The notes under the pieces are model-generated. The model had not been told where the DNA came from, made no database searches, and was given only the letters and a program-made list of their open reading frames with translations. A program made the translations under genes and the position numbers. This document shows, in pieces, positions 1-64,000 of a stretch of 64,000 nucleotides of DNA. The stretch is from an uncultured Spirochaetota bacterium (GTDB lineage: Bacteria > Spirochaetota > UBA4802 > UBA5550). Each line of letters opens with the position of its first letter. Positions within the stretch are counted from its first letter, which is position 1. The stretch spans positions 3,936,813 through 4,000,812 of the forward strand of contig OW818666.1 in NCBI GenBank assembly GCA_942493035.1. Reading direction: 5' to 3'.

Positions 1-1632
1 TTTAATAGCACGTAGTATATTCATCTGTTCTTTGCCGAGATGTTCCTCCATCCACGGTGCAATCATTTTACCGACACCATGATGATGACTCAGCGAGCCG
101 CCGCTTTTACATATAGCATCTATTACCCCTTCCTGAAACTTCACATAATCTTTTACACCGCTATCTTTCATAATAAATATAAAATAAAGATTTGTCCCCT
201 GGGAATAAAAATGTGAACTGTGGGTCATGCAGATTGTCTCTGGACGGGCTTTTATGAATTTTCTCACTTCACTGTGTACTTTATGAAGATTATCCCAGCA
301 CACACCGGTTTCCAGTGTATCTATAAGAATTCCATAATCGTGAAGATCCTCTCTTAAATAGGGATCTTTGTATCTTCCCGGTTCCCACATCTTTGTGGGG
401 AATCCTGTGATATACATACCGCCATGCTTTCTGCAGATTTTTTTTACCTGTTTTTTTACATTTTTTGTAAAATGTTTTTCCCCTTCGCTTGAACCGAGGA
501 AGAGACATCGCTGCATTGGTTTGAATCCGCGCAGCTGCATTGCTTTATCAAGAATTGTGCCATCAATGCCGTACAGCTTAAGACCTATGTGAGTCTCCTC
601 TTCATCAGAGATACGGAATACTGCTGGCATTCCAAATTCAGCCTGAGATATCTCTCTGCCTGCATTTATAGCATCCTGAAATGTGGGGAATATAAAGCCG
701 AATCTTTCTCTATTCTCCGGCATGTATTTAAATACTTTAAGTGTCAGTTCAACGAGAACACCGAATGTTCCTTCGTTTCCCTTCATTATATCATTAACTT
801 TCGGTCCGGTTGCAGTTCCGGGATAATCGAGAGTTGTAAAGGTTCCCGCCGGAGTAATATATTTCTGGCTCAGAACAATATCGTATGCATCTCCATAGTA
901 TGATGATCCCTGTCCTGAACCGAGGGTTACAATCCATCCGCCGGCTGATGAGTACTCAAAAGACTGAGGGAAATGTCCGCATGTAAATTTTGTTTTAGCG
1001 TTCAATATTTCAGGAGCATTGTTTAGCGCTTTTTCAAGATCGGGACCCATTATTCCCGCCTGGACTTTAACTGTATGGTTGAGTTCGTTCAGTTCAAGAA
1101 CCTTGTTCATGTGAGTATTCATTACAAGTGTAACTCCGCCTTTCGATGCCTTAAGACCGAAATTGACAGAAGAACCTCCGCCGTAAACATAAACAGGAAT
1201 TTTCTGGGTGTTACAGTATTTTATAACTTCAGAGATAACAGCTTCTGATATGGGATGTATAACTATATCTGAAACAGTACTGATTTTCCCGTTGCGGAGA
1301 TTGATTGCTTCTTCAACAGTTTTACCGGTTGAATATTTCAGTCTGTTATACTCATCAATCTGAGTATTTTCTTTCCCTGCAATTTTTTCGAGTTTAGCAA
1401 CCTGTTCCTTCTTAAGTTTAACCGGTTTTTTGAATGATACAATTTCATCTCCATTGCTTTTTTCAGATGCAAAATGTGAATCATCAAGATGAAACTGGTT
1501 TTTTATCTCTTCAAAAAGCTTATGATTCGGATGCTTAAATCCTTCAGGTGCACCCCATTTGAATATTGATCTGTAGCTTTTTTCCACCGGAGCGGATTCT
1601 CTCCATGCCGGTTCAATTATTTTCTTTGTCAT
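1..1632 (-). CDS. FAD-binding oxidoreductase, FAD-linked oxidase family (alkyldihydroxyacetonephosphate synthase / GlcD-like); N-terminus complete, C-terminus beyond window edge
   Basis: ATG at 1632-1630 preceded by AGGAGAA; frame open to position 1 (absent from ORF track because no stop lies inside the window). Hand translation MTKKIIEPAWRESAPVEKSYRSIFKWGAPEGF... contains PCMH-type FAD-binding segments (VYVYGGGSSVNFG, GNEGTFGVLVELTLKV) and C-terminal HHHGVG. Long N-terminal extension before the FAD domain. Confidence 0.65.
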   Translation of the reverse strand, partial: MTKKIIEPAWRESAPVEKSYRSIFKWGAPEGFKHPNHKLFEEIKNQFHLDDSHFASEKSNGDEIVSFKKPVKLKKEQVAKLEKIAGKENTQIDEYNRLKYSTGKTVEEAINLRNGKISTVSDIVIHPISEAVISEVIKYCNTQKIPVYVYGGGSSVNFGLKASKGGVTLVMNTHMNKVLELNELNHTVKVQAGIMGPDLEKALNNAPEILNAKTKFTCGHFPQSFEYSSAGGWIVTLGSGQGSSYYGDAYDIVLSQKYITPAGTFTTLDYPGTATGPKVNDIMKGNEGTFGVLVELTLKVFKYMPENRERFGFIFPTFQDAINAGREISQAEFGMPAVFRISDEEETHIGLKLYGIDGTILDKAMQLRGFKPMQRCLFLGSSEGEKHFTKNVKKQVKKICRKHGGMYITGFPTKMWEPGRYKDPYLREDLHDYGILIDTLETGVCWDNLHKVHSEVRKFIKARPETICMTHSSHFYSQGTNLYFIFIMKDSGVKDYVKFQEGVIDAICKSGGSLSHHHGVGKMIAPWMEEHLGKEQMNILRAIK

Positions 1633-1648
1633 GATAAGTTCTCCTGAT

Positions 1649-3277
1649 TTATGGTTTTGTAAAAAGTTTTTCCGATTCAAGTATCTCTCTGCTTTTTCTA
1701 TCCTGATCCCAGCCTAAAATTGTTCCTGCTGTATCAGCTATCTTCATAAGTGTATCTTTTCCGGGATGGCCAAGTGTGCCTAAACCGGTTCTCCTGAATA
1801 AAATATCCGTAAGTTTTAAAGCCATTTCATTCTCTACAGCATAAATAATCTGTGCCGGGATTTCACCTTCAGTTGTGAGAGGTGTAGCTAAAGCTTTGTC
1901 TTTTTCCGCAATATCCATGAGACTATCTATCTCGGTGCCGTAAACTCTTGAAAGATAATCTACTGATTCTGAAGGGAGATTGCTATACTTTGTTTTACAG
2001 AATTCTACGAATGCATTGATATCTTCTATTTCAGAACCGTATAGAAATTCTTTATCGGTTCCGGCTTTTTTTTGCGGCAGTCCGAGTTTTCTGCACGCCA
2101 TTTTCATTACGTTTTCGGCAAGGTTCCGGCTTGTTGTATATTTTCCACCTTCAACTGTGATCAGTCCATCCAAACCGTCTAAACTGTTATCAAAGATTTC
2201 ATATTTTCTTGAAGATTCATAAACATCTGCAGTCTGATCCTCAACAAGGGGGCGCAGTCCGCCGTAACAGTAAAGAATATCATCATATGAAATTTTAACA
2301 TTTTCACCAAAGGATGCATTTACATCATCAACCAGTTCCATGACGCTCTCTTTTCTGATTTTCCAGTCATCGGGGCTTCCGATGTATTCTTTATCCGTTG
2401 TTCCTATTAACGAATAACCTCTCCATGGTATTATAAAAATATGCCGTCCCCCGGGAGTTGACGATGTAACAAGATACTTGCTGAGAATTTTTTTTGTAAT
2501 TATATGTATCCCTTCAGATCTGCGGAGAACCTCTTTATGCTCTTCAGTTCCAGTGAGAGATAAAACTCTGTCTGCCCATGGACCGGCACAGTTTATTGTA
2601 ATCTTTCCTTTTATTGATAATTCGCGGTTGCTGATTTTATCTAAAACATTTACTCCATCTATTCTGGTGTTGTTGATTCTGAATCCTTTTACTTCCATGT
2701 AATTTGCAACATCAGCACCTTTTGCTGCTGCTGACTTGATGAAAGCAAGTGTGAGACGTTCAGGACAGAGGCTTGCGCAATCATAATACACAAGTGATCC
2801 ATCCTGCTCTTTACTGTCCAGTGTCGGTTCCTGTTTAACGGTTTCTTTTCTGGAGAAGTTTTTGTGTGACGGGAGTTTTTTACTTTTGTCCCATGTAAAT
2901 TTTTTATCGAAAGATAATATGTCATAAAGAATCATACCGATTTTAAGTAGATGTTTCTGTTTTTTCATCGCAGGATTATTGAATATTATCATGTTTCCGA
3001 TGGGGTAAACAAAATTCGGCGCTATATTTTCAAGCACACGTCTCTCTTTTAAGGATTCACGTACAAGTGAGAGTTCAAAATTTGCCAGATATCGAAGACC
3101 ACCATGAATCAGTTTTGATGTTGCAGATGATGTTTTTGAACCGAAATCATCTTTTTCCACTAATGCAACAGAGAGTCCCCTTGATGCTGCATCGTATGCA
3201 ACTGCAGCTCCGGTTATACCTCCGCCGATTACGATTATATCGTATTCATTGCTGCTGTTAAATTCAGATCTTATCAT
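1649..3277 (-). CDS. FAD-dependent glycerol-3-phosphate dehydrogenase/oxidase (GlpA/GlpD/GlpO family)
   Basis: 542 aa; N-terminal dinucleotide fold DIIVIGGGITGAAVAYDAASRGLSVALVEKDDFGSKTSSATSKLIHGGLRYL; ATG start with GGAGAG SD. Confidence 0.85.
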   Translation of the reverse strand: MIRSEFNSSNEYDIIVIGGGITGAAVAYDAASRGLSVALVEKDDFGSKTSSATSKLIHGGLRYLANFELSLVRESLKERRVLENIAPNFVYPIGNMIIFNNPAMKKQKHLLKIGMILYDILSFDKKFTWDKSKKLPSHKNFSRKETVKQEPTLDSKEQDGSLVYYDCASLCPERLTLAFIKSAAAKGADVANYMEVKGFRINNTRIDGVNVLDKISNRELSIKGKITINCAGPWADRVLSLTGTEEHKEVLRRSEGIHIITKKILSKYLVTSSTPGGRHIFIIPWRGYSLIGTTDKEYIGSPDDWKIRKESVMELVDDVNASFGENVKISYDDILYCYGGLRPLVEDQTADVYESSRKYEIFDNSLDGLDGLITVEGGKYTTSRNLAENVMKMACRKLGLPQKKAGTDKEFLYGSEIEDINAFVEFCKTKYSNLPSESVDYLSRVYGTEIDSLMDIAEKDKALATPLTTEGEIPAQIIYAVENEMALKLTDILFRRTGLGTLGHPGKDTLMKIADTAGTILGWDQDRKSREILESEKLFTKP

Positions 3278-3965
3278 AATTACTCTCCAGATAAATTAAA
3301 GTTTTTTTCTCAGCATAAACTATTACATCTGACATAATTTTTTTTGCTGATTTTGCATCACCGGCTATTATAGCTTTTGAAATTTCAGTATGGAATTTTG
3401 TTGTAACTTTTATATTCTCATCGATTGTGAAGTAGAGCTGGCCGAAATCCTTGAATATATCGTTAAAAAAATTGAGAATGAATATGTAGAGTATATTATT
3501 CCCTGCTCTTGCGATCATCTGATGAATAGATATGTCCTTTTCAATCAAAGATTTTTTCGAAGTAAGTATTTGCTGGAAAGATCCGATGTCTGAATCAGTT
3601 CTGTTAAGTGCCGCTTTTTCTGCCATTTCGGGAGAAATTATTCTGCGAAGTTCCAGAATGTCTTTAAAGACATCAGCGGTTTTGTCTTTCTTCAGATATA
3701 GAATATGTTTTAAAAGTTCAAGGTTTCCTGAATCCCTATAGTCTTTTATATATATTCCATCCCCCTGACGGACAGAGAGAAGACCAAGAGATTCCAGTTT
3801 CCTCAATGCTTCACGGAGTGTGTGACGGTTTACATTCATTTTGTCAGAAACTTCCCTTTCCGGAGGGAGTTTTTCTCCAGGGATAAGAGCTCCTGATATT
3901 ATACGGTTTATAATCTGAGCAGCAACTTCATCACTTAAATTTTTTTTGTTTATTTCAGTAAACAT
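3264..3965 (-). CDS. GntR-family transcriptional regulator (FadR-like, FCD domain)
   Basis: 233 aa; N-terminal winged HTH (EKLPPEREVSDKMNVNRHTLREALRKLESLGLL) plus C-terminal ligand domain; overlaps the downstream G3P dehydrogenase gene by 14 nt. Confidence 0.8.
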   Translation of the reverse strand: MFTEINKKNLSDEVAAQIINRIISGALIPGEKLPPEREVSDKMNVNRHTLREALRKLESLGLLSVRQGDGIYIKDYRDSGNLELLKHILYLKKDKTADVFKDILELRRIISPEMAEKAALNRTDSDIGSFQQILTSKKSLIEKDISIHQMIARAGNNILYIFILNFFNDIFKDFGQLYFTIDENIKVTTKFHTEISKAIIAGDAKSAKKIMSDVIVYAEKKTLIYLESNYDKI

Positions 3966-3984
3966 TTATTACACTCTTTGGTAT

Positions 3985-3999
3985 ATTGGTTGAACCAAT
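3985..3999. promoter_or_regulatory. Perfect palindrome ATTGGTTGAACCAAT just upstream of the GntR gene; candidate GntR-type operator
   Basis: Fits the GT-N3-AC core typical of GntR/FadR operators; lies 20-35 nt upstream of the GntR start. Confidence 0.3.
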
Positions 4000-4039
4000 A
4001 ACACAAACTATTATTTTGTTATAAAAGTCAAATTATTTT

Positions 4040-4232
4040 TAGTATTTATTCCTTAATTTTTCTAAAGTGCGGTCCCAAAAACCTCGTTTAAGAAACCGCA
4101 GGGAGCCATGCGGGGCTTATAAAGGGGCTGCTGCCCCTTTGACCCTGTAAAGGTTGAGTTTATAGAATTGCCCTAAAGTAATAAAAGCGATATATCCCCG
4201 CCGCCGAAGGCGGCGGGGATATATAATTTTTT
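4040..4232 (+). repeat. Hairpin-repeat family B copy, opposite orientation, with ~125-nt GC-rich structured insert
   Basis: Reverse-complemented module AGTATTTATTCCTTAATTTTTCTAAAG (4042-4067), GC-rich segment 4068-4180 with nested stems (GGGGCTGCTGCCCC), then hairpin CCCCGCCGCC-GAAG-GGCGGCGGGG (4196-4218) and an A/T run. Confidence 0.5.
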
Positions 4233-4434
4233 TCACTAAAAATTATATTTATGAATAATTACTGAATTATTTTTATTTTTTGCTATTTTTTCCTTTTACT
4301 TTACAAATAGTTTCTTTTAACGATAAATGGCTTTATAGTAGCTTGTATGATATTTTAAATCAGTAATAATTCATATACTCTTTACTGCGGTAGATTAAAA
4401 GTTACGCTTTAGATGCAAATGGAGTTTAAAATAA

Positions 4435-6087
4435 ATGAAATTCAGTGAATTTAATCTTGATGAGAAAATATTAAAAGGTATTGAAGATGCAGGTTTTGTT
4501 AACTGTACGGAAGTGCAGGCGGAGTCTTTAAAGTATACACTTGACGGGAAAGATATCCTTGTTCAATCCCAGACAGGGACCGGGAAAACTGCCGCATTTA
4601 TGATTCCGCTTTATCACCTCCTTTTAACTAATGAAAAGATGAAAAATAAAAAAGTTCTTATTCTGGCTCCAACAAGAGAACTTGTAATACAGATAGAGAA
4701 AGAGGGGAAACTTCTTGGTGCCCATCTTGATATTAAAATTCAGAGCTTCTACGGCGGTGTCGGGTATAATCAGCAGGAAAATGCCATGAAGGAGGGAGTC
4801 GATATTTACGTAGGAACTCCCGGAAGACTAATGGATTTTGCCAGCAGCGGAAAGATCAAATTCGGAGAGTTTGGTATTCTTGTTATAGATGAAGCTGACA
4901 GAATGTTTGATATGGGATTTTTCCCGGATATAAAAAGAATGATGAAACGCATGGTTTCACCATCTGACAGAATCTCTATGCTTTTCAGTGCTACTTTAAG
5001 TTCCAAGGTAAAGAATCTTGCATGGGAATATATGAATGACCCTGTTGAAGTTACTATTTCCGGCGGACAGGTTACGGTTGAAAAAATTAAGCAGGTTCTT
5101 TATCATGTGGGAACCAATGAAAAGATAAGTCTTCTTCTTGGAATTCTTAAGACACAGAATCCTCAAAACGCGCTTGTATTCACAAATACCAAACAGGACG
5201 CAGTAAAAGTCGCCGCAAGACTTGCAGGTAACGGATACGAATGCAGCTATATTATTGGTGACCTTCCACAGAGTAAGCGGTCTAAAATTATTGAAAATAT
5301 TAAATCGGGTAAACTGAAATATCTAGTTGCAACAGATGTTGCTGCAAGAGGACTTCATATTAACGATCTCGATATTGTAATAAACTACGATATTCCCGAA
5401 GATTTTGAAAATTATGTTCACAGAATCGGGCGGACTGCAAGAGCCGGTAAAACCGGTATGGCCGTAACTTTTGCATGTGAGAAATTTGTATATGGACTTG
5501 AGGCTATAGAGTCATATATAAAAATGAAGATTCCCGTAGAGTGGGCCGGGGACGAGATGTTTGCTGAAGATATGAGTAAAGATGAATTTATCAGAAATTA
5601 TATGAGAGAATCAAAGCAGACAAGAATTGTTTCTGAACATGATGATAAAAAGACAGACAAATTCAGCAAAGATAGAAAAGGGAAAGATAGACCTGCTGCT
5701 GGAGCAAGACCTGAGAAGAAAGATTTCCGGAAAGGTCCTGATAAGAGAGAGGATAAAGATTTCAAAACCAAAAAGAATATTACTGAGACAAAACCTAAAG
5801 CTCCATCCGATAAGAAGGTTTATGATAAAAACAGTAATGATAAAAATAACCGTAAAAAAGATACTGTTACCGAAAAAGTAAATGATAGAGCATCTAAAAA
5901 TCTTACTCCTGATAAGAGAATGGATTATTATAAAGAGAAATACGGAGAGGATTTTACTGTTAAAAGAGAGATTACTGCAGATCCTTCGAAAAAAAGTAAA
6001 AAACCGCCGGTTACAGCTGCAGCAAAGACTCCAGAAAAAAGCAGTTCACTTATTAGCAGGATAAAATCTATTTTCAGAAAGAAATAA
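4435..6087 (+). CDS. DEAD-box ATP-dependent RNA helicase with lysine-rich basic C-terminal tail
   Basis: 550 aa; Q-motif/Walker A (SQTGTGKT), DEAD motif (VIDEADRM), SAT, HRIGRTAR; GGAG SD upstream of ATG. Confidence 0.9.
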   Translation: MKFSEFNLDEKILKGIEDAGFVNCTEVQAESLKYTLDGKDILVQSQTGTGKTAAFMIPLYHLLLTNEKMKNKKVLILAPTRELVIQIEKEGKLLGAHLDIKIQSFYGGVGYNQQENAMKEGVDIYVGTPGRLMDFASSGKIKFGEFGILVIDEADRMFDMGFFPDIKRMMKRMVSPSDRISMLFSATLSSKVKNLAWEYMNDPVEVTISGGQVTVEKIKQVLYHVGTNEKISLLLGILKTQNPQNALVFTNTKQDAVKVAARLAGNGYECSYIIGDLPQSKRSKIIENIKSGKLKYLVATDVAARGLHINDLDIVINYDIPEDFENYVHRIGRTARAGKTGMAVTFACEKFVYGLEAIESYIKMKIPVEWAGDEMFAEDMSKDEFIRNYMRESKQTRIVSEHDDKKTDKFSKDRKGKDRPAAGARPEKKDFRKGPDKREDKDFKTKKNITETKPKAPSDKKVYDKNSNDKNNRKKDTVTEKVNDRASKNLTPDKRMDYYKEKYGEDFTVKREITADPSKKSKKPPVTAAAKTPEKSSSLISRIKSIFRKK

Positions 6088-6183
6088 TCGTAACTGATTA
6101 AAACCTGGTGTTATTTTATCTCCGCAGCACCATGGAGAGCAAATTCACCATCAGTTTAAGCGAAGATACTTATTCATTATAAT

Positions 6184-6212
6184 AGAAAAGGGGCCCCAGG
6201 CCCCTTTTCTAT
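6184..6212. terminator. Rho-independent terminator, bidirectional
   Basis: AAAAGGGGCCCCAGGCCCCTTTTCT between convergent helicase and TPR genes. Confidence 0.65.
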
Positions 6213-6259
6213 TTTGTAAATTTATCAGATTTTATTCCATTTTATAATCCCGGTAATGT

Positions 6260-7069
6260 TTAAATTGCAACACTCCCTCTGGCTTCAATAAGATAATCTA
6301 TGGCGGAATCGGTATTGCCGGAAAATAGATGACATAAGCTGAGCGAAATAAGGTTATCTCTGGTTTTTGATGGAGTTTCTTCAAGTTTCTGAATTTTTTC
6401 TTCAATCGATCCATATTTGTCAGTGAGTATTGCAACAGGTATAGTTTTTACATAATCATTAAAGTTTTTAAATTTTTCTGAGCTGTTTTTGATCTGCTTG
6501 ATTTCATTTGCAGATTCTGCAGTTTTTCCTGAACTGAAAAGCAATTCCGATTTTATTCTCTGAATTGCATCAGAATTAGATTTAAGAGAGGATAATTTAT
6601 TTATAAACTTAAGAGAATCATCGATTCTACCCTGATTATGATAGAGAACTGCAAGAGAAGTAAGAGCTGTAGTGTTTACCGGATCTGTCATAAGGACATT
6701 AATGAAATTTGATTCAGCAGCTTTAAAATTATTTAATCTGCTGTAACATAGACCTATGAGTAAAAAATTCATGTGGAATTTGCTGTTTAGAAGTTTGGAT
6801 TTTTCCAGAACTAAAATTGCGTTTTTAAAATCTGCTTTTTTATAATACAGGCATCCTATATTGTAAAATGTAATGTAATCCTCTTTCAATGAGTTTGCTT
6901 TACAAAAAGATTTAATCGCCTGATCGAATCTTTTTAATTCGGTTAATTTTGCTGCTAATTCAATATATGCATCACGATCAGCTGGATTATGTCTTATATA
7001 ATCAACTATTTTTATCAGACTTTCATTATTGTATAACTCTGTCTGGTTATTATTTATTGTATTCAGCAT
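6260..7069 (-). CDS. Tetratricopeptide-repeat (TPR) protein
   Basis: 269 aa with several TPR-like units (YNIGCLYYKKADFKNAILVLEKS...). Confidence 0.55.
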   Translation of the reverse strand: MLNTINNNQTELYNNESLIKIVDYIRHNPADRDAYIELAAKLTELKRFDQAIKSFCKANSLKEDYITFYNIGCLYYKKADFKNAILVLEKSKLLNSKFHMNFLLIGLCYSRLNNFKAAESNFINVLMTDPVNTTALTSLAVLYHNQGRIDDSLKFINKLSSLKSNSDAIQRIKSELLFSSGKTAESANEIKQIKNSSEKFKNFNDYVKTIPVAILTDKYGSIEEKIQKLEETPSKTRDNLISLSLCHLFSGNTDSAIDYLIEARGSVAI

Positions 7070-7083
7070 TTTTCCCCGCTAAA

Positions 7084-8133
7084 CTATTCTGATTTTATAA
7101 CCCGGTTTCTTCCAAGAGCCTTTGCAGAGTATAAAGCTGTGTCTGATCTTTTAATGAGATCAATACCGCTTTTATCAATGTTATGGTTGAATTGAGCCAG
7201 ACCTATACTGATAGTTATATGAATATCTTTTTTATCATTTTTATATACTTCAGCTTCAATTTTTTTTCTTAAGCGTTCTGCTATAGTATATGCAGCATCA
7301 AGGTCTGTTTCTGTTAATATTATTGCAAATTCTTCGCCGCCGTATCTGGACGCTATGTCAAAAGCGCGAATATTCTGATGAATTATGGAGGCAGTTCCCT
7401 TTAAAATAACATCCCCCTGCTGGTGGCCATAGGTATCATTAATATCTTTGAAGTGATCCAGGTCGGCCATAATAAGGGTTAAGGGTGTACCCGTACGTTC
7501 TGATCTTTTTATTTCCTCTACAAGTCTCTCCTGAAAATAATGATGTATAAAGAGTCCTGTCATCCTGTCCAGGGTTGCCATTCTGTAAAGACGGGAATTT
7601 TCAACCGCTATTGAAGCAAATTTTGCCATTTTTTCAAGAAATAGAAAATCCTGGTCAGTATATGAATTTTCCATAATTTTCTGACTTAAAAATATAAGTC
7701 CATTAATTGAATTTTTAGATTTTAATGGAATTACTATTTCAGGCTTCAACATCTCATATGTTTCCTTTGTTGAAGGATCTGCAGACATAAGTTCTCTGGC
7801 CTTTTCAGAGTCTATTATGCCGCAATTTGAATAGAGATAATTGATTAGATTTGATTTTGATACTATTTTTAAATCAGGCTCAAGAGTATAACCCCGTGAC
7901 ATATATAAAGTAAGTTCATCATTTTCAAGATTGGAATTTAAAAAAATAGCAGCCTTATCGACAATCATCTGCCCTATGCATATATATAGAATTGATTCAA
8001 CAAGACTATCAAATTCAAGATTTGACGACAGACTTAAAGCAATTTCGAGCAGGTTTTGCAGGTCAAATACCATCTTCTCAAGATTGTCTCTATCAAGTGA
8101 ATTAATATGTTTATTATTATGAATAGTTGTCAT
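7084..8133 (-). CDS. Diguanylate cyclase, GAF-GGDEF
   Basis: 349 aa; C-terminal GGDEF domain with intact RYGGEEF motif; N-terminal GAF-like domain. Confidence 0.9.
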   Translation of the reverse strand: MTTIHNNKHINSLDRDNLEKMVFDLQNLLEIALSLSSNLEFDSLVESILYICIGQMIVDKAAIFLNSNLENDELTLYMSRGYTLEPDLKIVSKSNLINYLYSNCGIIDSEKARELMSADPSTKETYEMLKPEIVIPLKSKNSINGLIFLSQKIMENSYTDQDFLFLEKMAKFASIAVENSRLYRMATLDRMTGLFIHHYFQERLVEEIKRSERTGTPLTLIMADLDHFKDINDTYGHQQGDVILKGTASIIHQNIRAFDIASRYGGEEFAIILTETDLDAAYTIAERLRKKIEAEVYKNDKKDIHITISIGLAQFNHNIDKSGIDLIKRSDTALYSAKALGRNRVIKSE

Positions 8134-8364
8134 ATGTTTTATATTATACTCTAAAAGGTATATCGGTTTTTTAAAGTATTATTTGTATCTTTTTAATTTT
8201 TTAGTCAATTTTATCGAAAAAATATTTGATAAAGATCAGGTATTTAGTGATAAACTGGCTGTTATCCGAGCACGCCGTTGATCAGATAACAGCTGTTTTA
8301 AGCAGTTACAGGATAATATATTTTTATTAAATATTTTAATAAAAATTAACATAAAAAACAAAAA

Positions 8365-8440
8365 TTATATATCCCCGTCGCCTTCGGCGACGGGGATAAT
8401 AGAGCCTTTTTTACAATAGAAAAATTAAGGAATAAATACT
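8365..8440 (+). repeat. Hairpin-repeat family B copy
   Basis: ATATATCCCCGTCGCC-TTCG-GCGACGGGGATAATAGAG, T-run, TAGAAAAATTAAGGAATAAATAC; stem carries compensatory G>T / C>A changes. Confidence 0.55.
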
Positions 8441-8667
8441 GTATTAAAACACAAATTATATGAAATTTTTTTTTGACAATGATCGTGAATTCAGTACTAT
8501 TTATTAAAGAAAAAAGCCTTTACAATTTATTAACGCAAAAAATATTATTCATTTTTTAATATAGAAATGTAAGAGTTATACTTGGGGAAAGTATACGGTA
8601 TCATTTTTCGGGTTTTTATTAAAAAGCCTTATAAATAGTTGCTAATATGTTTAAAGGAGAAAGATCG

Positions 8668-11394
8668 ATGGCTAAAAGAGTTTATAGTTTTGGCGCAGGA
8701 ATTGCAGAGGGTAGTGCCGACATGAAAAATCTGCTTGGCGGTAAAGGGGCGGGTTTGGCTGAAATGTCTGTTCTTGGTGTACCTGTATCTGCCGGATTTA
8801 CTATCACTACTGAAGTATGTACAGAGTATTATGATAATAACAAAGAGTTTCCTGCGGGTCTGGACAAAGATGTTGAAGCTGCGATGAAGAAAGTTGAAAA
8901 AATTATGGGTCACGGTTTTGGCGATGTTGAAAACCCATTGCTGGTTTCAGTAAGATCCGGAGCAAGAGTTTCAATGCCTGGTATGATGGATACTGTTCTA
9001 AATCTTGGTTTAAATGATCAGACAATAAAGGGGATCATCAGCAAAACAGGAAATGAAAGATTTGCATGGGATTCATACAGAAGATTTATTCAGATGTATG
9101 GTGATGTTGTAATGGGCCTTAAACCTGAATCTGCAGATGAGATTGATCCATTTGAAGAAGTAATGGATAAAGTTAAACATGAAAAGGGTTACACTTCAGA
9201 CGTTGATATGACTGTTGATGATCTTAAAGATTTAGTTAAAAGATTTAAAGCTATGATTAAAGCTAAATTGAAACGTCCATTTCCGGATGATCCGAAAGAG
9301 CAGCTATGGGAAGCTATTGGCGCAGTTTTTGGTTCATGGAATAATGAAAGAGCTATTTTATACAGAAAAATGAATCAGTTTGATGATGACTGGGGTACAG
9401 CTGTTACCGTACAGTCTATGGTATTTGGTAATATGGGGAATACCTGTGCAACAGGTGTTGCTTTTACAAGAGACCCCTCAACAGGGGAGAAAGCTTTTTA
9501 TGGTGAATATCTGGTAAATGCACAGGGTGAAGACGTTGTTGCAGGTATCAGAACTCCTCAGCAGGTTACACTTGTAAGCTCAAGAAACTGGGCAAAAGAG
9601 AATGGAGTAAGTGAAAAAGACAGAAAAGAAAAGTTTCCGTCTCTTCAGGAGTGTATGCCCAAGGCATATGATGAACTTGTAAAAGTTTATACTAAACTCG
9701 AAAAACATTATAAAGATATGCAGGACATTGAGTTTACAATTGAGAATGAAAAATTGTGGATGCTTCAGACAAGAAGCGGTAAAAGAACTGCAGCTGCAGC
9801 TGTAAATATTGCCGTTGATATGGTAAACGAAAAGCTTATAGATAAGAAGACTGCTCTTCTCAGAATAGATCCTGCTTCTCTTGATCAGCTTCTTCATCCT
9901 ACTTTTGATCCGAAAGGAAAAAAGGATGTAATAGCAAAAGGTCTTCCCGCTTCACCTGGTGCTGCGTATGGTAAAGTTGTATTCAACGCAGAAGAGGCAC
10001 ATGACTGGGCGGAGAAGGGTGAAAAGGTAATTCTTGTAAGGATAGAGACTTCACCTGAAGATCTTAAAGGAATGAACGCTGCACAGGGTATTCTTACACA
10101 GCGCGGCGGAATGACTTCTCATGCAGCTGTTGTTGCCAGAGGTATGGGTAAGTGCTGTGTTTGCGGCTGTGGTGTTCTAGGTATTGATTACGCTAAAAGA
10201 ACTATGACTGTGGCTGGAAGAGTTATAAAAGAGGGTGATTTTATCTCTCTTGATGGTTCTACCGGTGAAGTTATGTCTGGTAAAGTAGATACTGTTGAAG
10301 CGAAACTTTCAGGTAATTTTGAAACGATAATGAAATGGGCAGACGAATATAAAAAGCTTTCTGTTCGTACAAATGCAGATACCCCTCATGATGCTGCTGT
10401 TGCAAGAAAGTTCGGCGCGAAGGGAATTGGTCTCTGCCGTACAGAACATATGTTCTTCGAAGGGGATAGAATTAAAGCTGTAAGAGAGATGATCCTTTCC
10501 GAAGATGTTGAAGGAAGAAAGAAAGCTCTGAAAAAACTGCTTCCCATGCAGAAAAAGGATTTCACTGGAATTCTGAGTGCAATGGCAGGATATGGAGTTA
10601 CAATCAGGCTTCTCGATCCCCCTCTTCATGAATTTGTACCTCACGACGAAGAGAGTCAGAAAATTATGGCTAAAGAGATGGGAATGTCTCTTGAAAAAGT
10701 TAAAGCAAGGGTTGAATCTCTTCATGAGTTTAATCCAATGCTCGGACATAGGGGATGCCGTCTTGGAATAACATACCCTGAAATTACAGAGATGCAGGCT
10801 CAGGCGATATTTGAAGCTGCCTGTGAGCTTAAGAAAAAGGGTGTGGATGTAAAACCTGAAGTTATGGTTCCTCTAGTTGGAACTTTCAGAGAGATTGTTA
10901 TTCAGAAGAAAATTATCGTAGATACAGCTGAGAAAGTTATGGCACAGAAGAAAATTCGTGTTGATTATCAGGTTGGAACAATGATTGAAGTTCCAAGAGC
11001 GTGTCTCACTGCTGATAATATAGCTGCTGAAGCTGAATTCTTCTCATTTGGAACTAATGACCTTACTCAGATGACATTTGGTTTCAGCCGTGATGACGCG
11101 GGTTCCTTTTTACCTGAGTATGTTGATAGAAAAATTATATCAGTAGATCCATTTAAGACTATTGACAGAACAGGTGTTGGCGAACTGATGAAGCAGGCAG
11201 TTGCCAAGGGTCGTAAAGTGAACAAATTTCTGAAAATCGGAATTTGCGGAGAGCATGGTGGGGATCCGAATTCAATTGAATTCTGTCATATGCTTGGTCT
11301 CGATTATGTAAGTTGTTCACCTTACAGAGTTCCAATCGCAAGACTTGCAGCTGCACATGCTGTGATCTTGAATGATGAGAAAAAAAGTAAATAA
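8668..11394 (+). CDS. ppdK: Pyruvate, phosphate dikinase
   Basis: About 908 aa from ATG 8668 (AAAGGAGA SD); the track ORF starts 21 nt upstream. N-terminal ATP-grasp (MAKRVYSF...GGKGAGLAEM), phosphohistidine region (GGMTSHAAVVARGMGK), C-terminal PEP-utilising domain. Confidence 0.95.
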   Translation: MAKRVYSFGAGIAEGSADMKNLLGGKGAGLAEMSVLGVPVSAGFTITTEVCTEYYDNNKEFPAGLDKDVEAAMKKVEKIMGHGFGDVENPLLVSVRSGARVSMPGMMDTVLNLGLNDQTIKGIISKTGNERFAWDSYRRFIQMYGDVVMGLKPESADEIDPFEEVMDKVKHEKGYTSDVDMTVDDLKDLVKRFKAMIKAKLKRPFPDDPKEQLWEAIGAVFGSWNNERAILYRKMNQFDDDWGTAVTVQSMVFGNMGNTCATGVAFTRDPSTGEKAFYGEYLVNAQGEDVVAGIRTPQQVTLVSSRNWAKENGVSEKDRKEKFPSLQECMPKAYDELVKVYTKLEKHYKDMQDIEFTIENEKLWMLQTRSGKRTAAAAVNIAVDMVNEKLIDKKTALLRIDPASLDQLLHPTFDPKGKKDVIAKGLPASPGAAYGKVVFNAEEAHDWAEKGEKVILVRIETSPEDLKGMNAAQGILTQRGGMTSHAAVVARGMGKCCVCGCGVLGIDYAKRTMTVAGRVIKEGDFISLDGSTGEVMSGKVDTVEAKLSGNFETIMKWADEYKKLSVRTNADTPHDAAVARKFGAKGIGLCRTEHMFFEGDRIKAVREMILSEDVEGRKKALKKLLPMQKKDFTGILSAMAGYGVTIRLLDPPLHEFVPHDEESQKIMAKEMGMSLEKVKARVESLHEFNPMLGHRGCRLGITYPEITEMQAQAIFEAACELKKKGVDVKPEVMVPLVGTFREIVIQKKIIVDTAEKVMAQKKIRVDYQVGTMIEVPRACLTADNIAAEAEFFSFGTNDLTQMTFGFSRDDAGSFLPEYVDRKIISVDPFKTIDRTGVGELMKQAVAKGRKVNKFLKIGICGEHGGDPNSIEFCHMLGLDYVSCSPYRVPIARLAAAHAVILNDEKKSK

Positions 11395-11415
11395 AGAGAT
11401 ATTGTTTAATAAGCG

Positions 11416-11456
11416 AAAAAAAAAGAGCGACCATAATGGCCGCTCTTTTTTTTCTT
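11416..11456 (+). terminator. Rho-independent terminator after ppdK
   Basis: AAAAAAAAAGAGCGACCATAATGGCCGCTCTTTTTTTT. Confidence 0.7.
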
Positions 11457-11752
11457 AAGATAGGACGCATGAGTATATATTTGCGCTTCTTATCTTAAGA
11501 AAAATGGTGATAAATTGCTCTTCGTTACATCACTGGTACAGTAAAGATAAAATTAAAGCAGTATTTGAGTAGTTACGTGCTTTCACAAAAATAAAAAAAT
11601 TAATAGTAGAAATAGTTATTGAAAATATATTCATGGTCATAAAAAGTTTTTTAAATACTTTACTCAATTGTTTCCCCTATTTACAGATAGGGAACAAATT
11701 TTAAAATTCAATACCTTTTTTCAGGTATATATTCCGGTCGGATGGTTTAACT

Positions 11753-12481
11753 ATGAAGAAGTTTTCATTTTTTTTGATAATATTTACAATAATAAATTCA
11801 AACGCATTTGCTGCATATGACCAGGCGCTGTCGTTATTTCAGGAAAAAAAATATCAGGAATCACTTAATATTCTGGCTGAAGATCTGATTGTAGCAGATG
11901 ATTTTAAACCAGGTTCTCCGAATTACAAAATAAGATTTCTCGCAGCCCATATTCACTGGAAGCTTGGAAATGATGAATCTGCTTCACTGCATTTTAGAAA
12001 ATGCATGTCAATTGATAAAGCAAAAGTTGATCCTTATATAGATCTTGCAATGCTATATTTAGAGAGAGGACGATTGAATGGAGCTTATTCTATTGCAGAA
12101 GATGGTTTAAAGATTAAAGAAGACCCTATGCTGTTCTGGATCCTGGGGAGAGTCACCTATCAGAAAGAGAATTATGCGAGAGCAAAGGAGTTACTTGAAA
12201 AAGCTGTCTCTCTTGATCCTGAACTATATTTTTCATATAACGATCTGGGTATGGTTCTTATGAAATTAAGTAAGTTCGGCGATGCAAATGCTGCGTTTTC
12301 AGTAGCGCTTGCAGTAAATCCGCAATCTGCAGAGATCAATGCAAATCTTGCACATAGTCTTCTGATGCTGGGAAAATTTGATGAGGCGGATGGCTATGCA
12401 AAAAAAGGACTGGAATTAGCTCCAGATAATGAGATCATTAAAAATCTTATAAAAAAAATAGAAGAAAGTAAGAAAAAATAA
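11753..12481 (+). CDS. Secreted TPR-repeat protein
   Basis: 242 aa; signal peptide MKKFSFFLIIFTIINSNAFA followed by TPR-like repeats. Confidence 0.55.
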   Translation: MKKFSFFLIIFTIINSNAFAAYDQALSLFQEKKYQESLNILAEDLIVADDFKPGSPNYKIRFLAAHIHWKLGNDESASLHFRKCMSIDKAKVDPYIDLAMLYLERGRLNGAYSIAEDGLKIKEDPMLFWILGRVTYQKENYARAKELLEKAVSLDPELYFSYNDLGMVLMKLSKFGDANAAFSVALAVNPQSAEINANLAHSLLMLGKFDEADGYAKKGLELAPDNEIIKNLIKKIEESKKK

Positions 12482-12493
12482 ACGGTGGTGATT

Positions 12494-13675
12494 ATGGGAG
12501 TTTCTTTAAAAATTCAGGAATCAATTGAAAAATCTTCATGGATAAGGAAGATGTTTGAAGAGGGTGCAAAACTGAAGGCAGAAGTCGGTGCAGATAATGT
12601 ATATGATTTCAGTCTGGGTAATCCCGATCTTGAACCCCCTGTGGAATTTTTTCAGGCTCTTAAAAAGATGTCTGATTCAACTGCTGCAGGTATGCATGGC
12701 TATATGCCTAACTCAGGATTTGCCGATGTGAGAAATTCTATTTCGCAAAAAGTAGAGAAGGACCATAAAATAAAACTTGATGGTAATTCTCTGGTGATGA
12801 CATGCGGAGCTGCCGGAGGGATGAATATAATCCTGAAAACTATCCTCGACCCGGGTGATGAGATAATTGCTATTAAACCGTACTTTGCTGAATATGGTTT
12901 TTATATTTCAAATCATCAGGGTACGCTTGTACTGGTAGATTCGAATGATGATTTTTCAATAAATATTGATGCAATTGAAAAAGCAATAACGCCTAAAACA
13001 AAGGGTATTATTATTAATAATCCGAATAATCCTACCGGAAAAGTCTACGGCGAAAAAGAGATTGAATCGCTTTGCGAAATGCTTAGACGAAAAAGCTCAG
13101 GAGACAAGAGTATATTTCTTATTTCAGATGAACCTTATAGAGAGATTGTATATGATGACATAGTTGTTTCACCGGTTTTATCAAAATACAAAAACACACT
13201 TGTTGTAAATTCATATTCAAAATCGCTTTCGCTCCCTGGAGAGAGGATCGGTTATGTTGCGGTGAATCCGGAAGCAGATAATTATGCTCTCCTTATGGCC
13301 GGGTTGAATCTGAGCAACAGAATTCTTGGATTTGTAAATGCTCCAGCTTTAATGCAGAGAATTGTTGCACAATTAAATGATGCGGCTGTAAATGTAAGTA
13401 TTTATAAAAAAAGACGCGATATACTTATGGCCGGTTTGAAAGAAGCAGGTTATGAGTTTTCAGTTCCAGATGGCGCTTTTTATCTGTTCTGTAAATCTCC
13501 GGGTGGAGATGATGTAAAGTTTGTAAGACATCTTCAGAAATTTAATATTCTGGCAGTTCCAGGTGTGGGATTCGGCGGTCCCGGTTATTTTCGTCTTGCC
13601 TATTGTACTTCTGAAAAAGTTATTGAGAGAGCAATCCCTAAGTTCAAAGAAGCTCTAGCTTCATTTGATAAGTAA
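12494..13675 (+). CDS. PLP-dependent aminotransferase, class I/II (aspartate/alanine aminotransferase-like)
   Basis: Fold-type I features, PLP-lysine context NSYSKSLSLPGERIGY; track start 12485 is GTG, ATG at 12494 preferred. Confidence 0.8.
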   Translation: MGVSLKIQESIEKSSWIRKMFEEGAKLKAEVGADNVYDFSLGNPDLEPPVEFFQALKKMSDSTAAGMHGYMPNSGFADVRNSISQKVEKDHKIKLDGNSLVMTCGAAGGMNIILKTILDPGDEIIAIKPYFAEYGFYISNHQGTLVLVDSNDDFSINIDAIEKAITPKTKGIIINNPNNPTGKVYGEKEIESLCEMLRRKSSGDKSIFLISDEPYREIVYDDIVVSPVLSKYKNTLVVNSYSKSLSLPGERIGYVAVNPEADNYALLMAGLNLSNRILGFVNAPALMQRIVAQLNDAAVNVSIYKKRRDILMAGLKEAGYEFSVPDGAFYLFCKSPGGDDVKFVRHLQKFNILAVPGVGFGGPGYFRLAYCTSEKVIERAIPKFKEALASFDK

Positions 13676-13691
13676 AAAAGTTCTATTATAT

Positions 13692-13730
13692 AACAAAACG
13701 GCCACGTATTCTACGCGGCCGTTTTGTTAT
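13692..13730. terminator. Rho-independent terminator, bidirectional
   Basis: AAAACGGCCACGTATTCTACGCGGCCGTTTTGTT between convergent genes. Confidence 0.6.
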
Positions 13731-13845
13731 ATAAATGATTGTTGTTTAGCAACTGATTATAAACTGGTGGTTAAAATATTCTCCTCCGCGCCGGTGGCGC
13801 AGAGGAGATAAAATAGCTTCGGTTTATGAGCGGTTACGTAATGTG

Positions 13846-16839
13846 TTATTCTTCACTGGCATTAAGTCTAGCTTTTATTGCTTTTTTATTTACAGGGATC
13901 TTTATCTCTTCATCCTGTTCATCATCAGACATGTTTGTTTTGTCTTCGCTGGTTCCCTGGTTTGTTTCAATAGTTATCTTCTGATTAAGCTGATCAATTT
14001 GAGATTGAAGTTTTGCATCGCCCGGATCGAGAATTATTGCTTTTTCGAGATTCTCTTTGGCTTTATCAAGAAGTTTTATTTTTTCATAGGATATGCCAAG
14101 GTAAAGATATAGAGTGGCGGTATTTACTCCAAGCTCCTTTGCTTTTTCAAGATAGTCTATCGATTCTTTAAACTTATCACTTGAAAATTGTAATATCCCC
14201 ATCTGGTAAAGAACCTGAGGGTGATCTTTATTCAGTTTGAGTGCCATATCGAGATATTTAAATGCGTTGTTTAAGTCCTGCAATGTTATATACAAAAGAC
14301 CGAATCTATAGTTAGCATCGAAGTTATTGCTGTTCATCGTAAGAATTGCACGATAAAGAATTGCCGCATCATCCCACTTTTTTTCTTTTTCGAGCCGCAA
14401 TGCTTCACTGTAATAATAACTTTCTTTATATTCCAGAATAAGCTGAAGGTAATTTTTCAGGTCATTATTATATGGAGTAAGTTTTTTTAGCTGAAATAAA
14501 AGATCGGTTTCCTGATCATAAGCATTTATTGATTCTGCATATTCTGTTCTTTTTAGAAGATTGAGTATTGAAGAATTTCTTGAAAGATCGGATCTGAATT
14601 TAGAGATATAATTGTAACTCTCTTTATCTGTTATAAATAGTGAACTTAGCAATTCTGTTTTTTCTGAAAAGTAATACTCAGTAAGTTTTTCGGGAATATT
14701 TCTTATTTTAACCGGTGTGTATACATAAGAATTTTTCCCTGCTGATGGTAATAAATACTGTTTAAAGTTATTCAGGTCATCGAAAATTATATTCTGGAAG
14801 GGGTGAGTTTCGTCATAAAAAATAAGACCATAAATATTATTTTTTTCTATAATTCTGTTAATTGTTTCAAGTGAGTTCTGGCTTATTTTTAAACTGTTAA
14901 TGTTATCAGATGAGACAATTAAAGCGATATTAGAGAAAATAAAAACAAGATGATGTTTATAAATTTCTGAAAGAGCAGACAACGAATTGGATAAAATATT
15001 ATAATTTGATAATTGAAGATCTACTAAGCTGAAATATAATCCATCCTCAGTTAATCTTTTTTTTGCTAATGTGTAGTATTCTCTTGAGAATCTGAATGAG
15101 TGAAAATTCTGATCAAATATATTCGGGGAATCAATTATTGAAGTATACTGGTCTTTGCTGTCTATCATGAAATTCAGAATTTCTTTATCCTGAGCTACAT
15201 ACAGAGATCTCCCTGATACCGGGAGTTTGTTCCCGTTAACAAATTTTTCAGAGACATTATCAATTAATGTCGAATTATTATAAAATCCGAATATCGGATT
15301 TCTGAAAAACTTCTGATTGCTGTCAATGATTAATATTTTTGAATCTTCAGCGCAAAAAAGAGAAGTTGCTGCTGCGGCTCTTTTCAAATTCCGTATAGTA
15401 CTCTCTGAAAGATAAAATATGGTTGAACCGGAGTTTTTTATCTCTCCTCTTTCACTTATATAGTGGAGGTTGTAATTTGTATTCTGAAGTAACTCAAAAT
15501 TTGTTATATTATTTACAAAAGATCTGTTATTAAAGGGAATTTTAAAGTAAAGATGCATAAAAATTAATGCCGGAATAAATGCCAGCGAAAATACAAAATA
15601 AAAAATCTTTTTACTGGAACTCAGCTTTGAATTAAATAAATATAATCCCGGTATAATGATATTGAGAGATGTGATTATATATAGTATTAAAAAGAAAAAT
15701 ATATTCGTATAATTTACAAGGGATGCAGATATTATTAAAGGTATCGGGAGGATAAAAAGAGAAAAACTTATTATGCTGAATCTTTTTTCATGTTTATAAT
15801 TTGTTGTTATATTCAGAATCGTCTGCTTTATTGAAAAACCGAATATAATTGAAGGTAGAATCAGAAAACTGAATCCTGTTAAAGGATGGATTTTGTTTTC
15901 ATAGTTATATAGAAAAAACAGATATGATAAAAAAAATATAGGGAATAGCATTTCACTGAATACGTGCCAGGTTGAAAACTTTATTATTTTTCCAAGAATA
16001 ATTCCTGCTGTCATTGAGAAGAGCATAACAGATATATATAAAAAATTGTAATAATAAATATCTCCAAAAAACTTGTTGAATACGATAAGACCTAAAAAAA
16101 GATAGATTGTAATATATGAAAAGTTTGTATAAGTATAGAAAAGGTCATCTCTGTAGATTTCTGTGCTTGTTTCTATATGATCATCATCAGGGTAATGCTG
16201 TGCAATAAGGGATTCAGGATTGAATGGAATATTTAAAAAAATTAATAAGAACAATAGAGCAACGGCTGATGCAATAATAGAATAATTAAAGTAAACTGTA
16301 TCCGGATAAAGCATGTGTGAAATAAGTGAAGCAACGGCAGCAGATGAGATTGATAAAAACAGGACGGCAATATACTGTGATAATAGATTTTTTTCATCTA
16401 TGAAATCACCAGTTGAAATTTTTAAATAGTAGCAATTAATTAATCCAGCCAGAAAGGCCGGTACTATAATTATCAATGAAGCAAGGTATCGTGAATTGAC
16501 GTAAAGGTTGAAATGTGAAAATTTTTCACCCAATAACTGAACTTTGAAAATATAAAAAATAATTGAGAATAAAAATATTAGTGCAGCTGTTATGTTTATT
16601 AATTTATAGTATTTTATAGAGGAATAAATTGTTTTTCCCACTATATTTCCAGCTAAAAAAGAAAAAAGAGATATAAATAATATTATCCGGACTATTGGAT
16701 AATATGGTAAATACTGTTTGAAAACTAGAATTGAATTCGATAATATACATGTAATGATAATAAAAGTTAAAAATAGAGCAGAAAGGATCATCCATCTTCG
16801 TGATATATCGGGATAACTGAACTGTTTAAAATGACTCAT
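13846..16839 (-). CDS. Large polytopic membrane protein with C-terminal TPR repeats
   Basis: 997 aa; more than 12 hydrophobic helices in the N-terminal 470 aa, then a soluble region and C-terminal TPR units. Confidence 0.55.
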   Translation of the reverse strand: MSHFKQFSYPDISRRWMILSALFLTFIIITCILSNSILVFKQYLPYYPIVRIILFISLFSFLAGNIVGKTIYSSIKYYKLINITAALIFLFSIIFYIFKVQLLGEKFSHFNLYVNSRYLASLIIIVPAFLAGLINCYYLKISTGDFIDEKNLLSQYIAVLFLSISSAAVASLISHMLYPDTVYFNYSIIASAVALLFLLIFLNIPFNPESLIAQHYPDDDHIETSTEIYRDDLFYTYTNFSYITIYLFLGLIVFNKFFGDIYYYNFLYISVMLFSMTAGIILGKIIKFSTWHVFSEMLFPIFFLSYLFFLYNYENKIHPLTGFSFLILPSIIFGFSIKQTILNITTNYKHEKRFSIISFSLFILPIPLIISASLVNYTNIFFFLILYIITSLNIIIPGLYLFNSKLSSSKKIFYFVFSLAFIPALIFMHLYFKIPFNNRSFVNNITNFELLQNTNYNLHYISERGEIKNSGSTIFYLSESTIRNLKRAAAATSLFCAEDSKILIIDSNQKFFRNPIFGFYNNSTLIDNVSEKFVNGNKLPVSGRSLYVAQDKEILNFMIDSKDQYTSIIDSPNIFDQNFHSFRFSREYYTLAKKRLTEDGLYFSLVDLQLSNYNILSNSLSALSEIYKHHLVFIFSNIALIVSSDNINSLKISQNSLETINRIIEKNNIYGLIFYDETHPFQNIIFDDLNNFKQYLLPSAGKNSYVYTPVKIRNIPEKLTEYYFSEKTELLSSLFITDKESYNYISKFRSDLSRNSSILNLLKRTEYAESINAYDQETDLLFQLKKLTPYNNDLKNYLQLILEYKESYYYSEALRLEKEKKWDDAAILYRAILTMNSNNFDANYRFGLLYITLQDLNNAFKYLDMALKLNKDHPQVLYQMGILQFSSDKFKESIDYLEKAKELGVNTATLYLYLGISYEKIKLLDKAKENLEKAIILDPGDAKLQSQIDQLNQKITIETNQGTSEDKTNMSDDEQDEEIKIPVNKKAIKARLNASEE

Positions 16840-17077
16840 CTGTAGAGACTCCTCTCTCGGTCTGATTATAATAAATAAAGAAATAATGCTTATTATAAAA
16901 TCGGTTATGTCTGCTGAAATTTGAATTATTTATATAGTTAGAATTAAAAAAGCAAAGAATGATTTTTACAACCAATTTTTTCCGATAATATTAATATAGT
17001 ATAAAAGAATTCAAAAATTATGATCAATAGATTTTTAAGTATTGAATTCAAATATCTTGTAAAACGGGATTTTTCCG

Positions 17078-18367
17078 ATGAAAAAAATTATTCTCTGTAT
17101 TCCTTATATTATCGTTCTGATTTCATTACTCTCAGCTCAGCCGGCAGATGATTATGCTTCTCTTTTTGAAAAGAAGGAGTATGAAAAAGCATATGAGGTT
17201 ATTATTACCACTCTTAACGGAATATACAGCAAAAGAGTTGAGGATCGTAAAATACCTGCTGGTTATATAGCCTTGAGTAATGTGGGCGAAGATACCGATC
17301 TGCTTACTTTATTCAGACAGAGAAAAGAAAAAGGATTTTTTATTGAAGATAACAGCGAATTAGCTGATCTTCACTTTTTTGCCGGGAGATGTGCTTCAGC
17401 ACTGGATAAAAAAAAAGACGGGCTTAATCATTATATTCAATCTTTACGATTCAGAAAAATTGAGCCTTTAAGAGATGATGTTCTTTTTTATGAGATTGCA
17501 GGTATTTTTAAAACATACAAAGATACTCTTTTTTTTAAAGGGTATATAGATGCTCTGGAGCAGGCTTATACTCTTAATCCCGCTAATCCTCTGTATTCAT
17601 ATGAACTTGGAGATAGTTTATATTCAACTAAGGATAAGAAAAAAGCGATTTTTCATTTTAGACGATATCTTGAGAATACAGATGGTGAGGTAAAACCGGA
17701 GGTATATCTTAAACTTGGAGGATTATACGAAAGTATTGAGAAGTATCTTGAAACTGAAAAATATTATAATGAATATCTGAGAATTAAACCTGACGATTCT
17801 GAGATACTGTTTGCACTTGGTTACATTGCATATTCTAAAACAGGGAATTATATTTTAGCGGAATCTTCTCTTCAGCGGTCACTTAAAATTCTTAAAGAGG
17901 GTGATATTTACAGGAGATCCAAATCATATGAATATCTGGGCGATATGGCCTATAATAATTTGAAATATGATAAAGCTCTTCTTTTCTATAATGAATGTAT
18001 TAATTATCAGTCTAAGATTCTGGAGTTAAATGTTAAAAAAGATGATGAAAGAAAAAAATTGACTCTTGAAATTAATAAACTGAAAGAAGCATTAATTAAT
18101 AACAAAGAGTTTGAAAAATATGAGGATTATGAAATTCTGCTAGATGACAGAAATAAAATTGATAAAGAACTGGAAATTCTGAATCTTGAATTTAATAAAC
18201 TGCAGCCGGGCAGGGTCAGATGGTTTATGGCTGTTTCTTATGAAAAAATTGAAAAATATAATGAAGCAATTCAATATTACAGAGAATCAATTAAGTACAA
18301 CTATAATCCGAATAATGCAAGGGACCTGATAGTAAAATTACAGTTGAAAATTAAAAGGGGTTATTAG
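17078..18367 (+). CDS. Secreted TPR-like repeat protein
   Basis: 429 aa; signal peptide; TPR-like helical repeats and coiled-coil segment. Confidence 0.5.
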   Translation: MKKIILCIPYIIVLISLLSAQPADDYASLFEKKEYEKAYEVIITTLNGIYSKRVEDRKIPAGYIALSNVGEDTDLLTLFRQRKEKGFFIEDNSELADLHFFAGRCASALDKKKDGLNHYIQSLRFRKIEPLRDDVLFYEIAGIFKTYKDTLFFKGYIDALEQAYTLNPANPLYSYELGDSLYSTKDKKKAIFHFRRYLENTDGEVKPEVYLKLGGLYESIEKYLETEKYYNEYLRIKPDDSEILFALGYIAYSKTGNYILAESSLQRSLKILKEGDIYRRSKSYEYLGDMAYNNLKYDKALLFYNECINYQSKILELNVKKDDERKKLTLEINKLKEALINNKEFEKYEDYEILLDDRNKIDKELEILNLEFNKLQPGRVRWFMAVSYEKIEKYNEAIQYYRESIKYNYNPNNARDLIVKLQLKIKRGY

Positions 18368-18564
18368 TATATTGCAATCCACATGAAAGTGTATTATTTT
18401 TTCTTTTTAACAGATAGTAAAATATATATCTGCAGTGTAAACTCCCGTAGTTAATGGGGACAAATTCTATTCTTTCCACCTTCGGGATTATGAGGCATTT
18501 TAAGTAATTAATTCGTATTTAAGAAAGTGAATAACTGGAAAATTTTTTTATGTAAGAGGTTTTT

Positions 18565-19314
18565 ATGTCAGGACATAGTAAATGGTCTACAATTAAAAGA
18601 AAAAAGGGTGTTACAGATGCTAAACGCGGCGCTCTTTTTACAAAGCTTATAAGAGAGATAACTGTTGCTGCTAGAGCAGGTGGAGAGGAGCTTGATTCAA
18701 ATCCAAGGTTAAGGACTGCAGTTTTAAAAGCAAAATCAAACAATATGCCTAATGATAATATTGATAGAGCAATAAAAAAAGGCGTTGGTAATGTCGATGG
18801 AGCGGTTTACGAAGAAGTAAGATATGAGGGTTATGGTCCCGGTGGTGTGGCTATTATGGTTGATTGTATTACCGATAATAAAAACCGGACGACTCCTGAA
18901 ATAAGATCTATATTCGGTAAAAATGGCGGAAATCTTGGTGAAACCGGTTCAGTTAATTATCTTTTTGAAAAGAAAGGTATGCTTGTTATTGAATCACCAA
19001 CAATTACTGAGGATCAGGTTTTAGAGATGCTTCTTGATTTTGATGTCGAAGATGTGAAAAGTGAAGATGGAAATATTATTGTAACTACATCTCCTGAGGG
19101 TTATCCGGCTGTGGCTGATTTTCTTGTTAAGGAAAACTTTACTCTTCTTGAAAATCAGATTTCATATATACCTAAAACGACTGTTGCGCTTGATGAGAAA
19201 AAAGCAGCTCAATGTTTAAGGATTATGGAACTGCTTGAAGAGCAGGATGATGCACAGGAAGTATATTCAAACTATGATATTTCTGATGAAATAATGGCGA
19301 AACTTGGCGAGTAA
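18565..19314 (+). CDS. yebC: YebC/PmpR-family DNA-binding regulatory protein
   Basis: 249 aa; hallmark N-terminus MSGHSKWSTIKRKKGVTDAKRGALFTKLIREITVAAR; AAGAGG SD. Confidence 0.95.
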   Translation: MSGHSKWSTIKRKKGVTDAKRGALFTKLIREITVAARAGGEELDSNPRLRTAVLKAKSNNMPNDNIDRAIKKGVGNVDGAVYEEVRYEGYGPGGVAIMVDCITDNKNRTTPEIRSIFGKNGGNLGETGSVNYLFEKKGMLVIESPTITEDQVLEMLLDFDVEDVKSEDGNIIVTTSPEGYPAVADFLVKENFTLLENQISYIPKTTVALDEKKAAQCLRIMELLEEQDDAQEVYSNYDISDEIMAKLGE

Positions 19315-19792
19315 TTTAAAAATACTCGGAATTGATCCCGGCTATGATATAGTCGGGTGGTCAATTCTTAATAATGGATTTAAAGTAGAGAATTACGGTG
19401 TAATAAAAACGTCCCCCGCAGATGAATTCGACGAAAGACTCCTGTCTATACACAATGGCCTTAATAATATTATTGAAGAATTCAATCCTGATTGTGCCGC
19501 CGTAGAAAAAATTTTTTTTCAGAAAAATGTAAAAACCGCAATACCTGTAGCTAAAGCTGTAGGAGTTATACTTCTTACCTTAAAACTCAAGGGGATAAGC
19601 TATACGGAGTATTCCCCTACGGAGATAAAGCATTCTGTAACCGGTTATGGAAAAGCTACAAAGGACCAGATATATTTTATGATGAAAAAACTTCTTAAGC
19701 TGGATAGTATTGAAGGACCGGATGATGCTGCCGATGCTCTTGCAATTGCGATTTGTCATCAATTAAGCGGGAAAAGTTTATCTTTAAAATAA
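19304..19792 (+). CDS. ruvC: Crossover junction endodeoxyribonuclease RuvC
   Basis: 162 aa; KILGIDPGY catalytic Asp region; classic yebC-ruvC pairing; start appears to be TTG overlapping the yebC stop. Confidence 0.9.
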   Translation: MASNLKILGIDPGYDIVGWSILNNGFKVENYGVIKTSPADEFDERLLSIHNGLNNIIEEFNPDCAAVEKIFFQKNVKTAIPVAKAVGVILLTLKLKGISYTEYSPTEIKHSVTGYGKATKDQIYFMMKKLLKLDSIEGPDDAADALAIAICHQLSGKSLSLK

Positions 19793-19817
19793 ATTGTATC
19801 ATCAGTACAACGTGTTT

Positions 19818-19842
19818 CACCGCCGCCAAAGGCGGCGGGGTG
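19818..19842 (+). repeat. Hairpin-repeat family B, short copy
   Basis: CACCGCCGCC-AAAG-GCGGCGGGGTG between convergent ruvC and the beta-CASP RNase gene. Confidence 0.4.
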
Positions 19843-19904
19843 AGTTACTCATAAGCCGGTGATATCTTATCTTTGATGAGCCACCGGCGCGGAGGAGAGC
19901 AATT

Positions 19905-21509
19905 TTAAAGTTCGTCTATTATCATGGATAACATTTCTTTTGCATCGTTGATATCATCCTGAAGTCTTTTAATCGATTCAAGTCTGTTTTCAGATTTAGC
20001 TTTATTATACTTTTCTGTGAGTATTTTTAAAGAGTTAGTAAGAGCTTCAATCTGGCTGTCAACAGGTGAGAATCTTTCGGTCGTTTCAGATCCGTATGCT
20101 GCAAATTCTGAATGCATTGTTTCAAGATCAACAATCTCTCCCCATCTCGGTACATATGCAGTTAAACCAAACTCGCTGCTTACAAGTTTGCCGAAAAATT
20201 CCGCCGATTCCTCTTCGCCATGTACAACAAAAACCTTTGTTTTGGGATTCTTATTGGTACTGAGCCATTTTAGCAGTGCATCCTTATCCGCATGAGCAGA
20301 AAATCCCCCAAGTGTATGAATCTGAGCATTTACAGCAATATCCTCTCCATAAATCTTTACCTGTTTAGCTCCATCAATGATTCTTCTACCAAGTGTACCT
20401 TCAGCCTGATAACCTACAAAAACTACACTGGATTCTTTTTTGTATAAATTGTTCTGAAGATGGTATTGTATTCGTCCTGCGGTACACATTCCGCTGGCTG
20501 AGATGATTATAGCTCCCTTTGCTTCAGTAAGGAGTTTTGATTCTTCAGATGTTTTCGTAAATTTTAAATTCGGAAAATCAAGGGGATTATCTCCCGACAT
20601 AAGAATTTTAATCATCTCATCATCAAAGCACTGCTTGTTTTCTCTGAAAATTTCTGTAGCAGAAATCGCCAGGGGTGAATCGATAAAAACCGGGATGCGT
20701 GGAAGCTCTCCGCTTTTAAAAAGCCTGTTAAGAGTAAAAATTATCTCCTGAGTCCTCTCTATTGCAAAAGCTGGGATTATAATATTTCCTTTTTGATTTA
20801 TAGAACTCAAAAGGATGTTTTTAAATTCCTCGTATGTATCCTCTCTGTTTTTATGGAGTCTGTCACCATAAGTGGATTCAATAAGAATTATATCAGCATC
20901 TTCAAGCAGCTCAGGATCTCTGATTATTGACTGATCCCTGGTGCCTATATCTCCGGAAAAGACGACTTTTGTTTTTTTTCCTTTTTCATCAATCCACATT
21001 TCAATAAATGCAGAACCGAGGATATGTCCTGCATCACGGAACCGGACCTCAACTCTTGGATGTATCTGTACTATTTCGCCATAATTAACAGGAACGAAAT
21101 GGCTTAGTGAATTTTCAGCATCTTCAGGAGTATAGAGAGGTTCAACTTCAGGACGGCCGAGTTTCTTGTTCCGCTTGTTTATCCATTTTGTATCCATCTC
21201 CTGTATGTGGGCACTGTCCGGCAGCATTACCGAGCATAAATCAGCGGTGGCTTTTGTTGCATATATGTTCCCGAAAAACCCCTCCTTTACCAGCTTAGGG
21301 ATTAATCCGCTGTGATCTATGTGAGCATGAGTAAGAAGCATGCAGTCAATTTTTTGAGGAGCGTATATCAGATGAAGCTGATTCCTTTGAACAAGTTCCT
21401 GTTTTCCCTGAAACATTCCACAATCTATCATTATTGTAAAGTCATCATCTTTGATAATATATGAAGATCCAGTGACTGTTCTTGCACCACCAACGAATTC
21501 AATTTTCAT
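19905..21509 (-). CDS. MBL-fold beta-CASP ribonuclease (TTHA0252/RNase J-like)
   Basis: Metallo-beta-lactamase motif LLTHAHIDHSG; N-terminus MKIEFVGGARTVTGSSYII; C-terminal coiled-coil extension; ATG at 21509 with GAGGTG SD. Confidence 0.8.
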   Translation of the reverse strand: MKIEFVGGARTVTGSSYIIKDDDFTIMIDCGMFQGKQELVQRNQLHLIYAPQKIDCMLLTHAHIDHSGLIPKLVKEGFFGNIYATKATADLCSVMLPDSAHIQEMDTKWINKRNKKLGRPEVEPLYTPEDAENSLSHFVPVNYGEIVQIHPRVEVRFRDAGHILGSAFIEMWIDEKGKKTKVVFSGDIGTRDQSIIRDPELLEDADIILIESTYGDRLHKNREDTYEEFKNILLSSINQKGNIIIPAFAIERTQEIIFTLNRLFKSGELPRIPVFIDSPLAISATEIFRENKQCFDDEMIKILMSGDNPLDFPNLKFTKTSEESKLLTEAKGAIIISASGMCTAGRIQYHLQNNLYKKESSVVFVGYQAEGTLGRRIIDGAKQVKIYGEDIAVNAQIHTLGGFSAHADKDALLKWLSTNKNPKTKVFVVHGEEESAEFFGKLVSSEFGLTAYVPRWGEIVDLETMHSEFAAYGSETTERFSPVDSQIEALTNSLKILTEKYNKAKSENRLESIKRLQDDINDAKEMLSMIIDEL

Positions 21510-21824
21510 AAATAAACACCTCAAGTAAATTTTGTCTAATTTTGCATAGTTAATTCTAAGTTCAAATATAATTCTTTTTTGTTACTTCGGATAGCACAAA
21601 AAATGCATATATAAAAAAGAGATTTCTTTTTTAGAGCCAGAGGTTTCCGGTTTTCAATTATACTACAGTATTTTCAAAGGTCATTCTTCAGGTTTTGTTT
21701 TAATATTGAAAGAGTATGAACCTCTTCCCGGGAGAATCTGAGGGTAAAACGGCTAAATTCAATTATTAACTGTTATAGTAGAGAATAGATCTGATTTAGG
21801 TAAAATGAAATTGCTGTTTCAGAT

Positions 21825-21853
21825 AAAAAAACCGGTCATAATGACCGGTTTTA
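21825..21853 (-). terminator. Rho-independent terminator of the ABC transporter operon
   Basis: Palindrome ACCGGTCATAATGACCGGT flanked by A/T runs. Confidence 0.6.
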
Positions 21854-21876
21854 GAAATTTATTATATAAATTTATC

Positions 21877-22614
21877 TTAAGCTCTAAGCACATTTTTTAA
21901 AAAGCGCTGAGTTCTCTCTTTTTTCGGGTGATTGAATATTTCGTCCGGTGTTCCCATCTCTATAACTTCCGCACCATCCATGTAGACAACTTTGGTTGCT
22001 GCAGCTTTTGCAAAACCCATCTCATGAGAAACAACAACCATGGTCATCCCTTCACGGGCAAGATCGAGCATTACATCAAGGACCTCTTTTGTCATTTCGG
22101 GATCGAGTGCTGACGTAGGTTCATCAAAGAGCATTACTTTGGGATTCATCGCAAGTGCTCTTGCAATTGCCACACGCTGCTGCTGTCCGCCGGAGAGCTG
22201 TTCGGGGTAAGCTTTTTCCTTATCAGAAAGGCCGACTCTTTTCAGTAGAATTCGGGCATTCTCTTCAGCATCTTTCGGATTAACTTTTTTTACAATACGC
22301 GGCGCAAGTGTTATGTTTTCAATTACCGTCAGATGCGGGAATAGATTGAATGACTGAAAAACCATTCCGGTCTCTTCTCTTATCAGTCTGATATTTGCTT
22401 TTGGTCCAGTAACAAGATCCTCTTCTATCCATATGTCCCCGCTGGTAACATTTTCGAGTCTGTTGATACATCTGAGCAGAGTACTTTTGCCGCTCCCTGA
22501 AGATCCGATTATAAAGAAGACATCACCCTTTTTAACTTCAAGGCTTACATTTTTAAGGGCGATTACATCGTCAAAATTCTTTGATACGTTTATTACTTTA
22601 ACTCTGCTTGGCAT
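21877..22614 (-). CDS. Amino-acid ABC transporter ATP-binding protein
   Basis: Walker [10 protein letters not shown], signature [15 protein letters not shown], Walker [12 protein letters not shown]. Confidence 0.95.
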
Positions 22615-23428
22615 CTGTTTTCATCCTCTCTTCCATTATTGCAACAAGTCTTGAAAAGAACAGCGTCAGAATTAAATAAATTATTGCAATCATCGTGTAG
22701 GTTTCAAAATAATCGAAAGATATTGAAGCAAATTCCCGTCCTCTTCTTAACAGATCAGATACGGCAAGGATTGAAACCAGCGATGAATCTTTCAGCAGTG
22801 CTATAAATTCATTTCCTATCGGTGGTAAAACTACTTTCAATGTCTGAGGAAGTATGATTCTGAAAATTGCCTGTCCTCTTGTAAAACCGAGTGCAAGTGC
22901 TGCTTCCATCTGTCCTTTAGGAATGGATTGTATCCCCGCTCTGAAAATTTCACTGATATATGCACCATAGCATATTGCAATTGCGATAACGGCTGAAGAG
23001 ATATCTGAAATTCGTACAAATTTTGCAAGAGCATAGTATATATAGAATAACTGAACAAGGAGTGGTATTCCCCTTATTACTTCAACATATACTGTACTTA
23101 TTCTGTTAATGAAAGCGTGTCTTGAAATCCTTCCAAGTCCGATAATCAGTCCAACCAGTAGTGCAAAGACTATCGATAGTACTGTAACCTCGAAAGTCAT
23201 AATCAATCCGCTTGATTTATAATCAAAATGCCAGTTCTGATCGAAACCGACAACGAATTTAAATAGCTGCCGGTAAGGTTCCGGAGCAACAACAAGGAGC
23301 AATACCAGTGTGGCTATTGCTCCGTAAAATGCGATTCTCCAGGCGGAAAAGAGGGAGGAGTCATCCCTTCCCGGGATGAGTACTCCATCTGTAACATTTA
23401 TTTTGGTTTTTGTATTTATCTTAGCCAC
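22598..23428 (-). CDS. Amino-acid ABC transporter permease
   Basis: 276 aa multi-TM protein with permease EAA-like loop; apparent GTG start overlapping the binding-protein gene. Confidence 0.85.
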
Positions 23429-24174
23429 TTTTTCTCTAACTCTTTATCAATCCCTTTTTCTTTAACCTTCTTAAGCCCGTTGTTGATTAAGTCAAGGATT
23501 TCTTTATTACCTTTTGTTACAGCAACACCATACTCCTCTGTAGTAAAAGGCTGACCAACGATTTTTAGTATAGTCTTGTATTTAGGATTCTGAAGAGCAA
23601 AGTCTGCAGCGATCGGTGAATCACATACGATCGCATCTATTCTTCCTTTAGCGAGATCTTCCATTGCAAGACCGAGTTCATCATACTCTTTTGCAGTAAT
23701 TTTAGGATTCTTTTTAATTTCAATTGCTCCGGTAGTTCCAATCTGAGCACCGACTTTTTTCCCTTCAAACTGAGCAAGAGTCTCAAGACCGCTAAGTTCT
23801 TTCTTAACAACAATAATCTGTCCTGCATTTACATAAGGTACTGAAAAATCCATTGTGTTCTGTCTTTCAGCAGTGATGGTAACAGAAGAAACAACTGCAT
23901 CGTATTTACCAGCTGCAAGTCCTGCAAAAATTCCATCCCATGCCTGATTCTTAAATTCTACTTCAAATCCGCCCTCTTTTGCAGCAGCGTTCAGCATATC
24001 GATGTCAAAACCTACGATATTTTTATTGGCATCAATATATTCCATTGGAGGCCATGTTGCATCAGTAGCGATAACAATTTTTTTACCTTTTGCGCCATCT
24101 TTTCCGCAAGCTGAAAAGATGCAAAGCACTGATATTGCAGCAATCATTGATAGAATAATACCTTTTTTAATCAT
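23416..24174 (-). CDS. Amino-acid ABC transporter substrate-binding lipoprotein
   Basis: 252 aa; lipobox FSAC after signal peptide; periplasmic binding protein family 3 features. Confidence 0.85.
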   Translation of the reverse strand: MIKKGIILSMIAAISVLCIFSACGKDGAKGKKIVIATDATWPPMEYIDANKNIVGFDIDMLNAAAKEGGFEVEFKNQAWDGIFAGLAAGKYDAVVSSVTITAERQNTMDFSVPYVNAGQIIVVKKELSGLETLAQFEGKKVGAQIGTTGAIEIKKNPKITAKEYDELGLAMEDLAKGRIDAIVCDSPIAADFALQNPKYKTILKIVGQPFTTEEYGVAVTKGNKEILDLINNGLKKVKEKGIDKELEKKWLR

Positions 24175-24577
24175 TTTGATCTCCTGTTATTTTTTTACTG
24201 CCCTCTGCTGAAGTATTCTGGTGAGAATTGGGATAGAAACAGAGAACTTATCTTATTAGTTCATTTCATGTATTAAAAAAATCAAGAAAAATTTGTTACG
24301 CAATTATTTCATTCAAATGAAATTTTTTTTCTAAGTGGAAATGGCACGATACCCGAATATATAAATAAGGAGAAATATGCAAAAAAAGATATATGAGGCT
24401 AGATGAGTATTATATTTTGTAATAAACGGATATTAAAGGCTATAATCGGCTATAAATAGCCTTAAACGGGCTTAATAAAAAGGTACCTTCACCCGAATCT
24501 ATAAATGTCAGGAGAACCAAACTGACGCACCAGGCAAGGATGCCGGGTTTACAACAAACGATTCATGGAGGAATCAA

Positions 24578-25423
24578 ATGATTATTAACCACAATATGTC
24601 CGCTATTAATGCAAACAGAGCCCTAAAATTTCAGAACTGGAACGTAAGCAAGAATATGGAAGCTCTCTCTTCCGGTTTGAGAATTAACAAAGCTGGCGAT
24701 GATGCATCAGGTCTTGCAGTATCAGAAAAAATGAGAACTCAGATTAACGGTTTAAGACAGGCTGAAAGAAATACTGAAGATGGTATGTCTTTTATCCAGA
24801 CAACTGAAGGATATCTTGATGAAGTATCAAGCATTATCCAGAGAGTCAGGGTTCTTGCTGTACAATCTTCAAACGGAATCTATTCTGTAGAAGACAGACA
24901 GCTTATCCAGGTTGAAGTTTCTCAGCTGGTTGATGAAGTAGATAGAATTGCATCACAGGCGGAGTTTAACAAAATGAATCTTCTTCAGGGAGATTTTGCA
25001 AGAGTAAGTGTTACAGCATCTATGTGGATACACATGGGAGCAAACATGCATCAGAGAGAAAGAATATTCATTCAGACAATGACTGCTAAAGCTCTTGGTC
25101 TGAAAAATATGACAGGTAACCCTATCACTCTTTCAACTGCTGGTGAAGCGAACAGAAACATCGGGGTTATGGACAATGCTCTTCATGTACTTTCAAAGCA
25201 GAGAGCGGATTTAGGAGCATACTACAACAGGATGGAACATGCTGCTAAAGGCTTAATGACAGCGTATGAAAACATTCAATCATCTGAAAGCCGTATTAGA
25301 GACGCAGATATGGCAGAGACTATGGTTGATTTTACTAAGAATCAGATTCTTGTGCAGAGTGGTACTGCGATGCTTGCTCAGGCGAATTCAAAGTCTCAGG
25401 GAATTCTCCAGTTACTTAGATAA
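24578..25423 (+). CDS. flaB: Flagellar filament core protein FlaB (spirochete flagellin)
   Basis: 281 aa; N-terminus [18 protein letters not shown], conserved flagellin N- and C-terminal domains. Confidence 0.95.
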
Positions 25424-25449
25424 ACAAGGTTTATTATCATTTATTCTTA

Positions 25450-25660
25450 CCCCGGCGGGCTTGGGAGAGCCGGCCGGGTTTCCCTTTTGGGAGAAAAATA
25501 GAGTTCTTTGAAAACGATATTATAGCGAGCATGAGGCCCCGCAGGGGCATAACGGAGGGGCGAAGTAAGGGCGAAAAATCTTTCGCCCTTACTTCGCCCA
25601 TACTTCTTCGCCAACACAACCCGCCCACAGGCGAGGCCGCATGGTCGCTGTAATGAAGGC
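25450..25660 (+). other. GC-rich structured intergenic element between the flaB genes, with a 19-bp perfect hairpin (25558-25599)
   Basis: GGGCGAAGTAAGGGCGAAA-AATC-TTTCGCCCTTACTTCGCCC plus smaller stems; GC content far above the local background. Confidence 0.4.
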
Positions 25661-25780
25661 GTCTGTATTCCCTATAGTAAGAGTACAAACCTGGTATCAA
25701 ATGCCTGATAAGGATGTCAGGCAGTTTCGAGTCCTGTAGGAGGGACTTTAAACATCTAATTAAACAAAGGAGTGTTTAAT

Positions 25781-26632
25781 ATGATTATCAATCATAACAT
25801 GAGTGCAATCAATGCTAATAAAGCGTTGAAGTTCAAGCAGTGGGATACAAACAAGTCAATGGAATCTCTTTCCTCTGGTCTCCGGATCAATAAGGCTGGA
25901 GATGATGCTTCAGGACTTGCTGTGTCTGAAAAGATGAGAACACAGATTCAGGGTTTAAGACAGGCTGAGAGAAATACTGAGGATGGTATGTCTTTCGTTC
26001 AGACTACTGAAGGGTATCTGAACCAGACTACTGAAATACTTCAAAGGATTAGAGTTCTTGCCGTACAATCTTCAAACGGTATCTATTCTGATCAGGATAG
26101 ACAGCTTATCCAGGTTGAAGTTTCAGCTCTTGTTGACGAAGTTGACAGGATAGCATCACAGGCTGAGTTTAATAAATTTAAACTTCTGCTGGGGGATTTC
26201 TCAAAAACCGGTGCGAAAGCCAGTATGTGGTTTCATATGGGTGCAAATATGAATCAGCGGGAGAGGGTTTATATTGGTACTATGACTGCGAACGGTTTAG
26301 GTCTTAAAGAAAAAAATGGCGCCTTTATCGCTGATCTGGCATCTGCTGACAGCGCAAACAGAACTATTGGTGTGGTCGACGATGCTCTTCACAAAATTTC
26401 TAAGCAGCGGGCGGACCTTGGCGCATATTTTAACAGACTCGACTATGCTACAAGAGGTCTAATGACTGCCTATGAAAATATACAAGCATCCGAAAGCCGG
26501 ATAAGAGACGCTGATATGGCTGAAACAATGGTTGATTTAACAAAAGATCAAGTTCTAGTGCAGAGTGGTACTGCGATGTTAGCTCAGGCAAATATGAAAA
26601 CAAGAACCATTCTTCAGCTTCTTGGCGGTTGA
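25781..26632 (+). CDS. flaB: Flagellar filament core protein FlaB, second paralog
   Basis: About 283 aa from ATG 25781 (AAAGGAG SD; track start is GTG); N-terminus [18 protein letters not shown]. Confidence 0.95.
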
Positions 26633-26667
26633 TTTAAAAACAGACGACTATTTTCAAATAGGGAATA

Positions 26668-26702
26668 CAAAAAATCCCGCCTAATGGCGGGATTTTTTTT
26701 TA
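26668..26702. terminator. Rho-independent terminator, bidirectional
   Basis: AAAAAATCCCGCCTAATGGCGGGATTTTTTTT between convergent flaB and the OMP gene. Confidence 0.7.
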
Positions 26703-26716
26703 ATATAATGCTATTA

Positions 26717-27316
26717 TTAGAAATTAGATGTTTCAAGAGGGAAACTTATACCGATTCTTCCGACCGGACCGGACATATCAATTTCTACATTTTCAGAATT
26801 TTCAACTGGTGCTCCTCTGTATCCGCCTTCAACAATTAATGAAAGTCTGGAATCTGCTCCTAGTTTGATCTCTGCTCCAACCATTGCCTGCCAGGTTAAA
26901 CCATCAAATCTGTCTTTGAAATCAGGATGACGGTACCATGTCCATGAATAACCAACTCCGCCTGTAACATAAGGCATAAATCCATAATCTTCCATCATAT
27001 CTGCAAGTCTTATTGTGGCTACGCCAAGAAGAGGGAGAGTATATAGATTTGTTTTGTCAACTTCAACTCCGCTGACTTTTGCAACTGCGATATCAGAGGT
27101 TTCGTCTTTCCACTGAATCCAGCCAAAACCTGTTTCAGCACCTACTGTAAAATATTTATCAACTCCAATATTCAACGTTAAAGCTGAATCAAATCCGGCT
27201 TTTTCAGTCGCATCAGGATACTGAACTCCGCCTTTGATATTAAGAGTTGAGTTTTCAGCAAATACTGCCACTGAAAAAATAAGTATAGCCAGTGTTGCTA
27301 ATATTTTTCTTTTCAT
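26717..27316 (-). CDS. Outer-membrane beta-barrel protein (OmpW/porin-like)
   Basis: Signal peptide MKRKILATLAILIFSVAVFA, alternating amphipathic strands, C-terminal F; ATG 27316 with AAGGAG SD (track start is TTG). Confidence 0.55.
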   Translation of the reverse strand: MKRKILATLAILIFSVAVFAENSTLNIKGGVQYPDATEKAGFDSALTLNIGVDKYFTVGAETGFGWIQWKDETSDIAVAKVSGVEVDKTNLYTLPLLGVATIRLADMMEDYGFMPYVTGGVGYSWTWYRHPDFKDRFDGLTWQAMVGAEIKLGADSRLSLIVEGGYRGAPVENSENVEIDMSGPVGRIGISFPLETSNF

Positions 27317-27460
27317 CTGCAAGCTCCTTTTATTATTATTTTATTAAACTATAAAAACTCTTAAAAAAAGTCAAGTATATTCAAAATTATATCCATTGTA
27401 TAATATTATTACATTATTGTATTAAAGCGGACAATTCAATTATTATAATTGAAGTCATAA

Positions 27461-27560
27461 TATATAGTAACTACTCATAAATTGCAGGTAATTATGATTT
27501 TCCCCGCGACTACGGCGCGGGGAAACAGATTTCACCACCGGTTTATGAACAGTTACTATA
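27461..27560. repeat. ~100-bp palindromic element with central GC hairpin (family B-like)
   Basis: Arms ATATATAGTAACTACTCATAAA / TTTATGAACAGTTACTATATAT flank the hairpin CCCCGCG-ACTAC-GGCGCGGGG. Confidence 0.4.
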
Positions 27561-27732
27561 TATAATAATTGCAAAAAATGAATAATGTTGACAAAAGTAT
27601 GGTTGGAATATGGAAAAGTATTTATAATTATAATAATGGGTTTGAAACTGTTTTTTACAGAAATAGTATTAGAAATTTTTTTAAAATATATAACAGGCAA
27701 ATGCCTTTTAAACAGAATGAGTGAGGTGCAAT

Positions 27733-28260
27733 ATGGCAGCAGTCGGAGTGATTCTCGGCAGTGATTCGGATCTCCCCAAGGTAAGGGATTGTTTTGAAAT
27801 TCTTGATCAGTTTGCTATTGATTATGAAGTAATAGTTTCATCAGCACACAGGTCTCCGGAAAAGACTGTAGAATGGGTTCAGAGCGCATCTGACAGAGGT
27901 TTGAAAGTAATCATTGCTGTTGCCGGTGGTGCAGCACATCTCCCCGGTGTTGTTGCAGCTCAAACTGTTCTGCCGGTGCTTGGTGTGCCGGTTGAGACAA
28001 AAATTGCAGGGGGGCTTGATTCAATACTCTCCATACTGCAGATGCCTGCTGGAATACCGGTTGCTACTATGCCTACGGGTAAATCGGGCGGAGCTAATGC
28101 GGCTCTTTTTGCTATCAGTATACTGGCAGTGGGTGATAATAGTATAACTGAAAAACTTATAAGCTACAGGAAAAAGATGGAGACAAAAATTACCGAGAAG
28201 AACAATAGTATCAAAGAGATGGGTTTGATGAAATACATAGATAAATTAGAGGGAAAATAA
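27733..28260 (+). CDS. purE: N5-carboxyaminoimidazole ribonucleotide mutase PurE
   Basis: GVILGSDSDLP, AGGAAHLPGV motifs; ATG 27733 (track start is GTG). Confidence 0.9.
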   Translation: MAAVGVILGSDSDLPKVRDCFEILDQFAIDYEVIVSSAHRSPEKTVEWVQSASDRGLKVIIAVAGGAAHLPGVVAAQTVLPVLGVPVETKIAGGLDSILSILQMPAGIPVATMPTGKSGGANAALFAISILAVGDNSITEKLISYRKKMETKITEKNNSIKEMGLMKYIDKLEGK

Positions 28261-29825
28261 TGATAAAACATAACGCGGAAATTCCGAAAGAACGGGTTCT
28301 GATTTTAGATTTTGGTTCACAATATACTCAGCTCATTGCACGTAAGATCCGGGAGCTAAAAGTCTACGCTGAGATAGTCCCATTCCATACATCCATGGAT
28401 GAGATAATGAGAGAGAAACCATCTGCTATAATTCTTTCAGGCGGGCCGTCATCTATTGATGAAAAGGGTGCTCCCCAAGTCTCTGATGAGATATTTAAAC
28501 TTGGGGTACCTGTTCTTGGAATCTGCTATGGACTTTATCTTGTTGTTCATGCTTTCAAAGGGAAGAGTGCAGGTGCAAGCTCCAGAGAGTATGGACGTGC
28601 TTTTATCACACAGAAGGAAAAGTCTGATCTGTTTAAAGGTTTTAAAGCAAAAGAGCAGGTCTGGATGAGTCATGGTGATAAAGTTGTTAAGATGCCTGAA
28701 GGTTTTAAAGTTACAGCTTCATCGGAAAATGCAGAGATTGCAGCTATTGAGAATAAAGAAAAAAGAGTATATGGTGTACAGTTTCATCCGGAAGTTTACC
28801 ACACAACAAACGGAACAAAGTTTTTGAGCAACTTTGTATTTGGAATTTGTAAGCTTAAGCCTACATGGACGATGGATTCCTTTATCGAATCTTCAATTGC
28901 TACAATTAGAAAAGATGTCGGAGACGGAACAGTTCTTCTTGGACTTTCAGGGGGAGTTGACTCTTCTGTTACCGCTGAACTATTACATAAAGCGATTGGT
29001 GACAGACTATACTGTGTGTTTGTTAATAATGGTGTACTTCGAAAGGATGAGGCTAAGAAGGTTGTAGACCGGTATCAGAAAAATATGAAGTTAAATCTTA
29101 TATATGTTGATGCATCTGCTAGATTCCTGGGTAAACTTAAAGGTGTTGGGGATCCTGAGAAGAAGAGAAAGATTATCGGTAAAGAGTTTGTTGCTGTATT
29201 TATGGAAGAGGCTAAGAAGATTGGGAAATTTGATTTTCTTGCACAGGGCACACTTTATCCCGATGTAATTGAGTCTGTTTCTACTAAAGGTCCATCTGAT
29301 ACTATAAAGAGTCATCACAACAGAGTTCCTGAAATTCTGAAACTGATTAAGTCAGGGAAGGTTGTTGAACCTCTGAAAGAATTATTCAAGGATGAGGTAA
29401 GGGAACTTGGCGTTAAGCTTGGTATGGCAGAAGAGCTTATTCACAGACATCCATTTCCAGGCCCGGGACTTGCAATTCGTATTGTGGGGGATGTTACTCC
29501 TGAAAGAATTGCGACACTGCAGCATGCAGATGAGATATTGATTAACGAAATTAGAGATGCGGGATTATATAATAAACTCTGGCAGATATTTGCAGTTTTT
29601 CTTCCTGTAAAATCTGTGGGGGTTATGGGGGATAAGAGGACATACGAGAATGTTATTGCTATACGCGGAGTTACCTCTGTTGACGCAATGACCGCGGATT
29701 GGGCTTATCTTCCGGAAGATCTTCTAAGACGAGTATCAAATAGAATTATAAATGAGGTCAAGGGGATTAACCGGGTTGTTTACGATATCTCTTCGAAGCC
29801 GCCATCCACGATTGAGTGGGAGTAG
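28260..29825 (+). CDS. guaA: GMP synthase (glutamine-hydrolysing)
   Basis: 521 aa; GATase1 domain (GICYG), ATP-pyrophosphatase SGGVDSSV, C-terminal dimerisation domain; start overlaps the purE stop (TAATG). Confidence 0.95.
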   Translation: MIKHNAEIPKERVLILDFGSQYTQLIARKIRELKVYAEIVPFHTSMDEIMREKPSAIILSGGPSSIDEKGAPQVSDEIFKLGVPVLGICYGLYLVVHAFKGKSAGASSREYGRAFITQKEKSDLFKGFKAKEQVWMSHGDKVVKMPEGFKVTASSENAEIAAIENKEKRVYGVQFHPEVYHTTNGTKFLSNFVFGICKLKPTWTMDSFIESSIATIRKDVGDGTVLLGLSGGVDSSVTAELLHKAIGDRLYCVFVNNGVLRKDEAKKVVDRYQKNMKLNLIYVDASARFLGKLKGVGDPEKKRKIIGKEFVAVFMEEAKKIGKFDFLAQGTLYPDVIESVSTKGPSDTIKSHHNRVPEILKLIKSGKVVEPLKELFKDEVRELGVKLGMAEELIHRHPFPGPGLAIRIVGDVTPERIATLQHADEILINEIRDAGLYNKLWQIFAVFLPVKSVGVMGDKRTYENVIAIRGVTSVDAMTADWAYLPEDLLRRVSNRIINEVKGINRVVYDISSKPPSTIEWE

Positions 29826-29899
29826 AATTTTTAAATATTGCAGGGACGAATTTTTGAGGTTATGTCGGGATGTTGTGAAAATATCAGGTGAAATTATAT

Positions 29900-29935
29900 A
29901 GTAGAGACGTAGCATGCTACGTCTCTACATTTTTA
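29900..29935. terminator. Rho-independent terminator, bidirectional
   Basis: GTAGAGACGTAGCATGCTACGTCTCTAC followed by ATTTTT, between convergent guaA and alaS. Confidence 0.7.
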
Positions 29936-29947
29936 GAATGTTTTGAA

Positions 29948-32575
29948 TTAATTCACCATCTTCTCAGCAAGCTTGACAGCCTCTTCAACAGCCTTTTCCA
30001 GATTTGCTGCATCTTTTCCACCGGCCTGGGCCATATCCTTTCTTCCTCCGCCGCCACCGCCGACAATTCCGACTGTTTCCTTGACGAGCTTGCCGCAGTC
30101 AATTCCTTTCTCCACAGCCTTGTTAGTTGCTGCATAGAGAAGCATTGCTTTGCCGCCGATATCTGAACCAAAACATACTACTGAGTTCTGGACTCTCTCT
30201 CTTATTGAGTCTGAAAGTCCGCGCAGTGTATCAACATCCATATCCTTAAATGTTCTGGAGATGATTTTTATTCCATTGATATCTTTTCCCGACGCGATTA
30301 TCCCCTCGAGATCGGATGTGAGGGATGACTTTTTCATCTTGTCGATCTCTTTCTCAAGAGCTTTGCTTTTTGTTACAATTTCATCTACTTTTTTAACAAG
30401 TCCCGACTCAGATATATTTACTGTTTCTGAAAGTATTGATACTATTTTATTCTGTTCGTTGAATCTGTCGAGAAGTCCCTTCAGGGTTACAGCTTCAATT
30501 CTTCTGATTCCGGCACCTGGTGAACTCTCTTTCAGTATTTTGAAGAGTCCGATTTTTCCTGTGTTTGTAACGTGGGTTCCGCCGCAGAGTTCCATGCTGA
30601 AACCGGGGACTTCAAGTACACGGACTGTATCCTCATACTTCTCATCAAATACTGCCATGGCGCCTTTTTTAACAGCATCGTTTATGTTCATTATCTCTGT
30701 TGTTACATCGACATTTTCCCAGATGACTTCGTTGACCATATTTTCAATCTGAATTATTTCTTCATTGGTCAGAGAGTTGAAGTGTGAAAAATCGAAGCGG
30801 AGTTTTTCCGGATCGACAATTGAACCGGCCTGTTTAACGTGATTTCCAAGAGTTTTGCGCAGAGCTGCCTGGAGCAGGTGTGTCGCCGTGTGATTTGCAC
30901 GGATCAGGTTTCTGTTTACTATATCCAGTTTTGCTTCAGCTTTATTACCTGTTTTAAATGTTCCTGATGAAACAGTTCCAACGTGGATTATTGTTTTATT
31001 GGTTTTTTTGGTATCTTCTACTGTAAATACTGAGTCACCGCAGACTATCTGACCCTTGTCTCCAACCTGTCCGCCTGATTCGCCGTAGAATGGTGTACGG
31101 TCCAGGACGATAAGCCCACGATCACCGGCAGAGAGAGTATCAGTCTTTGAAGTCTCCTTGTATAATGCCAGTATTTTAACCTCTGCAGAGTCTGAATCGT
31201 ATCCGAGGAATTCAGTGTTGCCGCATGTTGAAATGATCTCGTCATAAACTGTATCGAGCCCCATGTCGCTCCCTTTCCAGCTCTGCTTGCCACGCTCACG
31301 CTGTTTTGACATCTCGGTGTTGAAGCCTTCTGTATCAACAGAGAGCCCCTGCTCGATGGCCATCTCTGTTGTCATTTCAAGAGGGAATCCGAATGTATCG
31401 TAAAGAACAAATGCGTCATTTCCGGTGATGGTTTTCTCTCCGCTTTTCTTCACGGATTTGACAATCTCATCGAGTCGGTCCATTCCGTTTTCGATTGTTT
31501 CCAGGAATCTTCTCTCTTCGGATTCGATTACACTTTTTACATTTGAAGCGCTCCCTATTATTTCGGGATAGAACTCACCCATGATGTCTACAATAGGATC
31601 AACGACTTTATATACAAATGGTTCTTTAAATCCAAGGAATCTGCTGTATCGAAGCGCACGGCGGAGAACTCTTCTCAGGACATATCCTCTTCCGTCGTTT
31701 GAAGGATATATTCCGTCAGACATTGCGAATGTTAAGGTTCTTGCGTGCTCAACTATTACTTTTATAGGGAGAGTGTTGTTCCCCTCATATTTCATTCCAG
31801 ATTCGCGGCTTACAAATTCAATGAGAGATTTAAGTTCGTCTGTTTCGAAAACAGAGTCTACTCCCTGGACAAGGGTGGTGAGTCTTTCGAGTCCCATACC
31901 TGTATCGATTCCTGTACGGGGGAGGGGATTCAGTGCTCCGGTTTCGTCCTGGTTAAACTGATTGAAAACAAGGTTCCAGTATTCAAGGTAGCGGTCGCAG
32001 TCGCAACCCGGTTTGCAGTCTGCAGAACCGCATCCGAACTCCTCCCCTCTGTCGTAGTAGAGTTCTGAACATGGACCGCATGCTCCGGTAAGTCCGGCAG
32101 GTCCCCAGAAGTTATCTTTTTTTCCAAGGCGAACAATTCTTTCGGCAGGGATTCCTATTCTTTTATTCCATATTTCGTGAGCTTCGTTGTCATCTTCGTA
32201 TATGGTGGCCCAGAGTTTTTCCTTAGGGAATTTAATTATGTTTGTAGAATAGTCCCAGGCAAATTCGATCGCTTCGGTTTTAAAATAATCACCGAATGAA
32301 AAGTTTCCAAGCATTTCAAAAAGTGTAAGGTGGCGCTTAGTCCGTCCAACCTGTTCAAGGTCGCTTGTACGGAGGCATTTCTGTATGGAAGCGGCGCGTG
32401 TATATTCAAGATCTACTGTACCGGCAAACATCGGTTTGAACTGTACCATTCCGGCAGTTGTGAACAGTAATGTCGGGTCATCTTTAGGCATGAGTGAACT
32501 TGACGGTACAATCCTGTGACCATTCTCTTTGAAGAAATCTATGAAAGATCTGCGTAAATCTTTAGCTTTATGCAT
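29948..32575 (-). CDS. alaS: Alanine--tRNA ligase
   Basis: About 875 aa from ATG 32575 (MHKAKDLRRSFIDFF); class II core, editing-domain motif HTATHLLQAALR, C-terminal DHHA1-like region. Confidence 0.95.
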   Translation of the reverse strand: MHKAKDLRRSFIDFFKENGHRIVPSSSLMPKDDPTLLFTTAGMVQFKPMFAGTVDLEYTRAASIQKCLRTSDLEQVGRTKRHLTLFEMLGNFSFGDYFKTEAIEFAWDYSTNIIKFPKEKLWATIYEDDNEAHEIWNKRIGIPAERIVRLGKKDNFWGPAGLTGACGPCSELYYDRGEEFGCGSADCKPGCDCDRYLEYWNLVFNQFNQDETGALNPLPRTGIDTGMGLERLTTLVQGVDSVFETDELKSLIEFVSRESGMKYEGNNTLPIKVIVEHARTLTFAMSDGIYPSNDGRGYVLRRVLRRALRYSRFLGFKEPFVYKVVDPIVDIMGEFYPEIIGSASNVKSVIESEERRFLETIENGMDRLDEIVKSVKKSGEKTITGNDAFVLYDTFGFPLEMTTEMAIEQGLSVDTEGFNTEMSKQRERGKQSWKGSDMGLDTVYDEIISTCGNTEFLGYDSDSAEVKILALYKETSKTDTLSAGDRGLIVLDRTPFYGESGGQVGDKGQIVCGDSVFTVEDTKKTNKTIIHVGTVSSGTFKTGNKAEAKLDIVNRNLIRANHTATHLLQAALRKTLGNHVKQAGSIVDPEKLRFDFSHFNSLTNEEIIQIENMVNEVIWENVDVTTEIMNINDAVKKGAMAVFDEKYEDTVRVLEVPGFSMELCGGTHVTNTGKIGLFKILKESSPGAGIRRIEAVTLKGLLDRFNEQNKIVSILSETVNISESGLVKKVDEIVTKSKALEKEIDKMKKSSLTSDLEGIIASGKDINGIKIISRTFKDMDVDTLRGLSDSIRERVQNSVVCFGSDIGGKAMLLYAATNKAVEKGIDCGKLVKETVGIVGGGGGGRKDMAQAGGKDAANLEKAVEEAVKLAEKMVN

Positions 32576-32795
32576 GAAGTTACCTTTTTTATTTATTAAT
32601 GCGATATTAATGTAATCTGTCAGGAATATGAGGTTTTTTTTCAAGAATTATTTGTATTGGAAGATGTTAAGGGGAAGTAAGTTAAGTAATCAAATGAATT
32701 AAAAATCAGATTAATCAGCAGAGAGTCATTAAACTCTCTGCTGAAGTATTATTGAAAGAATGGCCTGAAATGACCACTTTAGTTTAAGGATGACA

Positions 32796-33662
32796 TTAAT
32801 TGGTTTTTTTAATTATAAGAGTGTAATCGCCCTGAGTATTCCAGTAAGAACCTTGTTGAATAACTACAGTTCTGGCACTCTCTACTGTGTAATTTTCATT
32901 ATAAGGAGCATTATCAATTCTTGAAATGAAAGTTGATGATCCGGTATTGATGAGATTTGCTATGCTTCCCTGTGCAAGATTAAAAACAGAAAAGTTATAA
33001 GAGTATTTTCCAGCAGGAACAATTAATTTATATGTATCTCTTGATGGACTACCGTAAGAAGAGTTACATTCTCCCGAAAGAGTTATTTTAGAGTAAGGCG
33101 TTATGTTAATTGATATAGTTCCATCTTCATTATAATCGTCAAAATTATTGAAAGATGAAAAATAAGCTGAAGTTTGATTCCTGTCTATTCTTGTTGTAAT
33201 TTTTCCAATGAGAGTTCTATTTAAAACTCCTCCGTTCCATACTTTTCCGGAAAATGATAATTGAACATCGGAATCATGCCATTTCTCAACGGTGAGCGTA
33301 AAATCATCATTGAATGGGGATGTTTTAAAAGTTCCGCTGTCCTCTCTGAAAACAACTTTTACACCATCGTCTCCAGGTTTTAATATTTCACCTTCTATTA
33401 GATCTTTTTTCAAATGGAAAATAATTGGGTGTTCCAATTGACTTCCCTGATGTTTAAAGTTTATGTGCCAGTACTCATAATCCGGGTAGAGTTTTATTCC
33501 TCTGGTGTCTTCATGTTCAGAAGCAGTGATAGTTTTTGAATCTGCCTGAAGCGTTAGTTGTGCATAAGATGAATTGCCTTCTTTCTCATCGGGTTCAGTA
33601 TCGATACAACTGACCATTCCAAGAAAGAGAATGGCTGCTAAAAAAACTTTAAATTTGTTCAT
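32796..33662 (-). CDS. Hypothetical lipoprotein
   Basis: Start chosen at ATG 33662 (GGAG SD) giving signal/lipobox MNKFKVFLAAILFLGMVSC; no recognisable family. Confidence 0.45.
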   Translation of the reverse strand: MNKFKVFLAAILFLGMVSCIDTEPDEKEGNSSYAQLTLQADSKTITASEHEDTRGIKLYPDYEYWHINFKHQGSQLEHPIIFHLKKDLIEGEILKPGDDGVKVVFREDSGTFKTSPFNDDFTLTVEKWHDSDVQLSFSGKVWNGGVLNRTLIGKITTRIDRNQTSAYFSSFNNFDDYNEDGTISINITPYSKITLSGECNSSYGSPSRDTYKLIVPAGKYSYNFSVFNLAQGSIANLINTGSSTFISRIDNAPYNENYTVESARTVVIQQGSYWNTQGDYTLIIKKTN

Positions 33663-33795
33663 TTGAAACTCCATATTGATATTTTTTAAGTCATTAATAC
33701 ATACGTTCCAAACGTGCCTTGAAATAAAAAAAAGTAAAATAAAAAATACCCGGATAAAAAAATTGGTTTTTCCCGGGTATTTGTAATTCATGAAG

Positions 33796-35145
33796 TTATC
33801 CTGCGAGTTTTGTGCTTCTTCTCCAAATGTTAAGACGATCTGCCTGTTTTATCATATCCTCTCTGAAATCGGGATGAGCTATTTCTATGAGAGATTCAGC
33901 GCGCTGCCATGTAGATTTACCCTTCATCTGCGCACAGCCGAATTCTGTAATTACATAATGTGTTATTGATCTGGGACATGTGACAATTGTTCCAGATGAG
34001 AAAGTCGGTACTATTCGAGAGTGAACTGTGCCATCCTTATCTTTATAAGTTGAGCTTATACAGATAAGGCCTTTTCCTCCGCGTGAATTAAAAGCACCCA
34101 TAATAAAATCGAGCTGTCCGCCGGTGCCTGATATCTGTCTTGATCCGTTAGATTCTGAAGCAACCTGTGAAAAAAGATCCACTTCAAGCGCATTGTTTAT
34201 TGCCACAACTTTATCATTAAGTCCGATGATTCTCGGATCGTTTGTGTAGTTTACAGGATAGGATGCGCAGACGGGATTATTGTGCATAAAATCGTAAAGT
34301 TTTTTTGATCCCATTGCGAATGTATAAACCATTTTGCCTTTGTCTATATTTTTCTTCTTCCCTGTGATTCTTCCTGCTTCGTACATTTCGACATAGGAAT
34401 CTGCAAGCATTTCTGTGTGGACACCGATATCTTTCAGATCACTCTGTGCTATCATCGAACCGACAACATTGGGGAGTCCGCCGATACCTAGCTGAATTGT
34501 TGAACCATCTTCAATAAGATCCATAACATACTTTGCGATCTCTTTATCGGTTTCTGTAACCGGAGCTGCAGGGAGCTGAATAAGGGGACAGTTGCTCCCT
34601 TCGATAATCATATCCACCTCTGAAATATGTATACCCTCTGACGCACCGCCGAGGCATCTTGGTATGCTTGTGTTCACTTCAACGATAACTTTTACAGCCT
34701 TCTGGCAGTATGCATATCCGATTGAATTAGAAGTTGAAAAATTGAAAAATCCGGTTTCATCCATAGGTGTTACCTGAAGACATACAACATCAACTTTGTT
34801 ATATTTAGCGATGATCTCCGGTCCCTGATGATATGTAAAAGGGATATAATTGACAAGACCCTGTTCTGAATACTTTCTACCCATGCCGGAGAAGTGCCAG
34901 TCGTCCCATGTAAATACAGATCGATCCTTGTCGGCTTCTACACATTTCAGCGGCTTTGCTCTGGTTGTTGTAACGATAATGACATCTTTAAGTTCATTTT
35001 TTCTTGCTGCCAGTGCATTGTCCATTGCTTCGACATTCTGAACAAATTCCCCGAGGAAAACCACATCACCCGATTTCACAATTTTTGCTGCGACATCGGC
35101 TGTCTTTAATTTTTCCTGATATTGTGAGCTCCACATATTTGACAT
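33796..35145 (-). CDS. Acetyl-CoA hydrolase/transferase-family CoA-transferase (4-hydroxybutyrate / butyryl-CoA:acetate CoA-transferase-like)
   Basis: 449 aa; N-terminus MSNMWSSQYQEKLKTADVAAKIVKSGDVV typical of this family; next to crotonase. Confidence 0.75.
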   Translation of the reverse strand: MSNMWSSQYQEKLKTADVAAKIVKSGDVVFLGEFVQNVEAMDNALAARKNELKDVIIVTTTRAKPLKCVEADKDRSVFTWDDWHFSGMGRKYSEQGLVNYIPFTYHQGPEIIAKYNKVDVVCLQVTPMDETGFFNFSTSNSIGYAYCQKAVKVIVEVNTSIPRCLGGASEGIHISEVDMIIEGSNCPLIQLPAAPVTETDKEIAKYVMDLIEDGSTIQLGIGGLPNVVGSMIAQSDLKDIGVHTEMLADSYVEMYEAGRITGKKKNIDKGKMVYTFAMGSKKLYDFMHNNPVCASYPVNYTNDPRIIGLNDKVVAINNALEVDLFSQVASESNGSRQISGTGGQLDFIMGAFNSRGGKGLICISSTYKDKDGTVHSRIVPTFSSGTIVTCPRSITHYVITEFGCAQMKGKSTWQRAESLIEIAHPDFREDMIKQADRLNIWRRSTKLAG

Positions 35146-35234
35146 TTTGCGCCTCCTTTCCCCTGATAAATCTTTTTATGTATTACATTAAGTCTGTCAC
35201 ATCCGCGGCATTTTAACCGCGGATGTAGTTTGAA

Positions 35235-36026
35235 TTATTTTAATTTGAAAGCGGGGGATCTTTTTTCAGTAAAAGCATTCATCCCCTCTTTCTGATCCTC
35301 TGTTGCGAAACATAGCGCAAATATCTGATTTTCAAATATTATAGCAGTTTCTAAATCAGTTTCGATTCCCCTGTTAATTGCCATTTTGGAATATCTCACT
35401 GCTATCTGGGCTTTAGATGCTATCTTTCCCGCCATATCAATTGCCACATCAATAAGATCTTCAAATGGAACAACCTTGTTTACAAGACCGATCTTTGCCG
35501 CTTCACAGGCAGAGATAGAATCACCCGTATAGATCAGTTCTTTTGCTTTTGCTATCCCTACGAGTCTGGGGAGACGGATACATCCTGAATAACCGGGAGT
35601 AATTCCAAGGCTTACCTCAGGCTGACCGAATTTTGCGTTCTCACTTGCGATTCTTAAATCACAAGCCATTGCAAGTTCGCAGCCCCCCCCAAGAGCAAAA
35701 CCGTTAACTGCTGCTATTGTAGGAATTTTCATTTTATCAATTTTGTTAAATACTGATGACCCGAGTTCACCCCAGGCCCGCCCCTCTTCGCTGTTATAAT
35801 TTTTCATTTCGTTTATGTCTGCACCTGCAACAAAGGATTTTCCGTCGCCTGTAATGATAAGTGCATAAACTTCAGAATCATCATTGACCATGTCAATGGC
35901 CTGTCCAAGTTCAATAAGCACCATTGCATTTAAAGCATTAAGCGATTTTGGTCTGGAAATTGTCAGGATGGCCACACGGCCCTCTTTCCGGTATTTGAGA
36001 TTTTCAAATTCATGTTCTGTTTTCAT
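35235..36026 (-). CDS. Enoyl-CoA hydratase (crotonase family)
   Basis: 263 aa; ALNAM...ITGDGKSFVAGADI and GGGCELAMACD crotonase-fold motifs. Confidence 0.9.
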   Translation of the reverse strand: MKTEHEFENLKYRKEGRVAILTISRPKSLNALNAMVLIELGQAIDMVNDDSEVYALIITGDGKSFVAGADINEMKNYNSEEGRAWGELGSSVFNKIDKMKIPTIAAVNGFALGGGCELAMACDLRIASENAKFGQPEVSLGITPGYSGCIRLPRLVGIAKAKELIYTGDSISACEAAKIGLVNKVVPFEDLIDVAIDMAGKIASKAQIAVRYSKMAINRGIETDLETAIIFENQIFALCFATEDQKEGMNAFTEKRSPAFKLK

Positions 36027-36112
36027 AATTTTAACCTTAATATTAAGATTCTGATACTACAAAGGAGATAACATATTAAGGGGGTAATTGGAATAGCCTT
36101 CGTATCTATTGA

Positions 36113-36166
36113 TTTGTGGTCGTATTAATTATTTTTCTGTGGCAGTGTGCGGCATTTGTTTTTTCT
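36113..36166. promoter_or_regulatory. Shared upstream motif, copy 1 (TTTGTGGTCGTATTAATTATTTTTCTGTGG...)
   Basis: 24-nt exact match to 42092-42148; lies upstream of the crotonase operon start. Confidence 0.4.
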
Positions 36167-36238
36167 ATAGAGTTTTGATGAGACTCCAGCCTAAATTATT
36201 AAATTGAAAAAGGTAAAAAATTTCTTGACAAAAATATA

Positions 36239-36266
36239 ATACTATATAGTATATTTCTATATAGAA
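36239..36266 (+). promoter_or_regulatory. Tandem palindromes ATACTATATAGTAT and TTCTATATAGAA in the MarR promoter; candidate MarR operator
   Basis: Perfect palindromes with CTATATAG core just downstream of a TTGACA box (36225-36230), 20-45 nt upstream of the MarR start. Confidence 0.4.
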
Positions 36267-36284
36267 TAAAAAGGATGAGTTCAT

Positions 36285-36731
36285 ATGGAAGAGTATCGCG
36301 GTGGTTTTCTTATAAGCCAAATAAAACAAATGAGTGGCAGATTATTCAATCAGCTGCTTTTAAAGAAGAATGTTGACGCCTTCAATGGAGAACAGGGACG
36401 TATTTTATATATTCTCTGGCAGGAAGATAGCATTACAATCCGGGAATTGGCAAATCGTACCGGGTTGGCTGTTACAACACTTACCAGCATGTTGGATCGG
36501 ATGGAGCAGGCAGAACTTATTGTTCGAAAATCTGACCCCGATGATAGAAGAAAGACATTAATTCAATTAGGGGAAAATGCCAGATCTTTGCAAAAGGATT
36601 ATGAAGAAGTATCCACAGAGATGGGCTCCCTGTTTTATCAAGGATTTAATAAGCAGGAAATACTGCAGTGTGAAAGGTATTTAATAAAAATATTAGAAAA
36701 TATGCAAGAAATAGAACAACAAAAGAAGTGA
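36285..36731 (+). CDS. MarR-family transcriptional regulator
   Basis: 148 aa; winged-helix core ITIRELANRTGLAVTTLTSMLDRMEQAELIVRKSDPDDRR. Confidence 0.85.
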   Translation: MEEYRGGFLISQIKQMSGRLFNQLLLKKNVDAFNGEQGRILYILWQEDSITIRELANRTGLAVTTLTSMLDRMEQAELIVRKSDPDDRRKTLIQLGENARSLQKDYEEVSTEMGSLFYQGFNKQEILQCERYLIKILENMQEIEQQKK

Positions 36732-36738
36732 AGTTTTT

Positions 36739-36861
36739 ATGATTTCTGTATACACCGGTTTCATAATGAGATTTGAAAGAAAAGGAATTATGAATAGAGT
36801 TAGAATACCTGCTGATGGAAAAGTTATTCTCTTTAGTAATAGAATCAAAATAGGAAAATGA
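36739..36861 (+). CDS. Small ORF (40 aa), translationally coupled to the following radical SAM gene
   Basis: MISVYTGFIMRFERKGIMNRVRIPADGKVILFSNRIKIGK; stop overlaps the ATG of the next gene (ATGATGG). Could be a chance ORF. Confidence 0.2.
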   Translation: MISVYTGFIMRFERKGIMNRVRIPADGKVILFSNRIKIGK

Positions 36862-37559
36862 TGGAAAAAATAGATATCAAACAATATATCAAAAACTTAG
36901 ATGCTGTTACGGGGTGCTCGATTGGCTGTAGTTATTGTTATGCCCGAGTTAACAATCAAAGATTTCCTGTTACAGTTGATTTTTCAGTACCGGAACTAAT
37001 AGAAAAACGGTTGAAACGAATCAGCACAAAAACTCCCAACATATATTTGATGACAAGTGCCAGCGATTTTTCCGGCTGGAAGGATGAATGGAGAGGTAGA
37101 GTTTTTGACTGTATGAAGCAGAATCCACAGCATATCTATTTGTTTTTAACAAAACGTCCGGACTTGATAGACTACTTTACAGACATGAAAAATGTCTGGT
37201 TTGGGGTTACGGTAAACAACAATGATGACAAAGCGCGTATTAAGATCATGAGAAAAAATATAAAGGCGTATCGTTATTTTATAACGTTCGAACCTTTACA
37301 TGAGGATTTAGGCAAACTTGATCTGGATGGGATTTCCTGGATTGTGATCGGCACGGAGACAGGAAAAAGAAAAGGAAAGATTGATGCAAGGGCAGAATGG
37401 GTAACGAATATTAGCAGACAAGCCCAAAAGTATAATATTCCGGTATTCATGAAGGCTGCACTTGAAGATGTTGTCAGGGGAGAGAATATGATACAAAACT
37501 TCCCGGATGACTTTAATAGAATATTTAAGCTGAATGGAAAGGAATTGCACTATGGTTGA
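36858..37559 (+). CDS. Radical SAM-like protein, Gp37/Gp68 (DUF5131)-type, SPL superfamily
   Basis: 233 aa; N-terminal CX3CX2C cluster GCSIGCSYCYA. Confidence 0.65.
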   Translation: MMEKIDIKQYIKNLDAVTGCSIGCSYCYARVNNQRFPVTVDFSVPELIEKRLKRISTKTPNIYLMTSASDFSGWKDEWRGRVFDCMKQNPQHIYLFLTKRPDLIDYFTDMKNVWFGVTVNNNDDKARIKIMRKNIKAYRYFITFEPLHEDLGKLDLDGISWIVIGTETGKRKGKIDARAEWVTNISRQAQKYNIPVFMKAALEDVVRGENMIQNFPDDFNRIFKLNGKELHYG

Positions 37560-38448
37560 AAAGATACAGGAGATTCATACAAAAAGTGTTTTGACAAAAT
37601 CAAATCTGCCGATAGCAGGATATTCAGTTAATCCGTATGTAGGATGTCCTCACAGTTGTAAGTATTGTTATGCCACTTTTATGAAGCGTTTTACAAACCA
37701 TACAGAACCATGGGGTACTTTTCTGGATGTCAAGAATTGGCCGCCTATAACCAATCCGAAAAAATATAAGGGAAAAACGATTATTATTGGTTCCGTTACA
37801 GATGCTTATCATCCGTTGGAAGAGAAATATAAACGCACACGGCAATTTTTAGAACAAATGCAGGGAAGCGAAGCAAATCTTATCATAACCACCAAGTCAG
37901 ATTTGGTGCTGCGGGATTTGGACCTGATAAAAACATTTCCCGATCCTCTGGTTTCCTGGTCAATCAATACTCTCGATGAGAATTTTCGCTCTGATATGGA
38001 TTCAGCTTCTTCCATTGAACAGAGGATCGCAGCCATGAAGATCTTTCATGATGCAGGTATTCGAACTACCTGTTTCATCTCACCGATATTTCCGGGGATA
38101 ACGGATGTTCTGGCAATAATCAACAGGATAAAAGATCAATGCGATTATATATGGCTTGAAAACTTGAACCTGAGAGGAGATTATAAATCTGTCATAATGA
38201 ATTATATTGAAAGTCGTTATCCTGATTTAGTTCCGTTATATAAAGAAATCTATCAAAACAAAAGCAGACAGTATTGGGAGGAATTGAATAATCAAATTGC
38301 TTCTTACACAGAACAGAATGGTTATTTATATCTTATTAACGAAGAACCATTTCAAAAAAATTCAACTGGAAAACCGATTATCATCAACTATTTTTACCAT
38401 GAAAAAATCCGGCAAACTGCTAAAAAAATAACACCTCAAAAATTCTGA
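37552..38448 (+). CDS. Radical SAM protein, spore-photoproduct-lyase (SplB/COG1533)-like
   Basis: About 298 aa from ATG 37552 (AAGGAA SD); N-terminal CX3CX2C cluster GCPHSCKYCYA; overlaps the previous gene. Confidence 0.75.
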   Translation: MVEKIQEIHTKSVLTKSNLPIAGYSVNPYVGCPHSCKYCYATFMKRFTNHTEPWGTFLDVKNWPPITNPKKYKGKTIIIGSVTDAYHPLEEKYKRTRQFLEQMQGSEANLIITTKSDLVLRDLDLIKTFPDPLVSWSINTLDENFRSDMDSASSIEQRIAAMKIFHDAGIRTTCFISPIFPGITDVLAIINRIKDQCDYIWLENLNLRGDYKSVIMNYIESRYPDLVPLYKEIYQNKSRQYWEELNNQIASYTEQNGYLYLINEEPFQKNSTGKPIIINYFYHEKIRQTAKKITPQKF

Positions 38449-38562
38449 GTTAAAACAATCAATACACAATATTCGACTTCTCTTGTTTCTATAATTTTTA
38501 ATCATACTGTTTCTTTGACATTCCTTTTTATAGATTAATACCATAAAGTATTTAAAAAATAG

Positions 38563-38610
38563 TACTATATAGAAATAAAATTACTTGACGAATAATATTA
38601 CTATATAGTA
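38563..38610 (+). promoter_or_regulatory. Two copies of the CTATATAG-core palindrome flanking a TTGACG box
   Basis: TACTATATAGA (38563-38573) and TACTATATAGTA (38599-38610), same motif as the MarR promoter operators. Confidence 0.35.
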
Positions 38611-38647
38611 CTGTTTTATATAGTAATATTATGGAGGTGTCTTTTAA

Positions 38648-38863
38648 ATGGATGATTTACAGTTAAAAAGAATAAGTAGCGACTTATTGAAAACTGCGGA
38701 GGTGGCATATTTATAAACGATAACTGGTGATGGTTTTCCTGAAACACGCGGATTATTAAATCTTAAGAATGAAAAGCAATTTCCAGATTATACATTACTA
38801 AAGATGAAACCGACGGTTGTAAAAGGGTATCATCAGGGCAATACTTACAAGTTGGAATTTTAA
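38648..38863 (+). pseudogene. Remnant of a pyridoxamine 5'-phosphate oxidase-like (PPOX/general stress protein 26) gene with in-frame TAA and truncated 3' end
   Basis: MDDLQLKRISSDLLKTAEVAYL*TITGDGFPETRGLLNLKNEK... reads like a PPOX-family N-terminus, interrupted by TAA at 38714-38716 and ending after about 70 codons. Confidence 0.35.
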
Positions 38864-38940
38864 AAAACACATATTTAGTGTTATTAAAACTACAGCATAA
38901 AATTTAAATTTATTTAAAATTAATATAACAGGAGAATAAG

Positions 38941-39330
38941 ATGAAAGGACAACAAGTAATTGAAACTTTTTATGAAGCTTTAGCAAAAGGAGATGTTCCA
39001 ACAGCATTTTCATTTTTTACAACAGATGTAAAGTGGAATCAACCAGGAAGTAATAAATTTTCAGGTATTAAAAACAATCCTGATGAAATTGGAGCTATGT
39101 TTGGTGAAATGTCGGCAGTCACAAATGGTACTTTGCTTATAGTTCCCAATGGTCCGTTGATGGTAAGTGGTGACTTGATAGCTTGCCCGGTAAGATTTAC
39201 CGGAAAAAAAGGGGATAAGAGTATGGATTTGACAGGACTTGACCTGTTTGAAGTGAAAACCGGCAAAATCACCCAGGTCTGGCTTTTCACTGAAGATCAA
39301 AAGAGCGAAGATGATTTCTGGGGGAAATAA
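38941..39330 (+). CDS. NTF2-like / SnoaL-like small protein
   Basis: 129 aa; N-terminus MKGQQVIETFYEALAKGDVPTAFSFFTTDVKWNQPG typical of the ketosteroid-isomerase-like fold; AGGAG SD. Confidence 0.55.
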   Translation: MKGQQVIETFYEALAKGDVPTAFSFFTTDVKWNQPGSNKFSGIKNNPDEIGAMFGEMSAVTNGTLLIVPNGPLMVSGDLIACPVRFTGKKGDKSMDLTGLDLFEVKTGKITQVWLFTEDQKSEDDFWGK

Positions 39331-39404
39331 AATATTATTCAAAAATCTGAATACTTTGTAGAAATGGCGTTGAAACTCTCTGTGTGATATCACAGATTAC
39401 TGTT

Positions 39405-39441
39405 TAAAAAAGAGAGCCGCTGAATTAGCGGCTCTCTTTCA
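39405..39441. terminator. Rho-independent terminator, bidirectional
   Basis: AAAAAAGAGAGCCGCTGAATTAGCGGCTCTCTTTCAC between convergent genes. Confidence 0.65.
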
Positions 39442-39462
39442 CAAAAGTATGACAGTAAAATA

Positions 39463-40659
39463 TCAGTAAGTGTAGTTATATTTTCCATCTTTTGTAAGAT
39501 ATTTACCTATAACCATTCTCTGCACCTGAACTGTACCTTCGAATATCTGCATAATCTTTGCATCTCTCATGAATTTTTCTGCGGGATACTCTTTTGAATA
39601 TCCGTAGCCGCCGAAAATCTGCACTGCATCAACTGTGTTTTTCATAGCAGTATCTGCTGCGTACATTTTAGCCATGTTTGAGAGCATTTTAAAAGGGAGA
39701 CCGTTATCCTGAAGCCATGCAGCTTTCTGATAAAGAAGTCTGGCTGCTTCGGTAGTTGTGGCCATGTCAGCCAGCATAAAATGTATTGCCTGGAATGATG
39801 AGATCGGTTTTCCGAACTGTTTTCTTTCGTTTGAATATGCAAGCGCTGCGTTGAGTGCACCGGTTGATATACCTGTAGCCATAGCTGCAACAGCTGTTCT
39901 TGAGTAGTCAAGAGTCTCCATAAGTATTGCAGTTCCATTCCCCTCTCCGCCGATACACATCCAGCCGGGAACTCTTACATCATCAAATATTACTTCAGTT
40001 GTACTTGTGCTTCTAATACCGAGTTTATCCTCTTTGTTTCCGATTTTGACACCTGGAAAATCCCGGTCTACCATGAAGCAGCAGATACCCTTATTGCCGA
40101 GACTTTTGTCTATAGTGGCAAAAACAGAAAACTGTTTTGCGAATCCGCCGTTTGTAATAAACTGTTTTGTTCCGTTAAGAATCCAGTCGTTTCCATCTTT
40201 TGTGCATTTCATTGACATTCCAAGAGCATCGGATCCTGCACCCGGCTCTGTGAGACAGAACGCGCACATTGCACCTTCAAGCATTCTTCCGAACCACCAT
40301 TTTTTCTGCTCGTCATTTGCTCCAACCATAATCGGATCGGCAGCGAGGAGTGAAGATGCAACAACGGTTGTTGCTATTCCGGCATCTCTCTGTCCCAGTT
40401 CGTCAATTACTGTGTATCTTGTGAGGTTGTCAAGTCCCTGTCCGCCGTATTCTCCGGGAACTCCTATGTTTGTTAGACCAAGATCGTGCATTTTTGCAAG
40501 TACATCCATTGGAACTTTGTCTTCATGATCCCACTGACCGGCGAAGGGTTTGATCTCTTTGTCGGCAAACTCAGCAGTCATCTGCCTGATCATCTCCTGC
40601 TCTTCTGTAAGTCTGAATCCGAATCCGCTCTCTACCTGGCTGCTTATTACTGTATTCAT
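39463..40659 (-). CDS. Acyl-CoA dehydrogenase (butyryl-CoA dehydrogenase-like)
   Basis: About 398 aa from ATG 40659 (AGAGGA SD; the track extension runs through a repeat); ACAD N-, middle and C-terminal domain features. Confidence 0.9.
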   Translation of the reverse strand: MNTVISSQVESGFGFRLTEEQEMIRQMTAEFADKEIKPFAGQWDHEDKVPMDVLAKMHDLGLTNIGVPGEYGGQGLDNLTRYTVIDELGQRDAGIATTVVASSLLAADPIMVGANDEQKKWWFGRMLEGAMCAFCLTEPGAGSDALGMSMKCTKDGNDWILNGTKQFITNGGFAKQFSVFATIDKSLGNKGICCFMVDRDFPGVKIGNKEDKLGIRSTSTTEVIFDDVRVPGWMCIGGEGNGTAILMETLDYSRTAVAAMATGISTGALNAALAYSNERKQFGKPISSFQAIHFMLADMATTTEAARLLYQKAAWLQDNGLPFKMLSNMAKMYAADTAMKNTVDAVQIFGGYGYSKEYPAEKFMRDAKIMQIFEGTVQVQRMVIGKYLTKDGKYNYTY

Positions 40660-40689
40660 TTTTATTCCTCTTTTTACTATAAATTTTAA

Positions 40690-40726
40690 ATATTCCCGCC
40701 GCCTTTGGCGGCGGGAATAATAGAGC
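40690..40726 (+). repeat. Hairpin-repeat family B copy
   Basis: ATATTCCCGCCGCC-TTTG-GCGGCGGGAATAATAGAG between the thiolase stop and the acyl-CoA dehydrogenase start. Confidence 0.5.
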
Positions 40727-40738
40727 ATTTATTTTTTA

Positions 40739-41941
40739 TTAAATTTTTGTTGTCCAGAGTGATGCCATTGCAGGTCCTGTTCCAACACAGAGGGATGCTC
40801 CTCCGTATGAATAGCCTTTTCTTTTCATTTCATAAAGAAGAGTAACAATCAGTCTTGCCCCTGTGCATCCTATCGGGTGGCCAAGTGCAATTCCGGAACC
40901 GTAATGATTTACTTTATTCAGATCAAGATCAAGATTGTGGTCAATTTTCAGTTTTCTCTGGCATCCGATAAATTGCGGAGCAAAAGCTTCATTTATTTCC
41001 CAGTAATCAACATCATCAAATTTAATTCCGGTTCCTTCCAGACATTTCGGGATTGCTTCAGCAGGTCCTATTCCCATGATCTCAGGTTCAACACCGTATG
41101 AACATACATTCATGAGCTTACCAAGAGGTTTTAGTCCAAGCTTTTCAGCTCTGCTTTTTGACATAAGTACAAGTGCAGCAGCTCCGTCATTTATACCTGA
41201 TGCGTTAGCAGCTGTAACAACTCCGCCGTCGGGTTTAAAAGCAGGACGGAGTTTAGCCATTGACTCAACACTTGCATCTGGAATGAAGTGTTCATCCTTT
41301 GCGAATACTGTGGTGCCTTTTTTAGTTTTAATCTCTACGGGAACAATCTCTTCGTCAAACACACCTGATTCTACAGCCTTTGCTGCTCTCTGATGGCTTA
41401 GCAGCGCCAGGTTGTCACACTCTTCACGTGTAATATTATATTTAACTGCAACATTTTCAGCTGTGAGTCCCATGTGTCCAGGAACAAGTGAATCGAAAAG
41501 TGCATCGTGAGTTAGCGCGTCAACAAGTTCTCCGCTTCCCATTCTATAACCGTTTCTGGCGCCTGGAAGCATATAGGGGACGGCCGACATATTTTCCACT
41601 CCAACAACAAGAGCGATCTCTGTTTTTCCCAGCATGATATTGCTTGCAGCAATTTCCATTGCCCGCATTCCTGATGAACAGTTCTGATTCACAACCATGG
41701 CGGAACTTCTGAAAGGGAGTCCGCATGCAAGTCCGACGATTCTTGCAGGAAGAGAATTCTGCATATGCTGGTAAACCTGACCCATTACTATTTCATCGAT
41801 GCTTTGAGAATCAATTCCCGCACGTTTAATCGCTTCCTTTCCTGCTGTTACAGCAAGATCTTTGGCAGTTACATCTTTCAGGGATCCTAAAAATTTACCT
41901 ATAGGTGTTCTGCATGCTCCAACTACTACTACTTCATTCAT
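40739..41941 (-). CDS. Acetyl-CoA C-acetyltransferase (thiolase)
   Basis: 400 aa; thiolase active-site Cys context and C-terminal signature GGASLCVGTGPAMA; GGAGG SD. Confidence 0.9.
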   Translation of the reverse strand: MNEVVVVGACRTPIGKFLGSLKDVTAKDLAVTAGKEAIKRAGIDSQSIDEIVMGQVYQHMQNSLPARIVGLACGLPFRSSAMVVNQNCSSGMRAMEIAASNIMLGKTEIALVVGVENMSAVPYMLPGARNGYRMGSGELVDALTHDALFDSLVPGHMGLTAENVAVKYNITREECDNLALLSHQRAAKAVESGVFDEEIVPVEIKTKKGTTVFAKDEHFIPDASVESMAKLRPAFKPDGGVVTAANASGINDGAAALVLMSKSRAEKLGLKPLGKLMNVCSYGVEPEIMGIGPAEAIPKCLEGTGIKFDDVDYWEINEAFAPQFIGCQRKLKIDHNLDLDLNKVNHYGSGIALGHPIGCTGARLIVTLLYEMKRKGYSYGGASLCVGTGPAMASLWTTKI

Positions 41942-42091
41942 AAATAGCCTCCATTATCTAATTATTAAAAACGGATTGCCTTTTGTATTCGAAGCGGTAC
42001 AGCTTCGACAATGAGTCTTTAAATAATTTAAAATCATATAAAGAGAGATAAGGCATAAAAAGTATTAATGCAATAGCCGTCATAGAGGGAG

Positions 42092-42148
42092 TTTTGTGGT
42101 CGTATTAATTATTTTTTTGTGGTGAGAGGGGTGCAGCGGAATTTTTTT
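42092..42148. promoter_or_regulatory. Shared upstream motif, copy 2 (TTTGTGGTCGTATTAATTATTTTTTTGTGG...)
   Basis: 24-nt exact match to 36113-36166; upstream of the thiolase / acyl-CoA dehydrogenase operon. Confidence 0.4.
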
Positions 42149-42385
42149 ATTGTATGCTTAAAAAAACACATCGATCGTCACCTCTATTTTAATATAGACT
42201 TATGTATTACTCTTTAATCGTATTGAATAAATATAGATTGTTAGAAAAGATACAATCAGTACCTTCGGATAAGTTTCAACCTGTCCCTTTAACTCTAAAA
42301 ATTTCAGCATCAACTCGCTGGAGTTAGCAGGATTATCTTATTTAAATTTATATAATTAGAATCTCGTAACTAAGGTAAATTACTG

Positions 42386-43477
42386 ATGAAATTTTATTCC
42401 ATACTGATCCCGCTATTGATTATTCTTTCTGTAACAACATTGCCTTTAAGGGCTGTTTCCGAAGAAGAATCGGATAAAAAAATTTTAACCGAAGATAATG
42501 CCGCATTAAATATTTATGGAGGATATAATTTATCATATTGGAAAATAGTCCCCAGTATATTTTTTGAATTCAGTTATAATAATGAACCGTATAAAATAAA
42601 GCAGTTTGGTATAAAAACAAATTATTCATTATTCTCTTTTGGATTAGAATATAACAACAGCAATATATCTTTCTCCAACGCTTTTAATTTAGATGAAAAT
42701 AATGAAGAAAATCGGAGCCATCTTGCCGAACAGTTGAAAATATTTAACGGATTATCATTTGGAAATCTGTCAATATTCATCTCAGCAACGTATCAGAAAT
42801 TCAACACTACTGCAACTTCAAGTCAGGAAGACGATATTAACTATTATTCGAAAAATGACGGATTAATAATAGTTAAAGAGTACGACACAATTGAGTGGTT
42901 CACTAAATATTCAAAATACGATCTTAGATTTGATTATTCAACATCCGATGCCGGAATTTTCAGTTTGGGTATAAGATATATGAATTATGAAGCTCCAACC
43001 GAAGTTGATATAAGTAAACAGAATTCAACTACCAGCGGTAAAATTATACTCTTCACAAAAAATAAAATAATCGATCCATATTTTGGAATTACTTTAAAAA
43101 ACCGGTTTTCAGACAGCTTCTATTCTTTCTTTTCTGTTTCAGGGAGTATGCTGCTTACATCGTACTATCCTGAAAGTCAATATTTCGATATAGCTTACAA
43201 TAATCCTTTATCATTTGAATCTTTTTCTATTACGGGAATCTACACTTGCAGTTATGCATTTCATTTAACCGGAGAGCACTATAGAATTGAAACCGGTATT
43301 AAAGCAGAAGTATTCATGGCATCTTTATCATACGACAGTACGCTTGAAGATGATATTACCGCCAGAAGCCAGACAGGTACACCAGTTGTGTTTAATACCG
43401 GTGATGAAGTTGAACTGAACTTCAGCAGAACCGAAGTATTCTGGGGATATTATATAAAGGCATCATCATTTTTTTAA
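42386..43477 (+). CDS. Hypothetical secreted protein, possible outer-membrane beta-barrel
   Basis: 363 aa; signal peptide; N/Y/S-rich; C-terminal aromatic residues (SSFF). Confidence 0.4.
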   Translation: MKFYSILIPLLIILSVTTLPLRAVSEEESDKKILTEDNAALNIYGGYNLSYWKIVPSIFFEFSYNNEPYKIKQFGIKTNYSLFSFGLEYNNSNISFSNAFNLDENNEENRSHLAEQLKIFNGLSFGNLSIFISATYQKFNTTATSSQEDDINYYSKNDGLIIVKEYDTIEWFTKYSKYDLRFDYSTSDAGIFSLGIRYMNYEAPTEVDISKQNSTTSGKIILFTKNKIIDPYFGITLKNRFSDSFYSFFSVSGSMLLTSYYPESQYFDIAYNNPLSFESFSITGIYTCSYAFHLTGEHYRIETGIKAEVFMASLSYDSTLEDDITARSQTGTPVVFNTGDEVELNFSRTEVFWGYYIKASSFF

Positions 43478-43805
43478 TTATTCAATTTTATCTACGGATT
43501 TTACAGGCATCACGGACCAGCTTATCCTCTTAATAATTTAAACAATTTCAGAGTTTTTAAATTATTTTTTAGCCATTGAATATTCCGAAGATAATGAGTA
43601 GAACTGTATGCAGACAATTTTTACACTCCGGATCAGGAATGCTGAAGGAGCAACTCACTTGTTTTTGAAGATATCCCGAAAAGTATATGATACTATTATG
43701 TGTTTAACATTCCTCCCTAAATTGAAAATAAAGTATCATCCTTGACAAATACTCTTTAACAAGACTGCATTAATCCAGTAAAAATAATCCTCCAAGGATG
43801 AATAA

Positions 43806-45995
43806 ATGCGAATTTTTGCTACAGCTATCCTTTTCTGTATCCTAACTGCCGTATCGGCAACTTCCGTTAATTCGGCACCGGCTGCAGTGCAGGGAGTGCT
43901 CGACTTGAGGAGTTTCAGTTTCACAGATAACAATATAGCGGATATCACCGGTGAATATCTTTTTTATTGGGATAAGTTCGTCAACTATGAAGATCTATTT
44001 CTGGAAAGCAGCGGTGGAGAAATATTCTCCGGACCGAGGCTCTGGAACTGGAAGGAAGGGGATAGTAAACTCTATCCTGCAATCGGCAAGGGAACATTTG
44101 CAGTTAAAATACTTCTCCCCGAAGGACATCCACGTCTGGCCGTACGAACAGATACAGTCTTCAGTGCGTATACACTTTTTGCTGACGGAAAACCGGTTAT
44201 AACAAAGGGGACTCCAGGAAACGGAGAGTCAACTTCAATCCCGTACATCTGCCCTGATTATGCAGTGATAGACAATTCCACTCCAGAACTGATACTATCA
44301 TTTCATATATCCAACTATCATGCAGAGTGGGGCGGATTCTGGGAGCCGGTTAAGATCGGAAGTGAGCGTGCTATCCGCAATGAGTGGATATCATCACTTA
44401 CAAAAATATATATCCTTTTTGGAGCTTTAATTATTATGGCGTTATATCATATAGCCATATTTGTTCTGCGAAGAGACGACAAGGCGCCACTCTATTTTGC
44501 TCTTTTCTGCATCCTGATGGCAGCAAGAGCAATAACTATGGATCAGAGACTGATTACTCATTTAATCGGAGGATTTAACTGGAGGATTCTGAGAAGTCTT
44601 GAATACTTTGGTCTTTTTATGGGAGTCCCGGTTTTTGTACTTTTTCTTTACTCTCTGTTCCGGGAATGTGTCTCTCTGAAATTTGTGCGTGTGGTAATCT
44701 ATACCGGAACGGCTTTTACCTTTCTCGAGATAATCAGAATACCATTTATATATCCTTACCTGCTTAATTTATTTCAGGTACTACTTCTTGTTACATGTAT
44801 TTATTTTGTATATGTTCTCATTATTGCATTCCGGAAAGGTTACGACGGGGTTATTATTTTTTCATCAGGACTTGCAATATTTCTGGCGACAATAATTAAT
44901 GATCTGCTGCATTCGATATCAGTAATCAACACAGGATACTACGCTCCTTTTGGTCTGATGGGATTTATGCTGTCACAGGCATATCTTCTCTCCCGGAGAT
45001 TTTCAAAAGCATATAACACCGCAGAGATCCTTAGCGAAGAACTTCTTATAGAAAAAAAATCACTGCTGGATCTTGTTGAAAGGATCAGGCTTTCGGTGAC
45101 TGAGCTTAATGATTTTTCAGGAATGATAAGAAAAACGGCAGACACACTTCAGGCTAAGATGGAAATACAGGGGAGCACACTTGTGGAGACATCAGCCGCA
45201 ACAGAAGAGGTCAGCGCTTCAATAGCATCCATTTCGGATAAAACTATGGAACAGAATGATATAGTTCACCAGACAATTCCGGTTTTGAATGAATATCTTG
45301 CAGGTTTGAAAAGAATTATAGATGCATCTTCACGGGCAGAAACTCTTAGTATTGAAAACACCCGCCGTACTGAAGAGAGTGCAGTGAAACTCAATGAAAT
45401 CATAAAGGGAATGGAGGATATCCGTATCTCATCGAATGAGATTAGCGAAATAACTGATGTTATAAATGAGATTGCTGAAAAGACAAATCTTCTCTCTTTA
45501 AACGCGGCTATCGAGGCTGCCCGCGCCGGAGCTTCAGGCAGGGGATTTGCTGTTGTTGCCGAAGAGATTGGTAAGCTGGCTGACCTTTCGATAACTCAGT
45601 CTAAATCGATTCATTCACACATTCAATCGGCTGTGTCAAAAATTGAGGCCGAGATTAAGATTGTTTATGACTCGGAAATAATTATAAGAGGGATAGGTGT
45701 TGATGCCGGGGCCGTACTTGAAAGTGTAAGATCAATAGGATTGCTCTGCAGTGATCAGGAGAAAAAGGCATCTGCTCTTCGAAAAGGCTCAATTGAAATT
45801 ACAGGCGGTTCCGAGGTGATAACCCAGGCTATGAGTGAACAGAAGATAACTGTATCTGAAGTAGCTAAGGCCGTAGAACAACTTAACGAGATTATGTTCG
45901 ATGTAGTTGAAAGTGTTTCCGTGCTGATGGATTCACTGGTGGTACTTAATTCACAGACGGGCGCTCTCTCAAAGATGGTTGAGGAAAAGATTTAA
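43806..45995 (+). CDS. Methyl-accepting chemotaxis protein with 7TMR-DISM-type sensor
   Basis: 729 aa; signal peptide, extracellular domain, seven-TM block, C-terminal MCP signalling domain ([31 protein letters not shown]). Confidence 0.85.
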
Positions 45996-46048
45996 TTTAA
46001 AATCAGTAATTACACCTAAATATAATTTTTAGAGTAAAAGGCAAAAAA

Positions 46049-46120
46049 ATATATCCCCGCCGCCATTGGCGGCGGGGATAATAGAGTTTTGTTACTTTAG
46101 AAAAGTTAAGGAATAAATAC
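46049..46120 (+). repeat. Hairpin-repeat family B copy
   Basis: ATATATCCCCGCCGCC-ATTG-GCGGCGGGGATAATAGAG, then TTTAGAAAAGTTAAGGAATAAATAC. Confidence 0.55.
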
Positions 46121-46211
46121 TGATTTAAACTGTATTTATTGATTATTTTTTGCCAAATTTGTAATGAATATATTGAATCTAAAATAGAAAATACTACAAA
46201 CCGGGGGATCG

Positions 46212-47345
46212 ATGTTAAAACGAACCGCAATGATTTTTCTGTTACTCTCTGTAACCTGTTTTTTTTCCTGTGATTTTGAGAAAAGCGGATCATCTGAAAA
46301 AGATCAGAAGTCACGCCCGTTTCTTATGGGATTCACTCCATGGCCCTATGATGCAACAATCGAAGCTGTCGACTGGTCGTATGAAAAGATCAATGAAAAC
46401 GGGGATATTATCTCGCACCACATGGAAGAGGGTGTCCCATGGCAGGAATCTTTTTCCGGCTCAGACTTTCCAGCCGAACTTATTTCAGAGATTGAATCCC
46501 GCACAATAAGATATATCGACGGTAAAAAGGTTCTGCTCTCGGTATCCCCTCTTAATATGGCACGGGATGGAATGGCTCTCAACCGCGGTTCATCAGAAAG
46601 TATGCCTCTGCCTGCGCCATGGAATACATACGCTTTGAACAGTATTGAGGTCAAAACTTCATTTTTAAATTACTCGAAGAGAATGATTGAATATTTTGAT
46701 CCCGATTTCCTCATCATCGGGGTTGAGGTTAATCTTCTTATCCGCAACACGCCTTCTCTCTGGCAGCAGTATCTTGAGCTTCATCGCTATGTATATACTG
46801 AATTGAAAAAATTTTATCCATCATTGCAAATCGGTGTTTCTGTCGTCTGCACCGCCTACTTCCCGGAGTGGTCATCTGAAGATAATATTGATGATCAGTT
46901 ATCGGGACTTGAAGATCTCGATTCTTCAATTGATTTTCTTGCGTTCTCGGTGCATCCGTTTATGAGTGCATTGACAGCTGAATCTTTTCCGGACGATTAT
47001 ATGCAGAGGCTCTTTGCTCTAACAGATAAACCGGTAGCTATCTCCGAGAGCAGTTATCCCGCGCAAAGTTGGCAGACAATAAACGCCCCAATAATTGATT
47101 TTAACGGTACACCTGAAAAACAGAAGAATTTTGTTTCGCTTATGCTGGAACAATCGGCCGAATCAAATGCGTTATTTGTTATCTGGTTTTCTATTCGTGA
47201 TTTTGATGCACTATGGAACGGTCTCCTGAACCAGGATGCGCTCTCACTCATCTGGCGCGACACTGGATTATATGATGAACAGGGAGATGGACGTTTAGCG
47301 CTTGATACCTGGACAGACTGGTTTGATATGGGAGTATCAGAGTAA
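46212..47345 (+). CDS. Hypothetical lipoprotein, possibly glycoside-hydrolase-like
   Basis: 377 aa; lipobox FFSC; acidic and aromatic-rich soluble domain; family assignment uncertain. Confidence 0.4.
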   Translation: MLKRTAMIFLLLSVTCFFSCDFEKSGSSEKDQKSRPFLMGFTPWPYDATIEAVDWSYEKINENGDIISHHMEEGVPWQESFSGSDFPAELISEIESRTIRYIDGKKVLLSVSPLNMARDGMALNRGSSESMPLPAPWNTYALNSIEVKTSFLNYSKRMIEYFDPDFLIIGVEVNLLIRNTPSLWQQYLELHRYVYTELKKFYPSLQIGVSVVCTAYFPEWSSEDNIDDQLSGLEDLDSSIDFLAFSVHPFMSALTAESFPDDYMQRLFALTDKPVAISESSYPAQSWQTINAPIIDFNGTPEKQKNFVSLMLEQSAESNALFVIWFSIRDFDALWNGLLNQDALSLIWRDTGLYDEQGDGRLALDTWTDWFDMGVSE

Positions 47346-47414
47346 TGAACAATAGCGGGAGCGAGGCTGACTTTTTAAATCATTTTTTAAATTCATTGAA
47401 GGACTGAAGATTAT

Positions 47415-48374
47415 ATGAAAAAATTTTTAATCGTTACTATCTTTTTACTGACATCATTTAATTCCGGTATAGCGGAAACAAATGATCAATCAATAGATTA
47501 TTTTGAAGATAAATTTACTGTCCGTACATCTATTAAAAATTCTTTCCTGCAGTTCAGAATTATTGATCCTGATCAGGAAGGAGAAGATATTAAATATTTA
47601 CCCAATGTGAAAACAGCAATCAGCGCATTAATTTATTACGAATCGTTCGCCTTATCGGTTTCAAAGGATTTTAATCTAAGAAATGATGAAAAAAAGGGGG
47701 ACACTGAATACTATGATTTCCAGCTGTATTATTTTACAGAAAATTTAGGCTGTGAATTATATTACCAGAGATATAAAGGCTACTATCTGGATGATCCGGA
47801 AAACTTCGGTTATGTTGCTGGAGATTCTAAAACAATAAGATCCGATATAAGTACATCTCATCAGGGATTGAATATCTACTATATATTTACTGATGCTTAT
47901 TCTATGAACGCCGCAATGAATCAGGGGGAGAAGCAGAATGAATTGAAAGGTTCATTTATGATAATGGGTTCATTTAATCGTGTAAAGCTGGATAGCAGCT
48001 ACAGTTTAATTCCTGAGAATCAGCATATATATTATGATGAAGATTCAAACTATACTGGCGGAAAATATTTTACACTTTCAATTTCACCCGGTGCGGGAAT
48101 TATTATACCTTATGAAGATATTTTTGCTTCTTTTGCTGTCTTTATAGGTTATGGAAAGTCATATAGTGAATATCAGAATCTTGATGACCGGCAGACAGGT
48201 GTTGATAATGTTCTGAAAGTTAATATGAAGTTTTCAGCCGGTTATAATGCTGATAATCTATTTTACGGAATTGTCTGTAATTACGATGCAACAAATTTAG
48301 TAGAAAATGAAAATCAGTTCGAAAATTCGTTTGAGGCGGGATTTGTAGAGTTATTTTTAGGTACGCGCTTTTAA
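47415..48374 (+). CDS. Hypothetical secreted protein, possible outer-membrane beta-barrel
   Basis: 319 aa; signal peptide MKKFLIVTIFLLTSFNSGIA; Y/G-rich alternating pattern; C-terminal F. Confidence 0.4.
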   Translation: MKKFLIVTIFLLTSFNSGIAETNDQSIDYFEDKFTVRTSIKNSFLQFRIIDPDQEGEDIKYLPNVKTAISALIYYESFALSVSKDFNLRNDEKKGDTEYYDFQLYYFTENLGCELYYQRYKGYYLDDPENFGYVAGDSKTIRSDISTSHQGLNIYYIFTDAYSMNAAMNQGEKQNELKGSFMIMGSFNRVKLDSSYSLIPENQHIYYDEDSNYTGGKYFTLSISPGAGIIIPYEDIFASFAVFIGYGKSYSEYQNLDDRQTGVDNVLKVNMKFSAGYNADNLFYGIVCNYDATNLVENENQFENSFEAGFVELFLGTRF

Positions 48375-48533
48375 AAGTTTTCAATTTACTCATAAGAAAT
48401 AATTTAATATTAAGTGAATTGAAAACTTTTTGTCAACAATGAAACTAAATGATTCTATTTATAAGTTTCAGTATACTACCGTAATTACAAAGAGTTACAT
48501 TATATCCTCTGAAGTCAAACTCCTGTTAACTCA

Positions 48534-49202
48534 TCACTCCTCAGTCTTCTGAACCCATTTGATTGCGTATGATAAAAGCTCATTCGATGATGAAATATTC
48601 ATCTTCTCTTTTATTCTTTCCCTGTATGTTCCGATTGTATTTACATTAAGATTTAATGACTCGGCTATATCTTTCCTTGTATATCCTTTCCCGATGAGCC
48701 GGAAAATTTCCAGCTCTCTCCCTGTGAGCATTGATGCTGGATCATCATCGATATTTTTCTTTCCGGCCTCTCCACCCTTGGCCAGAAAATTGCTCAGCAG
48801 CCGGTCATTCATACTCTCGCTTATATAAATCTTTCCGGAGATAATCTGCCGGATGGCGGTTGTAACCTGTCCGGACATCTCCTGTTTCATTATATATCCT
48901 CTTGCTCCGGTGACCAATGCCCGTTCGGCATAAACTTTTTCATCATGCATCGATAGAACCAGTGAAGGTATGTTCAGATTGTTGTCCTGAATAAATTTGA
49001 TCAGCTCCAGGCCGCTTGTATCCTTCAGAGTAATATCCGCGATGACAAGATCCGGTTTTAGCTGGCGGACTTTATGTGTCGCGGAAAAAACATCTTCAGC
49101 CTCGCCGCAGACCTCCATGTCAGATTCTTCGTTGATCAGCTGGATAAGCCCTTTTCTGAATATGGGGTGATCATCAACTATAAATATTCGTAATTTCTTC
49201 AT
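48534..49202 (-). CDS. Response regulator, NarL/FixJ (LuxR HTH) family
   Basis: Receiver domain (IFIVDDHPIF...) plus C-terminal LuxR-type HTH (LTGRELEIFRLIGKGYTRKDIAESLNLNVNTI); ATG 49202 with GGAAGGA SD. Confidence 0.9.
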   Translation of the reverse strand: MKKLRIFIVDDHPIFRKGLIQLINEESDMEVCGEAEDVFSATHKVRQLKPDLVIADITLKDTSGLELIKFIQDNNLNIPSLVLSMHDEKVYAERALVTGARGYIMKQEMSGQVTTAIRQIISGKIYISESMNDRLLSNFLAKGGEAGKKNIDDDPASMLTGRELEIFRLIGKGYTRKDIAESLNLNVNTIGTYRERIKEKMNISSSNELLSYAIKWVQKTEE

Positions 49203-50982
49203 ATGTTTTTTCCTTCCAGTCCCACTCATTTTTCTTATTGTTAATTCTTGGAAATTTCAGAAGTATCTCTGTTCCCGATCCGGGATTGCTGTTTATATCA
49301 AGTGAACCGCCGATTGCCCTTGCACGATATTTCATCAGCTCAAGTCCTATTCCCGGGGATGATATTTCATTCTCATTAAATCCTTTTCCGTCATCTTCTA
49401 TGGATAGATAAATGTTGTCTTCATTTGAAGAATACGTTATGATAATGTTTTTAACCTCACCATGTTTAACCGCATTATTGACTGCTTCCTGTACAATGTA
49501 GTACATATTTATTGCAACCTGGCTGTTATATATTCTCACATCCATATTGAAATTATGAAAAATACAATTTATAGCAAAAATTTTTTCTGTTTTATTTATC
49601 AGATCGGTAATGGCAAAGCTCAGTCCATTCTCCTCAAGTCTTACAGGGCATAGACCTCTGGCAGTGACTCTTGCTTTTTCATGAGCCTCCTGAAGGTATG
49701 CGTGTATCTCCTCTGCAATTTTAACTTCAGGATTATTCTGATTCTTCAGCCGTTTTAAAAGGAGTGAACACATTGCTTCTATTCCCACAAGGTGCTGTCC
49801 CAGGTCATCATGCAGGTACTGACCGATTTTATAGCGTTCACGACTGGCTGCAGTCAGTACCTCTTTTTCAAGCTGTATCTGGTCCGTTACGTCGTAACCT
49901 ACCCATATTATACATTTCTCAGACTGAAGCTCAATAATTTCAGCTGCAATTGATACTGTTCTTATACCATTAATTTTTGAATACATCTGAGTTACGTAGC
50001 TTCTGAGTTTACCCTCTTTAATAAGTTCGTTGATAAATCTGTTCCTGTCTTCCCGGTCTGTAAAAAATTTTATATCAGTTGATGTGTTGCCGATGAGCTC
50101 CTCTTTCGAGTAACCTACAAGTTTTGTATAACTTTCGTTAACGTCAACGTATCGTCCCTCTTTGAGAGTTGTAATGGAACTGGGTGCAGGACTTGCGTGA
50201 AAGGCTTTTGAATACTTTTCATCTGAGATGCGGAGTTTCTGTTCTGTTATTTTTAATTCGGTTATGTCTGAAAACATGAACATGCACCCTACAACTTTCT
50301 TGTTCAGATCAAAAAAAAGTTTCGGCGATGCAATAACATGAAAAATCTTATCATTGGTTTTTATGCTGTCAAATTCAAGATATGGTGGAAGCATATCCGG
50401 TTTATTTTTCATCCAGTAGAGCCATTCATCGACTATTTTACTGTCGAAGAATTCTCGGATATGTTTTCCCAGAATATCCTTTTTATCCACACCGGCCATT
50501 TTGCATATTTCTGTAGAGGCCAGTTTGATGATACCCTCCCTATCATGGAAAGCAACAGCGTCTTTGAGATTATCAGCTATTGACCCGATAATAAGCCCGC
50601 CGTCATGGAGCAGTCTTTCAGGAGCCATTTGTCCTGTTATGTCATAAAATGTCGCATAGTAACAACGGCGTTCACTGTTATACGATATGGTTGCAGAGAT
50701 CAGTTTTCTCGGATTTTTATCTTTTATTGAACACCAGAATTTTCCCGATGGGATACCATTCATGCTGCCGAAAACTGCTGCATGTTCAAGGGGGGTGTAG
50801 GGATAATCATATATTATCAGATCGTGCCAGTGTTTGTGAATTACATTTGCAGGGGAGAGGCCTGATATCTTTAAAAATTCTCTATTACATTTTAATACTA
50901 TAAGATCACTATCGAGAATTACTGTTGCCAGTCCCGATTGTACTTTAAATAAATCATCACTGAATAAATAATCAGAATTCAT
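49174..50982 (-). CDS. Cytoplasmic PAS-domain sensor histidine kinase (HisKA_3 / NarL-partner type)
   Basis: PAS regions, then H-box YLHDDLGQHL and HATPase_c; 3' end overlaps the response-regulator start by 29 nt; ATG 50982 (track start is TTG). Confidence 0.8.
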   Translation of the reverse strand: MNSDYLFSDDLFKVQSGLATVILDSDLIVLKCNREFLKISGLSPANVIHKHWHDLIIYDYPYTPLEHAAVFGSMNGIPSGKFWCSIKDKNPRKLISATISYNSERRCYYATFYDITGQMAPERLLHDGGLIIGSIADNLKDAVAFHDREGIIKLASTEICKMAGVDKKDILGKHIREFFDSKIVDEWLYWMKNKPDMLPPYLEFDSIKTNDKIFHVIASPKLFFDLNKKVVGCMFMFSDITELKITEQKLRISDEKYSKAFHASPAPSSITTLKEGRYVDVNESYTKLVGYSKEELIGNTSTDIKFFTDREDRNRFINELIKEGKLRSYVTQMYSKINGIRTVSIAAEIIELQSEKCIIWVGYDVTDQIQLEKEVLTAASRERYKIGQYLHDDLGQHLVGIEAMCSLLLKRLKNQNNPEVKIAEEIHAYLQEAHEKARVTARGLCPVRLEENGLSFAITDLINKTEKIFAINCIFHNFNMDVRIYNSQVAINMYYIVQEAVNNAVKHGEVKNIIITYSSNEDNIYLSIEDDGKGFNENEISSPGIGLELMKYRARAIGGSLDINSNPGSGTEILLKFPRINNKKNEWDWKEKTYEEITNIYS

Positions 50983-51079
50983 TGTATTTACCAATTGATA
51001 TACTTAGGCAGTTGCCGGTTGAAAAATGTCAATATTAATTAAGCATACAATTAATAGTTATGAAGTTTAATCACGAAAT

Positions 51080-51364
51080 CTAAAGCAGTGCATCGTATCT
51101 TTTTTTTATCGGATTAAGGAGATACTCAAGGCCATAAATTTTTATTTCATAGAGTGTAGATAAAAGCATTCCAAGTCTCCCTGAAGGGAAACCGTTTTCA
51201 TGATACCATACAACATAATGTTCAGGGAGATTGCACAACGTCACACCTTTGTATTTTCCGTATGGCATCTCTGTAGTTACCAGATCAAACAGTACAGTTG
51301 GATCCATCATCTCATTCATACTCTTTTCATTATTTTCCATCAGAGACAGCGCCTTTTGTTTCAT
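51080..51364 (-). CDS. DUF3820-like small protein
   Basis: Conserved MPYGKYKG...LP..Y..W core; start ambiguous (51364, 51340 or 51319) and overlaps the upstream tgt-fusion gene. Confidence 0.5.
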   Translation of the reverse strand: MKQKALSLMENNEKSMNEMMDPTVLFDLVTTEMPYGKYKGVTLCNLPEHYVVWYHENGFPSGRLGMLLSTLYEIKIYGLEYLLNPIKKRYDALL

Positions 51365-53381
51365 GAAACTGAGGGTGATTTAAAATGAGTTTTTCAATCC
51401 GATCCTGTTCATCTTTAGAGATGTATTCATCGAACTTTGCGCTGCTCCTTTTGAATCGTTCAAGCCACTCAGTTCCAAGGAGTTTTATGTCGGAGTTTTT
51501 AATTTCCAGTGATGTGAATGCAGCAGTGGTATCGTTTTTAGGACCTGTTCCCTTTCCTGATCCGGTATAAAAACCTGCAGCAAGAAGTGATCCTCTTACC
51601 ATGGTGGAGCTTGAATATGTAAAGAGTTTAGCAGGTCTGTTTATGCAGTGATTGTATATACGTTTAAATACAGAATAATTCCAGAGAGTTCCATTTGTAT
51701 TCAAAGAGAACGGATCGAAGAAAATGCAGTGCGGCTGATGAGATTTTTCAATATGATCAAGAAAATCCCCCTCAACAAGATTCCATTCAATATTAAACTT
51801 ATCAGATCTCCATGACCCTTTGTTAAGAATTGAAGCAGGAGCTGAGTGCCGCACATGATGAAAAAGTGACGGATTTTTTACTGTAAGGAGGAATGAGTCG
51901 AGATCATTTTCAAAGCTTACTATGCGCACCACTTTCTGAAAATTATTTTCAGAATATAGTTTTTCACATTCCAGTATTGCAGCCATTGCATTAGTCGCTG
52001 AACCCATCCCCACATCCCAGATAACAAGTTCGTCATCGGTAATTGAATTGAGCATCACTTCCAGCTCTGACTGGTCAACGTAAAGAGTTTTTGCTTCAGT
52101 TAAAGGTTCAATAACAGAATGCATTATCTCCCCCGATTTTATATGACGAATGCTGTGAAATCCCGCATCCTGTTTTACAATCTGGTAGTCTCCAAGTGCA
52201 GGTAGCTCTGACTTTTTTTTGCGAATAGGGTGAGTTACCGGATGTTCATCGTCATCCCGTACTAACAGTTCTTTCTGTTCGGAGTAGTAAGATGCAAAGG
52301 TTCCTTTTAGAATATGATTCCGCATTGAATTCATAAGATTGCGGTAAAAAGTGAGATTATGTATTCCAATGAGATTGCCGCCATAGTACTCCTGAGTCTT
52401 AGTCAGGTGATGGAGATAGGCGCGGCTGTATCTGCTGCATGCCGGGCAGGAACAGTTTTCGTCAAGGGGTCTGTCCTGGAATTTATAGATCCCTCTGCGC
52501 AGCTCCATTCTTCCATGGGATGTATATGCAACTCCCTGCTGTGCCATTGCAGTCGGGAGGATGCAGTCGAACATATCGACACCACGGTGAACTCCCTCTA
52601 AAAGGTCTATTGGAGTTCCCACACCCATGAGATATCTCGGATAGTCGCGCGGGAGGAGTGATGCGGTAAACTCAGTCATGTCCTTTCTTTCATCTTCAGA
52701 TTCACCAACTGCAAGCCCGCCGATTGCAAATCCGTCAAAGGGGAGGGATGTAATCTGTCCTGCGCTCATTTTCCGGAGTTCCGGGAAACATGCACCCTGT
52801 ACAATTCCGAAAATAGATTGAGCTGAATCTCCCCTTGCTGCTATACTTCTCTCTGCCCATCTTGCTGTAATATCGGCTGCCTCTCTGCAGAGAGACTCTT
52901 CTGATGTGGACGGAATACACTGATCCATTGCCATCATTATATCGCTGTTAATTAATTTCTGTGTTCCGATACTTGTTTCCGGACTTAAAAGAATTTTTCT
53001 GCCATCGTGATAACTTCTGAAGACGGCACCATCTTCAGTTACTTTAACATCTTTTGAAAGTGAAAATACCTGAAAGCCTCCTGAGTCAGTAAGTACAGAT
53101 CTCTTCCAGTTCATGAACTGATGTATCCCTCCGAACTTCCGGAAAACATCAGTCCCGGGGCGGAGCAGCAGATGATATGTATTTGCCAGTAGAACAGGAA
53201 ACCCCAAATCCTCAACGGCAGTAGTATCCTGTGAACGGAGTACAGCAAGGGTCGCTACGGGCATAAATACAGGTGTCTGTACGGTATTGTGCAGTGTAGT
53301 GAAAGTGGATGCACGTGCAGCTGAATTTTCCGCTTCAGCTTCAACGGTGAAACCAAGGCGATGTATATTTTTTAAGTTCAT
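51330..53381 (-). CDS. tgt: Queuine tRNA-ribosyltransferase (Tgt) fused to a C-terminal MnmC2-like (DUF752) methyltransferase-like domain
   Basis: 683 aa. Residues 1-370 match Tgt (LTDSGGFQVFSL, Zn site CSCPACSRYSRAYLHHL); residues 440-650 resemble the MnmC methyltransferase domain (VIWDVGMGSATN, FFDPFSLNTNGTLWN, FTYSSSTMVRGSLLAAGF). Confidence 0.8.
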   Translation of the reverse strand: MNLKNIHRLGFTVEAEAENSAARASTFTTLHNTVQTPVFMPVATLAVLRSQDTTAVEDLGFPVLLANTYHLLLRPGTDVFRKFGGIHQFMNWKRSVLTDSGGFQVFSLSKDVKVTEDGAVFRSYHDGRKILLSPETSIGTQKLINSDIMMAMDQCIPSTSEESLCREAADITARWAERSIAARGDSAQSIFGIVQGACFPELRKMSAGQITSLPFDGFAIGGLAVGESEDERKDMTEFTASLLPRDYPRYLMGVGTPIDLLEGVHRGVDMFDCILPTAMAQQGVAYTSHGRMELRRGIYKFQDRPLDENCSCPACSRYSRAYLHHLTKTQEYYGGNLIGIHNLTFYRNLMNSMRNHILKGTFASYYSEQKELLVRDDDEHPVTHPIRKKKSELPALGDYQIVKQDAGFHSIRHIKSGEIMHSVIEPLTEAKTLYVDQSELEVMLNSITDDELVIWDVGMGSATNAMAAILECEKLYSENNFQKVVRIVSFENDLDSFLLTVKNPSLFHHVRHSAPASILNKGSWRSDKFNIEWNLVEGDFLDHIEKSHQPHCIFFDPFSLNTNGTLWNYSVFKRIYNHCINRPAKLFTYSSSTMVRGSLLAAGFYTGSGKGTGPKNDTTAAFTSLEIKNSDIKLLGTEWLERFKRSSAKFDEYISKDEQDRIEKLILNHPQFHETKGAVSDGK

Positions 53382-53451
53382 TATTGTCTATTAATCCTTT
53401 TTGTTCTTAAAGGGATTAAGAGATTTTTTATGATTCCGGGTCAAGTTTTTT

Positions 53452-53910
53452 ATGAGGGATTTTTTTATCGGGGAGAGGATATTATTAATTGAGCGAATGA
53501 TCCTTTCCGTTGGGGTGAATGATTATTCGCCCGTACGAGGTTGAGAGAAATTTTATAAAGGGGATATTTTTAGGAGTGGGATTTTTTTATCGGGGGAGAG
53601 GGGATTTTTAATTGAGCGAATGATCCTTTCCGTTGGGGCGAATGATTATTCGCCAGTACGAGGTTGAGAGAAATTTTATAAAGGGGATATTTTTAGGAGT
53701 GGGATTTTTTTATCGGGGAGAGGGGATTTTTTAATTGAGCGAATGATCCTATCCGTTGGGGCGAATGATTATTCGCCCGTACGAGGTTGAGAGAAATTTT
53801 ATAAAGGGGATATTTTTAGGAGTGGGATTTTTTTATTGGGGAGAGGATATTTTTAATTGAGCGAATGATCCTATCCGTTGGGGCGAATGATTATTCGCCC
53901 GTACGTGATT
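53452..53910 (+). repeat. Tandem array of four ~122-bp units, each with REP hairpin GGGCGAATGATTATTCGCCC
   Basis: Near-identical units beginning AGTGGGATTTTTTTATCGGGGAGAGG...; each holds GAGCGAATGATCC plus the palindromic GGGCGAAT-GATT-ATTCGCCC followed by GTACG. Confidence 0.85.
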
Positions 53911-54013
53911 GGGAGAATAATATTTATAAAATATTTTTTATTAAGGGAATTTTTTAAAAATTTCTCTGCTGCTATCGTATTCATATGTAAGAAATATTAT
54001 TAAGGAATTTAAA

Positions 54014-54565
54014 ATGTCATATAATCCGGTTTTTCATCATAGGCGATCTATTCGTTTAAAGAGATTTGATTATTCTTCTTCGGGTGCATATTTTGTTACT
54101 TTATGTGTAAAAAATAGAACAAAAATTTTTGGCTATATTGTCGGTGGTAAAATGATTTTAAATGCTGCCGGTATAGCAGCTCAGTTATGCTGGCAGGAGA
54201 TACCTTTACATTATCCCTTTGTTTCTCTGGATGTATTTGTTATTATGCCCGATCATATTCATGGGATAATTTTGATTAAGGAATCGGATTTGAGGTGGGG
54301 AAAGGATACTGATGTCGTGGAGAATGATTATTCGCCTGTACGTGAAAATGATAATTTGTTTCATAATAAGCGGCCGCGCGGTACTTCAAAAACAATCGGA
54401 TCGGTTGTTCGCGGATATAAGATAGGTGTAACAAAATGGTTCCGTAAGCATACACTTGTCGAGTCTGTCTGGCAGCGAGATTATTATGAGAATATTATAA
54501 GAAATTATGATGATTTAAATCGAATTCGTAGGTATATTATAAATAATCCGCAGAAGTGGAGATAG
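54014..54565 (+). CDS. REP-associated tyrosine transposase (RAYT; IS200/IS605-like HUH Y1 transposase)
   Basis: 183 aa; N-terminal GAYFVTLCVKNR, HUH motif PDHIHGII, C-terminal WQRDYYENIIR...YIINNPQKW, all resembling E. coli RayT/YafM; flanked on both sides by REP copies. Confidence 0.8.
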   Translation: MSYNPVFHHRRSIRLKRFDYSSSGAYFVTLCVKNRTKIFGYIVGGKMILNAAGIAAQLCWQEIPLHYPFVSLDVFVIMPDHIHGIILIKESDLRWGKDTDVVENDYSPVRENDNLFHNKRPRGTSKTIGSVVRGYKIGVTKWFRKHTLVESVWQRDYYENIIRNYDDLNRIRRYIINNPQKWR

Positions 54566-54595
54566 ATTTGTTTTTAATTCAGGATGTGCGAATAA

Positions 54596-54675
54596 TCTTT
54601 TTTTTCGGGAGAATTATATCTTGATTTGAGAGAATGATATTATCTGTCGGGGCGAATGATTATTCGCCCGTACGG
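54596..54675 (+). repeat. REP unit downstream of the RAYT gene
   Basis: TTGATTTGAGAGAATGATATTATCTGTCGGGGCGAATGATTATTCGCCCGTACGG, same unit as the upstream array. Confidence 0.75.
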
Positions 54676-54715
54676 ATATAGATTGAATTATAAGTATTTA
54701 GTGGAGAAAATAAAA

Positions 54716-55078
54716 ATGAAAATTATTTCGCAGGTCTTAATCGGATTAATAGCATTTCAGCATCTGTATATTCTATGGATCGAGATGTTTGTATGGACTA
54801 CAGTGGGGAGGAAAGTGTTCAGAGGTTTTCCAAAAGAATTTTTTCATACAACAAAGGCTATGGCTGCCAATCAGGGTTTATACAACGGATTTCTTGCTGC
54901 AGGATTAATATGGTCGCTTCTGATATCAGATAGAATCTGGAGTTTTCAGGTTTCACTTTTTTTTCTGGCGTGTGTAGTTACAGCGGGTGTTTTCGGAGCT
55001 TTTACAGCGGATAAGAAGATATTTTTTGTTCAGGCTCTCCCTGCTTTAATTGCAATGGCTGTTTTATTTCTGGCTTAG
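54716..55078 (+). CDS. Small membrane protein, DUF1304-like
   Basis: About 120 aa from ATG 54716 (GGAGAAAA SD); the track ORF start at 54656 lies inside the REP hairpin and is rejected; 3-4 TM helices, NQGLYNGFLAAGL motif. Confidence 0.5.
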   Translation: MKIISQVLIGLIAFQHLYILWIEMFVWTTVGRKVFRGFPKEFFHTTKAMAANQGLYNGFLAAGLIWSLLISDRIWSFQVSLFFLACVVTAGVFGAFTADKKIFFVQALPALIAMAVLFLA

Positions 55079-55085
55079 ATTTATT

Positions 55086-55106
55086 GGGGCGAATGATTCA
55101 TCGCCC
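55086..55106. repeat. REP variant hairpin, terminator-like between convergent genes
   Basis: GGGGCGAATGATTCATCGCCC. Confidence 0.6.
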
Positions 55107-55112
55107 TTACTT

Positions 55113-56174
55113 TTATTCTGTAAATTCATGATGGATTTCGAGAAATTGATCGATGTTTTTAATAAATAGTTCTGCAAGTTCCGGATCAAAAATTTTTCCG
55201 GAATTGTCTTTGATGTAGATGCATGAATCATTGATGTTCCATGCATCCTTGTAAACCCTTGAATGTGATATTGCATCAAATACATCTACTATGGTTGTTA
55301 TCCTGGCATTGAGAGGGATATCCTTTCCGCTGATACCGTTGGGATATCCGGAGCCGTCCCAGTTCTCATGGTGACACAAAGCAATCTCTGCTGCCAGTTT
55401 CAGTACAGGGAGTTCTGATGTATTGAAAATCGAGTAGCCGATAGTTGTATGTGTTTTGATTACAGCAAATTCTTCATCGGTAAGTTCTCCAGGTTTATTT
55501 AAGATGCTGTCAGGAATTCCGATTTTTCCCACATCGTGCATCGGGGAGGCGAGTTTTATATCAAGTGCCTGATATTCAGTCATTCCATAGAGTTTTCCTA
55601 GAAGATAGGTATATTCTGAAACTCTCTGTACATGGTTTCCTGTTTCGTGAGATCGTGTTTCGACAACGTCACCAAGTTTAAGAATAATCTCTTTTTGAGC
55701 TGCAATAAGTGATCTGCTCATCTCAATTACCTGGGCTGTTTTTCGTACAACTTCCTCTTCAAGATGTTCACGGTAAAGCCGGTTTTCAGATTTAAGACGT
55801 GCATTCTCAAATACACGATTCAAGGTTATAGGTAACACTGAAAAACTGGTTATAGGTTTAGGAATAAAATCCCAGGCTCCTCTTCTTAAAGCTTCAACTG
55901 CTTTCTCTATTAATCCGATACCGGACAATACTATTATAGGCATATTAGGATTTTCCGGTGCTACTCTTTCTATAACCTCAAAACCATTAATTTCGGGCAT
56001 GTTGAGATCCGTTATAACCGCATCATATTTTTTTGATCTAATCATTTCGACTGCTTCGCGTCCATTAGAAGCAGTATCGGTGCGATACCCGACGTGTTCG
56101 AGATAGGCAGATATAGATTCTCTTATAACCTTTTCATCATCAACGACAAGAATTAATTTATCTTCGCAATCCAT
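55113..56174 (-). CDS. Response regulator with HD-GYP domain (c-di-GMP phosphodiesterase type)
   Basis: 353 aa; receiver domain (LVVDDEKVIRESI...DAVITDLNMPEINGFE) plus HD-GYP domain (HHENWDGSGYP). Confidence 0.9.
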   Translation of the reverse strand: MDCEDKLILVVDDEKVIRESISAYLEHVGYRTDTASNGREAVEMIRSKKYDAVITDLNMPEINGFEVIERVAPENPNMPIIVLSGIGLIEKAVEALRRGAWDFIPKPITSFSVLPITLNRVFENARLKSENRLYREHLEEEVVRKTAQVIEMSRSLIAAQKEIILKLGDVVETRSHETGNHVQRVSEYTYLLGKLYGMTEYQALDIKLASPMHDVGKIGIPDSILNKPGELTDEEFAVIKTHTTIGYSIFNTSELPVLKLAAEIALCHHENWDGSGYPNGISGKDIPLNARITTIVDVFDAISHSRVYKDAWNINDSCIYIKDNSGKIFDPELAELFIKNIDQFLEIHHEFTE

Positions 56175-56296
56175 TCATTCACCTGTTATTTAACCTGAAT
56201 TAAACTTTGTAATGAAATATCTCTGTTCAATATAATAGTTTAATTTTTATCCGGTAATTATTCCTAAATATAATTTTTATTGTAAAAAACAAAAAT

Positions 56297-56369
56297 TTTA
56301 TATCCCCGCAGCTTCCGGGGGCGTAGATAATAGAGTTTTTTTATTTCAGAAAAGTTAAGGAATAAATAC
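56297..56369 (+). repeat. Hairpin-repeat family B copy, degenerate stem
   Basis: TTATATCCCCGCAGCTTCCGGGGGCGTAGATAATAGAG, T-run, TTTCAGAAAAGTTAAGGAATAAATAC. Confidence 0.5.
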
Positions 56370-56406
56370 CGTTTTTTATCACTGAAAATTCTTGGGAACA
56401 TGAATT

Positions 56407-58263
56407 TTAAATACTATAGATTATAGTTTCATTCAGGCAATATTCAATAAATTCATAAACTTCATTTTTGCTGATCTTAGGATATTTTTTCAGCATATCT
56501 TTTAGCGTATTTTTCTCTGTAAGACCGTAGAGGAAATCGCTTAGTTCTTTTTCAACGATCAGAGGTTTAACTTCTCCGCCGCAATTGTAAACTATTACTG
56601 CTGTTTTTTCAGGACGGAATCTGGATAAAAACTCCTCTAATGTATATTCACCAACACTCATGAGCTCATCGAAATTGTATTTAAGTGAAATAAACTCAGT
56701 TGCCGGTGAGAGTTTAAACAGTGTATTATCATTGAAGGATACTTTTAATTCTCCAGTGTATGGGCCTTTAAGCAGAGAGTTGTTTAAAGCTCCATGTATT
56801 GTAATAATATCCTTCATGACAGGGAAGAGATTCTTTTTATCATTCCTTGTGAATATCTCCTGCACAAATGATAATTGTGAAGATGTTATATCATCTATTG
56901 AATTTCGGGATAATAGTTTTGCAGCGGATTGATGAAGTGCATAATTATCCAGCAGATCAGCCGGTTCCATATCAAGTGTTTCGATAATCATAAACATCCA
57001 TCCTGCAGCTCCCCCCTGATTATAGAAAATATTGCAGGAATTTTTTAATGACTCTGCGGAAGCCATATCCTTTTCAGAAAATCCGGGTGATGAGATGAGT
57101 GTATATGGCGCGTCATCGGTAAATTTTAAATTAAATGATTCTGCATTGTCATACAGAACTGTTCCCGGGAGCACTGCAAGGGGAAATATATCCAGATGGT
57201 TCGGCTGAAGGGTAAGTGCGTAATTTAAACTTTGTTTAAAACCGTCAAGGGTATCTCCGGGGAGTCCATATATCAGGTCCAGGCCGAATATTACACCGGC
57301 TTCATTGAGCAGGGCAATTTTATCGGCATATTTATCAGGATCAATATTTCTGTTCACATTGGAAAGAACTTCAGGGATTGCACTTTGCAGACCTATCTGA
57401 AGGCTGCAGTTTATCATGGCGAACAGTTGAGCCATCTCTGAATCTAAAAATTCAGTGCGGACTTCAAATGTGAAGTGTATAAGCGGAGCAGTTTTAATTA
57501 TCATGCGGAGTATTTTTTTTGCACGTTTAACATCACGGTTGAATGTCGGATCGAGGACAAATACCTGATTTACATTTTCCGATTCAAATAGTTCAAGCTC
57601 CTTCTGGATGCGCTCAAGAGAGTACTGCCGTACACCTGCAACTCCTCGCGACTCAAAACAGAAACTGCACTTAAAAGGACATCCTCTGGAGAGTTCCCAT
57701 AGAACTCCTGAATATTTTTTTACGTCAATAACTCCGGATAAAAAAGGGGAGGGGAGTTCATCAAGATTCATTATCGGGCACTGATTTTTATCTGAATCGG
57801 CAGTCTGGTTTTTTACAATTACCGCATCGATATTATTGCAGGGTTCTTTTTTTTGTATTTTTTTAATTACTTCAGTGAGGGCAAGCTCACCTTCACCCTT
57901 GATTACAAAGTCGAATGGTCCGCTTTCCAGAAGTCTTTCAGGAAGAGCTGTAGCCTCGGCTCCCCCTGCAAAGAGAACTTTATCTGGAAAATTGTTATGA
58001 ATGATGTGACATATTTCCAGAGTCAGGTGTCTGTTCCATAGGTAAGTGGAAAAACCGATCATGTCCGGGGAATTTCCGCATATCTGATCCGCAATCAGCT
58101 GAGCATCAGTGTCGAGATAAAAGTCAAGATATGAGACCTCTGTTTTATTATTAATTTCCAGAACTGAATCAAGCTGTGATTTCAGCAGGGCAGCAGCGAG
58201 GGGCATCGCCTGTGGTGAATTTTTTATGTGAATTGATACTATTATCAGTTTCAGTTTTTTCAA
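56407..58263 (-). CDS. B12-binding domain radical SAM protein with C-terminal extension (DUF4080-like)
   Basis: 618 aa; N-terminal cobalamin-binding-like domain, radical SAM cluster CPFKCSFC, about 200-aa C-terminal domain; apparent TTG start with AGGGA SD. Confidence 0.8.
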   Translation of the reverse strand: MKKLKLIIVSIHIKNSPQAMPLAAALLKSQLDSVLEINNKTEVSYLDFYLDTDAQLIADQICGNSPDMIGFSTYLWNRHLTLEICHIIHNNFPDKVLFAGGAEATALPERLLESGPFDFVIKGEGELALTEVIKKIQKKEPCNNIDAVIVKNQTADSDKNQCPIMNLDELPSPFLSGVIDVKKYSGVLWELSRGCPFKCSFCFESRGVAGVRQYSLERIQKELELFESENVNQVFVLDPTFNRDVKRAKKILRMIIKTAPLIHFTFEVRTEFLDSEMAQLFAMINCSLQIGLQSAIPEVLSNVNRNIDPDKYADKIALLNEAGVIFGLDLIYGLPGDTLDGFKQSLNYALTLQPNHLDIFPLAVLPGTVLYDNAESFNLKFTDDAPYTLISSPGFSEKDMASAESLKNSCNIFYNQGGAAGWMFMIIETLDMEPADLLDNYALHQSAAKLLSRNSIDDITSSQLSFVQEIFTRNDKKNLFPVMKDIITIHGALNNSLLKGPYTGELKVSFNDNTLFKLSPATEFISLKYNFDELMSVGEYTLEEFLSRFRPEKTAVIVYNCGGEVKPLIVEKELSDFLYGLTEKNTLKDMLKKYPKISKNEVYEFIEYCLNETIIYSI

Positions 58264-58437
58264 ATAATTATCCCTATTGTTTATATAAAGATAAGTTCTG
58301 CCGGTATCATTACAAGTATTTTATTTGTTGTAAATATATAATAATGGAAAGATTTTTTTCGTATGGTTCAACTGTTTTATTTTAAAGAATATTCCTGCCG
58401 TACGATTTTATATACAGCAGGAATATTCTATAGATTC

Positions 58438-59196
58438 TTATTGAGTCAGTTTTCTTATTATATCGTCGGCACACTTTTTTCCGGACAGAAGCATCCCTCC
58501 GAAGATGGGACCCATACGCGGTGAACCGAAGTATCCGCATGCAGCCATTCCTGTTACGTATAAGCCGGGATAAATTTCTCTGGTATTTTCTACAGTCATC
58601 AATTCACCCATATCTGAATTCATTGGAGCTTCACCTTTGGGCGGATCAATAATCCCGCGTTTTGCAAGCATTGAAACTATTGCAGAGGGGTGGCCCGTTG
58701 AATCTACAACAATATCCGATGAAATCATAAGCGGATCAACATGAAGACCCGTTGCTCTTACCGGTGACCAGTTTATAACAACTCCGCTCATTGCGCCATT
58801 TTTGACTGATACATCTTCCACTTCAACAGTATTAAAAATGGTCAGACCTGCATCGACAGCATGTGCAGTTAACTTTGCTGCCATTTCCACTGAATCGAGA
58901 GAATAATAATCGCCGGGATGTTCGGTAAGGTGCAGAGAGAATTCTCTTGCTATCGGTATACTCTCCTTCTGCAGTATAACCCTGTTCATCATCATACCGC
59001 CGCCCCATACTCCGCCACCTATAGAAAGCTTGCTTTCGAAGAGTGCAGTTTTAATACCGGCGTGTGAAAGGTAGTATCCAAGGACAACTCCCGACGGACC
59101 TCCTCCGACTATTACAACCTGATTTCTCAGGTGTGCCAACAGCTTTGCTGAAAATGTTTCGATTACCAGTTGAGAAATTATTGATTCATCAAGCAT
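58438..59196 (-). CDS. thi4: Thi4-family thiazole synthase
   Basis: 252 aa; VVIVGGGPSGVVLGYYL dinucleotide fold and SIGGGVWGGGMMMN; GGAGG SD; TPP riboswitch upstream. Confidence 0.85.
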   Translation of the reverse strand: MLDESIISQLVIETFSAKLLAHLRNQVVIVGGGPSGVVLGYYLSHAGIKTALFESKLSIGGGVWGGGMMMNRVILQKESIPIAREFSLHLTEHPGDYYSLDSVEMAAKLTAHAVDAGLTIFNTVEVEDVSVKNGAMSGVVINWSPVRATGLHVDPLMISSDIVVDSTGHPSAIVSMLAKRGIIDPPKGEAPMNSDMGELMTVENTREIYPGLYVTGMAACGYFGSPRMGPIFGGMLLSGKKCADDIIRKLTQ

Positions 59197-59224
59197 GGTT
59201 CCTCCGTTTTATATTTTAAAAAAT

Positions 59225-59362
59225 AAAAAAGCCGCGTACGGAGGAACGCGGCATATACATTGATAATCTATAGTTATTGTACTGCCGTTTCCCTCCGCCG
59301 GTATTAACCGGATCAGGTAAAAAGGGTATAATCTCAGCACGCATTTACTGCGGCACCCCTAA
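59225..59362 (-). promoter_or_regulatory. TPP (THI-box) riboswitch with terminator expression platform
   Basis: Minus strand reads UAGGGGUGCCGCAGUAAAUGCGUGCUGAGAUUAUACCCUUUUACCUGAUCCGGUUAAUACCGGCGGAGGGAAACGG, then hairpin GCCGCGUUCCUCCGUACGCGGC plus U-run, then GGAGGAA SD and the thi4 AUG. Confidence 0.9.
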
Positions 59363-59534
59363 CGGTAAAAATTTTATCAAAGAACTGATTTATTAAAAAA
59401 TCTACCGGGCATTGATGTCAATTAATTATTATATTTTTAATCTAATAAAAATATAATAATTTAAAGCGCTGTGAATTTCTATTATAAACAAGCCAGTGTC
59501 GAAAAACCATGATTCTAAAAACTAGCTGATATTA

Positions 59535-59867
59535 TTAACCTGCTATTTCTCTTTTCATCGCTTCGAATTCTTCTTTTGTTATTTCACCTTTTGCATAACG
59601 TAACTTTAATATTTCCAGAGGCTTTTCTTTACCCCCTGACAAAAAACCATCTTTTTTAAAATAGTTAATTCCCAAGAAAATCAATAGGCCCAGAATAACT
59701 AATGAAAAAATTCCCATAAAGATACCTCCACCATTAAAAAATTCGAACCAGTGCGGTCCCATGAATCCATCATAACCGCATCCGCTGCCTCCTCTCCAGG
59801 CATATAATGTGTTTGCTGTGAAAGATAAAAATAAACCGGTCATAACTATAATTAACCACTTTTTCAT
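59535..59867 (-). CDS. Membrane protein with C-terminal SHOCT domain
   Basis: About 110 aa from ATG 59867 (AAGAGG SD); two TM helices; C-terminus LEILKLRYAKGEITKEEFEAMKREIAG. Confidence 0.6.
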   Translation of the reverse strand: MKKWLIIVMTGLFLSFTANTLYAWRGGSGCGYDGFMGPHWFEFFNGGGIFMGIFSLVILGLLIFLGINYFKKDGFLSGGKEKPLEILKLRYAKGEITKEEFEAMKREIAG

Positions 59868-59981
59868 AATCTTTAACCTCTTAATTTTAATTGTTAGACC
59901 TGATAAAAAGAAGAAAGGTTCCATTATGATATTTTTTCAGTAATTATTCCTGAATATAATTTTAGTGAAAAAAACTAAAAT

Positions 59982-60021
59982 TATATATCCCCGCCACCGA
60001 AGACGGCGGGGATAATAGAGC
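59982..60021 (+). repeat. Hairpin-repeat family B copy
   Basis: TATATATCCCCGCCACC-GAAG-ACGGCGGGGATAATAGAG. Confidence 0.5.
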
Positions 60022-60138
60022 CTTTATATAGATGCTTGCAGTTTTTTGAAGAGAACTAAAATTATCTTCATAGTTAAAAAATGGTTGCAGAGGCGTCATA
60101 AATTAAGTAAATATATTTATACAGTTAAGGAGATTTTC

Positions 60139-61206
60139 ATGAAGATATTAAAAAAAATTACTATTGCAGTATTGAGTTTTTTCCTTATTTTATTTGGGCT
60201 TTTCTATTTTTCAACATTTCATCCTGATGAGATTCAGAAAGAGAAATTTGTAACAGGAGAAAATCTCCCTCTTCTTCAAAAAGGGAAAGAATACAAAGTG
60301 CTTTCATGGAATGTGCAGTACATGGCCGGAAAAAATTACGTTTTTTTCTACGATGAATGGGATGGTTCGGGTCCTGATATCCGACCTACTGCAGAGGATA
60401 TAGCCGTTACTTTTAAACGTGTTGCTGAGATAATTAAAAATGAAAATCCCGATTTTATTCTTTTACAGGAGATGGATTGTGATGCCAAACGGACTGATCG
60501 TCAGGATCAGATGGCGGAACTGCTGAAACTTCTCCCGTCAGAATATGCATCATATACAGATTCATACTACTGGAAGGCGGCATTTGTTCCACACCCTCAA
60601 ATAATGGGAAGAGTGGGAATGAAAGTTTCTATAATCTCAAAATATAAGATTCAAAGCGCAACAAGATATCAGCTTCCGCTGATGCCTAATAATTATATAG
60701 TTGAAAACCTTCAGTTTAAAAGAGCTGTACTTGAAGCTGCTTTTCCTGTTAAAAACGGGGAGAGTATTTCTCTGATGTCTACTCATCTTGATGCTTTTGC
60801 ACAGGGATCGGATACTATGCAGAAACAGGTGCAGTATATTTCAGATCTTCTAACAGATAAGAGCAATAAGAAACGTGATTGGATTATCGCTGGAGATTTT
60901 AATCTGCTCCCTCCCGGAAACAGTTATGATTTTTTACCGGAAAATGAAAAACAATATTTTCAGAAAGATAGTGAAATGAAAGTTTTATATGATAAATTCA
61001 ATGTTCTTCCTACTTTGGGAAACATGCTGAAAAACAGAAATGCGTATTTTACACATTTTGCAAATTATAATAAGGAAGCAGATAGAACTATTGATTATGT
61101 GATTCATTCAGACAAAGTTAGAATGACTAATTTTTATGTAAGATCAAAAGATACGAAAGATATTTCGGATCATTTTCCGGTTATTATGAAGTTTGTAATA
61201 AATTAA
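60139..61206 (+). CDS. Membrane-anchored endonuclease/exonuclease/phosphatase (EEP) family protein
   Basis: About 355 aa from ATG 60139 (AAGGAG SD); N-terminal TM helix; EEP motifs (LSWNVQY, LLQEMD, IIAGDFN, SDHFPV). Confidence 0.75.
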   Translation: MKILKKITIAVLSFFLILFGLFYFSTFHPDEIQKEKFVTGENLPLLQKGKEYKVLSWNVQYMAGKNYVFFYDEWDGSGPDIRPTAEDIAVTFKRVAEIIKNENPDFILLQEMDCDAKRTDRQDQMAELLKLLPSEYASYTDSYYWKAAFVPHPQIMGRVGMKVSIISKYKIQSATRYQLPLMPNNYIVENLQFKRAVLEAAFPVKNGESISLMSTHLDAFAQGSDTMQKQVQYISDLLTDKSNKKRDWIIAGDFNLLPPGNSYDFLPENEKQYFQKDSEMKVLYDKFNVLPTLGNMLKNRNAYFTHFANYNKEADRTIDYVIHSDKVRMTNFYVRSKDTKDISDHFPVIMKFVIN

Positions 61207-61212
61207 AAAAAT

Positions 61213-61248
61213 GGATCATCCGGTAGTGATGCTGATACCGGATGATCC
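61213..61248. terminator. Hairpin terminator with 13-bp perfect stem, bidirectional
   Basis: GGATCATCCGGTA-GTGATGCTGA-TACCGGATGATCC between convergent genes. Confidence 0.6.
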
Positions 61249-61280
61249 GCAATTAACTAATGTGTGTTTTCAAAATATAA

Positions 61281-62858
61281 TCAAGCCACTACCTCTACAC
61301 TCGAATCATCTGAGATAATAACATTCAGTTTGTCCGCAAGTTGTTTAAGTTTTACATAATTAGTTTTTAGTATCTGCGCACTGCCGGCAATGTTCTGTAC
61401 AATTGAACTGGTGTTATCTATTGAAACTACAATTTCATTAATGGCTGTTGATTGTTCTGAACTTGCATTCTTTATGATTTCCGATTTCTCCTGAACACTG
61501 CCGGTTTTATCGAGCATATCATGCTGAATAACGCTTTGCTTTAAAATTGTTTCCATGGTTTCTGTTGCTTTTTTTTCTGCGGCAATAAGAGATGTCCCTA
61601 TACTTTCAATGAATTTGACTATCTCTCCGACTATGATACCGGATGATTCCATATCTTTGCGGTTATTGCTTATCAGATCTTTTATCTTACTCAATTCAAT
61701 TGTGGAGTTATCTGCAAGTTTTCCCACTTCATCGGCAACAACACCGAAACCGCGTCCATGTTCTCCGGCTCTGGCTGCTTCGATAGATGCATTGAGAGCA
61801 AGGAGATTTATTCTTTCAAAAAAATCATCCATAATGTCAGCAATGCTCTGCATATTTATGGAGTTCGCAAGTATCTTGCTGTTTATATCGCTTATAGCCT
61901 GAGATGATTTTTTTCCGCTCAAAGCGATAGAGGTGATAACAGCAAACTCATTCTGCAGATCAACTCCGTATATCTGAAGCTGGTTTATAAGTTCATAAAG
62001 TGAATGTATGCTGCTTCCGAGTTCTGAAACGGATTCGTTCTGATTTGCCGCTGCATTATCTACATTTACTGTATTTGCAGAGATCTCTTCCATTGATGCA
62101 GCAAGTTCTTCAATTGTTGCAGCCTGAGTCTGAGTACTGATAAATATATCTGTTATAACATCCTCTGTTGAATTTATGGATGTTGTAAGCTCATTGTATG
62201 ATGTGCGGATTGTTTCAATCAGGTGAGTTATATATTCATTTTTTTCTGATGTGATTTTCGCTTCATTTTCACTTGCGCTTATTGCAAGACGAAGAAATTT
62301 CATTACAAAGTATGTAATGGTATATGTCAGGATAATTGACACTATCCCCATTATTGTTCCTGCACGTATAAGCTCAATTTTATCAGCAGCTCCGGCAGTT
62401 GCCATTGATGAATCAAAACGGCTCTGATTCCATATAAAAAGGCCTATTATAAGAAATACGACAATAAACTGAATAATTCTTGGTGCAAACATTGCAGCTA
62501 AGACAAGCATGGGATAAACAAAATATATAATCGTTACCATTGTTATTTCAGGGGTCCGGGCTTCTGCTCCTCCAATCGAAATGAGACATTGAAAAAGTAC
62601 AAAAAATGAGGCAGCGCTGCTCAGTTTTCCTCTGTATATCAGGAAGATGGTAATTACAGCAGATGTAATGGAACTTAAGCAGGAGACTGCCAGCTTCATG
62701 AAATCTATTCTGCCGATGAAAATAAAGAATGTTGTAATCATTAGTAATAAAAATATGAAAGCAATGACGAAAAGAAACTGCGCGCTTGAACGTTCTACTA
62801 TTCCTTTATTATTGTAATTATGAAAAAGTCTTTTTTTTAAACCCATGAAAAGTACCAT
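61281..62858 (-). CDS. Methyl-accepting chemotaxis protein with N-terminal multi-TM domain
   Basis: 525 aa; several TM helices, then MCP signalling domain ([31 protein letters not shown]). Confidence 0.85.
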
Positions 62859-62942
62859 TTTTTCCTCTCTTGCGGATAAGGCTTTTTTATATATTTTTTT
62901 GGAAATTTTTTTTAAATTTAATTTTTAGTATAAAAAAAAGAA

Positions 62943-63015
62943 TTATATATCCCCGCCGCCGAAGGGGGCGGGGATAATAGAACTTTTTTTACTTCAGAAA
63001 AGTTAAAGAATAAAT
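62943..63015 (+). repeat. Hairpin-repeat family B copy
   Basis: TATATATCCCCGCCGCC-GAAG-GGGGCGGGGATAATAGAAC, T-run, TTCAGAAAAGTTAAAGAATAAATGC. Confidence 0.55.
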
Positions 63016-63124
63016 GCATATTTTATTGATCCTGAATTCATATAATTCTGTTTTATTAAAAAATTGAGCCGGACTTTAATCCGGCTCGATGAAAGTTCAG
63101 GAAGTATGAATAGAGAATTGATCT

Positions 63125-63880
63125 TTAGAAAATTGTATATCCTCCATCTATCTGGTACGCTGCTCCGTGAATGAAAGAAGAATCATCAGAAGCAAGGAAG
63201 AGCGCTAGTTTTGCTACCTCTTCAGATTTTCCCGGTCTACCGGCCGGTGAAGCTTTGATTTTCATGTTCAGAGGGTGCTGAGGCATTTCAAGAACTCTCT
63301 GTATCATCGCGGTTTCAATTGGTCCGGGACAGATAGCATTTGTTCTGATCCCCTGTGGTCCATGCATAAAAGCGAGCTGTCTTGTAAAACCAAGAAGGCC
63401 ATGTTTAGCTGCTGTATACACAAGTCCGCCGCGGCCTGCAGCAAAAGATGCCATAGAAGCTATATTGATAATGTTTCCTTTTCCGTTTTTAACCATGTGA
63501 GGTATAGCTTTTTTAGATGCGAGGAAGGGGCCTTTAAGATTTACAGCCATTACCTGATCCCACTCTTCAATTGTTGTGTCGAATATTGATGAGAGAGTTC
63601 CGCCAATGCCGGCGTTGTTTACAAGTATGTCGATCTTTCCGAAATCGGAGACAGTTTTGTTCATCAGATTTTCAACATCAGATTCTTTTGATGCGTCAGC
63701 CTGAACAAAGATCGCGGTTCCCCCCTCTTTCTTTATAAGGTCAACGGTTGCTTCTCCTGTATCTTTAAGGAAATCTGATACAACAACTTTTGCTCCCTCT
63801 TTTGCGTACTCTCTGGCGATCTCGCGTCCTATTCCGCTTCCGGCGCCGGTTACTATTGCAACTTTATCTTTTAATTTCAT
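63125..63880 (-). CDS. SDR-family oxidoreductase (3-oxoacyl-ACP reductase-like)
   Basis: 251 aa; TGAGSGIG Rossmann motif, NNAG, catalytic YTAAK. Confidence 0.9.
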   Translation of the reverse strand: MKLKDKVAIVTGAGSGIGREIAREYAKEGAKVVVSDFLKDTGEATVDLIKKEGGTAIFVQADASKESDVENLMNKTVSDFGKIDILVNNAGIGGTLSSIFDTTIEEWDQVMAVNLKGPFLASKKAIPHMVKNGKGNIINIASMASFAAGRGGLVYTAAKHGLLGFTRQLAFMHGPQGIRTNAICPGPIETAMIQRVLEMPQHPLNMKIKASPAGRPGKSEEVAKLALFLASDDSSFIHGAAYQIDGGYTIF

Positions 63881-63944
63881 AATTCAAAACCTCATTTAAT
63901 ATTAAAATATTATTGAATTTCAACAAACTGCTTTATATAACCAT

Positions 63945-63985
63945 CCGGCCCCCAACCCCCGGAGTCGGGCTTTGGGATAATAATA
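63945..63985 (+). repeat. Degenerate GC hairpin, possibly family B-related
   Basis: CCCAACCCCCGGAGTCGGGCTTTGGGATAATAATAA. Confidence 0.3.
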
Positions 63986-64000
63986 AAAACGTTAAAAATT

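Follow-up and report, generated by a model that had tools for sequence, protein, structure and literature searches.

What are the GC-rich hairpins that recur between the genes of an uncultured Spirochaetota bacterium? They occur repeatedly in the 64-kb stretch of its DNA analysed here (the window), and an earlier note on this DNA described at least ten copies as a REP/REPIN-type element or a small structured RNA family. The evidence set out below indicates that the hairpins are very probably the centres of ~120-bp MITEs located between genes and moved in trans, presumably by a DDE-type transposase.

Membership and anatomy of the hairpin family

The motif CCCCGCCGCC, allowing at most one mismatch, has 15 half-site matches in the window compared with 0.43 expected, and none of 100 shuffles reached 15. 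One match, at 30046, lies inside an alanyl-tRNA synthetase gene and is a chance occurrence. A family HMM recognises seven members and one marginal member within the 64 kb, or about one copy per 9 kb (Table 1), and detects nothing at 27502-27522 or 63945-63985, where the flanks and the stem of the family are both absent. The family first described as having at least ten copies is thus a real repeat, but one with fewer members in the window, and the hairpins of its seven members lie where they had been placed, including the degenerate one from 56303. Two further details were borne out: ATAATAGAG and a T-run follow the hairpins at 8373, 40695, 46055, 56303, 59990 and 62951, and the 24-nt module reported in five copies is found as AAGGAATAAATAC, four times on the + strand (8427, 46108, 56357 and 63005) and once on the - strand (4042-4054). 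This flanking module is conserved, but it is only the right-hand end of the element; the left arm, CAGTAATTATTCCTAAATATAATTTTTAG, and the inverted-repeat ends had been overlooked. Nine of ten copies were said to share one orientation. Among true members the ratio is 6:1, which is not significant (two-sided binomial p = 0.125), the copy at 4196 being the inverted one.

Table 1. Members of the family in the window and associated features
Feature	Position	Strand	Landmarks and HMM match	Duplication or setting
Full-length MITE, reverse orientation, interrupted	4040-4264	-	Right end 4040-4062, hairpin 4196-4218, left end 4242-4264	Perfect 9-bp duplication AATTATTTT at 4031-4039 and 4265-4273 (9/9)
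Nested GC-rich insert, ~104 nt	4069-4172	no strand		In right arm of copy 4040-4264
MITE copy, left arm decayed	8347-8441	+	Hairpin 8373-8395, right end 8419-8441; HMM positions 27-121, E = 7e-21	
Marginal member, arms unrecognisable	19782-19844	+	Hairpin CACCGCCGCC AAA GGCGGCGGGG; HMM E = 2e-4	Between convergent ruvC and beta-CASP RNase genes
Hairpin-only remnant, both ends lost	40679-40737	+	Hairpin 40694-40716 and ATAATAGAG; HMM E = 4e-11	Between thiolase and acyl-CoA dehydrogenase genes, both - strand
Canonical full-length copy, 119 bp	46004-46122	+	Left end 46004-46026, hairpin 46055-46077, right end 46100-46122	Duplication ATTTAAAAT/ATTTAAACT (8/9)
Full-length copy, 120 bp, central stem decayed	56252-56371	+	Degenerate hairpin from 56303	Duplication ATTTTTATC/TTTTTTATC (8/9)
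Copy truncated 3', right arm missing	59938-60027	+	Left end 59938-59960, hairpin 59989-60011	Between divergent SHOCT-domain and Exo_endo_phos genes
Near-full-length copy, ends degenerate	~62900-63019	+	Hairpin 62951-62973; right end 62997-63019, 4 mismatches	

At least 94 unique two-ended copies were gathered from the window, two named Spirochaetota MAGs and 120 metagenome contigs, and the HMM has at least 168 non-overlapping matches in 1.1 Mb, of which at least 129 are full length. Each hairpin, a GC stem of 10-13 bp with a 3-nt loop, is the centre of an imperfect palindrome of ~120 bp (114-125 bp, mode 119-121, across 94 unique two-ended copies) that is bounded by terminal inverted repeats, CAGTAATTATTCC… and …GGAATAAATACTG. 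The left end, CAGTAATTATTCCTAAATATAATTTTTAG, is followed by an A-rich stretch, ATATAT, the GC stem, ATAATAGAG, a T-run and the right end, …AGAAAAGTTAAGGAATAAATACTG, with conserved arms of ~45 nt on either side of the hairpin and a conserved TATAAT box in the left arm. The terminal inverted repeats are ~14-25 bp long, and the first ~14 nt of the two ends are mutually inverted. CAGTAATTATTCCT and its inverted partner AGGAATAAATACTG are present at both ends in the window copies and in all named-MAG loci, and the ends are sharp and inverted both in the window and in 14 loci of the two named MAGs. The first 14 end positions are at least 90% conserved, although the figure for the right end is partly inflated because metagenome loci were selected for a perfect match to one end, in most cases the right. 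The element has no coding capacity, with no ORF fitting within it. The marginal member at 19782-19844 could be an old remnant or else just an ordinary terminator.

Flanking duplications and distribution between genes

Copies of the element are flanked by 9-bp direct repeats that match at eight or nine of nine positions in 59 of the 94 unique copies (63%), compared with 1.2% in a cross-copy control. Among 15 copies checked by hand, 110 of 135 flanking bases match (control mean, 3.9 of 9), and seven copies have a perfect duplication. A+T makes up 91% of the duplicated bases, and the consensus, A-W7-T, starts with A (position 1) and ends with T (position 9). Their presence indicates that the copies arose by insertion. 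A transposase encoded elsewhere, which we infer to be of the DDE type, would bind the two ends and excise or copy the element, which would then enter AT-rich DNA (A-W7-T) at a cut staggered by 9 bp. The 9-bp flanking duplication would come from repair of that cut, and insertions would survive only between genes. Among the ISfinder families, ISAs1 (CAGGG, 8-10 bp) or certain IS4 groups may be the best fit for 9-bp duplications combined with ends starting CA(G).

None of the 78 classifiable copies lies inside a gene. Their intergenic regions are divergent in 42 cases (54%), tandem in 27 and convergent in 9, a distribution that roughly tracks intergenic length and agrees with the earlier observation of copies in all three contexts. 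Orientation relative to neighbouring genes is random, with 14 copies in the same and 13 in the opposite direction in tandem contexts. Genomes also differ in where they carry the element, as illustrated by the same radical-SAM gene in three related genomes. In the window, copy 56252-56371 lies ~35-36 nt after the stop codon of this gene (56407-58263, - strand) in one orientation; in L016 (80% protein identity), a diverged copy in the opposite orientation follows the stop by 14 nt; and in L015 (81% protein identity), there is no copy downstream of the gene. Copies from different genomes are up to 88-90% identical, whereas an orthologous gene is 69% identical in DNA. An exact empty site, with the same flanks and a single 9-mer, was found at none of the loci, which were chosen for carrying the element; the nearest relatives share only ~80% protein identity. 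The L015 intergenic region that corresponds to the 59990 site of the window contains a hairpin-like remnant.

Some copies are themselves interrupted. The nested insert in copy 4040-4264 is no part of the canonical element; it is bordered by a 7-bp direct repeat, CTAAAGT (4062-4068 and 4173-4179), L015 and L123 both contain its first ~80 nt outside any MITE, and it has no Rfam match. In L043, an IS481-type element is inserted in the hairpin loop of a copy. Interruptions of this kind would be expected in neutral DNA.

No autonomous element sharing these ends came to light in the window, in related contigs totalling 1.1 Mb or in the viral and plasmid collections. The 64-kb window has no transposase genes, neither a screen of 992 ORFs for the YREK motif nor one for ORFs between inverted repeats yielded anything suitable as the parent transposase, and blastn of the consensus against plasmids returned insignificant Borreliella matches only. 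Solitary or widely spaced ends were looked for in all loci. Those in L054, L064/L108 and L089 are truncated copies, those in L039/L122 and L138 are chance matches in eukaryote-like or phage DNA, and the one in L030 has no transposase nearby. The 1.3-kb insert splitting the L043 copy was likewise rejected as a parent, being the unrelated IS481-type element.

Conservation and possible role of the hairpin

In a centre-anchored alignment with explicit pair counts, changes on both sides of the stem occur at 8 of 13 positions (41 cells), which none of 500 shuffles reached and which exceeds all slid-partner controls; the percentage paired is inflated because this alignment was limited to copies with good stems. 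RNAalifold predicted no structure from an 88-copy MAFFT alignment, as indels misregister the stem there. The stems of subfamilies differ yet stay complementary (e.g., CCCAGCCGCC/GGCGGCTGGG and CCCCGAAGCC/GGTTTCGGGG), and the paired change noted earlier in the 8373-8395 hairpin is confirmed as a compensated C>T/G>A pair (CCCCGTCGCC/GGCGACGGGG). Stems have decayed in about a quarter of copies. Because the subfamily stems differ by compensated pairs, the hairpin is maintained at the family level, while individual old copies decay. The earlier note is right about the compensated changes in the stem, but such changes are also expected in a transposon DNA palindrome and do not alone show selection on RNA.

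We infer a role for the hairpin along one of two lines. The best guess is a transcription stop or insulator, formed by the hairpin with its A-run and T-run, which would make insertions tolerable; alternatively, the hairpin may bring the two ends together during transposition. Read on the strand that runs against the element, the hairpin and T-run form the top terminator-like site in the region, and they qualify on that strand only. Orientation gives a terminator role no support, being random with respect to genes, and 54% of copies are in divergent intergenic regions, where transcripts do not end. A host function is rather unlikely; on that reading, the transposon would spread the hairpin as a functional module, such as a stem that stabilises RNA or a transcription stop or insulator working in both directions, and the host would keep it. 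Stems compensated across subfamilies, hairpin-only remnants at 40694 and 19818 and the L015 remnant hint at a host-kept hairpin. In a related scenario, the same ends would be a chassis that carries structured-RNA cargo. Longer variants of ~240-300 nt have GC-rich cores, one of which is nearly invariant over ~100 nt in three loci.

Much less probable still is a family of genes for small structured RNAs, or of cis-regulatory RNA motifs, with a hairpin selected as RNA. The whole element does fold very stably (copy 46004-46122 forms a single long hairpin of -50.6 kcal/mol, z = -10.3), its stems covary, and the TATAAT box could be read in the same light. However, the family has no Rfam 15 match, with permissive scans of two copies giving nothing near threshold, and its orientation relative to neighbouring genes is random. 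G.T and A.C stem mismatches show no strand bias (11 vs 6), the stems decay as described, and the flanking duplications show an origin by insertion. Palindromic DNA can, moreover, gain paired changes without RNA selection; in quasi-palindrome mutagenesis, these arise by template switching. The suggestion of a small structured RNA family in the earlier note thus finds no support in the Rfam, orientation and mismatch results. At the family gathering scores, Rfam 15 matches the window only once, at a TPP riboswitch (59273-59370).

Relation to known repeats and mobile elements

REP/REPIN-type elements are short palindromes that owe their spread to a domesticated Y1 (RAYT) transposase, and they share with this family an interspersed, intergenic distribution, GC-rich palindromes and compensated stems. 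Y1/RAYT transposition (IS200/IS605, RAYT) is not known to make target-site duplications or long terminal inverted repeats, whereas 9-bp duplications and terminal inverted repeats of 14-25 bp are present here. The unit is ~120 bp rather than 20-40 bp, and REPs have a RAYT gene alongside, while none of the 49 window genes encodes a Y1/RAYT transposase. ATATAT and ATAATAGAG border the stem, which lacks the GTAG or CGTC head by which REP families are defined (PMC3733652). The REP/REPIN assignment is largely refuted by the duplications and has very little probability left. An IS200/IS605-derived palindrome-associated element was also rejected, as it needs subterminal hairpins without terminal repeats or duplication, both of which are present here.

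That the hairpins are ordinary intrinsic terminators, alike because the genome favours one stem sequence, is refuted as an explanation of their origin and is scarcely credible: the terminator-like site on the opposite strand and three window copies (40695, 56303 and 62951) in effective orientation downstream of - strand genes speak for it, but the arms are conserved far beyond any terminator, 54% of copies lie between divergent genes, tandem orientation is 14:13, target-site duplications are present, and several genomes carry the element at unrelated loci. The earlier statement that these are not simply terminators is upheld for a single interspersed family with long conserved arms and duplications.

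As MITEs, the copies have several counterparts. Correia (NEMIS, Neisseria), ERIC and RUP elements are imperfect palindromes of 100-170 bp with terminal inverted repeats, are abundant intergenically, and have transcripts that fold into long hairpins and can be terminators, promoters or RNase III-cut. Correia and RUP duplicate a TA dinucleotide, in contrast to 9 bp in this family, and none of the three shows sequence similarity to it. MITEAba12 of Acinetobacter baumannii, mobilised by ISAba12, is built almost identically: it is 113 bp long compared with ~120 bp here, and both are AT-rich overall, have imperfect terminal inverted repeats and 9-bp duplications, and lack an ORF (PMC6382973). MITEAba12 is mobilised in trans by a known parent IS (PMC6382973), and the family described here is probably mobilised in the same manner. 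Unlike this family, MITEAba12 lacks a central GC hairpin and has few copies per genome, as opposed to ~1 per 9 kb in the window, and its ends, GGCTTTGTTGCACAAA, are unrelated to CAGTAATTATTCC. A survey of prokaryote MITEs found Spirochaetes to be MITE-rich, with an average of 145 per genome, mostly intergenic (PMC11602168). The genera named in its Spirochaetes cluster are Leptospira, Sediminispirochaeta and Treponema, and the MITE abundance fits the present case. A literature search for the end sequences returned unrelated primers only.

MITEs are a common kind of selfish DNA, and the hairpin family is no new RNA or REP system; it adds to this known kind and opens no new class of system. For annotation, the window copies, at ~1 per 9 kb, should be masked as MITE DNA rather than annotated as REPs, sRNAs or terminators. 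Their ends, together with the HMM, provide a ready marker for this lineage of uncultured digester and groundwater Spirochaetota. The family also illustrates cleanly how a MITE can keep its central hairpin across subfamilies through paired changes, and is thus a reasonable system for asking whether MITE hairpins serve the transposon or the host.

Anatomy and members of the hairpin repeat family

The hairpin repeats are a family of MITEs, non-autonomous transposons of ~120 bp around a central GC hairpin, because they combine the features that define such elements: they have terminal inverted repeats and a duplication of fixed length, are small, lack an ORF and occur in many copies. In the window, which is part of a 4.95-Mb NCBI contig and has a G+C content of ~37%, the decamer CCCCGCCGCC (at most one mismatch) has 15 matches over both strands against 0.43 expected from shuffles, and these lead to hairpins at 4196, 8373, 19818, 40694, 46055, 59989 and 62951; the hairpin at 56303 is decayed. 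A repeat finder places the hairpin copies in families D2, D4, D7 and D11, with flanking sequence also in common. The excess of matches, the hairpins and the common flanks together uphold the core observation of the earlier note, that a hairpin repeat family exists.

Alignment of the copies with wider flanks reveals a conserved left arm, CAGTAATTATTCCTAAATATAATTTTTAG…AAAAAACAAAAATTATATAT, which that note had missed; its "24-nt module" is conserved as described, and is in fact the right arm of the MITE, one of two. Over their outer ~14 nt, the two arms repeat each other in inverted form (CAGTAATTATTCCT and AGGAATAAATACTG), the family ends being written CAGTAATTATTCC…GGAATAAATACTG, and on folding the entire ~120-nt unit forms one long imperfect hairpin (-50.6 kcal/mol, z = -10.3 for the copy starting at 46004). 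HMMs built from full copies define seven members and one marginal member in the window. Two further sites once counted as copies, 27502 and 63945, are not detected by the HMMs and resemble the family in neither stem nor flanks, and the near-uniform orientation first described (nine of ten) becomes 6:1 among true members, which is not significant.

Members of the MITE family in the window, as defined by HMM
Feature	Position	Strand	State	HMM E-value
MITE copy	4040-4264	-	composite	
MITE copy	8347-8441		decayed left arm	
Marginal member	19782-19844			2e-4
MITE copy	40679-40737		hairpin alone	
MITE copy	46004-46122		full length	
MITE copy	56252-56371		full length	
MITE copy	59938-60027		without right arm	
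MITE copy	~62900-63019		ends degenerate	

The composite copy, with its hairpin at 4196, is reversed relative to the others (right end 4040-4062, left end 4242-4264), and its right arm holds a nested GC-rich segment of ~104 nt (4069-4172) with the 7-bp repeat CTAAAGT on both sides. The first ~80 nt of this segment recur at 86% identity at L015:5258-5334 and L123:4003-4079 (L numbers denote loci from other genomes or metagenome contigs), which are unrelated loci in other genomes and lie outside any MITE. Some stem changes between the segment and its recurrences are compensated. Rfam gives no match, and the segment could be a further small mobile element or a structured RNA that is not yet described.

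Ends, duplications and spread

The MITE ends are sharply defined, and the 9-mers beside them are repeated. Among 15 hand-checked copies, this direct repeat is perfect in seven and matches at 8/9 positions in four, against a control mean of 3.9/9. Searching metagenomes for a degenerate form of the end pattern recovered at least 120 contigs, mostly from JGI and ENA assemblies. Among the matches listed, the pooled 1.1 Mb contain 168 non-overlapping HMM hits (129 full length), and the 94 unique two-ended copies have a length mode of 119-121 bp, and in 63% of them the 9-bp flanks agree at 8 or 9 positions, compared to 1.2% when flanks are taken from different copies. Of the bases in the duplicated 9-mer, 91% are A or T; it starts with A and ends with T.

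A scan covering one genome per species detected the two-module pattern in two MAGs and no other genome: Spirochaetae bacterium HGW-Spirochaetae-5 and Spirochaetes bacterium ADurb.Bin218 (accessions in the analysis PGXT01 and MWCI01). Their MITE copies are 75-90% identical to those of the window; an orthologous gene shows only 69% DNA identity, below that of the MITE copies. Related contigs chosen as encoding orthologs of a radical-SAM protein (80-81% identical) differ in their insertions. A copy lies 35 nt past the radical-SAM stop codon in the window, and a diverged copy lies 14 nt past it, in the opposite orientation, in L016; in L015 the region downstream of this gene carries none, and the site corresponding to the window's 59990 copy retains a decayed hairpin-like remnant alone. 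No exact empty site was recovered among the related loci, since the divergence from these relatives is too great. L016:9832-9869, which lies upstream of the radical-SAM gene, is a perfect GC hairpin, ACGTCCCCCCGCC TTC GGCGGGGGGACGT, with ATATAT on either side; it is similar to the MITE core without arms and represents a remnant or else a related module.

Placement and possible roles of the hairpin

When genes are modelled simply as the longest ORFs, all 78 classifiable copies fall outside genes. Their contexts are divergent in 42, tandem in 27 and convergent in 9, and the intergenic length of the same loci divides into 42%, 45% and 13%, respectively; relative to the genes in tandem contexts, 14 copies have the same orientation and 13 the opposite. 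This placement is consistent with copies inserting into AT-rich intergenic DNA and those that damage genes being lost, but not with a terminator or an oriented RNA gene. Within the window's final 19 kb, no site looks more like a terminator than the hairpin with its T-run when read on the strand opposite to the element. The hairpin could plausibly serve as a terminator or insulator, but the random orientation speaks against such a role being the main constraint.

Stems vary among subfamilies and retain complementarity (CCCAGCCGCC/GGCGGCTGGG, CTCCCGCCGCC/GGCGGCGGGAG and CCCCGAAGCC/GGTTTCGGGG, with CCCCGTCGCC/GGCGACGGGG in the window itself). In a center-anchored alignment of 44 copies, which took in only copies with good stems, two-sided changes occur at 8/13 stem positions (41 cells), a result reached by no shuffle and by none of the slid-partner controls, all of which were lower. 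The compensatory change first noticed in a single copy is therefore real and general. The earlier note attributed it to selection on structure. Stems are decayed in ~1/4 of all copies, G.T and A.C mismatches (11 vs 6) are without strand bias, and palindromic DNA can gain paired changes by template switching. The changes show that the palindrome is maintained in propagating lineages, not that an RNA is under selection.

A small structured RNA family is opposed by the 14:13 tandem orientation and by the lack of any Rfam match to the MITE, a permissive Rfam scan of two copies having returned nothing near threshold. The sole Rfam match in the window is a TPP riboswitch (59273-59370, minus strand, 73 bits, above the gathering score) upstream of a Thi4-family gene (58438-59196). 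The REP/REPIN reading of the earlier note is excluded by the duplications, long terminal repeats, size and absence of a GTAG or CGTC head.

Relatives, neighboring repeats and the parent element

MITE relatives of ~300 nt, with similar ends and a different ~190-nt core, occur at L096:8206-8509, L062:6580-6860 and L065:1493-1650; ~100 nt of the core is nearly invariant in the three contigs, the arms are variable, and no Rfam match was found. L045:8927-9172 carries a further distinct GC-rich core flanked by the same ends, and L100:2799-2854 is a 56-nt mini-version with little beyond two terminal inverted repeats.

The window also contains other repeats. A 123-nt unit unrelated to the MITE is present in four tandem copies between the TGT and DUF1304 genes (53458-53950), and its hairpin core GGGGCGAATGATTATTCGCCCGTAC is dispersed at 54310, 54642, 55079 and 25561; the repeat also lies between the corresponding genes of a related genome (L015:12357-12541 and 13208-13394). 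Two tandem flagellin genes (24578-25423 and 25772-26632) share ~76% DNA identity. A 78-nt repeat (36065-36142 and 42045-42122, 73% identical) with TTTGTGGTCGTATTAATTATTTTT at its end precedes a MarR-family gene (36285) and an unannotated gene (42386), which might share it as an operator or promoter region.

Each of the 49 genes in the window is an ordinary chromosomal gene, with FlaB-type flagellins, alanyl-tRNA synthetase, GMP synthase, PPDK, TGT, chemotaxis receptors and fatty-acid oxidation genes among them; neither a transposase nor a Y1/RAYT gene is present. Several screens of the window, 1.1 Mb of related contigs and plasmid and viral collections did not find a parent element, and the only transposase met belongs to an unrelated IS481-type element. 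This insertion sequence splits an L043 MITE copy in its hairpin loop (L043:213-1634); its transposase is 381 aa long, its ends are TGTATAGAC… and its duplication is 6 bp (GCTTCG). Ends beginning with CA(G) and duplications of 8-10 bp would fit ISAs1 or some IS4 groups, which are candidate parent families.

Correia and ERIC-type elements are similar in their long hairpin and possible effects on transcripts. Among described elements, MITEAba12 comes nearest in anatomy: it is 113 bp long, has terminal repeats of 16 bp and makes duplications of 9 bp (PMC6382973). MITE-rich Spirochaetes have already been reported (PMC11602168). The end sequences described here do not occur in the literature searched; the family itself is new, its kind well known.

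Follow-up and report, generated by a model that had tools for sequence, protein, structure and literature searches.

Architecture of the GntR–helicase intergenic region

The 64,000-nt stretch of uncultured Spirochaetota DNA analyzed here, hereafter the window, contains a divergent 469-bp spacer (3966–4434) flanked by a GntR/FadR-family regulator gene (3264–3965, minus strand; Pfam GntR, FadR_C and FCD domains) and a DEAD-box helicase gene (4435–6087, plus strand; DEAD and Helicase_C domains). At 3985–3999, 20 nt upstream of the regulator gene start, lies ATTGGTTGAACCAAT, a perfect palindrome of the form 7-1-7 that is invariant in all the relatives examined. By analogy with the known form of GntR-family operators, this palindrome is probably the regulator's own operator. 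A promoter-like block precedes the helicase gene (block P, 4290–4342, plus strand), with TTTACA at 4300–4305 and ATAAAT at 4323–4328 separated by a 17-nt spacer, and we infer that it corresponds to the helicase promoter.

Related loci were fetched via a GntR protein search and originate from uncultured Spirochaetota, including Spirochaetae bacterium HGW-Spirochaetae-5. The GntR–helicase synteny is retained in the relatives fetched, and block P is near-invariant in the alignments of L002, L006, L009, L010 and L026. The leader is shortened in L009, where only ~27 nt lie between block P and the helicase ATG.

A family-B MITE with a terminator-like hairpin

Judged from its sequence organization, the segment spanning 4040–4264 (225 bp, plus strand) is a copy of the family-B repeat and a MITE, a non-autonomous transposable element. 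We classify it as such because of its terminal inverted repeats (TIRs), its target-site duplication (TSD) of fixed length, its small, non-coding and multi-copy form, and the existence of an empty site in relatives. The TIRs of the MITE are CAGTAtTTATTCC. The left module, tAGTATTTATTCCTTAATTTTTCTAAAG (4040–4067, plus strand), matches over its first 14 nt the reverse complement of the right end, and is mirrored by the right module, ...TATTTATGAATAATTACTG (4237–4264, plus strand); the ends of this copy compare as tAGTATTTATTCC and CAGTAATTATTCA. The element is bordered by two copies of AATTATTTT (4031–4039 and 4265–4273), which are identical at 9/9 positions, a perfect match with a chance probability of ~1e-5 given the local base composition. 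The repeat unit had been drawn too small in the preliminary description of this locus, as it extends over 4040–4264 with the addition of the 9-bp direct repeats on either side.

The window holds at least six full or partial family-B copies, all of which are intergenic and devoid of an ORF. Canonical copies are 119–120 bp long. Those at 46004–46122 and 56252–56371 are flanked by 9-bp direct repeats with an 8/9 match, and the TIRs of the latter agree at 13/14 positions (CAGTATTTATTCCT compared with CAGTAATTATTCCT, the reverse complement of the right end). When placed in a common orientation, the copies adopt a layout in which the left end (CAGTATTTATTCCTTAAyTTTTCTrAAG) is followed by a spacer of ~20 nt, a hairpin, a T-rich run and the right end, ...AAAAATTATATTTAGGAATAATTACTG, the reverse complement of which, CAGTAATTATTCCTAAA, mirrors the left end. 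When up to 3 mismatches are allowed, the 26-nt flanking module found at 4042–4067 has four occurrences in the window, with none expected by chance. Indeed, as first reported, the 4040–4264 copy is the only one in its orientation, since the copies at 8373, 40694, 46055, 56300, 59989 and 62951 are all on the minus strand and the hairpin-only copy at 19818 is not orientable.

The MITE hairpin and its T-run (4190–4233) comprise 16 pairs, 10 of them G–C, and are terminator-like on both strands. The hairpin core (4196–4218) reads CCCCGCCGCC-GAAG-GGCGGCGGGG and is present at eight loci of the window versus none expected. Features of an intrinsic terminator are found at 4190–4224, where the stem-loop is followed by AATTTTTTTC on the plus strand and by CGCTTTTATT on the minus strand, and the hairpin scores as a predicted intrinsic terminator in both directions. 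A terminator scan of the region yielded four sites versus 0.3 expected. Elsewhere in the window, hairpin-only family-B cores without terminal repeats lie between genes at 19818–19840 and 40694–40716, where they probably serve as terminators.

The empty site is provided by L002, L006 and L026, which do not carry the MITE; they align with the window sequence once the MITE and one of the two TSD copies are taken out. The empty site reads ...GTCAA(T)TTTTTTTTATTTTTT...CCTTTTACTTTACA, alternatively written ...GTCAATTTTTTTTTATTTT...TTTTTTCCTTTTACTTTACAAATAG. The MITE inserted, with duplication of 9 bp, into a T-rich spacer between the regulator gene and the helicase block P. Outside the window, the TIR motif was detected in no relative but the closest one, L008, and no autonomous insertion sequence (IS) with the same ends occurs in the window. 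In L008 (positions 1–150; GntR 94% identical), an identical left TIR occupies the same insertion site, AATTATTTT being followed by TAGTATTTATTCCTC..., and the interior downstream of the TIR is unrelated, with the contig ending after ~130 nt of it. The L008 element could be a longer family member, an autonomous IS or an assembly join through the repeat. A related MITE of L009 also has a long interior between the left repeat and the hairpin, with a different sequence.

The GntR–helicase spacer is an insertion hot-spot. It harbors other MITE-like insertions in L009 and L010/L011 (83% and 75% GntR identity, respectively). The insertions seen at L009:2650–3000 and L010:2627–3000 differ and have similar end motifs and GCCGCC hairpins.

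An independent element inside the MITE

In place of TTTTCTAAAGTAACAAAACTCTATTATCCCC, the sequence of the canonical MITE copies, the 4040–4264 copy has TTTTCTAAAGT-insert-CTAAAGTAATAAAAGCGATATATCCCC. On either side of the insert is a copy of the 7-bp direct repeat CTAAAGT (4062–4068 and 4173–4179), which canonical MITEs carry once at this point in the form CT[AG]AAGT. With these borders, the insert amounts to 111 nt instead of the ~125 nt given initially. The GC-richness that had drawn attention to it is confirmed (49.6% GC over 4068–4180, where the window as a whole has 37.3% and the intergenic region 30.9%). The related loci led us to revise the view of the segment as an insert peculiar to this repeat copy, since the segment is a member of a separate element family that has come to reside inside the MITE. 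We refer to this element as S (4064–4176, plus strand; 111–113 nt, 50% GC), a candidate RNA with a covariance-model score of 115.6 bits. S is the single match of the model in the window with filters off and is also unique by blastn. Within the right 7-bp repeat, CTA is homologous to the S 3′ end and AAGT to the MITE.

Lack of conservation in related genomes had been named as what would speak against the candidate; S was instead found in at least five distinct related Spirochaetota sequences, with compensatory base changes. Homologs of the window copy are present in L002, L005, L006 and L015. Full copies occupy the helicase leader of relatives with 86–89% GntR identity (L002–L004, L005 and L006/L007), ~10–20 nt downstream of block P, and L026 contains the start of S followed by the end of the contig. 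In L002, L005 and L006, S is followed by a 6-bp hairpin and a U-rich tract, a weak terminator-like arrangement, and the helicase SD and ATG come ~100 nt further downstream. At the corresponding position, the window has only ~36 nt (4343–4378, plus strand) when aligned to the L002 and L006 leaders. From weak sequence similarity, these may tentatively be described as a stump resembling helix P1 of S (4343–4360) followed by TIR-like CAGTAATAATTCATATAC (4361–4378). S is missing from L009 and L010/L011.

A different context was observed in L015, as extended by L023, where S is found 45 nt in front of the gene for an ECF-transporter S component and points away from that gene. This copy is convergent with the preceding DAO-family gene, has no downstream ORF and is antisense, by its plus strand, to the 5′ region of the ECF gene, which is hard to reconcile with a plain leader function in cis. 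In L002–L007, L026 and L015/L023, S is present without any family-B TIR. The sequences flanking S vary with the context, with AAGT, AGGT or ATGG on the 5′ side and AAGT, CTAC or TAAT on the 3′ side.

A shortened S-like variant, made of P1 and the tail without helices H2 and H3 (27.9 bits), was detected in L020 and L022 and is absent from the otherwise identical L021. It is carried by a 79-nt, TGG-flanked indel that distinguishes L020:3834–3913 and L022 from L021, in an HGW-Spirochaetae-5-like genome. A further small element of L020, at ~3670–3800 (reverse complement), is located upstream of the ECF transporter gene and has inverted ends that are rich in GC, AGCCCCCTAAATCCCCGG ... CCGGGGGATTTAGGGGGCT.

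Searches beyond these loci returned little. A metagenome scan with a consensus S pattern gave four loci, of which one was real (L015) and three were chance matches in coding DNA. With an insert-derived pattern, representative genomes, a collection that does not include the source genome, gave just one chance match, in an Actinomycetes MAG; nothing was found in viral contigs, plasmids or phages. Within the 186 kb formed by the window and the related loci, the covariance model detected no further copy above noise. Searches of Rfam 15 with the window, L015 and L005 copies of S gave no match, whether the gathering threshold was applied or the cutoff was relaxed to E ≤ 10, and ARAGORN detected no tRNA or tmRNA. 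S also lacks the conserved flanking motif and the high copy number of IS200/IS605- or REP/RAYT-type elements. We take S to represent a family of structured elements, small and of low copy number, that is specific to an uncultured Spirochaetota clade. On comparative sequence grounds, what is new here is a candidate structured RNA family of putative function, without Rfam match, found inside a MITE.

Structure and conservation of S

Three hairpins in succession, P1, H2 and H3, are predicted both by RNAalifold and by folding the sequences of the relatives singly. P1 (4068–4100, plus strand) pairs UGCGGU with ACCGCA and has a distal AAAC/GUUU segment; its consensus is a helix of 12–13 bp with a bulge, and both sides change in 5/12 pairs. 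H2 (4103–4118, plus strand) reads GAGCC-AUGC-GGGGCUU in the window, with a consensus of GAGCYC-NNNN-GRGCUU, and its 3′ half can alternatively pair with 4143–4149. H3 (4122–4139, plus strand) reads AAGGGGC-UGCU-GCCCCUU, with a consensus of AAGRGG-loop-CCYCUU; it is paired in 100% of the alignment cells and includes one double change from G–C to A–U in L006. The 3′ tail (4140–4176, plus strand) is mostly unpaired and contains CUGUAAAGRUURA, the columns of which are invariant in 5/5 copies and which is, along with UAUAAAG, a conserved unpaired motif. The nested stems named in the preliminary description are present in the RNAfold minimum-energy structure of the window sequence.

Over 27 pairs in five copies, 94.7% of the cells form standard pairs and eight pairs show double changes. 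None of 500 column shuffles reached these two values, and sliding the 3′ partners by 1–3 columns reduced the pairing to 39–57%. The five distinct full-length copies score 113–121 bits, as expected for a model built from the same copies. As these five sequences represent approximately four independent lineages and the alignment was fitted to the model, we regard the modeled covariation as supportive, not conclusive. The S copies of L002 and L006 share 72% identity, yet the helices are kept; block P looks far better conserved in the alignments. A second model, in which GCGGGGCUU pairs with a downstream CYYUGUA, corresponds to the minimum-energy fold of the window copy and is almost as well kept. 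Both sets of pairings fit the data, and loop substitutions in L005 favor H2.

The plus strand is 94.7% paired, with nine G–U cells versus two C–A cells, compared with 89.5% for its complement, and S most likely acts as a plus-strand RNA. Folding of the insert alone gave z-scores of −1.85 (plus strand) and −2.29 (minus strand), modest values that give no basis for choosing between the strands, and the z-score of −4.98 obtained for 4068–4235 is mostly due to the MITE hairpin. As the stability of the insert is unremarkable, the case for structure rests on the comparative data and not on thermodynamics. Among the five copies, that of the window has the most non-canonical pairs, namely three: C–A and A–A in P1 and A–G in H2. 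This degeneracy fits a relaxed constraint.

Several additional features were considered and discarded. The closing helix P2 (AGGG/CCCU) is not conserved across S copies. Pairing between the S 3′ motif UGUAAAGAUU and the leader box AAUCUUUACA, which would be a cis interaction in relatives and a trans interaction in the window, has duplex energies no better than shuffled sequences; the two form a 10-bp match in L002 and L005. A likeness to group II intron domain V (AGC...GUU, by eye) was set aside, as the stem is broken by a 27-nt insert and no Rfam intron matched, as was an attC-like site, since the R″/R′ core motifs are absent by eye.

Transcription context of the S copies

In relatives, the helicase mRNA would open with the ~110 nt of S, as a 5′-leader or attenuator module; alternatively, S may be released as a short RNA by premature termination at the weak terminator. 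Temperature- or helicase-dependent control of the DEAD-box gene via S is plausible.

The window copy is placed differently. The leader S of relatives comes after block P, whereas that of the window precedes block P, is separated by 13 nt from the strong terminator-like hairpin of the MITE, and therefore cannot act as a cis leader of the helicase. Plus-strand transcription entering from the regulator side would yield an RNA of ~240 nt ending near 4233 and uncoupled from the helicase ORF, so that the window S could act only in trans or else be a decaying passenger. A consensus promoter-like site at 3959–3987 (plus strand; TAAACA-17-TATATT with TG; 9/12), which is a pattern match only, points into the MITE and S and overlaps the regulator start codon and the operator palindrome; the RNA of ~240 nt would be its product. 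This 9/12 site aside, inspection by eye showed no convincing promoter preceding S, be it in the window or in L015, and a promoter-like site inside S (TTGACC-18-TAGAAT, 10/12) was rejected, as it is not conserved in other S copies.

The initial proposal of a non-coding RNA candidate is therefore upheld in one respect and weakened in another: conservation, covariation and the absence of an Rfam match make a structured RNA reasonable, but the window copy has no evident promoter and the most degenerate helices. The window S is thus a credible, and unproven, non-coding RNA candidate.

Origin of the S-bearing copy and alternative explanations

In the model alignment, the window S is 78% identical to the L015 copy (ECF locus) and 58–69% identical to those of the helicase leaders, a group apart with 72–88% identity among themselves. 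This sequence grouping assigns the window S to a GC-richer paralogous sub-family. We rejected the notion that S simply shifted from the leader into the MITE, 270 bp upstream, as the window copy groups with the ECF-locus copy and not with the leader copies.

The explanation that we favor, with a little more confidence than doubt, is that this MITE copy acquired a conserved structured element, most likely an RNA, which is here confined to action in trans or decaying as a passenger. The 111-nt S would have been gained secondarily, between the left inverted repeat and the built-in terminator hairpin. We consider S an acquisition and not the ancestral interior of the MITE because S is more widely spread than the MITE family and occurs without TIRs. 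The CTAAAGT repeat can be read as a target duplication generated by S insertion or as microhomology; the latter reading comes from the fact that S elsewhere begins with A(G/A)GT followed by GYGG and ends in ...YYCTA, matching the adjoining CTA and AAGT of the MITE. The converse scenario, in which the 225-bp form is the ancestral MITE, S is part of it and the 120-bp copies arose by deletion through CTAAAGT recombination, would account for the 7-bp direct repeat that flanks exactly the extra 111 nt, and the related MITE of L009 likewise has a long interior, of another sequence. We nonetheless hold it to be very unlikely, given that S of the relatives lacks the family-B TIR and hairpin module, that the family is restricted to the window and L008 whereas S is spread wider, and that a single long copy exists among the at least six MITE copies of the window.

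More weight is due to the idea of S as a small element that is mobile or duplicative in its own right, folded as single-stranded DNA or RNA and nested in the MITE, as reported for BOX, RUP and SPRITE elements of pneumococcus; its conserved hairpins would then serve this mobility and not gene regulation. The same boundaries (RGKGYGG ... YYCTA) recur in three unrelated contexts (helicase leader, ECF upstream region and MITE interior) and in both orientations relative to the neighboring gene, a 7-bp direct repeat flanks the window copy, the short variant of L020 and L022 is missing from the otherwise identical L021, and the metagenome contigs L022, L025 and L026 end inside S, as contigs do at repeats. 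The copy number is low, however, with no more copies in the 186 kb of window and loci; S has no terminal inverted repeats, its other copies show no consistent target duplication or flanking motif, and the leader copy is vertically inherited at one site across lineages in which S is 72% identical. On balance, we judge this explanation unlikely. That S forms a leader or riboswitch controlling the helicase in the window genome itself seems more improbable still than an ancestral 225-bp MITE: S is on the helicase strand with a terminator after it, and S of the relatives does sit in the helicase leader, but the window S is upstream of block P (4300–4328), the 16-bp terminator hairpin and the MITE right arm intervene between S and the gene, no Rfam aptamer matches, and its nearest relative is not a leader copy. 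Least credible of all is a functionless GC-rich filler with chance stems, which would be compatible with the insert-only folding z-scores of about −2 on either strand and is contradicted by compensatory changes conserved in five sequences and at least two genomic contexts.

The possible readings of the window S can also be grouped in another way; the following estimates are broader cuts than the ranked explanations and need not sum to the weights given to those. That the window S is a passenger or relic is a serious possibility, somewhat short of an even chance, a functional trans-acting or independent RNA in the window is doubtful, and S being primarily a mobile element is slightly less probable than that. 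A bolder reading, for which we see only a slim chance, is that S represents a new class of structured regulatory RNA which natively controls a DEAD-box helicase mRNA from its very 5′ end, and of which the MITE packaged a copy beside its own terminator as a portable promoter-less or hybrid-promoter sRNA gene. If true, the locus would directly exemplify how a transposable element turns a cis leader into a spreadable trans-acting RNA.

If S is a functional RNA, a clade of uncultured spirochaetes that has received little study would gain a structured motif not described before and linked to expression of a DEAD-box helicase. The window would also show that a MITE of bacteria can carry a regulatory RNA element of its host beside a ready-made terminator, a plausible route from cis elements to sRNA genes or to rewiring. 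If S is only a passenger, the locus offers a clean, datable case of small elements nesting within one another in an intergenic region that is an insertion hot-spot. In both cases, the S covariance model is a concrete search tool.

Comparison with known systems

Plant Pack-MULEs and Pack-MITEs are non-autonomous transposons that capture host sequence between their terminal repeats. The S-bearing MITE shares with these elements a non-autonomous form with a host-derived interior. The captured piece is in contrast a non-coding structured element of ~110 nt, present in a single copy, with no sign that the composite transposed more than once.

Among bacteria, the pneumococcal SPRITE, BOX and RUP elements and QMITE1/2 of Coxiella burnetii have been reviewed, including elements nested in each other, as have the sRNAs Cbsr3, Cbsr13 and Cbsr16, which originate from MITEs (PMC10969869). 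Like family B, the Streptococcus pneumoniae elements and QMITE1/2 are short, non-coding and bounded by TIRs, and they occur as multiple intergenic copies with a Rho-independent terminator-like core. The likeness is one of layout, and the RNA-like segment of the MITE described here differs in lying outside the repeat family, being a copy of an independently conserved element that elsewhere occupies a gene leader.

In architecture, S of the relatives (L002, L005 and L006) also resembles bacterial structured 5′ leaders and attenuators, as it is positioned just after a promoter block and is followed by a terminator-like hairpin. The likeness is limited to this architecture; S has no Rfam match and no supported antiterminator alternative was found. 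S would lie within the 5′ UTR in L002, L005, L006 and L026; the L015 copy, by contrast, is antisense to the neighboring gene and the window copy is outside the transcription unit.

Other repeats and RNA elements in the window

The only Rfam match in the window is a TPP riboswitch at 59273–59370 (minus strand), with 73 bits where the gathering score is 54.3. At 53458–53950, a 123-nt unit with a GGGGCGAATGATTATTCGCCC hairpin is repeated in tandem to give four copies, and related units extend to about 55110, with dispersed partial units at 54310, 54642 and 55079; the 123-nt unit has no Rfam match at the gathering threshold. Finally, the adjacent ORFs at 24578–25423 and 25772–26632 are paralogous, with a DNA identity of ~76%, and correspond to the repeat families D5–D7.

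Follow-up and report, generated by a model that had tools for sequence, protein, structure and literature searches.

What is the GC-rich, strongly folding DNA that separates two flagellin paralogs in an uncultured Leptospirales-like spirochaete, and does the long perfect hairpin within it belong to the genes or to a mobile element? In the 64,000-nt stretch of DNA that was analysed (hereafter the window), flaB1 (24578-25423) and flaB2 (25781-26632) both lie on the plus strand, and both are flagellins by their Flagellin_N and Flagellin_C domains, as a preliminary description of the locus had supposed. That description had placed between them a GC-rich segment of ~200 bp with a 19-bp perfect hairpin and smaller stems, to be explained as a REP-derived insertion, a strong terminator or attenuator, or a small RNA. 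The segment is borne out by its composition, with a GC content (in 100-nt windows) of 0.51-0.58 over 25450-25699 against 0.31-0.45, about 40%, in the flanks. The whole flaB1-flaB2 intergenic region has a folding energy of -153 kcal/mol (z = -9.7 against shuffles), and its antisense strand also folds better than shuffles (z = -8.1).

The stretch at 25450-25660 is made of three layers and is not a single insertion. The first is a native terminator-like hairpin closing flaB1. The second, a conserved structure of the sense-strand RNA, forms the leader of flaB2 and comprises the elements M1 (TCTTTGAAAAC) and M2 (GTATTCCC), a long stem P1 with a G-G opposition, one or two hairpins with GGA loops and an invariant ribosome-binding site. 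The third, set in the apex of P1, is a REP copy of the RAYT-associated type (GGGCGAA-loop-TTCGCCC, with an NTAC tag), which has here gained 11 nt per arm to become a perfect 19-bp palindrome. We consider it probable that the hairpin is a REP that expanded recently and that, in all likelihood, rides as a passenger in the flaB2 leader, where the apex tolerates it. The proposal that the GC-rich 200 bp are a REP insertion is upheld for the hairpin, but not for the rest of the segment, to which the native flaB1 hairpin and the P1 base also belong.

The conserved leader of flaB2

The terminator-like hairpin (25451-25478, plus strand) has an 11-bp stem with one mismatch, CCCGGCGGGCT / AGCCGGCCGGG, a loop region UUGGGAGA and a tail UUUCCCUUUU. 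A hairpin occupies this flaB1-proximal position in nearly all of 37 relatives; its stem varies in sequence, its loop is unchanged from the window through L019, and a proper U-run is missing in many of the relatives. The smaller stems mentioned in the preliminary description are real and correspond to this stem (25451-25461/25468-25478), to a mini-palindrome CCCCGCAGGGG and to the outer stem 25519-25533/25640-25654, which forms the base of P1.

The structured leader was found in 50 related uncultured Leptospirales-like loci. Its first part, the 11-mer M1 (25505-25515), lies between the terminator-like hairpin and P1, occurs once in the window and recurs without change at the corresponding place of 42 related loci; it may be a single-stranded processing site or a part of the terminator tail. 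The 15-bp base of P1 is formed by the 5' arm ATTATAGCGAGCATG (25519-25533) and the 3' arm CATGGTCGCTGTAAT (25640-25654), with one conserved G-G opposition (25529/25644). The P1 3' arm can alternatively form a hairpin with the CAGC(G) or TGCA that comes after it; this pairing is lineage-specific, and its register differs between clades. The near-invariant M2 (25665-25672) follows; RNAalifold pairs its UAUUCC with GGAGUG of the ribosome-binding site, a pairing that lacks covariation support because both partners are invariant. The P3 hairpin GCCUGA-UAAGGAUG-UCAGGC (25703-25722) presents a GGA in its loop (25709-25716) on a covarying stem that is 99.7% paired in the 50 sequences, the loop GGA being invariant. 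A second GGA loop (25735-25742) is presented by P4, AGUCC-UGUAGGAG-GGACU (25730-25747), whose loop is kept on a different stem in seven loci (L008-L011, L015, L018, L019) and replaced in six others (L012-L014, L016-L017, L071). The leader ends with the ribosome-binding region and the flaB2 ATG, AAAGGAGTGTTTAAT (25766-25783, with AAAGGAG at 25766-25772), of which ACAAAGGAGTGT is invariant in all 24 sequences of the alignment A2.

In A2, 96.3% of the cells are paired and 17 pairs show double changes; none of 500 shuffles scored as high, and slid controls reached 31-49%. In the 50-sequence alignment the values are 95.0% and 19 of 25 pairs, the percentage being inflated by the fitting of these sequences to a covariance model whose structure was derived from the same sequences. 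Compensatory changes occur in 13 of the 18 pairs of P1 in A2 and in 15 of 18 in the alignment A3. The covariance model has a single match in the window (25504-25783, 111.6 bits), its matches end at a flaB2-type start codon wherever the downstream gene was mapped, and it gave no match in the true Leptospira loci that were searched. About 7% of the paired cells are G-U wobbles, which on the opposite strand would be A-C mismatches, and the folding strand is therefore the sense strand. Over the 140 nt that run from the P1 3' arm up to the ATG, identity among relatives is 91-99%; in the flaB coding DNA it is 87.5-97%. The Rfam scan called for in the preliminary description returned no relevant family: with release 15 at the gathering threshold the window yields only a TPP riboswitch (59273-59370), a relaxed search of 25300-25900 (E up to 10) brings up nothing beyond microRNA noise of the hairpin type, and the leaders of L012, L021 and L036 have no match at E up to 0.1. 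The flaB2 leader is thus a well-supported RNA structure unmatched in Rfam, and it is this conserved leader around the REP, more than the mobile part, that makes the locus interesting.

A nested REP and a RAYT-like gene

The hairpin itself (25558-25599, plus strand) is as perfect as had been claimed: its arms GGGCGAAGTAAGGGCGAAA (25558-25576) and TTTCGCCCTTACTTCGCCC (25581-25599), 19 nt each, are 100% complementary across a 4-nt spacer, and alone it folds with -37.2 kcal/mol (z = -9.4). With up to three mismatches allowed, the 19-nt arm has only two sites in the window, both in the hairpin itself (expected 0, from 100 shuffles). Read from the sequence, it consists of one REP enclosed by the outer arm halves of another: GGGCGAA (25558-25564) and TTCGCCC (25593-25599) enclose the tags GTAA (25565-25568) and TTAC (25589-25592), which in turn flank a core GGGCGAAAAATCTTTCGCCC (25569-25588), a 20-nt GC-rich palindrome. 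This core, and its plain form GGGGCGAATAATCATTCGCCC in L001, agree with REPs in being short (20-40 nt) GC-rich imperfect palindromes. After the outer arm come the tag ATAC (GTAT on the minus strand) and TTC-TTCGCCAACAC (25600-25617), the latter possibly a decayed older copy of arm plus tag, similar to TTCGCCC-ATAC-TTCGCCC-ATAC in L185. All of this lies in the expanded apical region of P1 (25533-25640, 108 nt, GC 0.62).

The GGGCGAA/TTCGCCC halves had been noted earlier as common to the hairpin and to a RAYT-associated REP, and the counts agree: the window has 14 copies of GGGCGAA where 4.0 +/- 1.9 are expected, with 4 copies in the flaB spacer element, 9 at 53526-55093 around a RAYT-like ORF and 1 elsewhere. 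The inner 20-mer fits the pattern GGGCGAA-N(4-8)-TTCGCCC, which outside the flaB spacer matches in the window only beside that ORF, and the spacer element shows 88% complementarity with one of the REPs there (55087-55112). The 64 kb contain 7-8 REP copies, all but the one in the flaB spacer within 1.7 kb around the ORF (54014-54565) and on both sides of it: four upstream (53505-53904) and others downstream (54642-54673, 55079-55110). A tandem REP cluster near the gene takes the form of a 4 x 123-nt array (53458-53950). The right arms are followed by NTAC tags, namely GTAC (53779, 53901, 54670), TTAC (55107) and ATAC (25600), which read GTAC, GTAA and GTAT on the opposite strand. These are variants of GTAG, the commonest tag among metagenome matches; accompanied by GTAG/CTAC tags, the same core is found widely in metagenomes, where one-arm duplications and tandem "half-REP" arrays of 2 to 15 units beside the same REP type are common.

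The ORF (plus strand, 183 aa) lies 28 kb from the flaB hairpin. It matches the NCBIfam model REP_Tyr_transpos (NF047646) with 53.8 bits (E = 1.8e-14), below the cut-off of 80, and Pfam Y1_Tnp with 17.3 bits (E = 0.005), below the cut-off of 23. In a weak alignment (E = 0.21) to E. coli TnpAREP (4er8), PDHIHGI of the ORF is placed opposite PEHMHCI in the HUH region, and WQRDYYENIIRN...RYIINNP opposite WQPRFWEHAIRN...DYIYINP in the region of the Tyr. The protein is a divergent relative of RAYTs, possibly disturbed by a REP-like insert at 54310-54341, and it is the presumed mobiliser of the GGGCGAA/TTCGCCC REP family.

REPs with GTAG-type tags and the RAYT (TnpA-REP, Y1/HUH) transposases were reportedly described by Nunvar in 2010 and Ton-Hoang in 2012. 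The elements found here share with RAYT-associated REPs the 20-nt GC-rich palindrome, the conserved terminal tetranucleotide, the extragenic location and the clustering to either side of one HUH/Tyr transposase-like gene; they differ in that the tag is GTAC, GTAA or GTAT instead of GTAG, that the flaB copy, located at the tip of a regulatory stem that is conserved, has doubled to give a perfect palindrome of nested form, and that the protein scores below the curated cut-offs (for GTAG-tagged REPs and their transposases see Di Nocera 2013, PMC3733652; Messing 2012, PMC3479197). REPINs comprise two complete inverted REPs that stand tens of nucleotides apart (Bertels and Rainey 2011, PMC3116915). 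They resemble our case in the long hairpin of repeated REP material and in the tandem REP clusters near a RAYT; the architecture arm-tag-[complete REP]-tag-arm with a 4-nt loop rules out a classification as REPIN, and the term "nested" is absent from that paper. Some REP families are regularly inserted within palindromes (Di Nocera 2013, PMC3733652, section 7), and the REP is likewise centred here in a longer pre-existing inverted repeat; the host, however, is a single-copy leader stem supported by covariation and not a repeat family, and in sister lineages the P1 apex is taken by no fewer than four palindromes unrelated to one another.

The P1 apex in related loci

Taken alone, the hairpin would be one more, ordinary REP copy; its interest lies in the orthologous site, where four different palindromic elements are found, one of them in four structural states. 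The metagenome contigs L001 and L002, which encode an identical copy of the flaB1 protein, carry GGGGCGAA-TAATCA-TTCGCCC-ATAC, a plain 20-nt REP that is 22 nt shorter than the window's. In L003 the loop of the REP is flipped (TGATTA), in L185 one arm is duplicated (TTCGCCC-ATAC twice), and in the window both arms are, the additional 22 nt giving the 19-bp hairpin, a nested form seen in the window only. The flaB coding DNA of these lineages is 96.9% (L001), 92.1% (L003) and 91.0% (L185) identical to that of the window, and exact-protein look-ups with FlaB2, OMP, PurE and the solute-binding protein found on record no strain nearer than L001. Lineages of similar divergence have other palindromes at the same apex: GCCCCCGCACC... 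in L005 and L006, GCTGAGCCCGTCGAAG... in L007 and L051, and in L004 a perfect palindrome of 28 bp. The apex of P1 measures 13-26 nt in most relatives and 81-115 nt solely in the window's species group.

The suggestion of a REP-derived insertion was therefore well founded, since the closest relatives have the same REP in its plain form at the orthologous site and more distant ones have none. It is because the outgroups have short apices that we speak of an insertion; an empty-site ancestor of the REP-bearing clade was not found among the recovered loci. Absence of the element from all related genomes, along with the lack of a transcript, had been proposed as the sign of a neutral insertion: the REP is shared with relatives, whereas the 22-nt expansion is seen only in the window. 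The folding energy of P1 is -79.6 kcal/mol in the window, -55.2 in L001 and -21.3 in L012. Inserts that fold on themselves lengthen P1 without opening its conserved base, so the REP would be mainly a passenger, though one that raises the stability of P1. The apex thus appears to tolerate self-folding insertions, and perhaps to attract them, and the site can be regarded as a small natural experiment on how REP-like elements land and change.

Could the REP have been co-opted instead? Selection might keep a very stable GC-rich apex on P1, recruiting any palindrome at hand, for instance to block exonucleases or to fix the fold. Every lineage of the window's species group has a long GC-rich apical palindrome, differing in sequence, and the REP arms are intact in 4 of the 4 REP-bearing lineages while the neighbouring apical sequence diverges; REP hairpins are able to stabilise upstream mRNA, as between malE and malF of E. 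coli. Nevertheless, an apical hairpin of 13-26 nt and ordinary GC content suffices in most of the 50 loci, and the content of the apex turns over at approximately species-level divergence, as near-neutral insertions would, which makes co-option unlikely in comparison with a passenger.

How the REP acquired its 22 nt may be pictured in two ways: either arm and tag were duplicated in tandem, as in L185, and a template switch by fold-back would have come next, or the REP would have had its loop replaced by another, tagged REP (GTAA-REP-TTAC). The sequences favour neither route over the other, and neither fits exactly. A simple 22-nt insertion into a REP of the L001 type is ruled out, as no contiguous deletion restores L001: the window and L001 share a prefix of 11 nt and a suffix of 11 nt, and the 6-nt loop is left over. 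The pure product of duplication and fold-back was also rejected, since it has two base-pair mismatches with the window, predicting GTAT:ATAC and a T..A closing pair where the window has GTAA:TTAC and A..T. A bolder reading, which we regard as doubtful, takes the tip of P1 for a preferred landing site of elements that recognise hairpins in single-stranded DNA, and the REP series for a record of RAYT activity in place, in which repeated nicking at the tag and re-synthesis would add units of arm plus tag. If it were true, REPs could grow and nest in situ and not merely transpose, and the metagenomic "half-REP" arrays would be the same footprint.

The function proposed earlier for the hairpin, a strong intrinsic terminator or attenuator that separates the expression of flaB1 and flaB2, is improbable. 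A simple scan does count it among terminator-like hairpins (19 pairs including 11 G-C, and 5 T after), its stability is very high, and no promoter was recognised downstream of it, so that any stop there would matter. Yet the tail is AUACUUCUUC, in which three consecutive U never occur and which satisfies no rule but the permissive one (5 T in 8 bases); the closest relatives have merely a 7-8-bp REP stem at the site and most relatives none, the conserved hairpin after the flaB1 stop codon being the separate one at 25451-25478. Moreover, the hairpin is flanked by the covarying arms of P1, and the RNA must therefore be made through it.

That the extra 22 nt, and hence the 19-bp palindrome, are an artefact of assembly or sequencing, such as a fold-back chimera, is very hard to believe. 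The nested form is indeed seen in the window only, with four related contigs lacking it, and palindromes do disturb assemblies, as in L004, whose contig ends inside one; but both flanks are collinear with the relatives, the inserted bases are unlike a fold-back copy in tag and closing pair alike, and the one-arm duplications of this REP type recur in independent metagenomes. An independent small RNA encoded by the segment on either strand is the least credible explanation, for although both strands fold far better than shuffles, this signal is due to palindromes, whose very symmetry makes either strand fold, Rfam gives only generic hairpin noise, scans of both strands found no sigma-70-like or sigma-28-like promoter inside 25500-25660 or immediately before it, and the conserved pairs are part of a leader that runs to the flaB2 start codon.

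Expression of flaB2

Simple scans of the spacer for sigma-70 promoters and with the sigma-28 consensus found none, the best sigma-28 score, 9/12, being reached by 41% of random windows. TTGAAA within M1 was rejected as a -35 box, as no conserved -10 follows and its distance to P1 varies from 3 to ~35 nt, and a sigma-54-like TGGTTGCAGCAATGCA in the P1 3' arm was discarded because the -12 GC is missing in the window's own clade. We propose that flaB1 and flaB2 probably share a transcript, made by read-through of a leaky terminator, that this RNA may be cut where M1 lies single-stranded between its neighbouring hairpins, so that P1 would remain to protect the 5' end, and that translation would be governed by CsrA-type binding at the GGA loops and the ribosome-binding site. 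The leader would accordingly control flaB2 after transcription. The conserved G-G opposition and the invariant M1 and M2 point to a specific partner and are unexplained by a plain protective hairpin. Intercistronic stem-loops are known to set differential mRNA stability in operons such as malEFG (with its REP), pap and puf; by analogy only, the present locus likewise has two stable hairpins around a short single-stranded AU-rich segment, in a co-oriented gene pair whose products are needed in unequal amounts. The leader is a concrete candidate for how spirochaetes, here an uncultured Leptospirales-like lineage, set the ratio of flagellin paralogs.

Flagellin leaders controlled by CsrA include those of hag in B. 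subtilis and flaB in B. burgdorferi. The flaB2 leader has the same layout, with GGA in the hairpin loops of P3 and P4 upstream and a GGA overlapping the ribosome-binding site; it differs in being much longer (about 165-280 nt), in the role of CsrA being putative, and in M1, P1 with its G-G opposition and M2, which have no counterpart there. A tblastn search for csrA and fliW gave no match in the window, 64 kb of a several-megabase genome. Hairpin loops with GGA in the flaB leaders of Leptospira are targets of CsrA, with binding to the flaB3 and flaB4 leaders detected by gel shift (PMC8668096), and by comparison the GGA loop of P3 is a putative CsrA site. A putative upstream CsrA site of L. biflexa flaB2, ACACAAAGGAGT, is almost the same as the ribosome-binding site AAACAAAGGAGT of flaB2 in the window (PMC8668096).

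The REP element between the flagellin genes

The spacer between the flagellin genes flaB1 (24578-25423, + strand, with Flagellin_N and Flagellin_C domains) and flaB2 (25781-26632, + strand) contains a perfect 19-bp inverted repeat, comprising GGGCGAAGTAAGGGCGAAA at 25558-25576 and its exact complement at 25581-25599, separated by 4 nt. The repeat and its GC-rich setting, reported in the preliminary description, were confirmed by the sequence itself, by a search with the arm, which revealed no further site with up to 3 mismatches in 64 kb (and none in shuffled sequences), and by the GC profile (0.51-0.58 over 25450-25699 vs 0.31-0.45 in the flanks). On either strand the spacer folds far better than shuffled sequences do (z = -9.7 and -8.1), which is usual where palindromes abound. 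The inner 20-mer of the element, GGGCGAAAAATCTTTCGCCC, fits the REP pattern (GGGCGAA-loop-TTCGCCC) exactly, and the element is 88% complementary to the REP copy at 55087-55112.

Two JGI metagenome contigs, L001 and L002, carry a gene for a protein identical to FlaB1. A scan with one genome per species yielded 80 loci, the nearest of them in the groundwater MAG 'Spirochaetae bacterium HGW-Spirochaetae-5' (L003, 99% protein identity), followed by many uncultured 'Leptospirales/Spirochaetota' MAGs and then by true Leptospira at ~77%; the flaB1-flaB2 tandem is retained in about 60 of the 80. The comparison of the spacer in related genomes, which had been proposed earlier, revealed a plain REP at the same site in L001-L003 and an arm-duplicated one in L185, a metagenome contig retrieved with the doubled-arm pattern (it shares 85% identity with the window across 5.6 kb, rising to 90% in the flaB1-flaB2 region). 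The spacers of L001 and L002 align base-for-base with that of the window, except for the hairpin: here both contigs have GGGGCGAA-TAATCA-TTCGCCC-ATAC, and the window, with GGGGCGAA-GTAAGGGCGAAAAATCTTTCGCCCTTAC-TTCGCCC-ATAC, shows a net gain of 22 nt, i.e. 11 per arm. L003 differs from L001 and L002 in the reversed loop (TGATTA), while L185, with GGGCGAA-TGATTA-TTCGCCC-ATAC-TTCGCCC-ATAC, has one arm duplicated together with its tag. Since the orthologous site carries a REP in loci whose flaB coding DNA is 96.9% (L001), 92.1% (L003) and 91.0% (L185) identical to the window, the REP predates these splits, and the 19-bp hairpin is of recent origin and confined to the window. It is a new copy, in an unusual doubled form, of an already known kind of element, and within the GC-rich segment, the earlier suggestion of a REP-derived insertion is right for positions 25558-25603, probably extending slightly further to the right. 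There, TTC is followed by TTCGCCAACAC in the window and by TTCACCCACAC in L001; in the window clade this sequence looks like an older, decayed unit of arm and tag. A REP in a spacer will not surprise specialists, but its states at one orthologous site form a natural series of modest usefulness.

Two routes could have led to the doubled form. The hairpin may have been formed in place, by tandem duplication of arm and tag (the state seen in L185) and a subsequent fold-back template switch onto the other arm, which accounts for a gain of exactly 11 + 11 nt in perfect symmetry, but should have left GTAT:ATAC and a T..A closing pair where the window has GTAA:TTAC and A..T. The latter two features are explained together if the 6-nt loop was instead replaced by a second tagged REP, GTAA-GGGCGAAAAATCTTTCGCCC-TTAC; the window has TTAC-tagged copies (55107), and other organisms (L175, L201, L120) have the AAATCT-loop subtype. 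Such a replacement needs the loss of the old loop, and no contiguous 22-nt deletion restores L001, as the common prefix and suffix of 11 nt each leave the 6-nt loop unexplained. One-arm tandem duplication is common in this REP type, with 111 distinct cases in the metagenome sample (two units in 93, three in 11 and 4-15 in 7), whereas two-arm duplication is rare, the only case besides the window being an imperfect one in L196. Tandem arrays of one arm plus spacer, comprising 2-15 units and adjoining the hairpin, are common among the metagenome REPs, and we found no description of them in the REP literature searched. REPs of the GGGCGAA/TTCGCCC type with GTAG/CTAC tags are widespread in the metagenome loci L083-L202 (e.g. 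L091, L107, L152, L159, L165, L167, L173, L182 and L199).

The conserved leader of flaB2

The part worth following up is the flaB2 leader that hosts the hairpin. Thirty-seven spacers share one common scaffold with its parts in fixed order: a hairpin directly past the flaB1 stop codon, the 11-mer TCTTTGAAAAC (exact, and at that spot only, in 42 related loci), the stem P1 (25519-25533 / 25640-25654) formed by ATTRYAGCRAGCAT / ATGGTYGCWGYAAT, with G opposite G in 24/24 aligned sequences, then GTATTCCC, AACCTGG, the hairpin CCUGAU-ANGGAG-AUCAGG, and the invariant ribosome-binding site ACAAAGGAGTGT. RNAalifold recovered P1, an apical stem and the GGA hairpin. In the 24-sequence alignment 96.3% of cells are paired and both sides have changed in 17 pairs; none of 500 shuffles reached the observed level, and sliding the partners by 1-3 columns reduced pairing to 31-49%. 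The covariance model made from this alignment has a single match in the window (25504-25783, 111.6 bits, E about 3e-23) and 49 other sites in the related loci, ending at a flaB2-type start codon wherever the downstream gene was mapped; among the loci searched, those of true Leptospira gave no match. In the resulting 50-sequence alignment 95.0% of cells are paired, a percentage that leans high because the alignment is model-fitted, and compensatory changes occur in 19/25 pairs. G-U accounts for ~7% of paired cells and would be A-C on the opposite strand, which identifies the sense RNA as the folding strand.

Over the 140 nt that run from the P1 3' arm up to the flaB2 ATG, the leader is better conserved than flaB coding DNA, with respective identities to the window of 99.3/96.9% in L001, 99.3/92.1% in L003, 96.4/91.0% in L185, 95.0/91.7% in L005, 97.9/90.7% in L007 and 91.4/87.5% in L006. 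The Rfam scan, also proposed earlier, returned nothing for the leader, either in the window or in short-apex relatives. The leader motif is modestly useful. The relative L021 carries three flaB genes in tandem, the last of them preceded by a second leader copy (4920-5062, 84 bits).

The apex of P1 (25533-25640 in the window) measures 13-26 nt in most lineages, 45-47 nt in L009-L011 and 81-115 nt in the window's species group. There, four unrelated GC-rich palindromic elements occupy one site in sister lineages: the GGGCGAA REP (window, L001-L003, L185), GCCCCCGCACC...GGTGCGGGGGC (L005 3978-4015, L006 3977-4021), a 28-bp perfect palindrome within which the contig ends (L004 3977-4030), and GTTGTCATGCTGAGCCCGTCGAAG...CTTCGACAGGCTCAGGGTGACAAC (L007 3980-4050, L051 about 220-300). 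Lineages with differing occupants are approximately equidistant from each other (roughly 88-92% flaB DNA). The predicted stability of the P1 domain rises from -21.3 kcal/mol in L012 to -55.2 in L001 and -79.6 in the window, with the base unchanged. In our reading, self-folding insertions persist at the apex since they lengthen P1 and leave it unbroken, and the 19-bp hairpin is most likely a passenger. Such elements may also truly prefer hairpins as targets; in section 7 of their article, Di Nocera et al. describe some REP families as regularly inserted within palindromes (PMC3733652).

Possible function of the leader

The proposal that the GC-rich element is a small RNA found no support, and the role of a terminator or attenuator would rather fit another hairpin, 80 nt upstream. 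This hairpin, directly 3' of flaB1 (25451-25478), is conserved in position and variable in stem, and in many lineages it has no clean U-run, with TCTTTGAAAAC following 4-6 nt further on. Its loop, UUGGGAGA, which contains GGA, is constant in the nearer half of relatives (L001-L019 and L071 compared), and a constant loop on a varying stem suggests that something may read the loop. Scans of the flaB1-flaB2 spacer revealed no recognisable sigma-70-like or sigma-28-like promoter, while sense-strand transcription of P1 is required. In the simplest reading, a leaky terminator would let transcription run on from flaB1 into flaB2, the single-stranded TCTTTGAAAAC segment lying between two stable hairpins would be a candidate processing site, P1 would then cap the 5' end of the flaB2 message, and translation might be controlled via the GGA loops (25709-25716 and 25735-25742) and the GGA of the ribosome-binding site.

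This scheme, predicted here from sequence, resembles CsrA-controlled flagellin leaders. According to a Leptospira study (PMC8668096), CsrA binds GGA loops in the flaB3 and flaB4 leaders, and L. biflexa flaB2 goes up in a csrA mutant; the putative L. biflexa flaB2 site given there, ACACAAAGGAGT, is near-identical to the window's ribosome-binding site. In the RNAalifold structure, UAUUCC is moreover paired with GGAGUG in the ribosome-binding site and is thereby a possible anti-ribosome-binding-site element; with both sides invariant, covariation is uninformative here. Neither the G-G opposition nor the invariance of the two single-stranded motifs is accounted for by a plain protective hairpin, and the leader likely has some specific partner. 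Several clades offer an alternative pairing of the P1 3' arm with a short segment directly downstream (25644-25664 in the window and equivalent positions elsewhere, e.g. GTCGCTG-TAAAT-CAGCGTC in L008 and TGCTG-TAATA-CAGCA in L012). This pairing changes in step with P1, in a register that differs among clades, and could represent a mutually exclusive fold.

REP copies and other features in the window

GGGCGAA occurs 14 times in the window (4.0 +/- 1.9 expected), and all sites but one lie in the flaB element or in 53526-55093. Within 53458-55110, a tandem array of four units of ~123 nt (53458-53950), every unit with GGGGCGAATGATTATTCGCCC-GTAC, is located directly 5' of a 183-aa ORF (54014-54565, + strand), and two more REP copies lie downstream. 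With one REP per unit, the array resembles the tandem REPIN clusters beside RAYT genes described by Bertels and Rainey (PMC3116915). The ORF matches the NCBIfam REP-associated tyrosine transposase profile below the cut-off of 80 (53.8 bits, E = 1.8e-14) and Pfam Y1_Tnp also below cut-off (E = 0.005), and it aligns weakly to E. coli TnpAREP in the HUH region (PDHIHGI) and the tyrosine region. As the gene context fits and the profile thresholds are unreached, we call it only RAYT-like. It contains an in-frame REP-like 32-mer (54310-54341, ..VENDYSPVREN.., 81% identical to the REP reference), which may explain the low scores.

A second palindromic family, ATATATCCCCGCCGCCGAAGGCGGCGGGGATAATAGAG, has 8 copies in 64 kb (4190, 8367, 19812, 40688, 46049, 56298, 59983 and 62945), each about 48-100 nt with conserved AT-rich flanks, and resembles a MITE or terminator module. 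The region upstream of flaB1 (24340-24577) has no P1-type stem; it contains the motif ACCCGAAT(A/C)TATAAAT twice (at about 24351 and 24491) and, ahead of the ribosome-binding site, the GGA-loop hairpin CCAGGCAAGGATGCCGGG (at about 24531-24548). A TPP riboswitch is located at 59273-59370 on the - strand (RF00059; its 73 bits exceed the gathering score).

Follow-up and report, generated by a model that had tools for sequence, protein, structure and literature searches.

Co-regulation of butyrate genes is familiar from Clostridia, where the Rex-controlled butyrate (bcs) operons bring thl, crt, hbd, bcd and the CoA-transferase gene under joint control through a common upstream motif. The Rex box itself, TTGTGAAnnnnTTCACAA, is palindromic and functions as the operator for a repressor. 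CrbR, a LuxR-type regulator of short-chain carboxylate genes, uses the ACTU motif, which lies at -52 to -36, has TACGAC-type half-sites and precedes a weak promoter (PMC5715377). Inverted repeats are the binding sites usually described for LuxR/NarL regulators (PMC5715377). RpuR, also a LuxR-type regulator of short-chain carboxylate genes, acts from a direct repeat at -80 to -43, just upstream of a weak promoter with no -35 box (PMC9100948).

The locus described here lies in a 64-kb stretch of DNA (the window) from an uncultured Spirochaetota bacterium. An exact search of the window for the 24-mer TTTGTGGTCGTATTAATTATTTTT found exactly two copies, at 36113-36136 and 42093-42116, and no third copy was found in the window when up to 3 mismatches were allowed. 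There were 0 matches in 100 dinucleotide-preserving shuffles. The first-pass annotation had likewise reported an identical 24-nt motif in two copies; its position for the first (36113) was right, and that for the second (42092) was one base off. Both copies run on into C or T and then TGTGG, so that 29 of 30 bases are identical between them, and the similarity continues at 73% identity over 78 nt (36065-36142 versus 42045-42122; repeat family D11). Each copy precedes a minus-strand operon:

40739-41941, minus strand: thiolase, first gene of the thl-ACAD operon (Pfam Thiolase_N and Thiolase_C)
39463-40659, minus strand: acyl-CoA dehydrogenase (ACAD; Pfam)
35235-36026, minus strand: crotonase (enoyl-CoA hydratase), first gene of the crt/CoA-transferase operon (Pfam ECH_1)
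33796-35145, minus strand: CoA-transferase, butyryl-CoA:acetate type (Pfam AcetylCoA_hydro and AcetylCoA_hyd_C)

The 24-mer lies 87 nt from the start codon of crt and 152 nt from that of thl, in agreement with the earlier estimate of about 90-150 nt upstream of minus-strand operons, and the Pfam matches confirm the genes. The best NCBIfam match of the CoA-transferase, TIGR03948, scored 562 bits, under the cutoff of 674.8. The true start of the ACAD gene is probably the ATG at 40659 (398 aa) rather than the open reading frame start at 40728: a ribosome-binding site precedes this ATG, a GC hairpin lies between thl and it, and the enzyme is 398 aa long in relatives.

Read on the gene strand, each copy belongs to a module of ~80 nt with the arrangement YYACA-N2-AAAATAATTAAT-NC-GACCACA-N18-CTA-TTGnnn-N17-TAnnnn. 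The same architecture as in the crt module was found in 30 related sites, and a sequence profile was built from these (profile R1). The parts of the two modules are as follows:

36064-36143, minus strand: whole module before crt and the CoA-transferase gene (profile R1, 70 bits, E=6.8e-21)
36113-36142, minus strand: upstream block of the crt module, CCACAGAAAAATAATTAATACGACCACAAA, which is the previously annotated motif on the gene strand
36142-36138, 36135-36124 and 36121-36115, minus strand: distal CCACA, AT block AAAATAATTAAT and proximal GACCACA of the crt block
36088-36096, minus strand: CTA-TTCCAA, the CTATTG-type block of crt, with the predicted -35 hexamer at 36093-36088
36065-36070, minus strand: predicted -10 hexamer of crt, TATCTC, placed by the spacing of TA after TTGnnn across sites
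42045-42123, minus strand: whole module before thl-ACAD (profile R1, 62.9 bits, E=1.1e-18)
42093-42122, minus strand: upstream block of the thl module, CCACAAAAAAATAATTAATACGACCACAAA
42122-42118, 42115-42104 and 42101-42095, minus strand: distal CCACA, AT block and proximal GACCACA of the thl block
42068-42076, minus strand: CTA-TTGCAT, the conserved block of thl, with the predicted -35 hexamer at 42073-42068
42045-42050, minus strand: predicted -10 hexamer of thl, TATCTC

The runner-up to these two modules in the window scored 8.8 bits, and with the profile neither the window nor 320 kb of related loci yielded an additional site. The CTATTG-type block lies a fixed 18 nt downstream of GACCACA and is kept in all Spirochaetota sites. 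Of 28 unique sites, 26 have TA exactly 17 nt after TTGnnn and two have it 16 nt after, so the -35/-10-like hexamers are spaced as for sigma-70 (17 +/- 1 nt). The core hexamers are weak (TTGCAT or TTCCAA, with TATCTC), most of the -10 candidates lack the usual T at -7, and a consensus scan requiring at least 9 of 12 matches located no canonical sigma-70 promoter ahead of either crt or thl on the minus strand. Transcription would start near 36058 for crt, with a leader of ~32 nt, and near 42038 for thl, with a conserved leader of ~97 nt, placing the upstream site at about -86 to -57 (the crt block at about -84 to -55), ahead of a weak sigma-70-type -35/-10 pair. Other hexamer assignments were considered by inspection (TTAATA as -35; ACCACA and CTATTG as -35 and -10; TAGTAT or TATCAT as -10; the sigma-28 consensus; the Bacteroidetes TTTG/TAnnTTTG pattern), and all were inconsistent across site classes or wrongly spaced.

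Within the upstream block, two ACCACA-like hexamers stand in direct orientation, 23 bp apart, around an A/T tract, and dyad symmetry is absent. Neither copy is palindromic and, by inspection, neither contains the Rex palindrome, as the first-pass annotation had said. The direct arrangement differs from the inverted repeats usual for LuxR/NarL regulators, and two hexamer half-sites do not explain the near-invariance of the 12-nt AT block; both observations sit awkwardly with a regulator of this family. Known NarL-type sites, such as the NarL heptamers, are unlike the block.

Two invariant blocks with a fixed 18-nt gap could instead form a promoter for an alternative sigma factor, with ACCACA as -35 and CTATTG as -10, or for another non-canonical polymerase. 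A long, near-invariant sequence recalls dedicated promoters, and TAATACGAC, identical to the opening 9 nt of T7 class III promoters, counts for a non-canonical polymerase. We nevertheless consider this explanation improbable. The third element, TA at a fixed 17 nt past TTGnnn, fits a downstream -35/-10 pair, and a spacer of 18-20 nt is long for ECF-type promoters. Sigma-54 promoters carry GG and GC elements 10 nt apart (TGGCAC-N5-TTGCA; GG-N10-GC); TTGCA is present here, but inspection of the block and of alignments A2 and A4 showed no GG at the required gene-strand distance. The 'AC' of TAATAC varies between sites (TC, CC, AT), and genes for a sigma factor or polymerase were not seen among the linked genes of the examined related loci. 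The narrower proposal, that the near-invariant 21-30-nt block is read directly by a dedicated alternative sigma or non-canonical polymerase specificity factor, is more doubtful still; if true, the spirochete butyrate pathway would own a private promoter class.

The module was compared with those of close relatives (L001, L002, L003 and L005), in which the crotonase is 82-93% identical. Ahead of thl and crt alike the core does not vary, while neighbouring intergenic DNA has diverged, giving a phylogenetic footprint in alignments A2 and A4. In L002 the module lies ~35 nt past the ACAD terminator, and therefore a new transcription unit must start there. This spacing also bears on whether both operons share a transcribed RNA element (such as a leader, riboswitch or small RNA) that includes the motif, since it leaves no conserved promoter from which the block could be transcribed. 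Conservation does run into the leaders, and the thl leader can fold into a long conserved stem. However, that stem is AU-rich and shows no covariation, the A/C-rich block has no consistent pairing partner across site classes, and the DNA upstream of the block is not conserved. Rfam scans found nothing near either copy (E<=1 for 35.0-43.5 kb; gathering score for the whole window). A shared RNA element is thus very unlikely.

Scanning genome contigs with the pattern AAAATAATTAATNNGACCACA returned 19 stretches. Thirteen of these belong to Spirochaetota, Spirochaetia or Leptospirales metagenome-assembled genomes (MAGs), and in all 13 the element precedes, in the same orientation, thl-acd, crt-CoAT, a 387-aa ACAD (bcd), hbd or a CoA-transferase gene. 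CTATTG, which the pattern does not demand, follows exactly 18 nt downstream in 13/13; the six matches in other phyla lack it, and ~4 matches are expected by chance (19 specified bases, 596 Gb). Across genome and metagenome pattern scans, the element occurs only in this lineage and in every case precedes C4 acyl-CoA genes: thl-acd, crt-CoA-transferase, bcd, hbd, CoA-transferase and MaoC-hydratase/acyl-CoA synthetase. The same co-oriented placement before several related operons, and not elsewhere, holds in the collections, the window and the 320 kb of related loci. As exact patterns supplied most of the sites, the searched positions look invariant partly through ascertainment, and only AAAAT...ACCACA...TATTG is truly constant in the diverged sites (L026b, L036-L040). 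From these comparisons, the module is common to the C4 acyl-CoA (butyrate-type) operons of one uncultured Spirochaetota clade. The earlier suggestion of a shared promoter or operator co-regulating a butyrate-type pathway is therefore well supported: the element is kept before both operons in relatives and also marks bcd, hbd and CoA-transferase genes elsewhere in their genomes.

The first-pass annotation had offered direct repeats bounding an integrated ~6-kb segment as an alternative. The segment contains a cassette with the ACAD terminator on one side and the crt promoter module on the other:

36285-39330, plus strand: 'radical SAM mobile pair' cassette (MarR, pair protein A, pair protein B) and a SnoaL-like gene

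In NCBIfam searches TIGR04470 scored above its cutoff, and TIGR04471 and TIGR04472 were best matches below theirs. The cassette itself is a real insertion. One copy of the repeat abuts it, and different cassettes immediately precede the module twice in the window and also in L001, as might be expected of repeats arising from or serving integration (a target-site duplication or att sites). In L002, L003 and L005, however, thl-ACAD-crt-CoAT is contiguous, the cassette is absent and both copies of the element are present, so the repeats are not insertion boundaries. The right-hand copy also lies 2.6 kb past the end of the cassette, with the syntenic thl-ACAD genes in between. The operon-specific flanks (N18 and leader) are orthologously conserved across genomes, indicating that the two copies are old and separately maintained. 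A generic dispersed repeat of the REP or MITE kind fits no better, with two copies in 64 kb even when 3 mismatches or a profile are allowed and every copy in related genomes preceding pathway genes. The comparative data refute an origin in integration or dispersal, to which we give next to no credence.

A two-component system is encoded ~6.4 kb from the thl module:

48534-49202, minus strand: candidate regulator, a NarL/FixJ-family response regulator (REC and GerE HTH)
49174-50994, minus strand: candidate sensor, a PAS/HisKA_3/HATPase histidine kinase, partner of the regulator

The kinase-regulator pair and the module occur together in the window and in L003, L005, L007, L009, L010, L012, L013, L026 (twice), L027, L028 and L034. 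A regulator orthologue immediately precedes the module in L003, L005, L009, L010, L026, L038, L039 and L040, and in L007, L012 and L027 both genes are inside a module-driven operon, which suggests autoregulation. No motif was found ahead of the kinase-regulator genes of the window. A second, OmpR-type two-component system beside hbd (L024, L031) is unlinked to the module in other loci and was discarded as a candidate. The best NCBIfam match of the regulator was MctR (142.6 bits; the ErdR model gave 48.8 bits against a cutoff of 390), and its best solved relatives were DevR, VraR, NarL and DesR. Since all NCBIfam matches are far below equivalog cutoffs, the regulator is a family member at superfamily level only.

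We consider it reasonably likely that the repeat makes up the upstream half of a promoter module of ~80 nt to which the neighbouring NarL-family regulator binds and from which it activates transcription; the module is probably the docking site for this response regulator. In such a scheme, the phosphorylated regulator of the PAS/HisKA_3 system (48534-50994) would bind the upstream block and recruit RNA polymerase to the poor core promoter, and thl-acd and crt-CoA-transferase, with bcd and hbd elsewhere in the genome, would be turned on together. We infer activation rather than repression. A simple repressor is ill-suited to a site upstream of -35 at a weak promoter. CrbR and RpuR provide precedents for the proposed scheme.

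The module may instead be a conserved cis site of the pathway bound by another, non-adjacent transcription factor, whether activator or repressor. The two-component genes are not found within 8-10 kb of the module in L001, L002, L036 and L037 (a GAF-HisKA kinase is near it in L036 and L037), and the sites of NarL-type dimers are not typically long, non-palindromic and AT-rich like this block (PMC5715377). Against this stand the module-driven operons that contain the pair, as well as L038, L039 and L040, in which the regulator orthologues are only 67%, 63% and 59% identical and the target operon has switched to MaoC hydratase and acyl-CoA synthetase. In all three, YCGACCACA-N18-(TTATTG or TGATTC)-promoter still follows within ~170 nt of the regulator gene. 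Binding by a non-adjacent factor therefore appears unlikely, and we favour the neighbouring regulator.

The data outline a specific regulon, open to experimental test, for the butyrate-type acyl-CoA metabolism of an uncultured Spirochaetota clade known from MAGs, comprising the ~80-nt module, the candidate PAS kinase and NarL-type regulator, thl-acd, crt-CoA-transferase, bcd and hbd. The module offers a means of annotating pathway genes in MAGs. Should the signal be a short-chain acid, the module could also be put to use as an inducible promoter or a biosensor part. The results also correct the tempting view that repeats beside a mobile cassette are integration scars. A literature search found no publication on a Spirochaetota butyrate two-component regulon. 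The element, a new regulon motif not described before, is ordinary in kind, and its mechanism is likewise of no new kind.

Like the clostridial bcs operons, the spirochete operons share an upstream motif for butyrate-pathway genes. In architecture, they resemble the CrbS/CrbR (MxtR/ErdR) system of Gammaproteobacteria, in which a LuxR/NarL regulator acts at a conserved site just upstream of a sigma-70 promoter and one motif is common to several operons of one pathway, there acetate utilisation (PMC5715377). The listed ACTU sites have TACGAC or TACTAC half-sites (PMC5715377), resembling TACGAC and TACTAC in the spirochete element. However, the ACTU motif spans 17 bp, from -52 to -36, as an imperfect inverted repeat (PMC5715377), whereas the spirochete block is ~30 nt, non-palindromic and built on direct repeats. 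CrbS is an SLC5/STAC hybrid kinase, while the kinase here has PAS, HisKA_3 and HATPase domains only. The element was therefore not assigned to the CrbR motif found before acs/actP: symmetry, position, target genes and kinase domains differ, and only the half-site is alike. A second likeness is to RpuS/RpuR at the mctP promoter of Sinorhizobium fredii, where activation requires an imperfect direct repeat at -80 to -43, no -35 box can be recognised and the regulator gene adjoins its target (PMC9100948). That system differs in lineage, in its SLC5/STAC kinase, in its pyruvate symporter target and in serving a single promoter rather than a multi-operon regulon. MctS/MctR and the NarL, DevR, VraR and DesR systems combine a REC and GerE HTH regulator with a HisKA_3 partner kinase, as does the pair described here.

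The identical 24-mer reported in the first-pass annotation, TTTGTGGTCGTATTAATTATTTTT, occurs exactly twice in the window. The position given for one copy, 36113, is correct, and the other copy starts at 42093, one base from the reported 42092. Searches allowing up to three mismatches found no third copy in the window, and 100 shuffles gave no match. The base after each copy is C or T, and TGTGG comes next; the likeness between the two reaches 78 nt, with 73% identity. The repeated motif is real and far beyond chance. It ends 87 nt before the crotonase (crt) start codon and 152 nt before that of thiolase (thl), in two operons with these Pfam-supported genes:

33796-35145, minus strand, CoA-transferase, with crotonase
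35235-36026, minus strand, crotonase
end at 39463, minus strand, acyl-CoA dehydrogenase (ACAD), with thiolase
40739-41941, minus strand, thiolase

Between the operons, the plus strand carries a MarR gene, two radical-SAM genes and a SnoaL-like gene. The motif had been proposed to be either a shared control element for a butyrate-type pathway or a pair of direct repeats bounding an integrated segment of about 6 kb. The nearest crotonases come from uncultured Spirochaetota (82-94% identical), and we compared the contigs of four of these relatives (L001, L002, L003 and L005; 82-93% identity). Gene order in L002, L003 and L005 is thl-ACAD-(220-270 nt)-crt-CoA-transferase without the MarR/radical-SAM cassette, and in L001 a different cassette occupies the ACAD-crt gap. 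All four carry the motif before thl and again before crt, with the gene-strand form CCACAaAAAAATAATTAATACGACCACAAA, in intergenic DNA that has otherwise diverged. Since cassette-free relatives keep both copies, and since the 6 kb between the window's copies also holds the syntenic thl-ACAD genes, the insertion-boundary reading is excluded; both copies are older than the cassette. The crt copy of L002 is found about 35 nt beyond the ACAD terminator hairpin, a position at which a new transcription unit has to start.

The cassette itself is a real insertion, a "radical SAM mobile pair" system (NCBIfam TIGR04470 above cutoff; TIGR04471 and TIGR04472 as best matches). An element, ATAATACTATATAGTA...TATATAG, whose core CTATATAG is palindromic, occurs twice, at 36236-36264, overlapping the strong promoter of the MarR gene (TTGACA-16-TAGTAT, 36225-36252), and at 38595-38623, upstream of the SnoaL-like gene. 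This element is probably the MarR operator of the cassette. Comparison with L003 and L005 reveals a second insertion, placed between a response-regulator gene and the thl copy of the motif:

42386-48374, four plus-strand genes (363-aa unknown, 7TMR-DISM chemoreceptor, 377-aa unknown, DUF4421 protein)

Other repeats and structured elements were also seen. Between the thl stop and the probable ACAD start (40660-40738, minus strand) there is a GC hairpin, TTCCCGCCGCCAAAGGCGGCGGGAA, flanked by AT-rich sequence. The true ACAD start is probably the ATG at 40659, which has a ribosome-binding site ahead of it; the mechanical ORF start, 40728, falls inside the hairpin element. Relatives have just ~30 nt at this junction, indicating that a REP-like hairpin was inserted within the window's thl-ACAD operon. 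An intergenic repeat family around the hairpin ATATATCCCCGCCGCCGAAGGCGGCGGGGATAATAGAG (4190, 8313-8448, 19812, 45995-46129, 56244-56378, 59929-60030 and 62891-63026), with ~140 nt of conserved flanks in five copies, may be a terminator plus flank or a small mobile element. A 123-nt unit carrying an GGGGCGAATGATTATTCGCCC hairpin is repeated four times in tandem at 53460-53950, with related dispersed units at 54310, 54642 and 55079; they lie upstream of a TGT/methyltransferase gene (51330-53381, minus strand) and have no Rfam match. A TPP riboswitch (RF00059, 73 bits) is found at 59273-59370 on the minus strand.

The pattern AAAATAATTAATNNGACCACA matched 19 stretches in a genome collection with one representative per species (596 Gb). 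Of these, 13 belong to MAGs assigned to Spirochaetota, Spirochaetia or Leptospirales, and in all 13 the motif precedes acyl-CoA genes in the same orientation: thl-ACAD, crt-CoA-transferase, a 387-aa ACAD (bcd), 3-hydroxybutyryl-CoA dehydrogenase (hbd) or CoA-transferase. Two MAGs have three sites each, AMR_MDS_3846 at thl, crt and hbd, and Co_metawrap_2586 at thl, crt and bcd. The six matches in other phyla are in line with the roughly four that chance would give for 19 specified bases, and are without the second conserved block. A match in a Mesobacillus MAG (L017, ~4970-5060) is a chance occurrence within a tandem (G)ATTAATTCGACCA run, unrelated to the spirochete element. When the second block was required as well, a scan of metagenomes yielded further sites of the same classes and one chance match (L033). 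Because the spirochete sites all precede acyl-CoA genes, the motif marks a butyrate-type pathway regulon, in agreement with the co-regulation proposal.

The motif is part of a promoter module of ~80 nt (36064-36143 for crt and 42045-42123 for thl, minus strand). All 28 unique sites share one ungapped architecture, YYAC(A/T)-N2-AAAATAATTAAT-NC-GACCACA-N18-(C/T)TA-TTGnnn-N17-TAnnnn, although most sites were recovered by exact-pattern searches and their invariance is thereby overstated. The CTATTG block is present in every spirochete match despite being absent from the first search pattern. TA, which was in no search pattern, follows TTGnnn after exactly 17 nt in 26/28 sites and after 16 nt in 2/28. 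We read TTGnnn-N17-TAnnnn as a weak σ70-type -35/-10 pair, which would place the transcription starts of thl and crt near 42038 and 36058. The hexamers in the window are:

36093-36088, minus strand, putative crt -35, TTCCAA
36070-36065, minus strand, putative crt -10, TATCTC
42073-42068, minus strand, putative thl -35, TTGCAT
42050-42045, minus strand, putative thl -10, TATCTC

TATCTC is without the usual T at -7, and a consensus scan found no better minus-strand promoter at these sites. If these are the -35 and -10 elements, the 24-mer motif would span roughly -86 to -57. Within it, directly repeated ACCACA-like hexamers with a 23-bp spacing flank an A/T tract. Variants of the motif are AAAATAATTAAT..GACCACA, AAAATCAATTTATTGACCACA and ATAATACTCTTTTCGACCACA. 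Diverged sites (L026b and L036-L040) vary within the AT block and retain AAAAT...ACCACA-N18-(C/T)(T/G)ATT(G/C) with the -35/-10 spacing. With a sequence-only profile built from 30 sites, the two window sites score 70 and 62.9 bits and nothing else in the window exceeds 8.8 bits; the profile found no additional sites in 320 kb of related loci. The N18 segments and leaders are kept within each operon class and differ between classes, indicating that the copies are old and separately maintained.

The predicted thl leader (41942-42038, minus strand) is strongly conserved among relatives and can fold a long AU-rich stem, TTAAATTATTAAAAGAC with GTTTTTAATAATTAAAT, ending just before the GGAGG ribosome-binding site; no covariation backs this stem. 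In a more distant relative (L035, 7622-8000), thl and crt are divergent, with the full module on the crt side. On the thl side there are instead two copies of TGACCACA, and ACACCGATAATCGGTGT, a perfect 8-1-8 palindrome, is fused to one of them; this may represent either a variant or a second regulator site.

Two genes lie immediately upstream of the thl module in L003 and L005, one for a PAS/HisKA_3 histidine kinase and the other for a NarL-family (REC-GerE) response regulator. Their orthologues in the window are set apart from thl by the second insertion:

48534-49202, response regulator (REC-GerE, NarL-family)
49174-50994, histidine kinase (PAS/HisKA_3)

This kinase-regulator pair accompanies the module in L007, L009, L010, L012, L013, L026 (two copies), L027, L028 and L034, and is not near it in L001, L002, L036 and L037. 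In L007, L012 and L027 the module drives a bcd-kinase-regulator-CoA-transferase operon that includes the pair, suggesting autoregulation. Three further regulator orthologues (L038, L039 and L040; 67%, 63% and 59% identity) all have YCGACCACA-N18-promoter within ~170 nt downstream. The chance of an 8-mer in such a stretch is ~0.3%, so three of three is not chance. The arrangement persists in L039 and L040 even though the genes that follow there are different, encoding a MaoC-type hydratase pair plus an acyl-CoA synthetase.

The candidate regulator is a generic NarL/DevR/VraR-type protein; its best NCBIfam match, MctR, is far below cutoff. When phosphorylated, this candidate would bind the upstream block and, once bound, activate the weak thl and crt promoters. 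Activation is favoured because the block lies upstream of -35 and the hexamers are poor. The regulon model leaves the AT-block invariance and the 23-bp repeat spacing unexplained. It should also be noted that one MAG (L024, L031) has an OmpR-type regulator, a 482-aa kinase and a 399-aa membrane protein downstream of a module-driven hbd; this system showed no linkage to the module in other loci.

A Rex box, a σ54 promoter and an Rfam family (no match near either copy) were each rejected as the identity of the module. In the literature searched, we found no description of a Spirochaetota butyrate two-component regulon, and we regard the module as a new, undescribed regulon promoter element of a familiar kind. 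In function, the nearest counterparts are LuxR-type regulators that control short-chain carboxylate genes. The ACTU motif of CrbR, which has TACGAC or TACTAC half-sites, is an inverted repeat spanning -52 to -36 (PMC5715377), and RpuR requires an imperfect direct repeat between -80 and -43, its promoter having no -35 box (PMC9100948). By analogy, the spirochete module would act like the CrbR and RpuR sites, but it belongs to neither system, differing from both in symmetry, position, kinase type and lineage.
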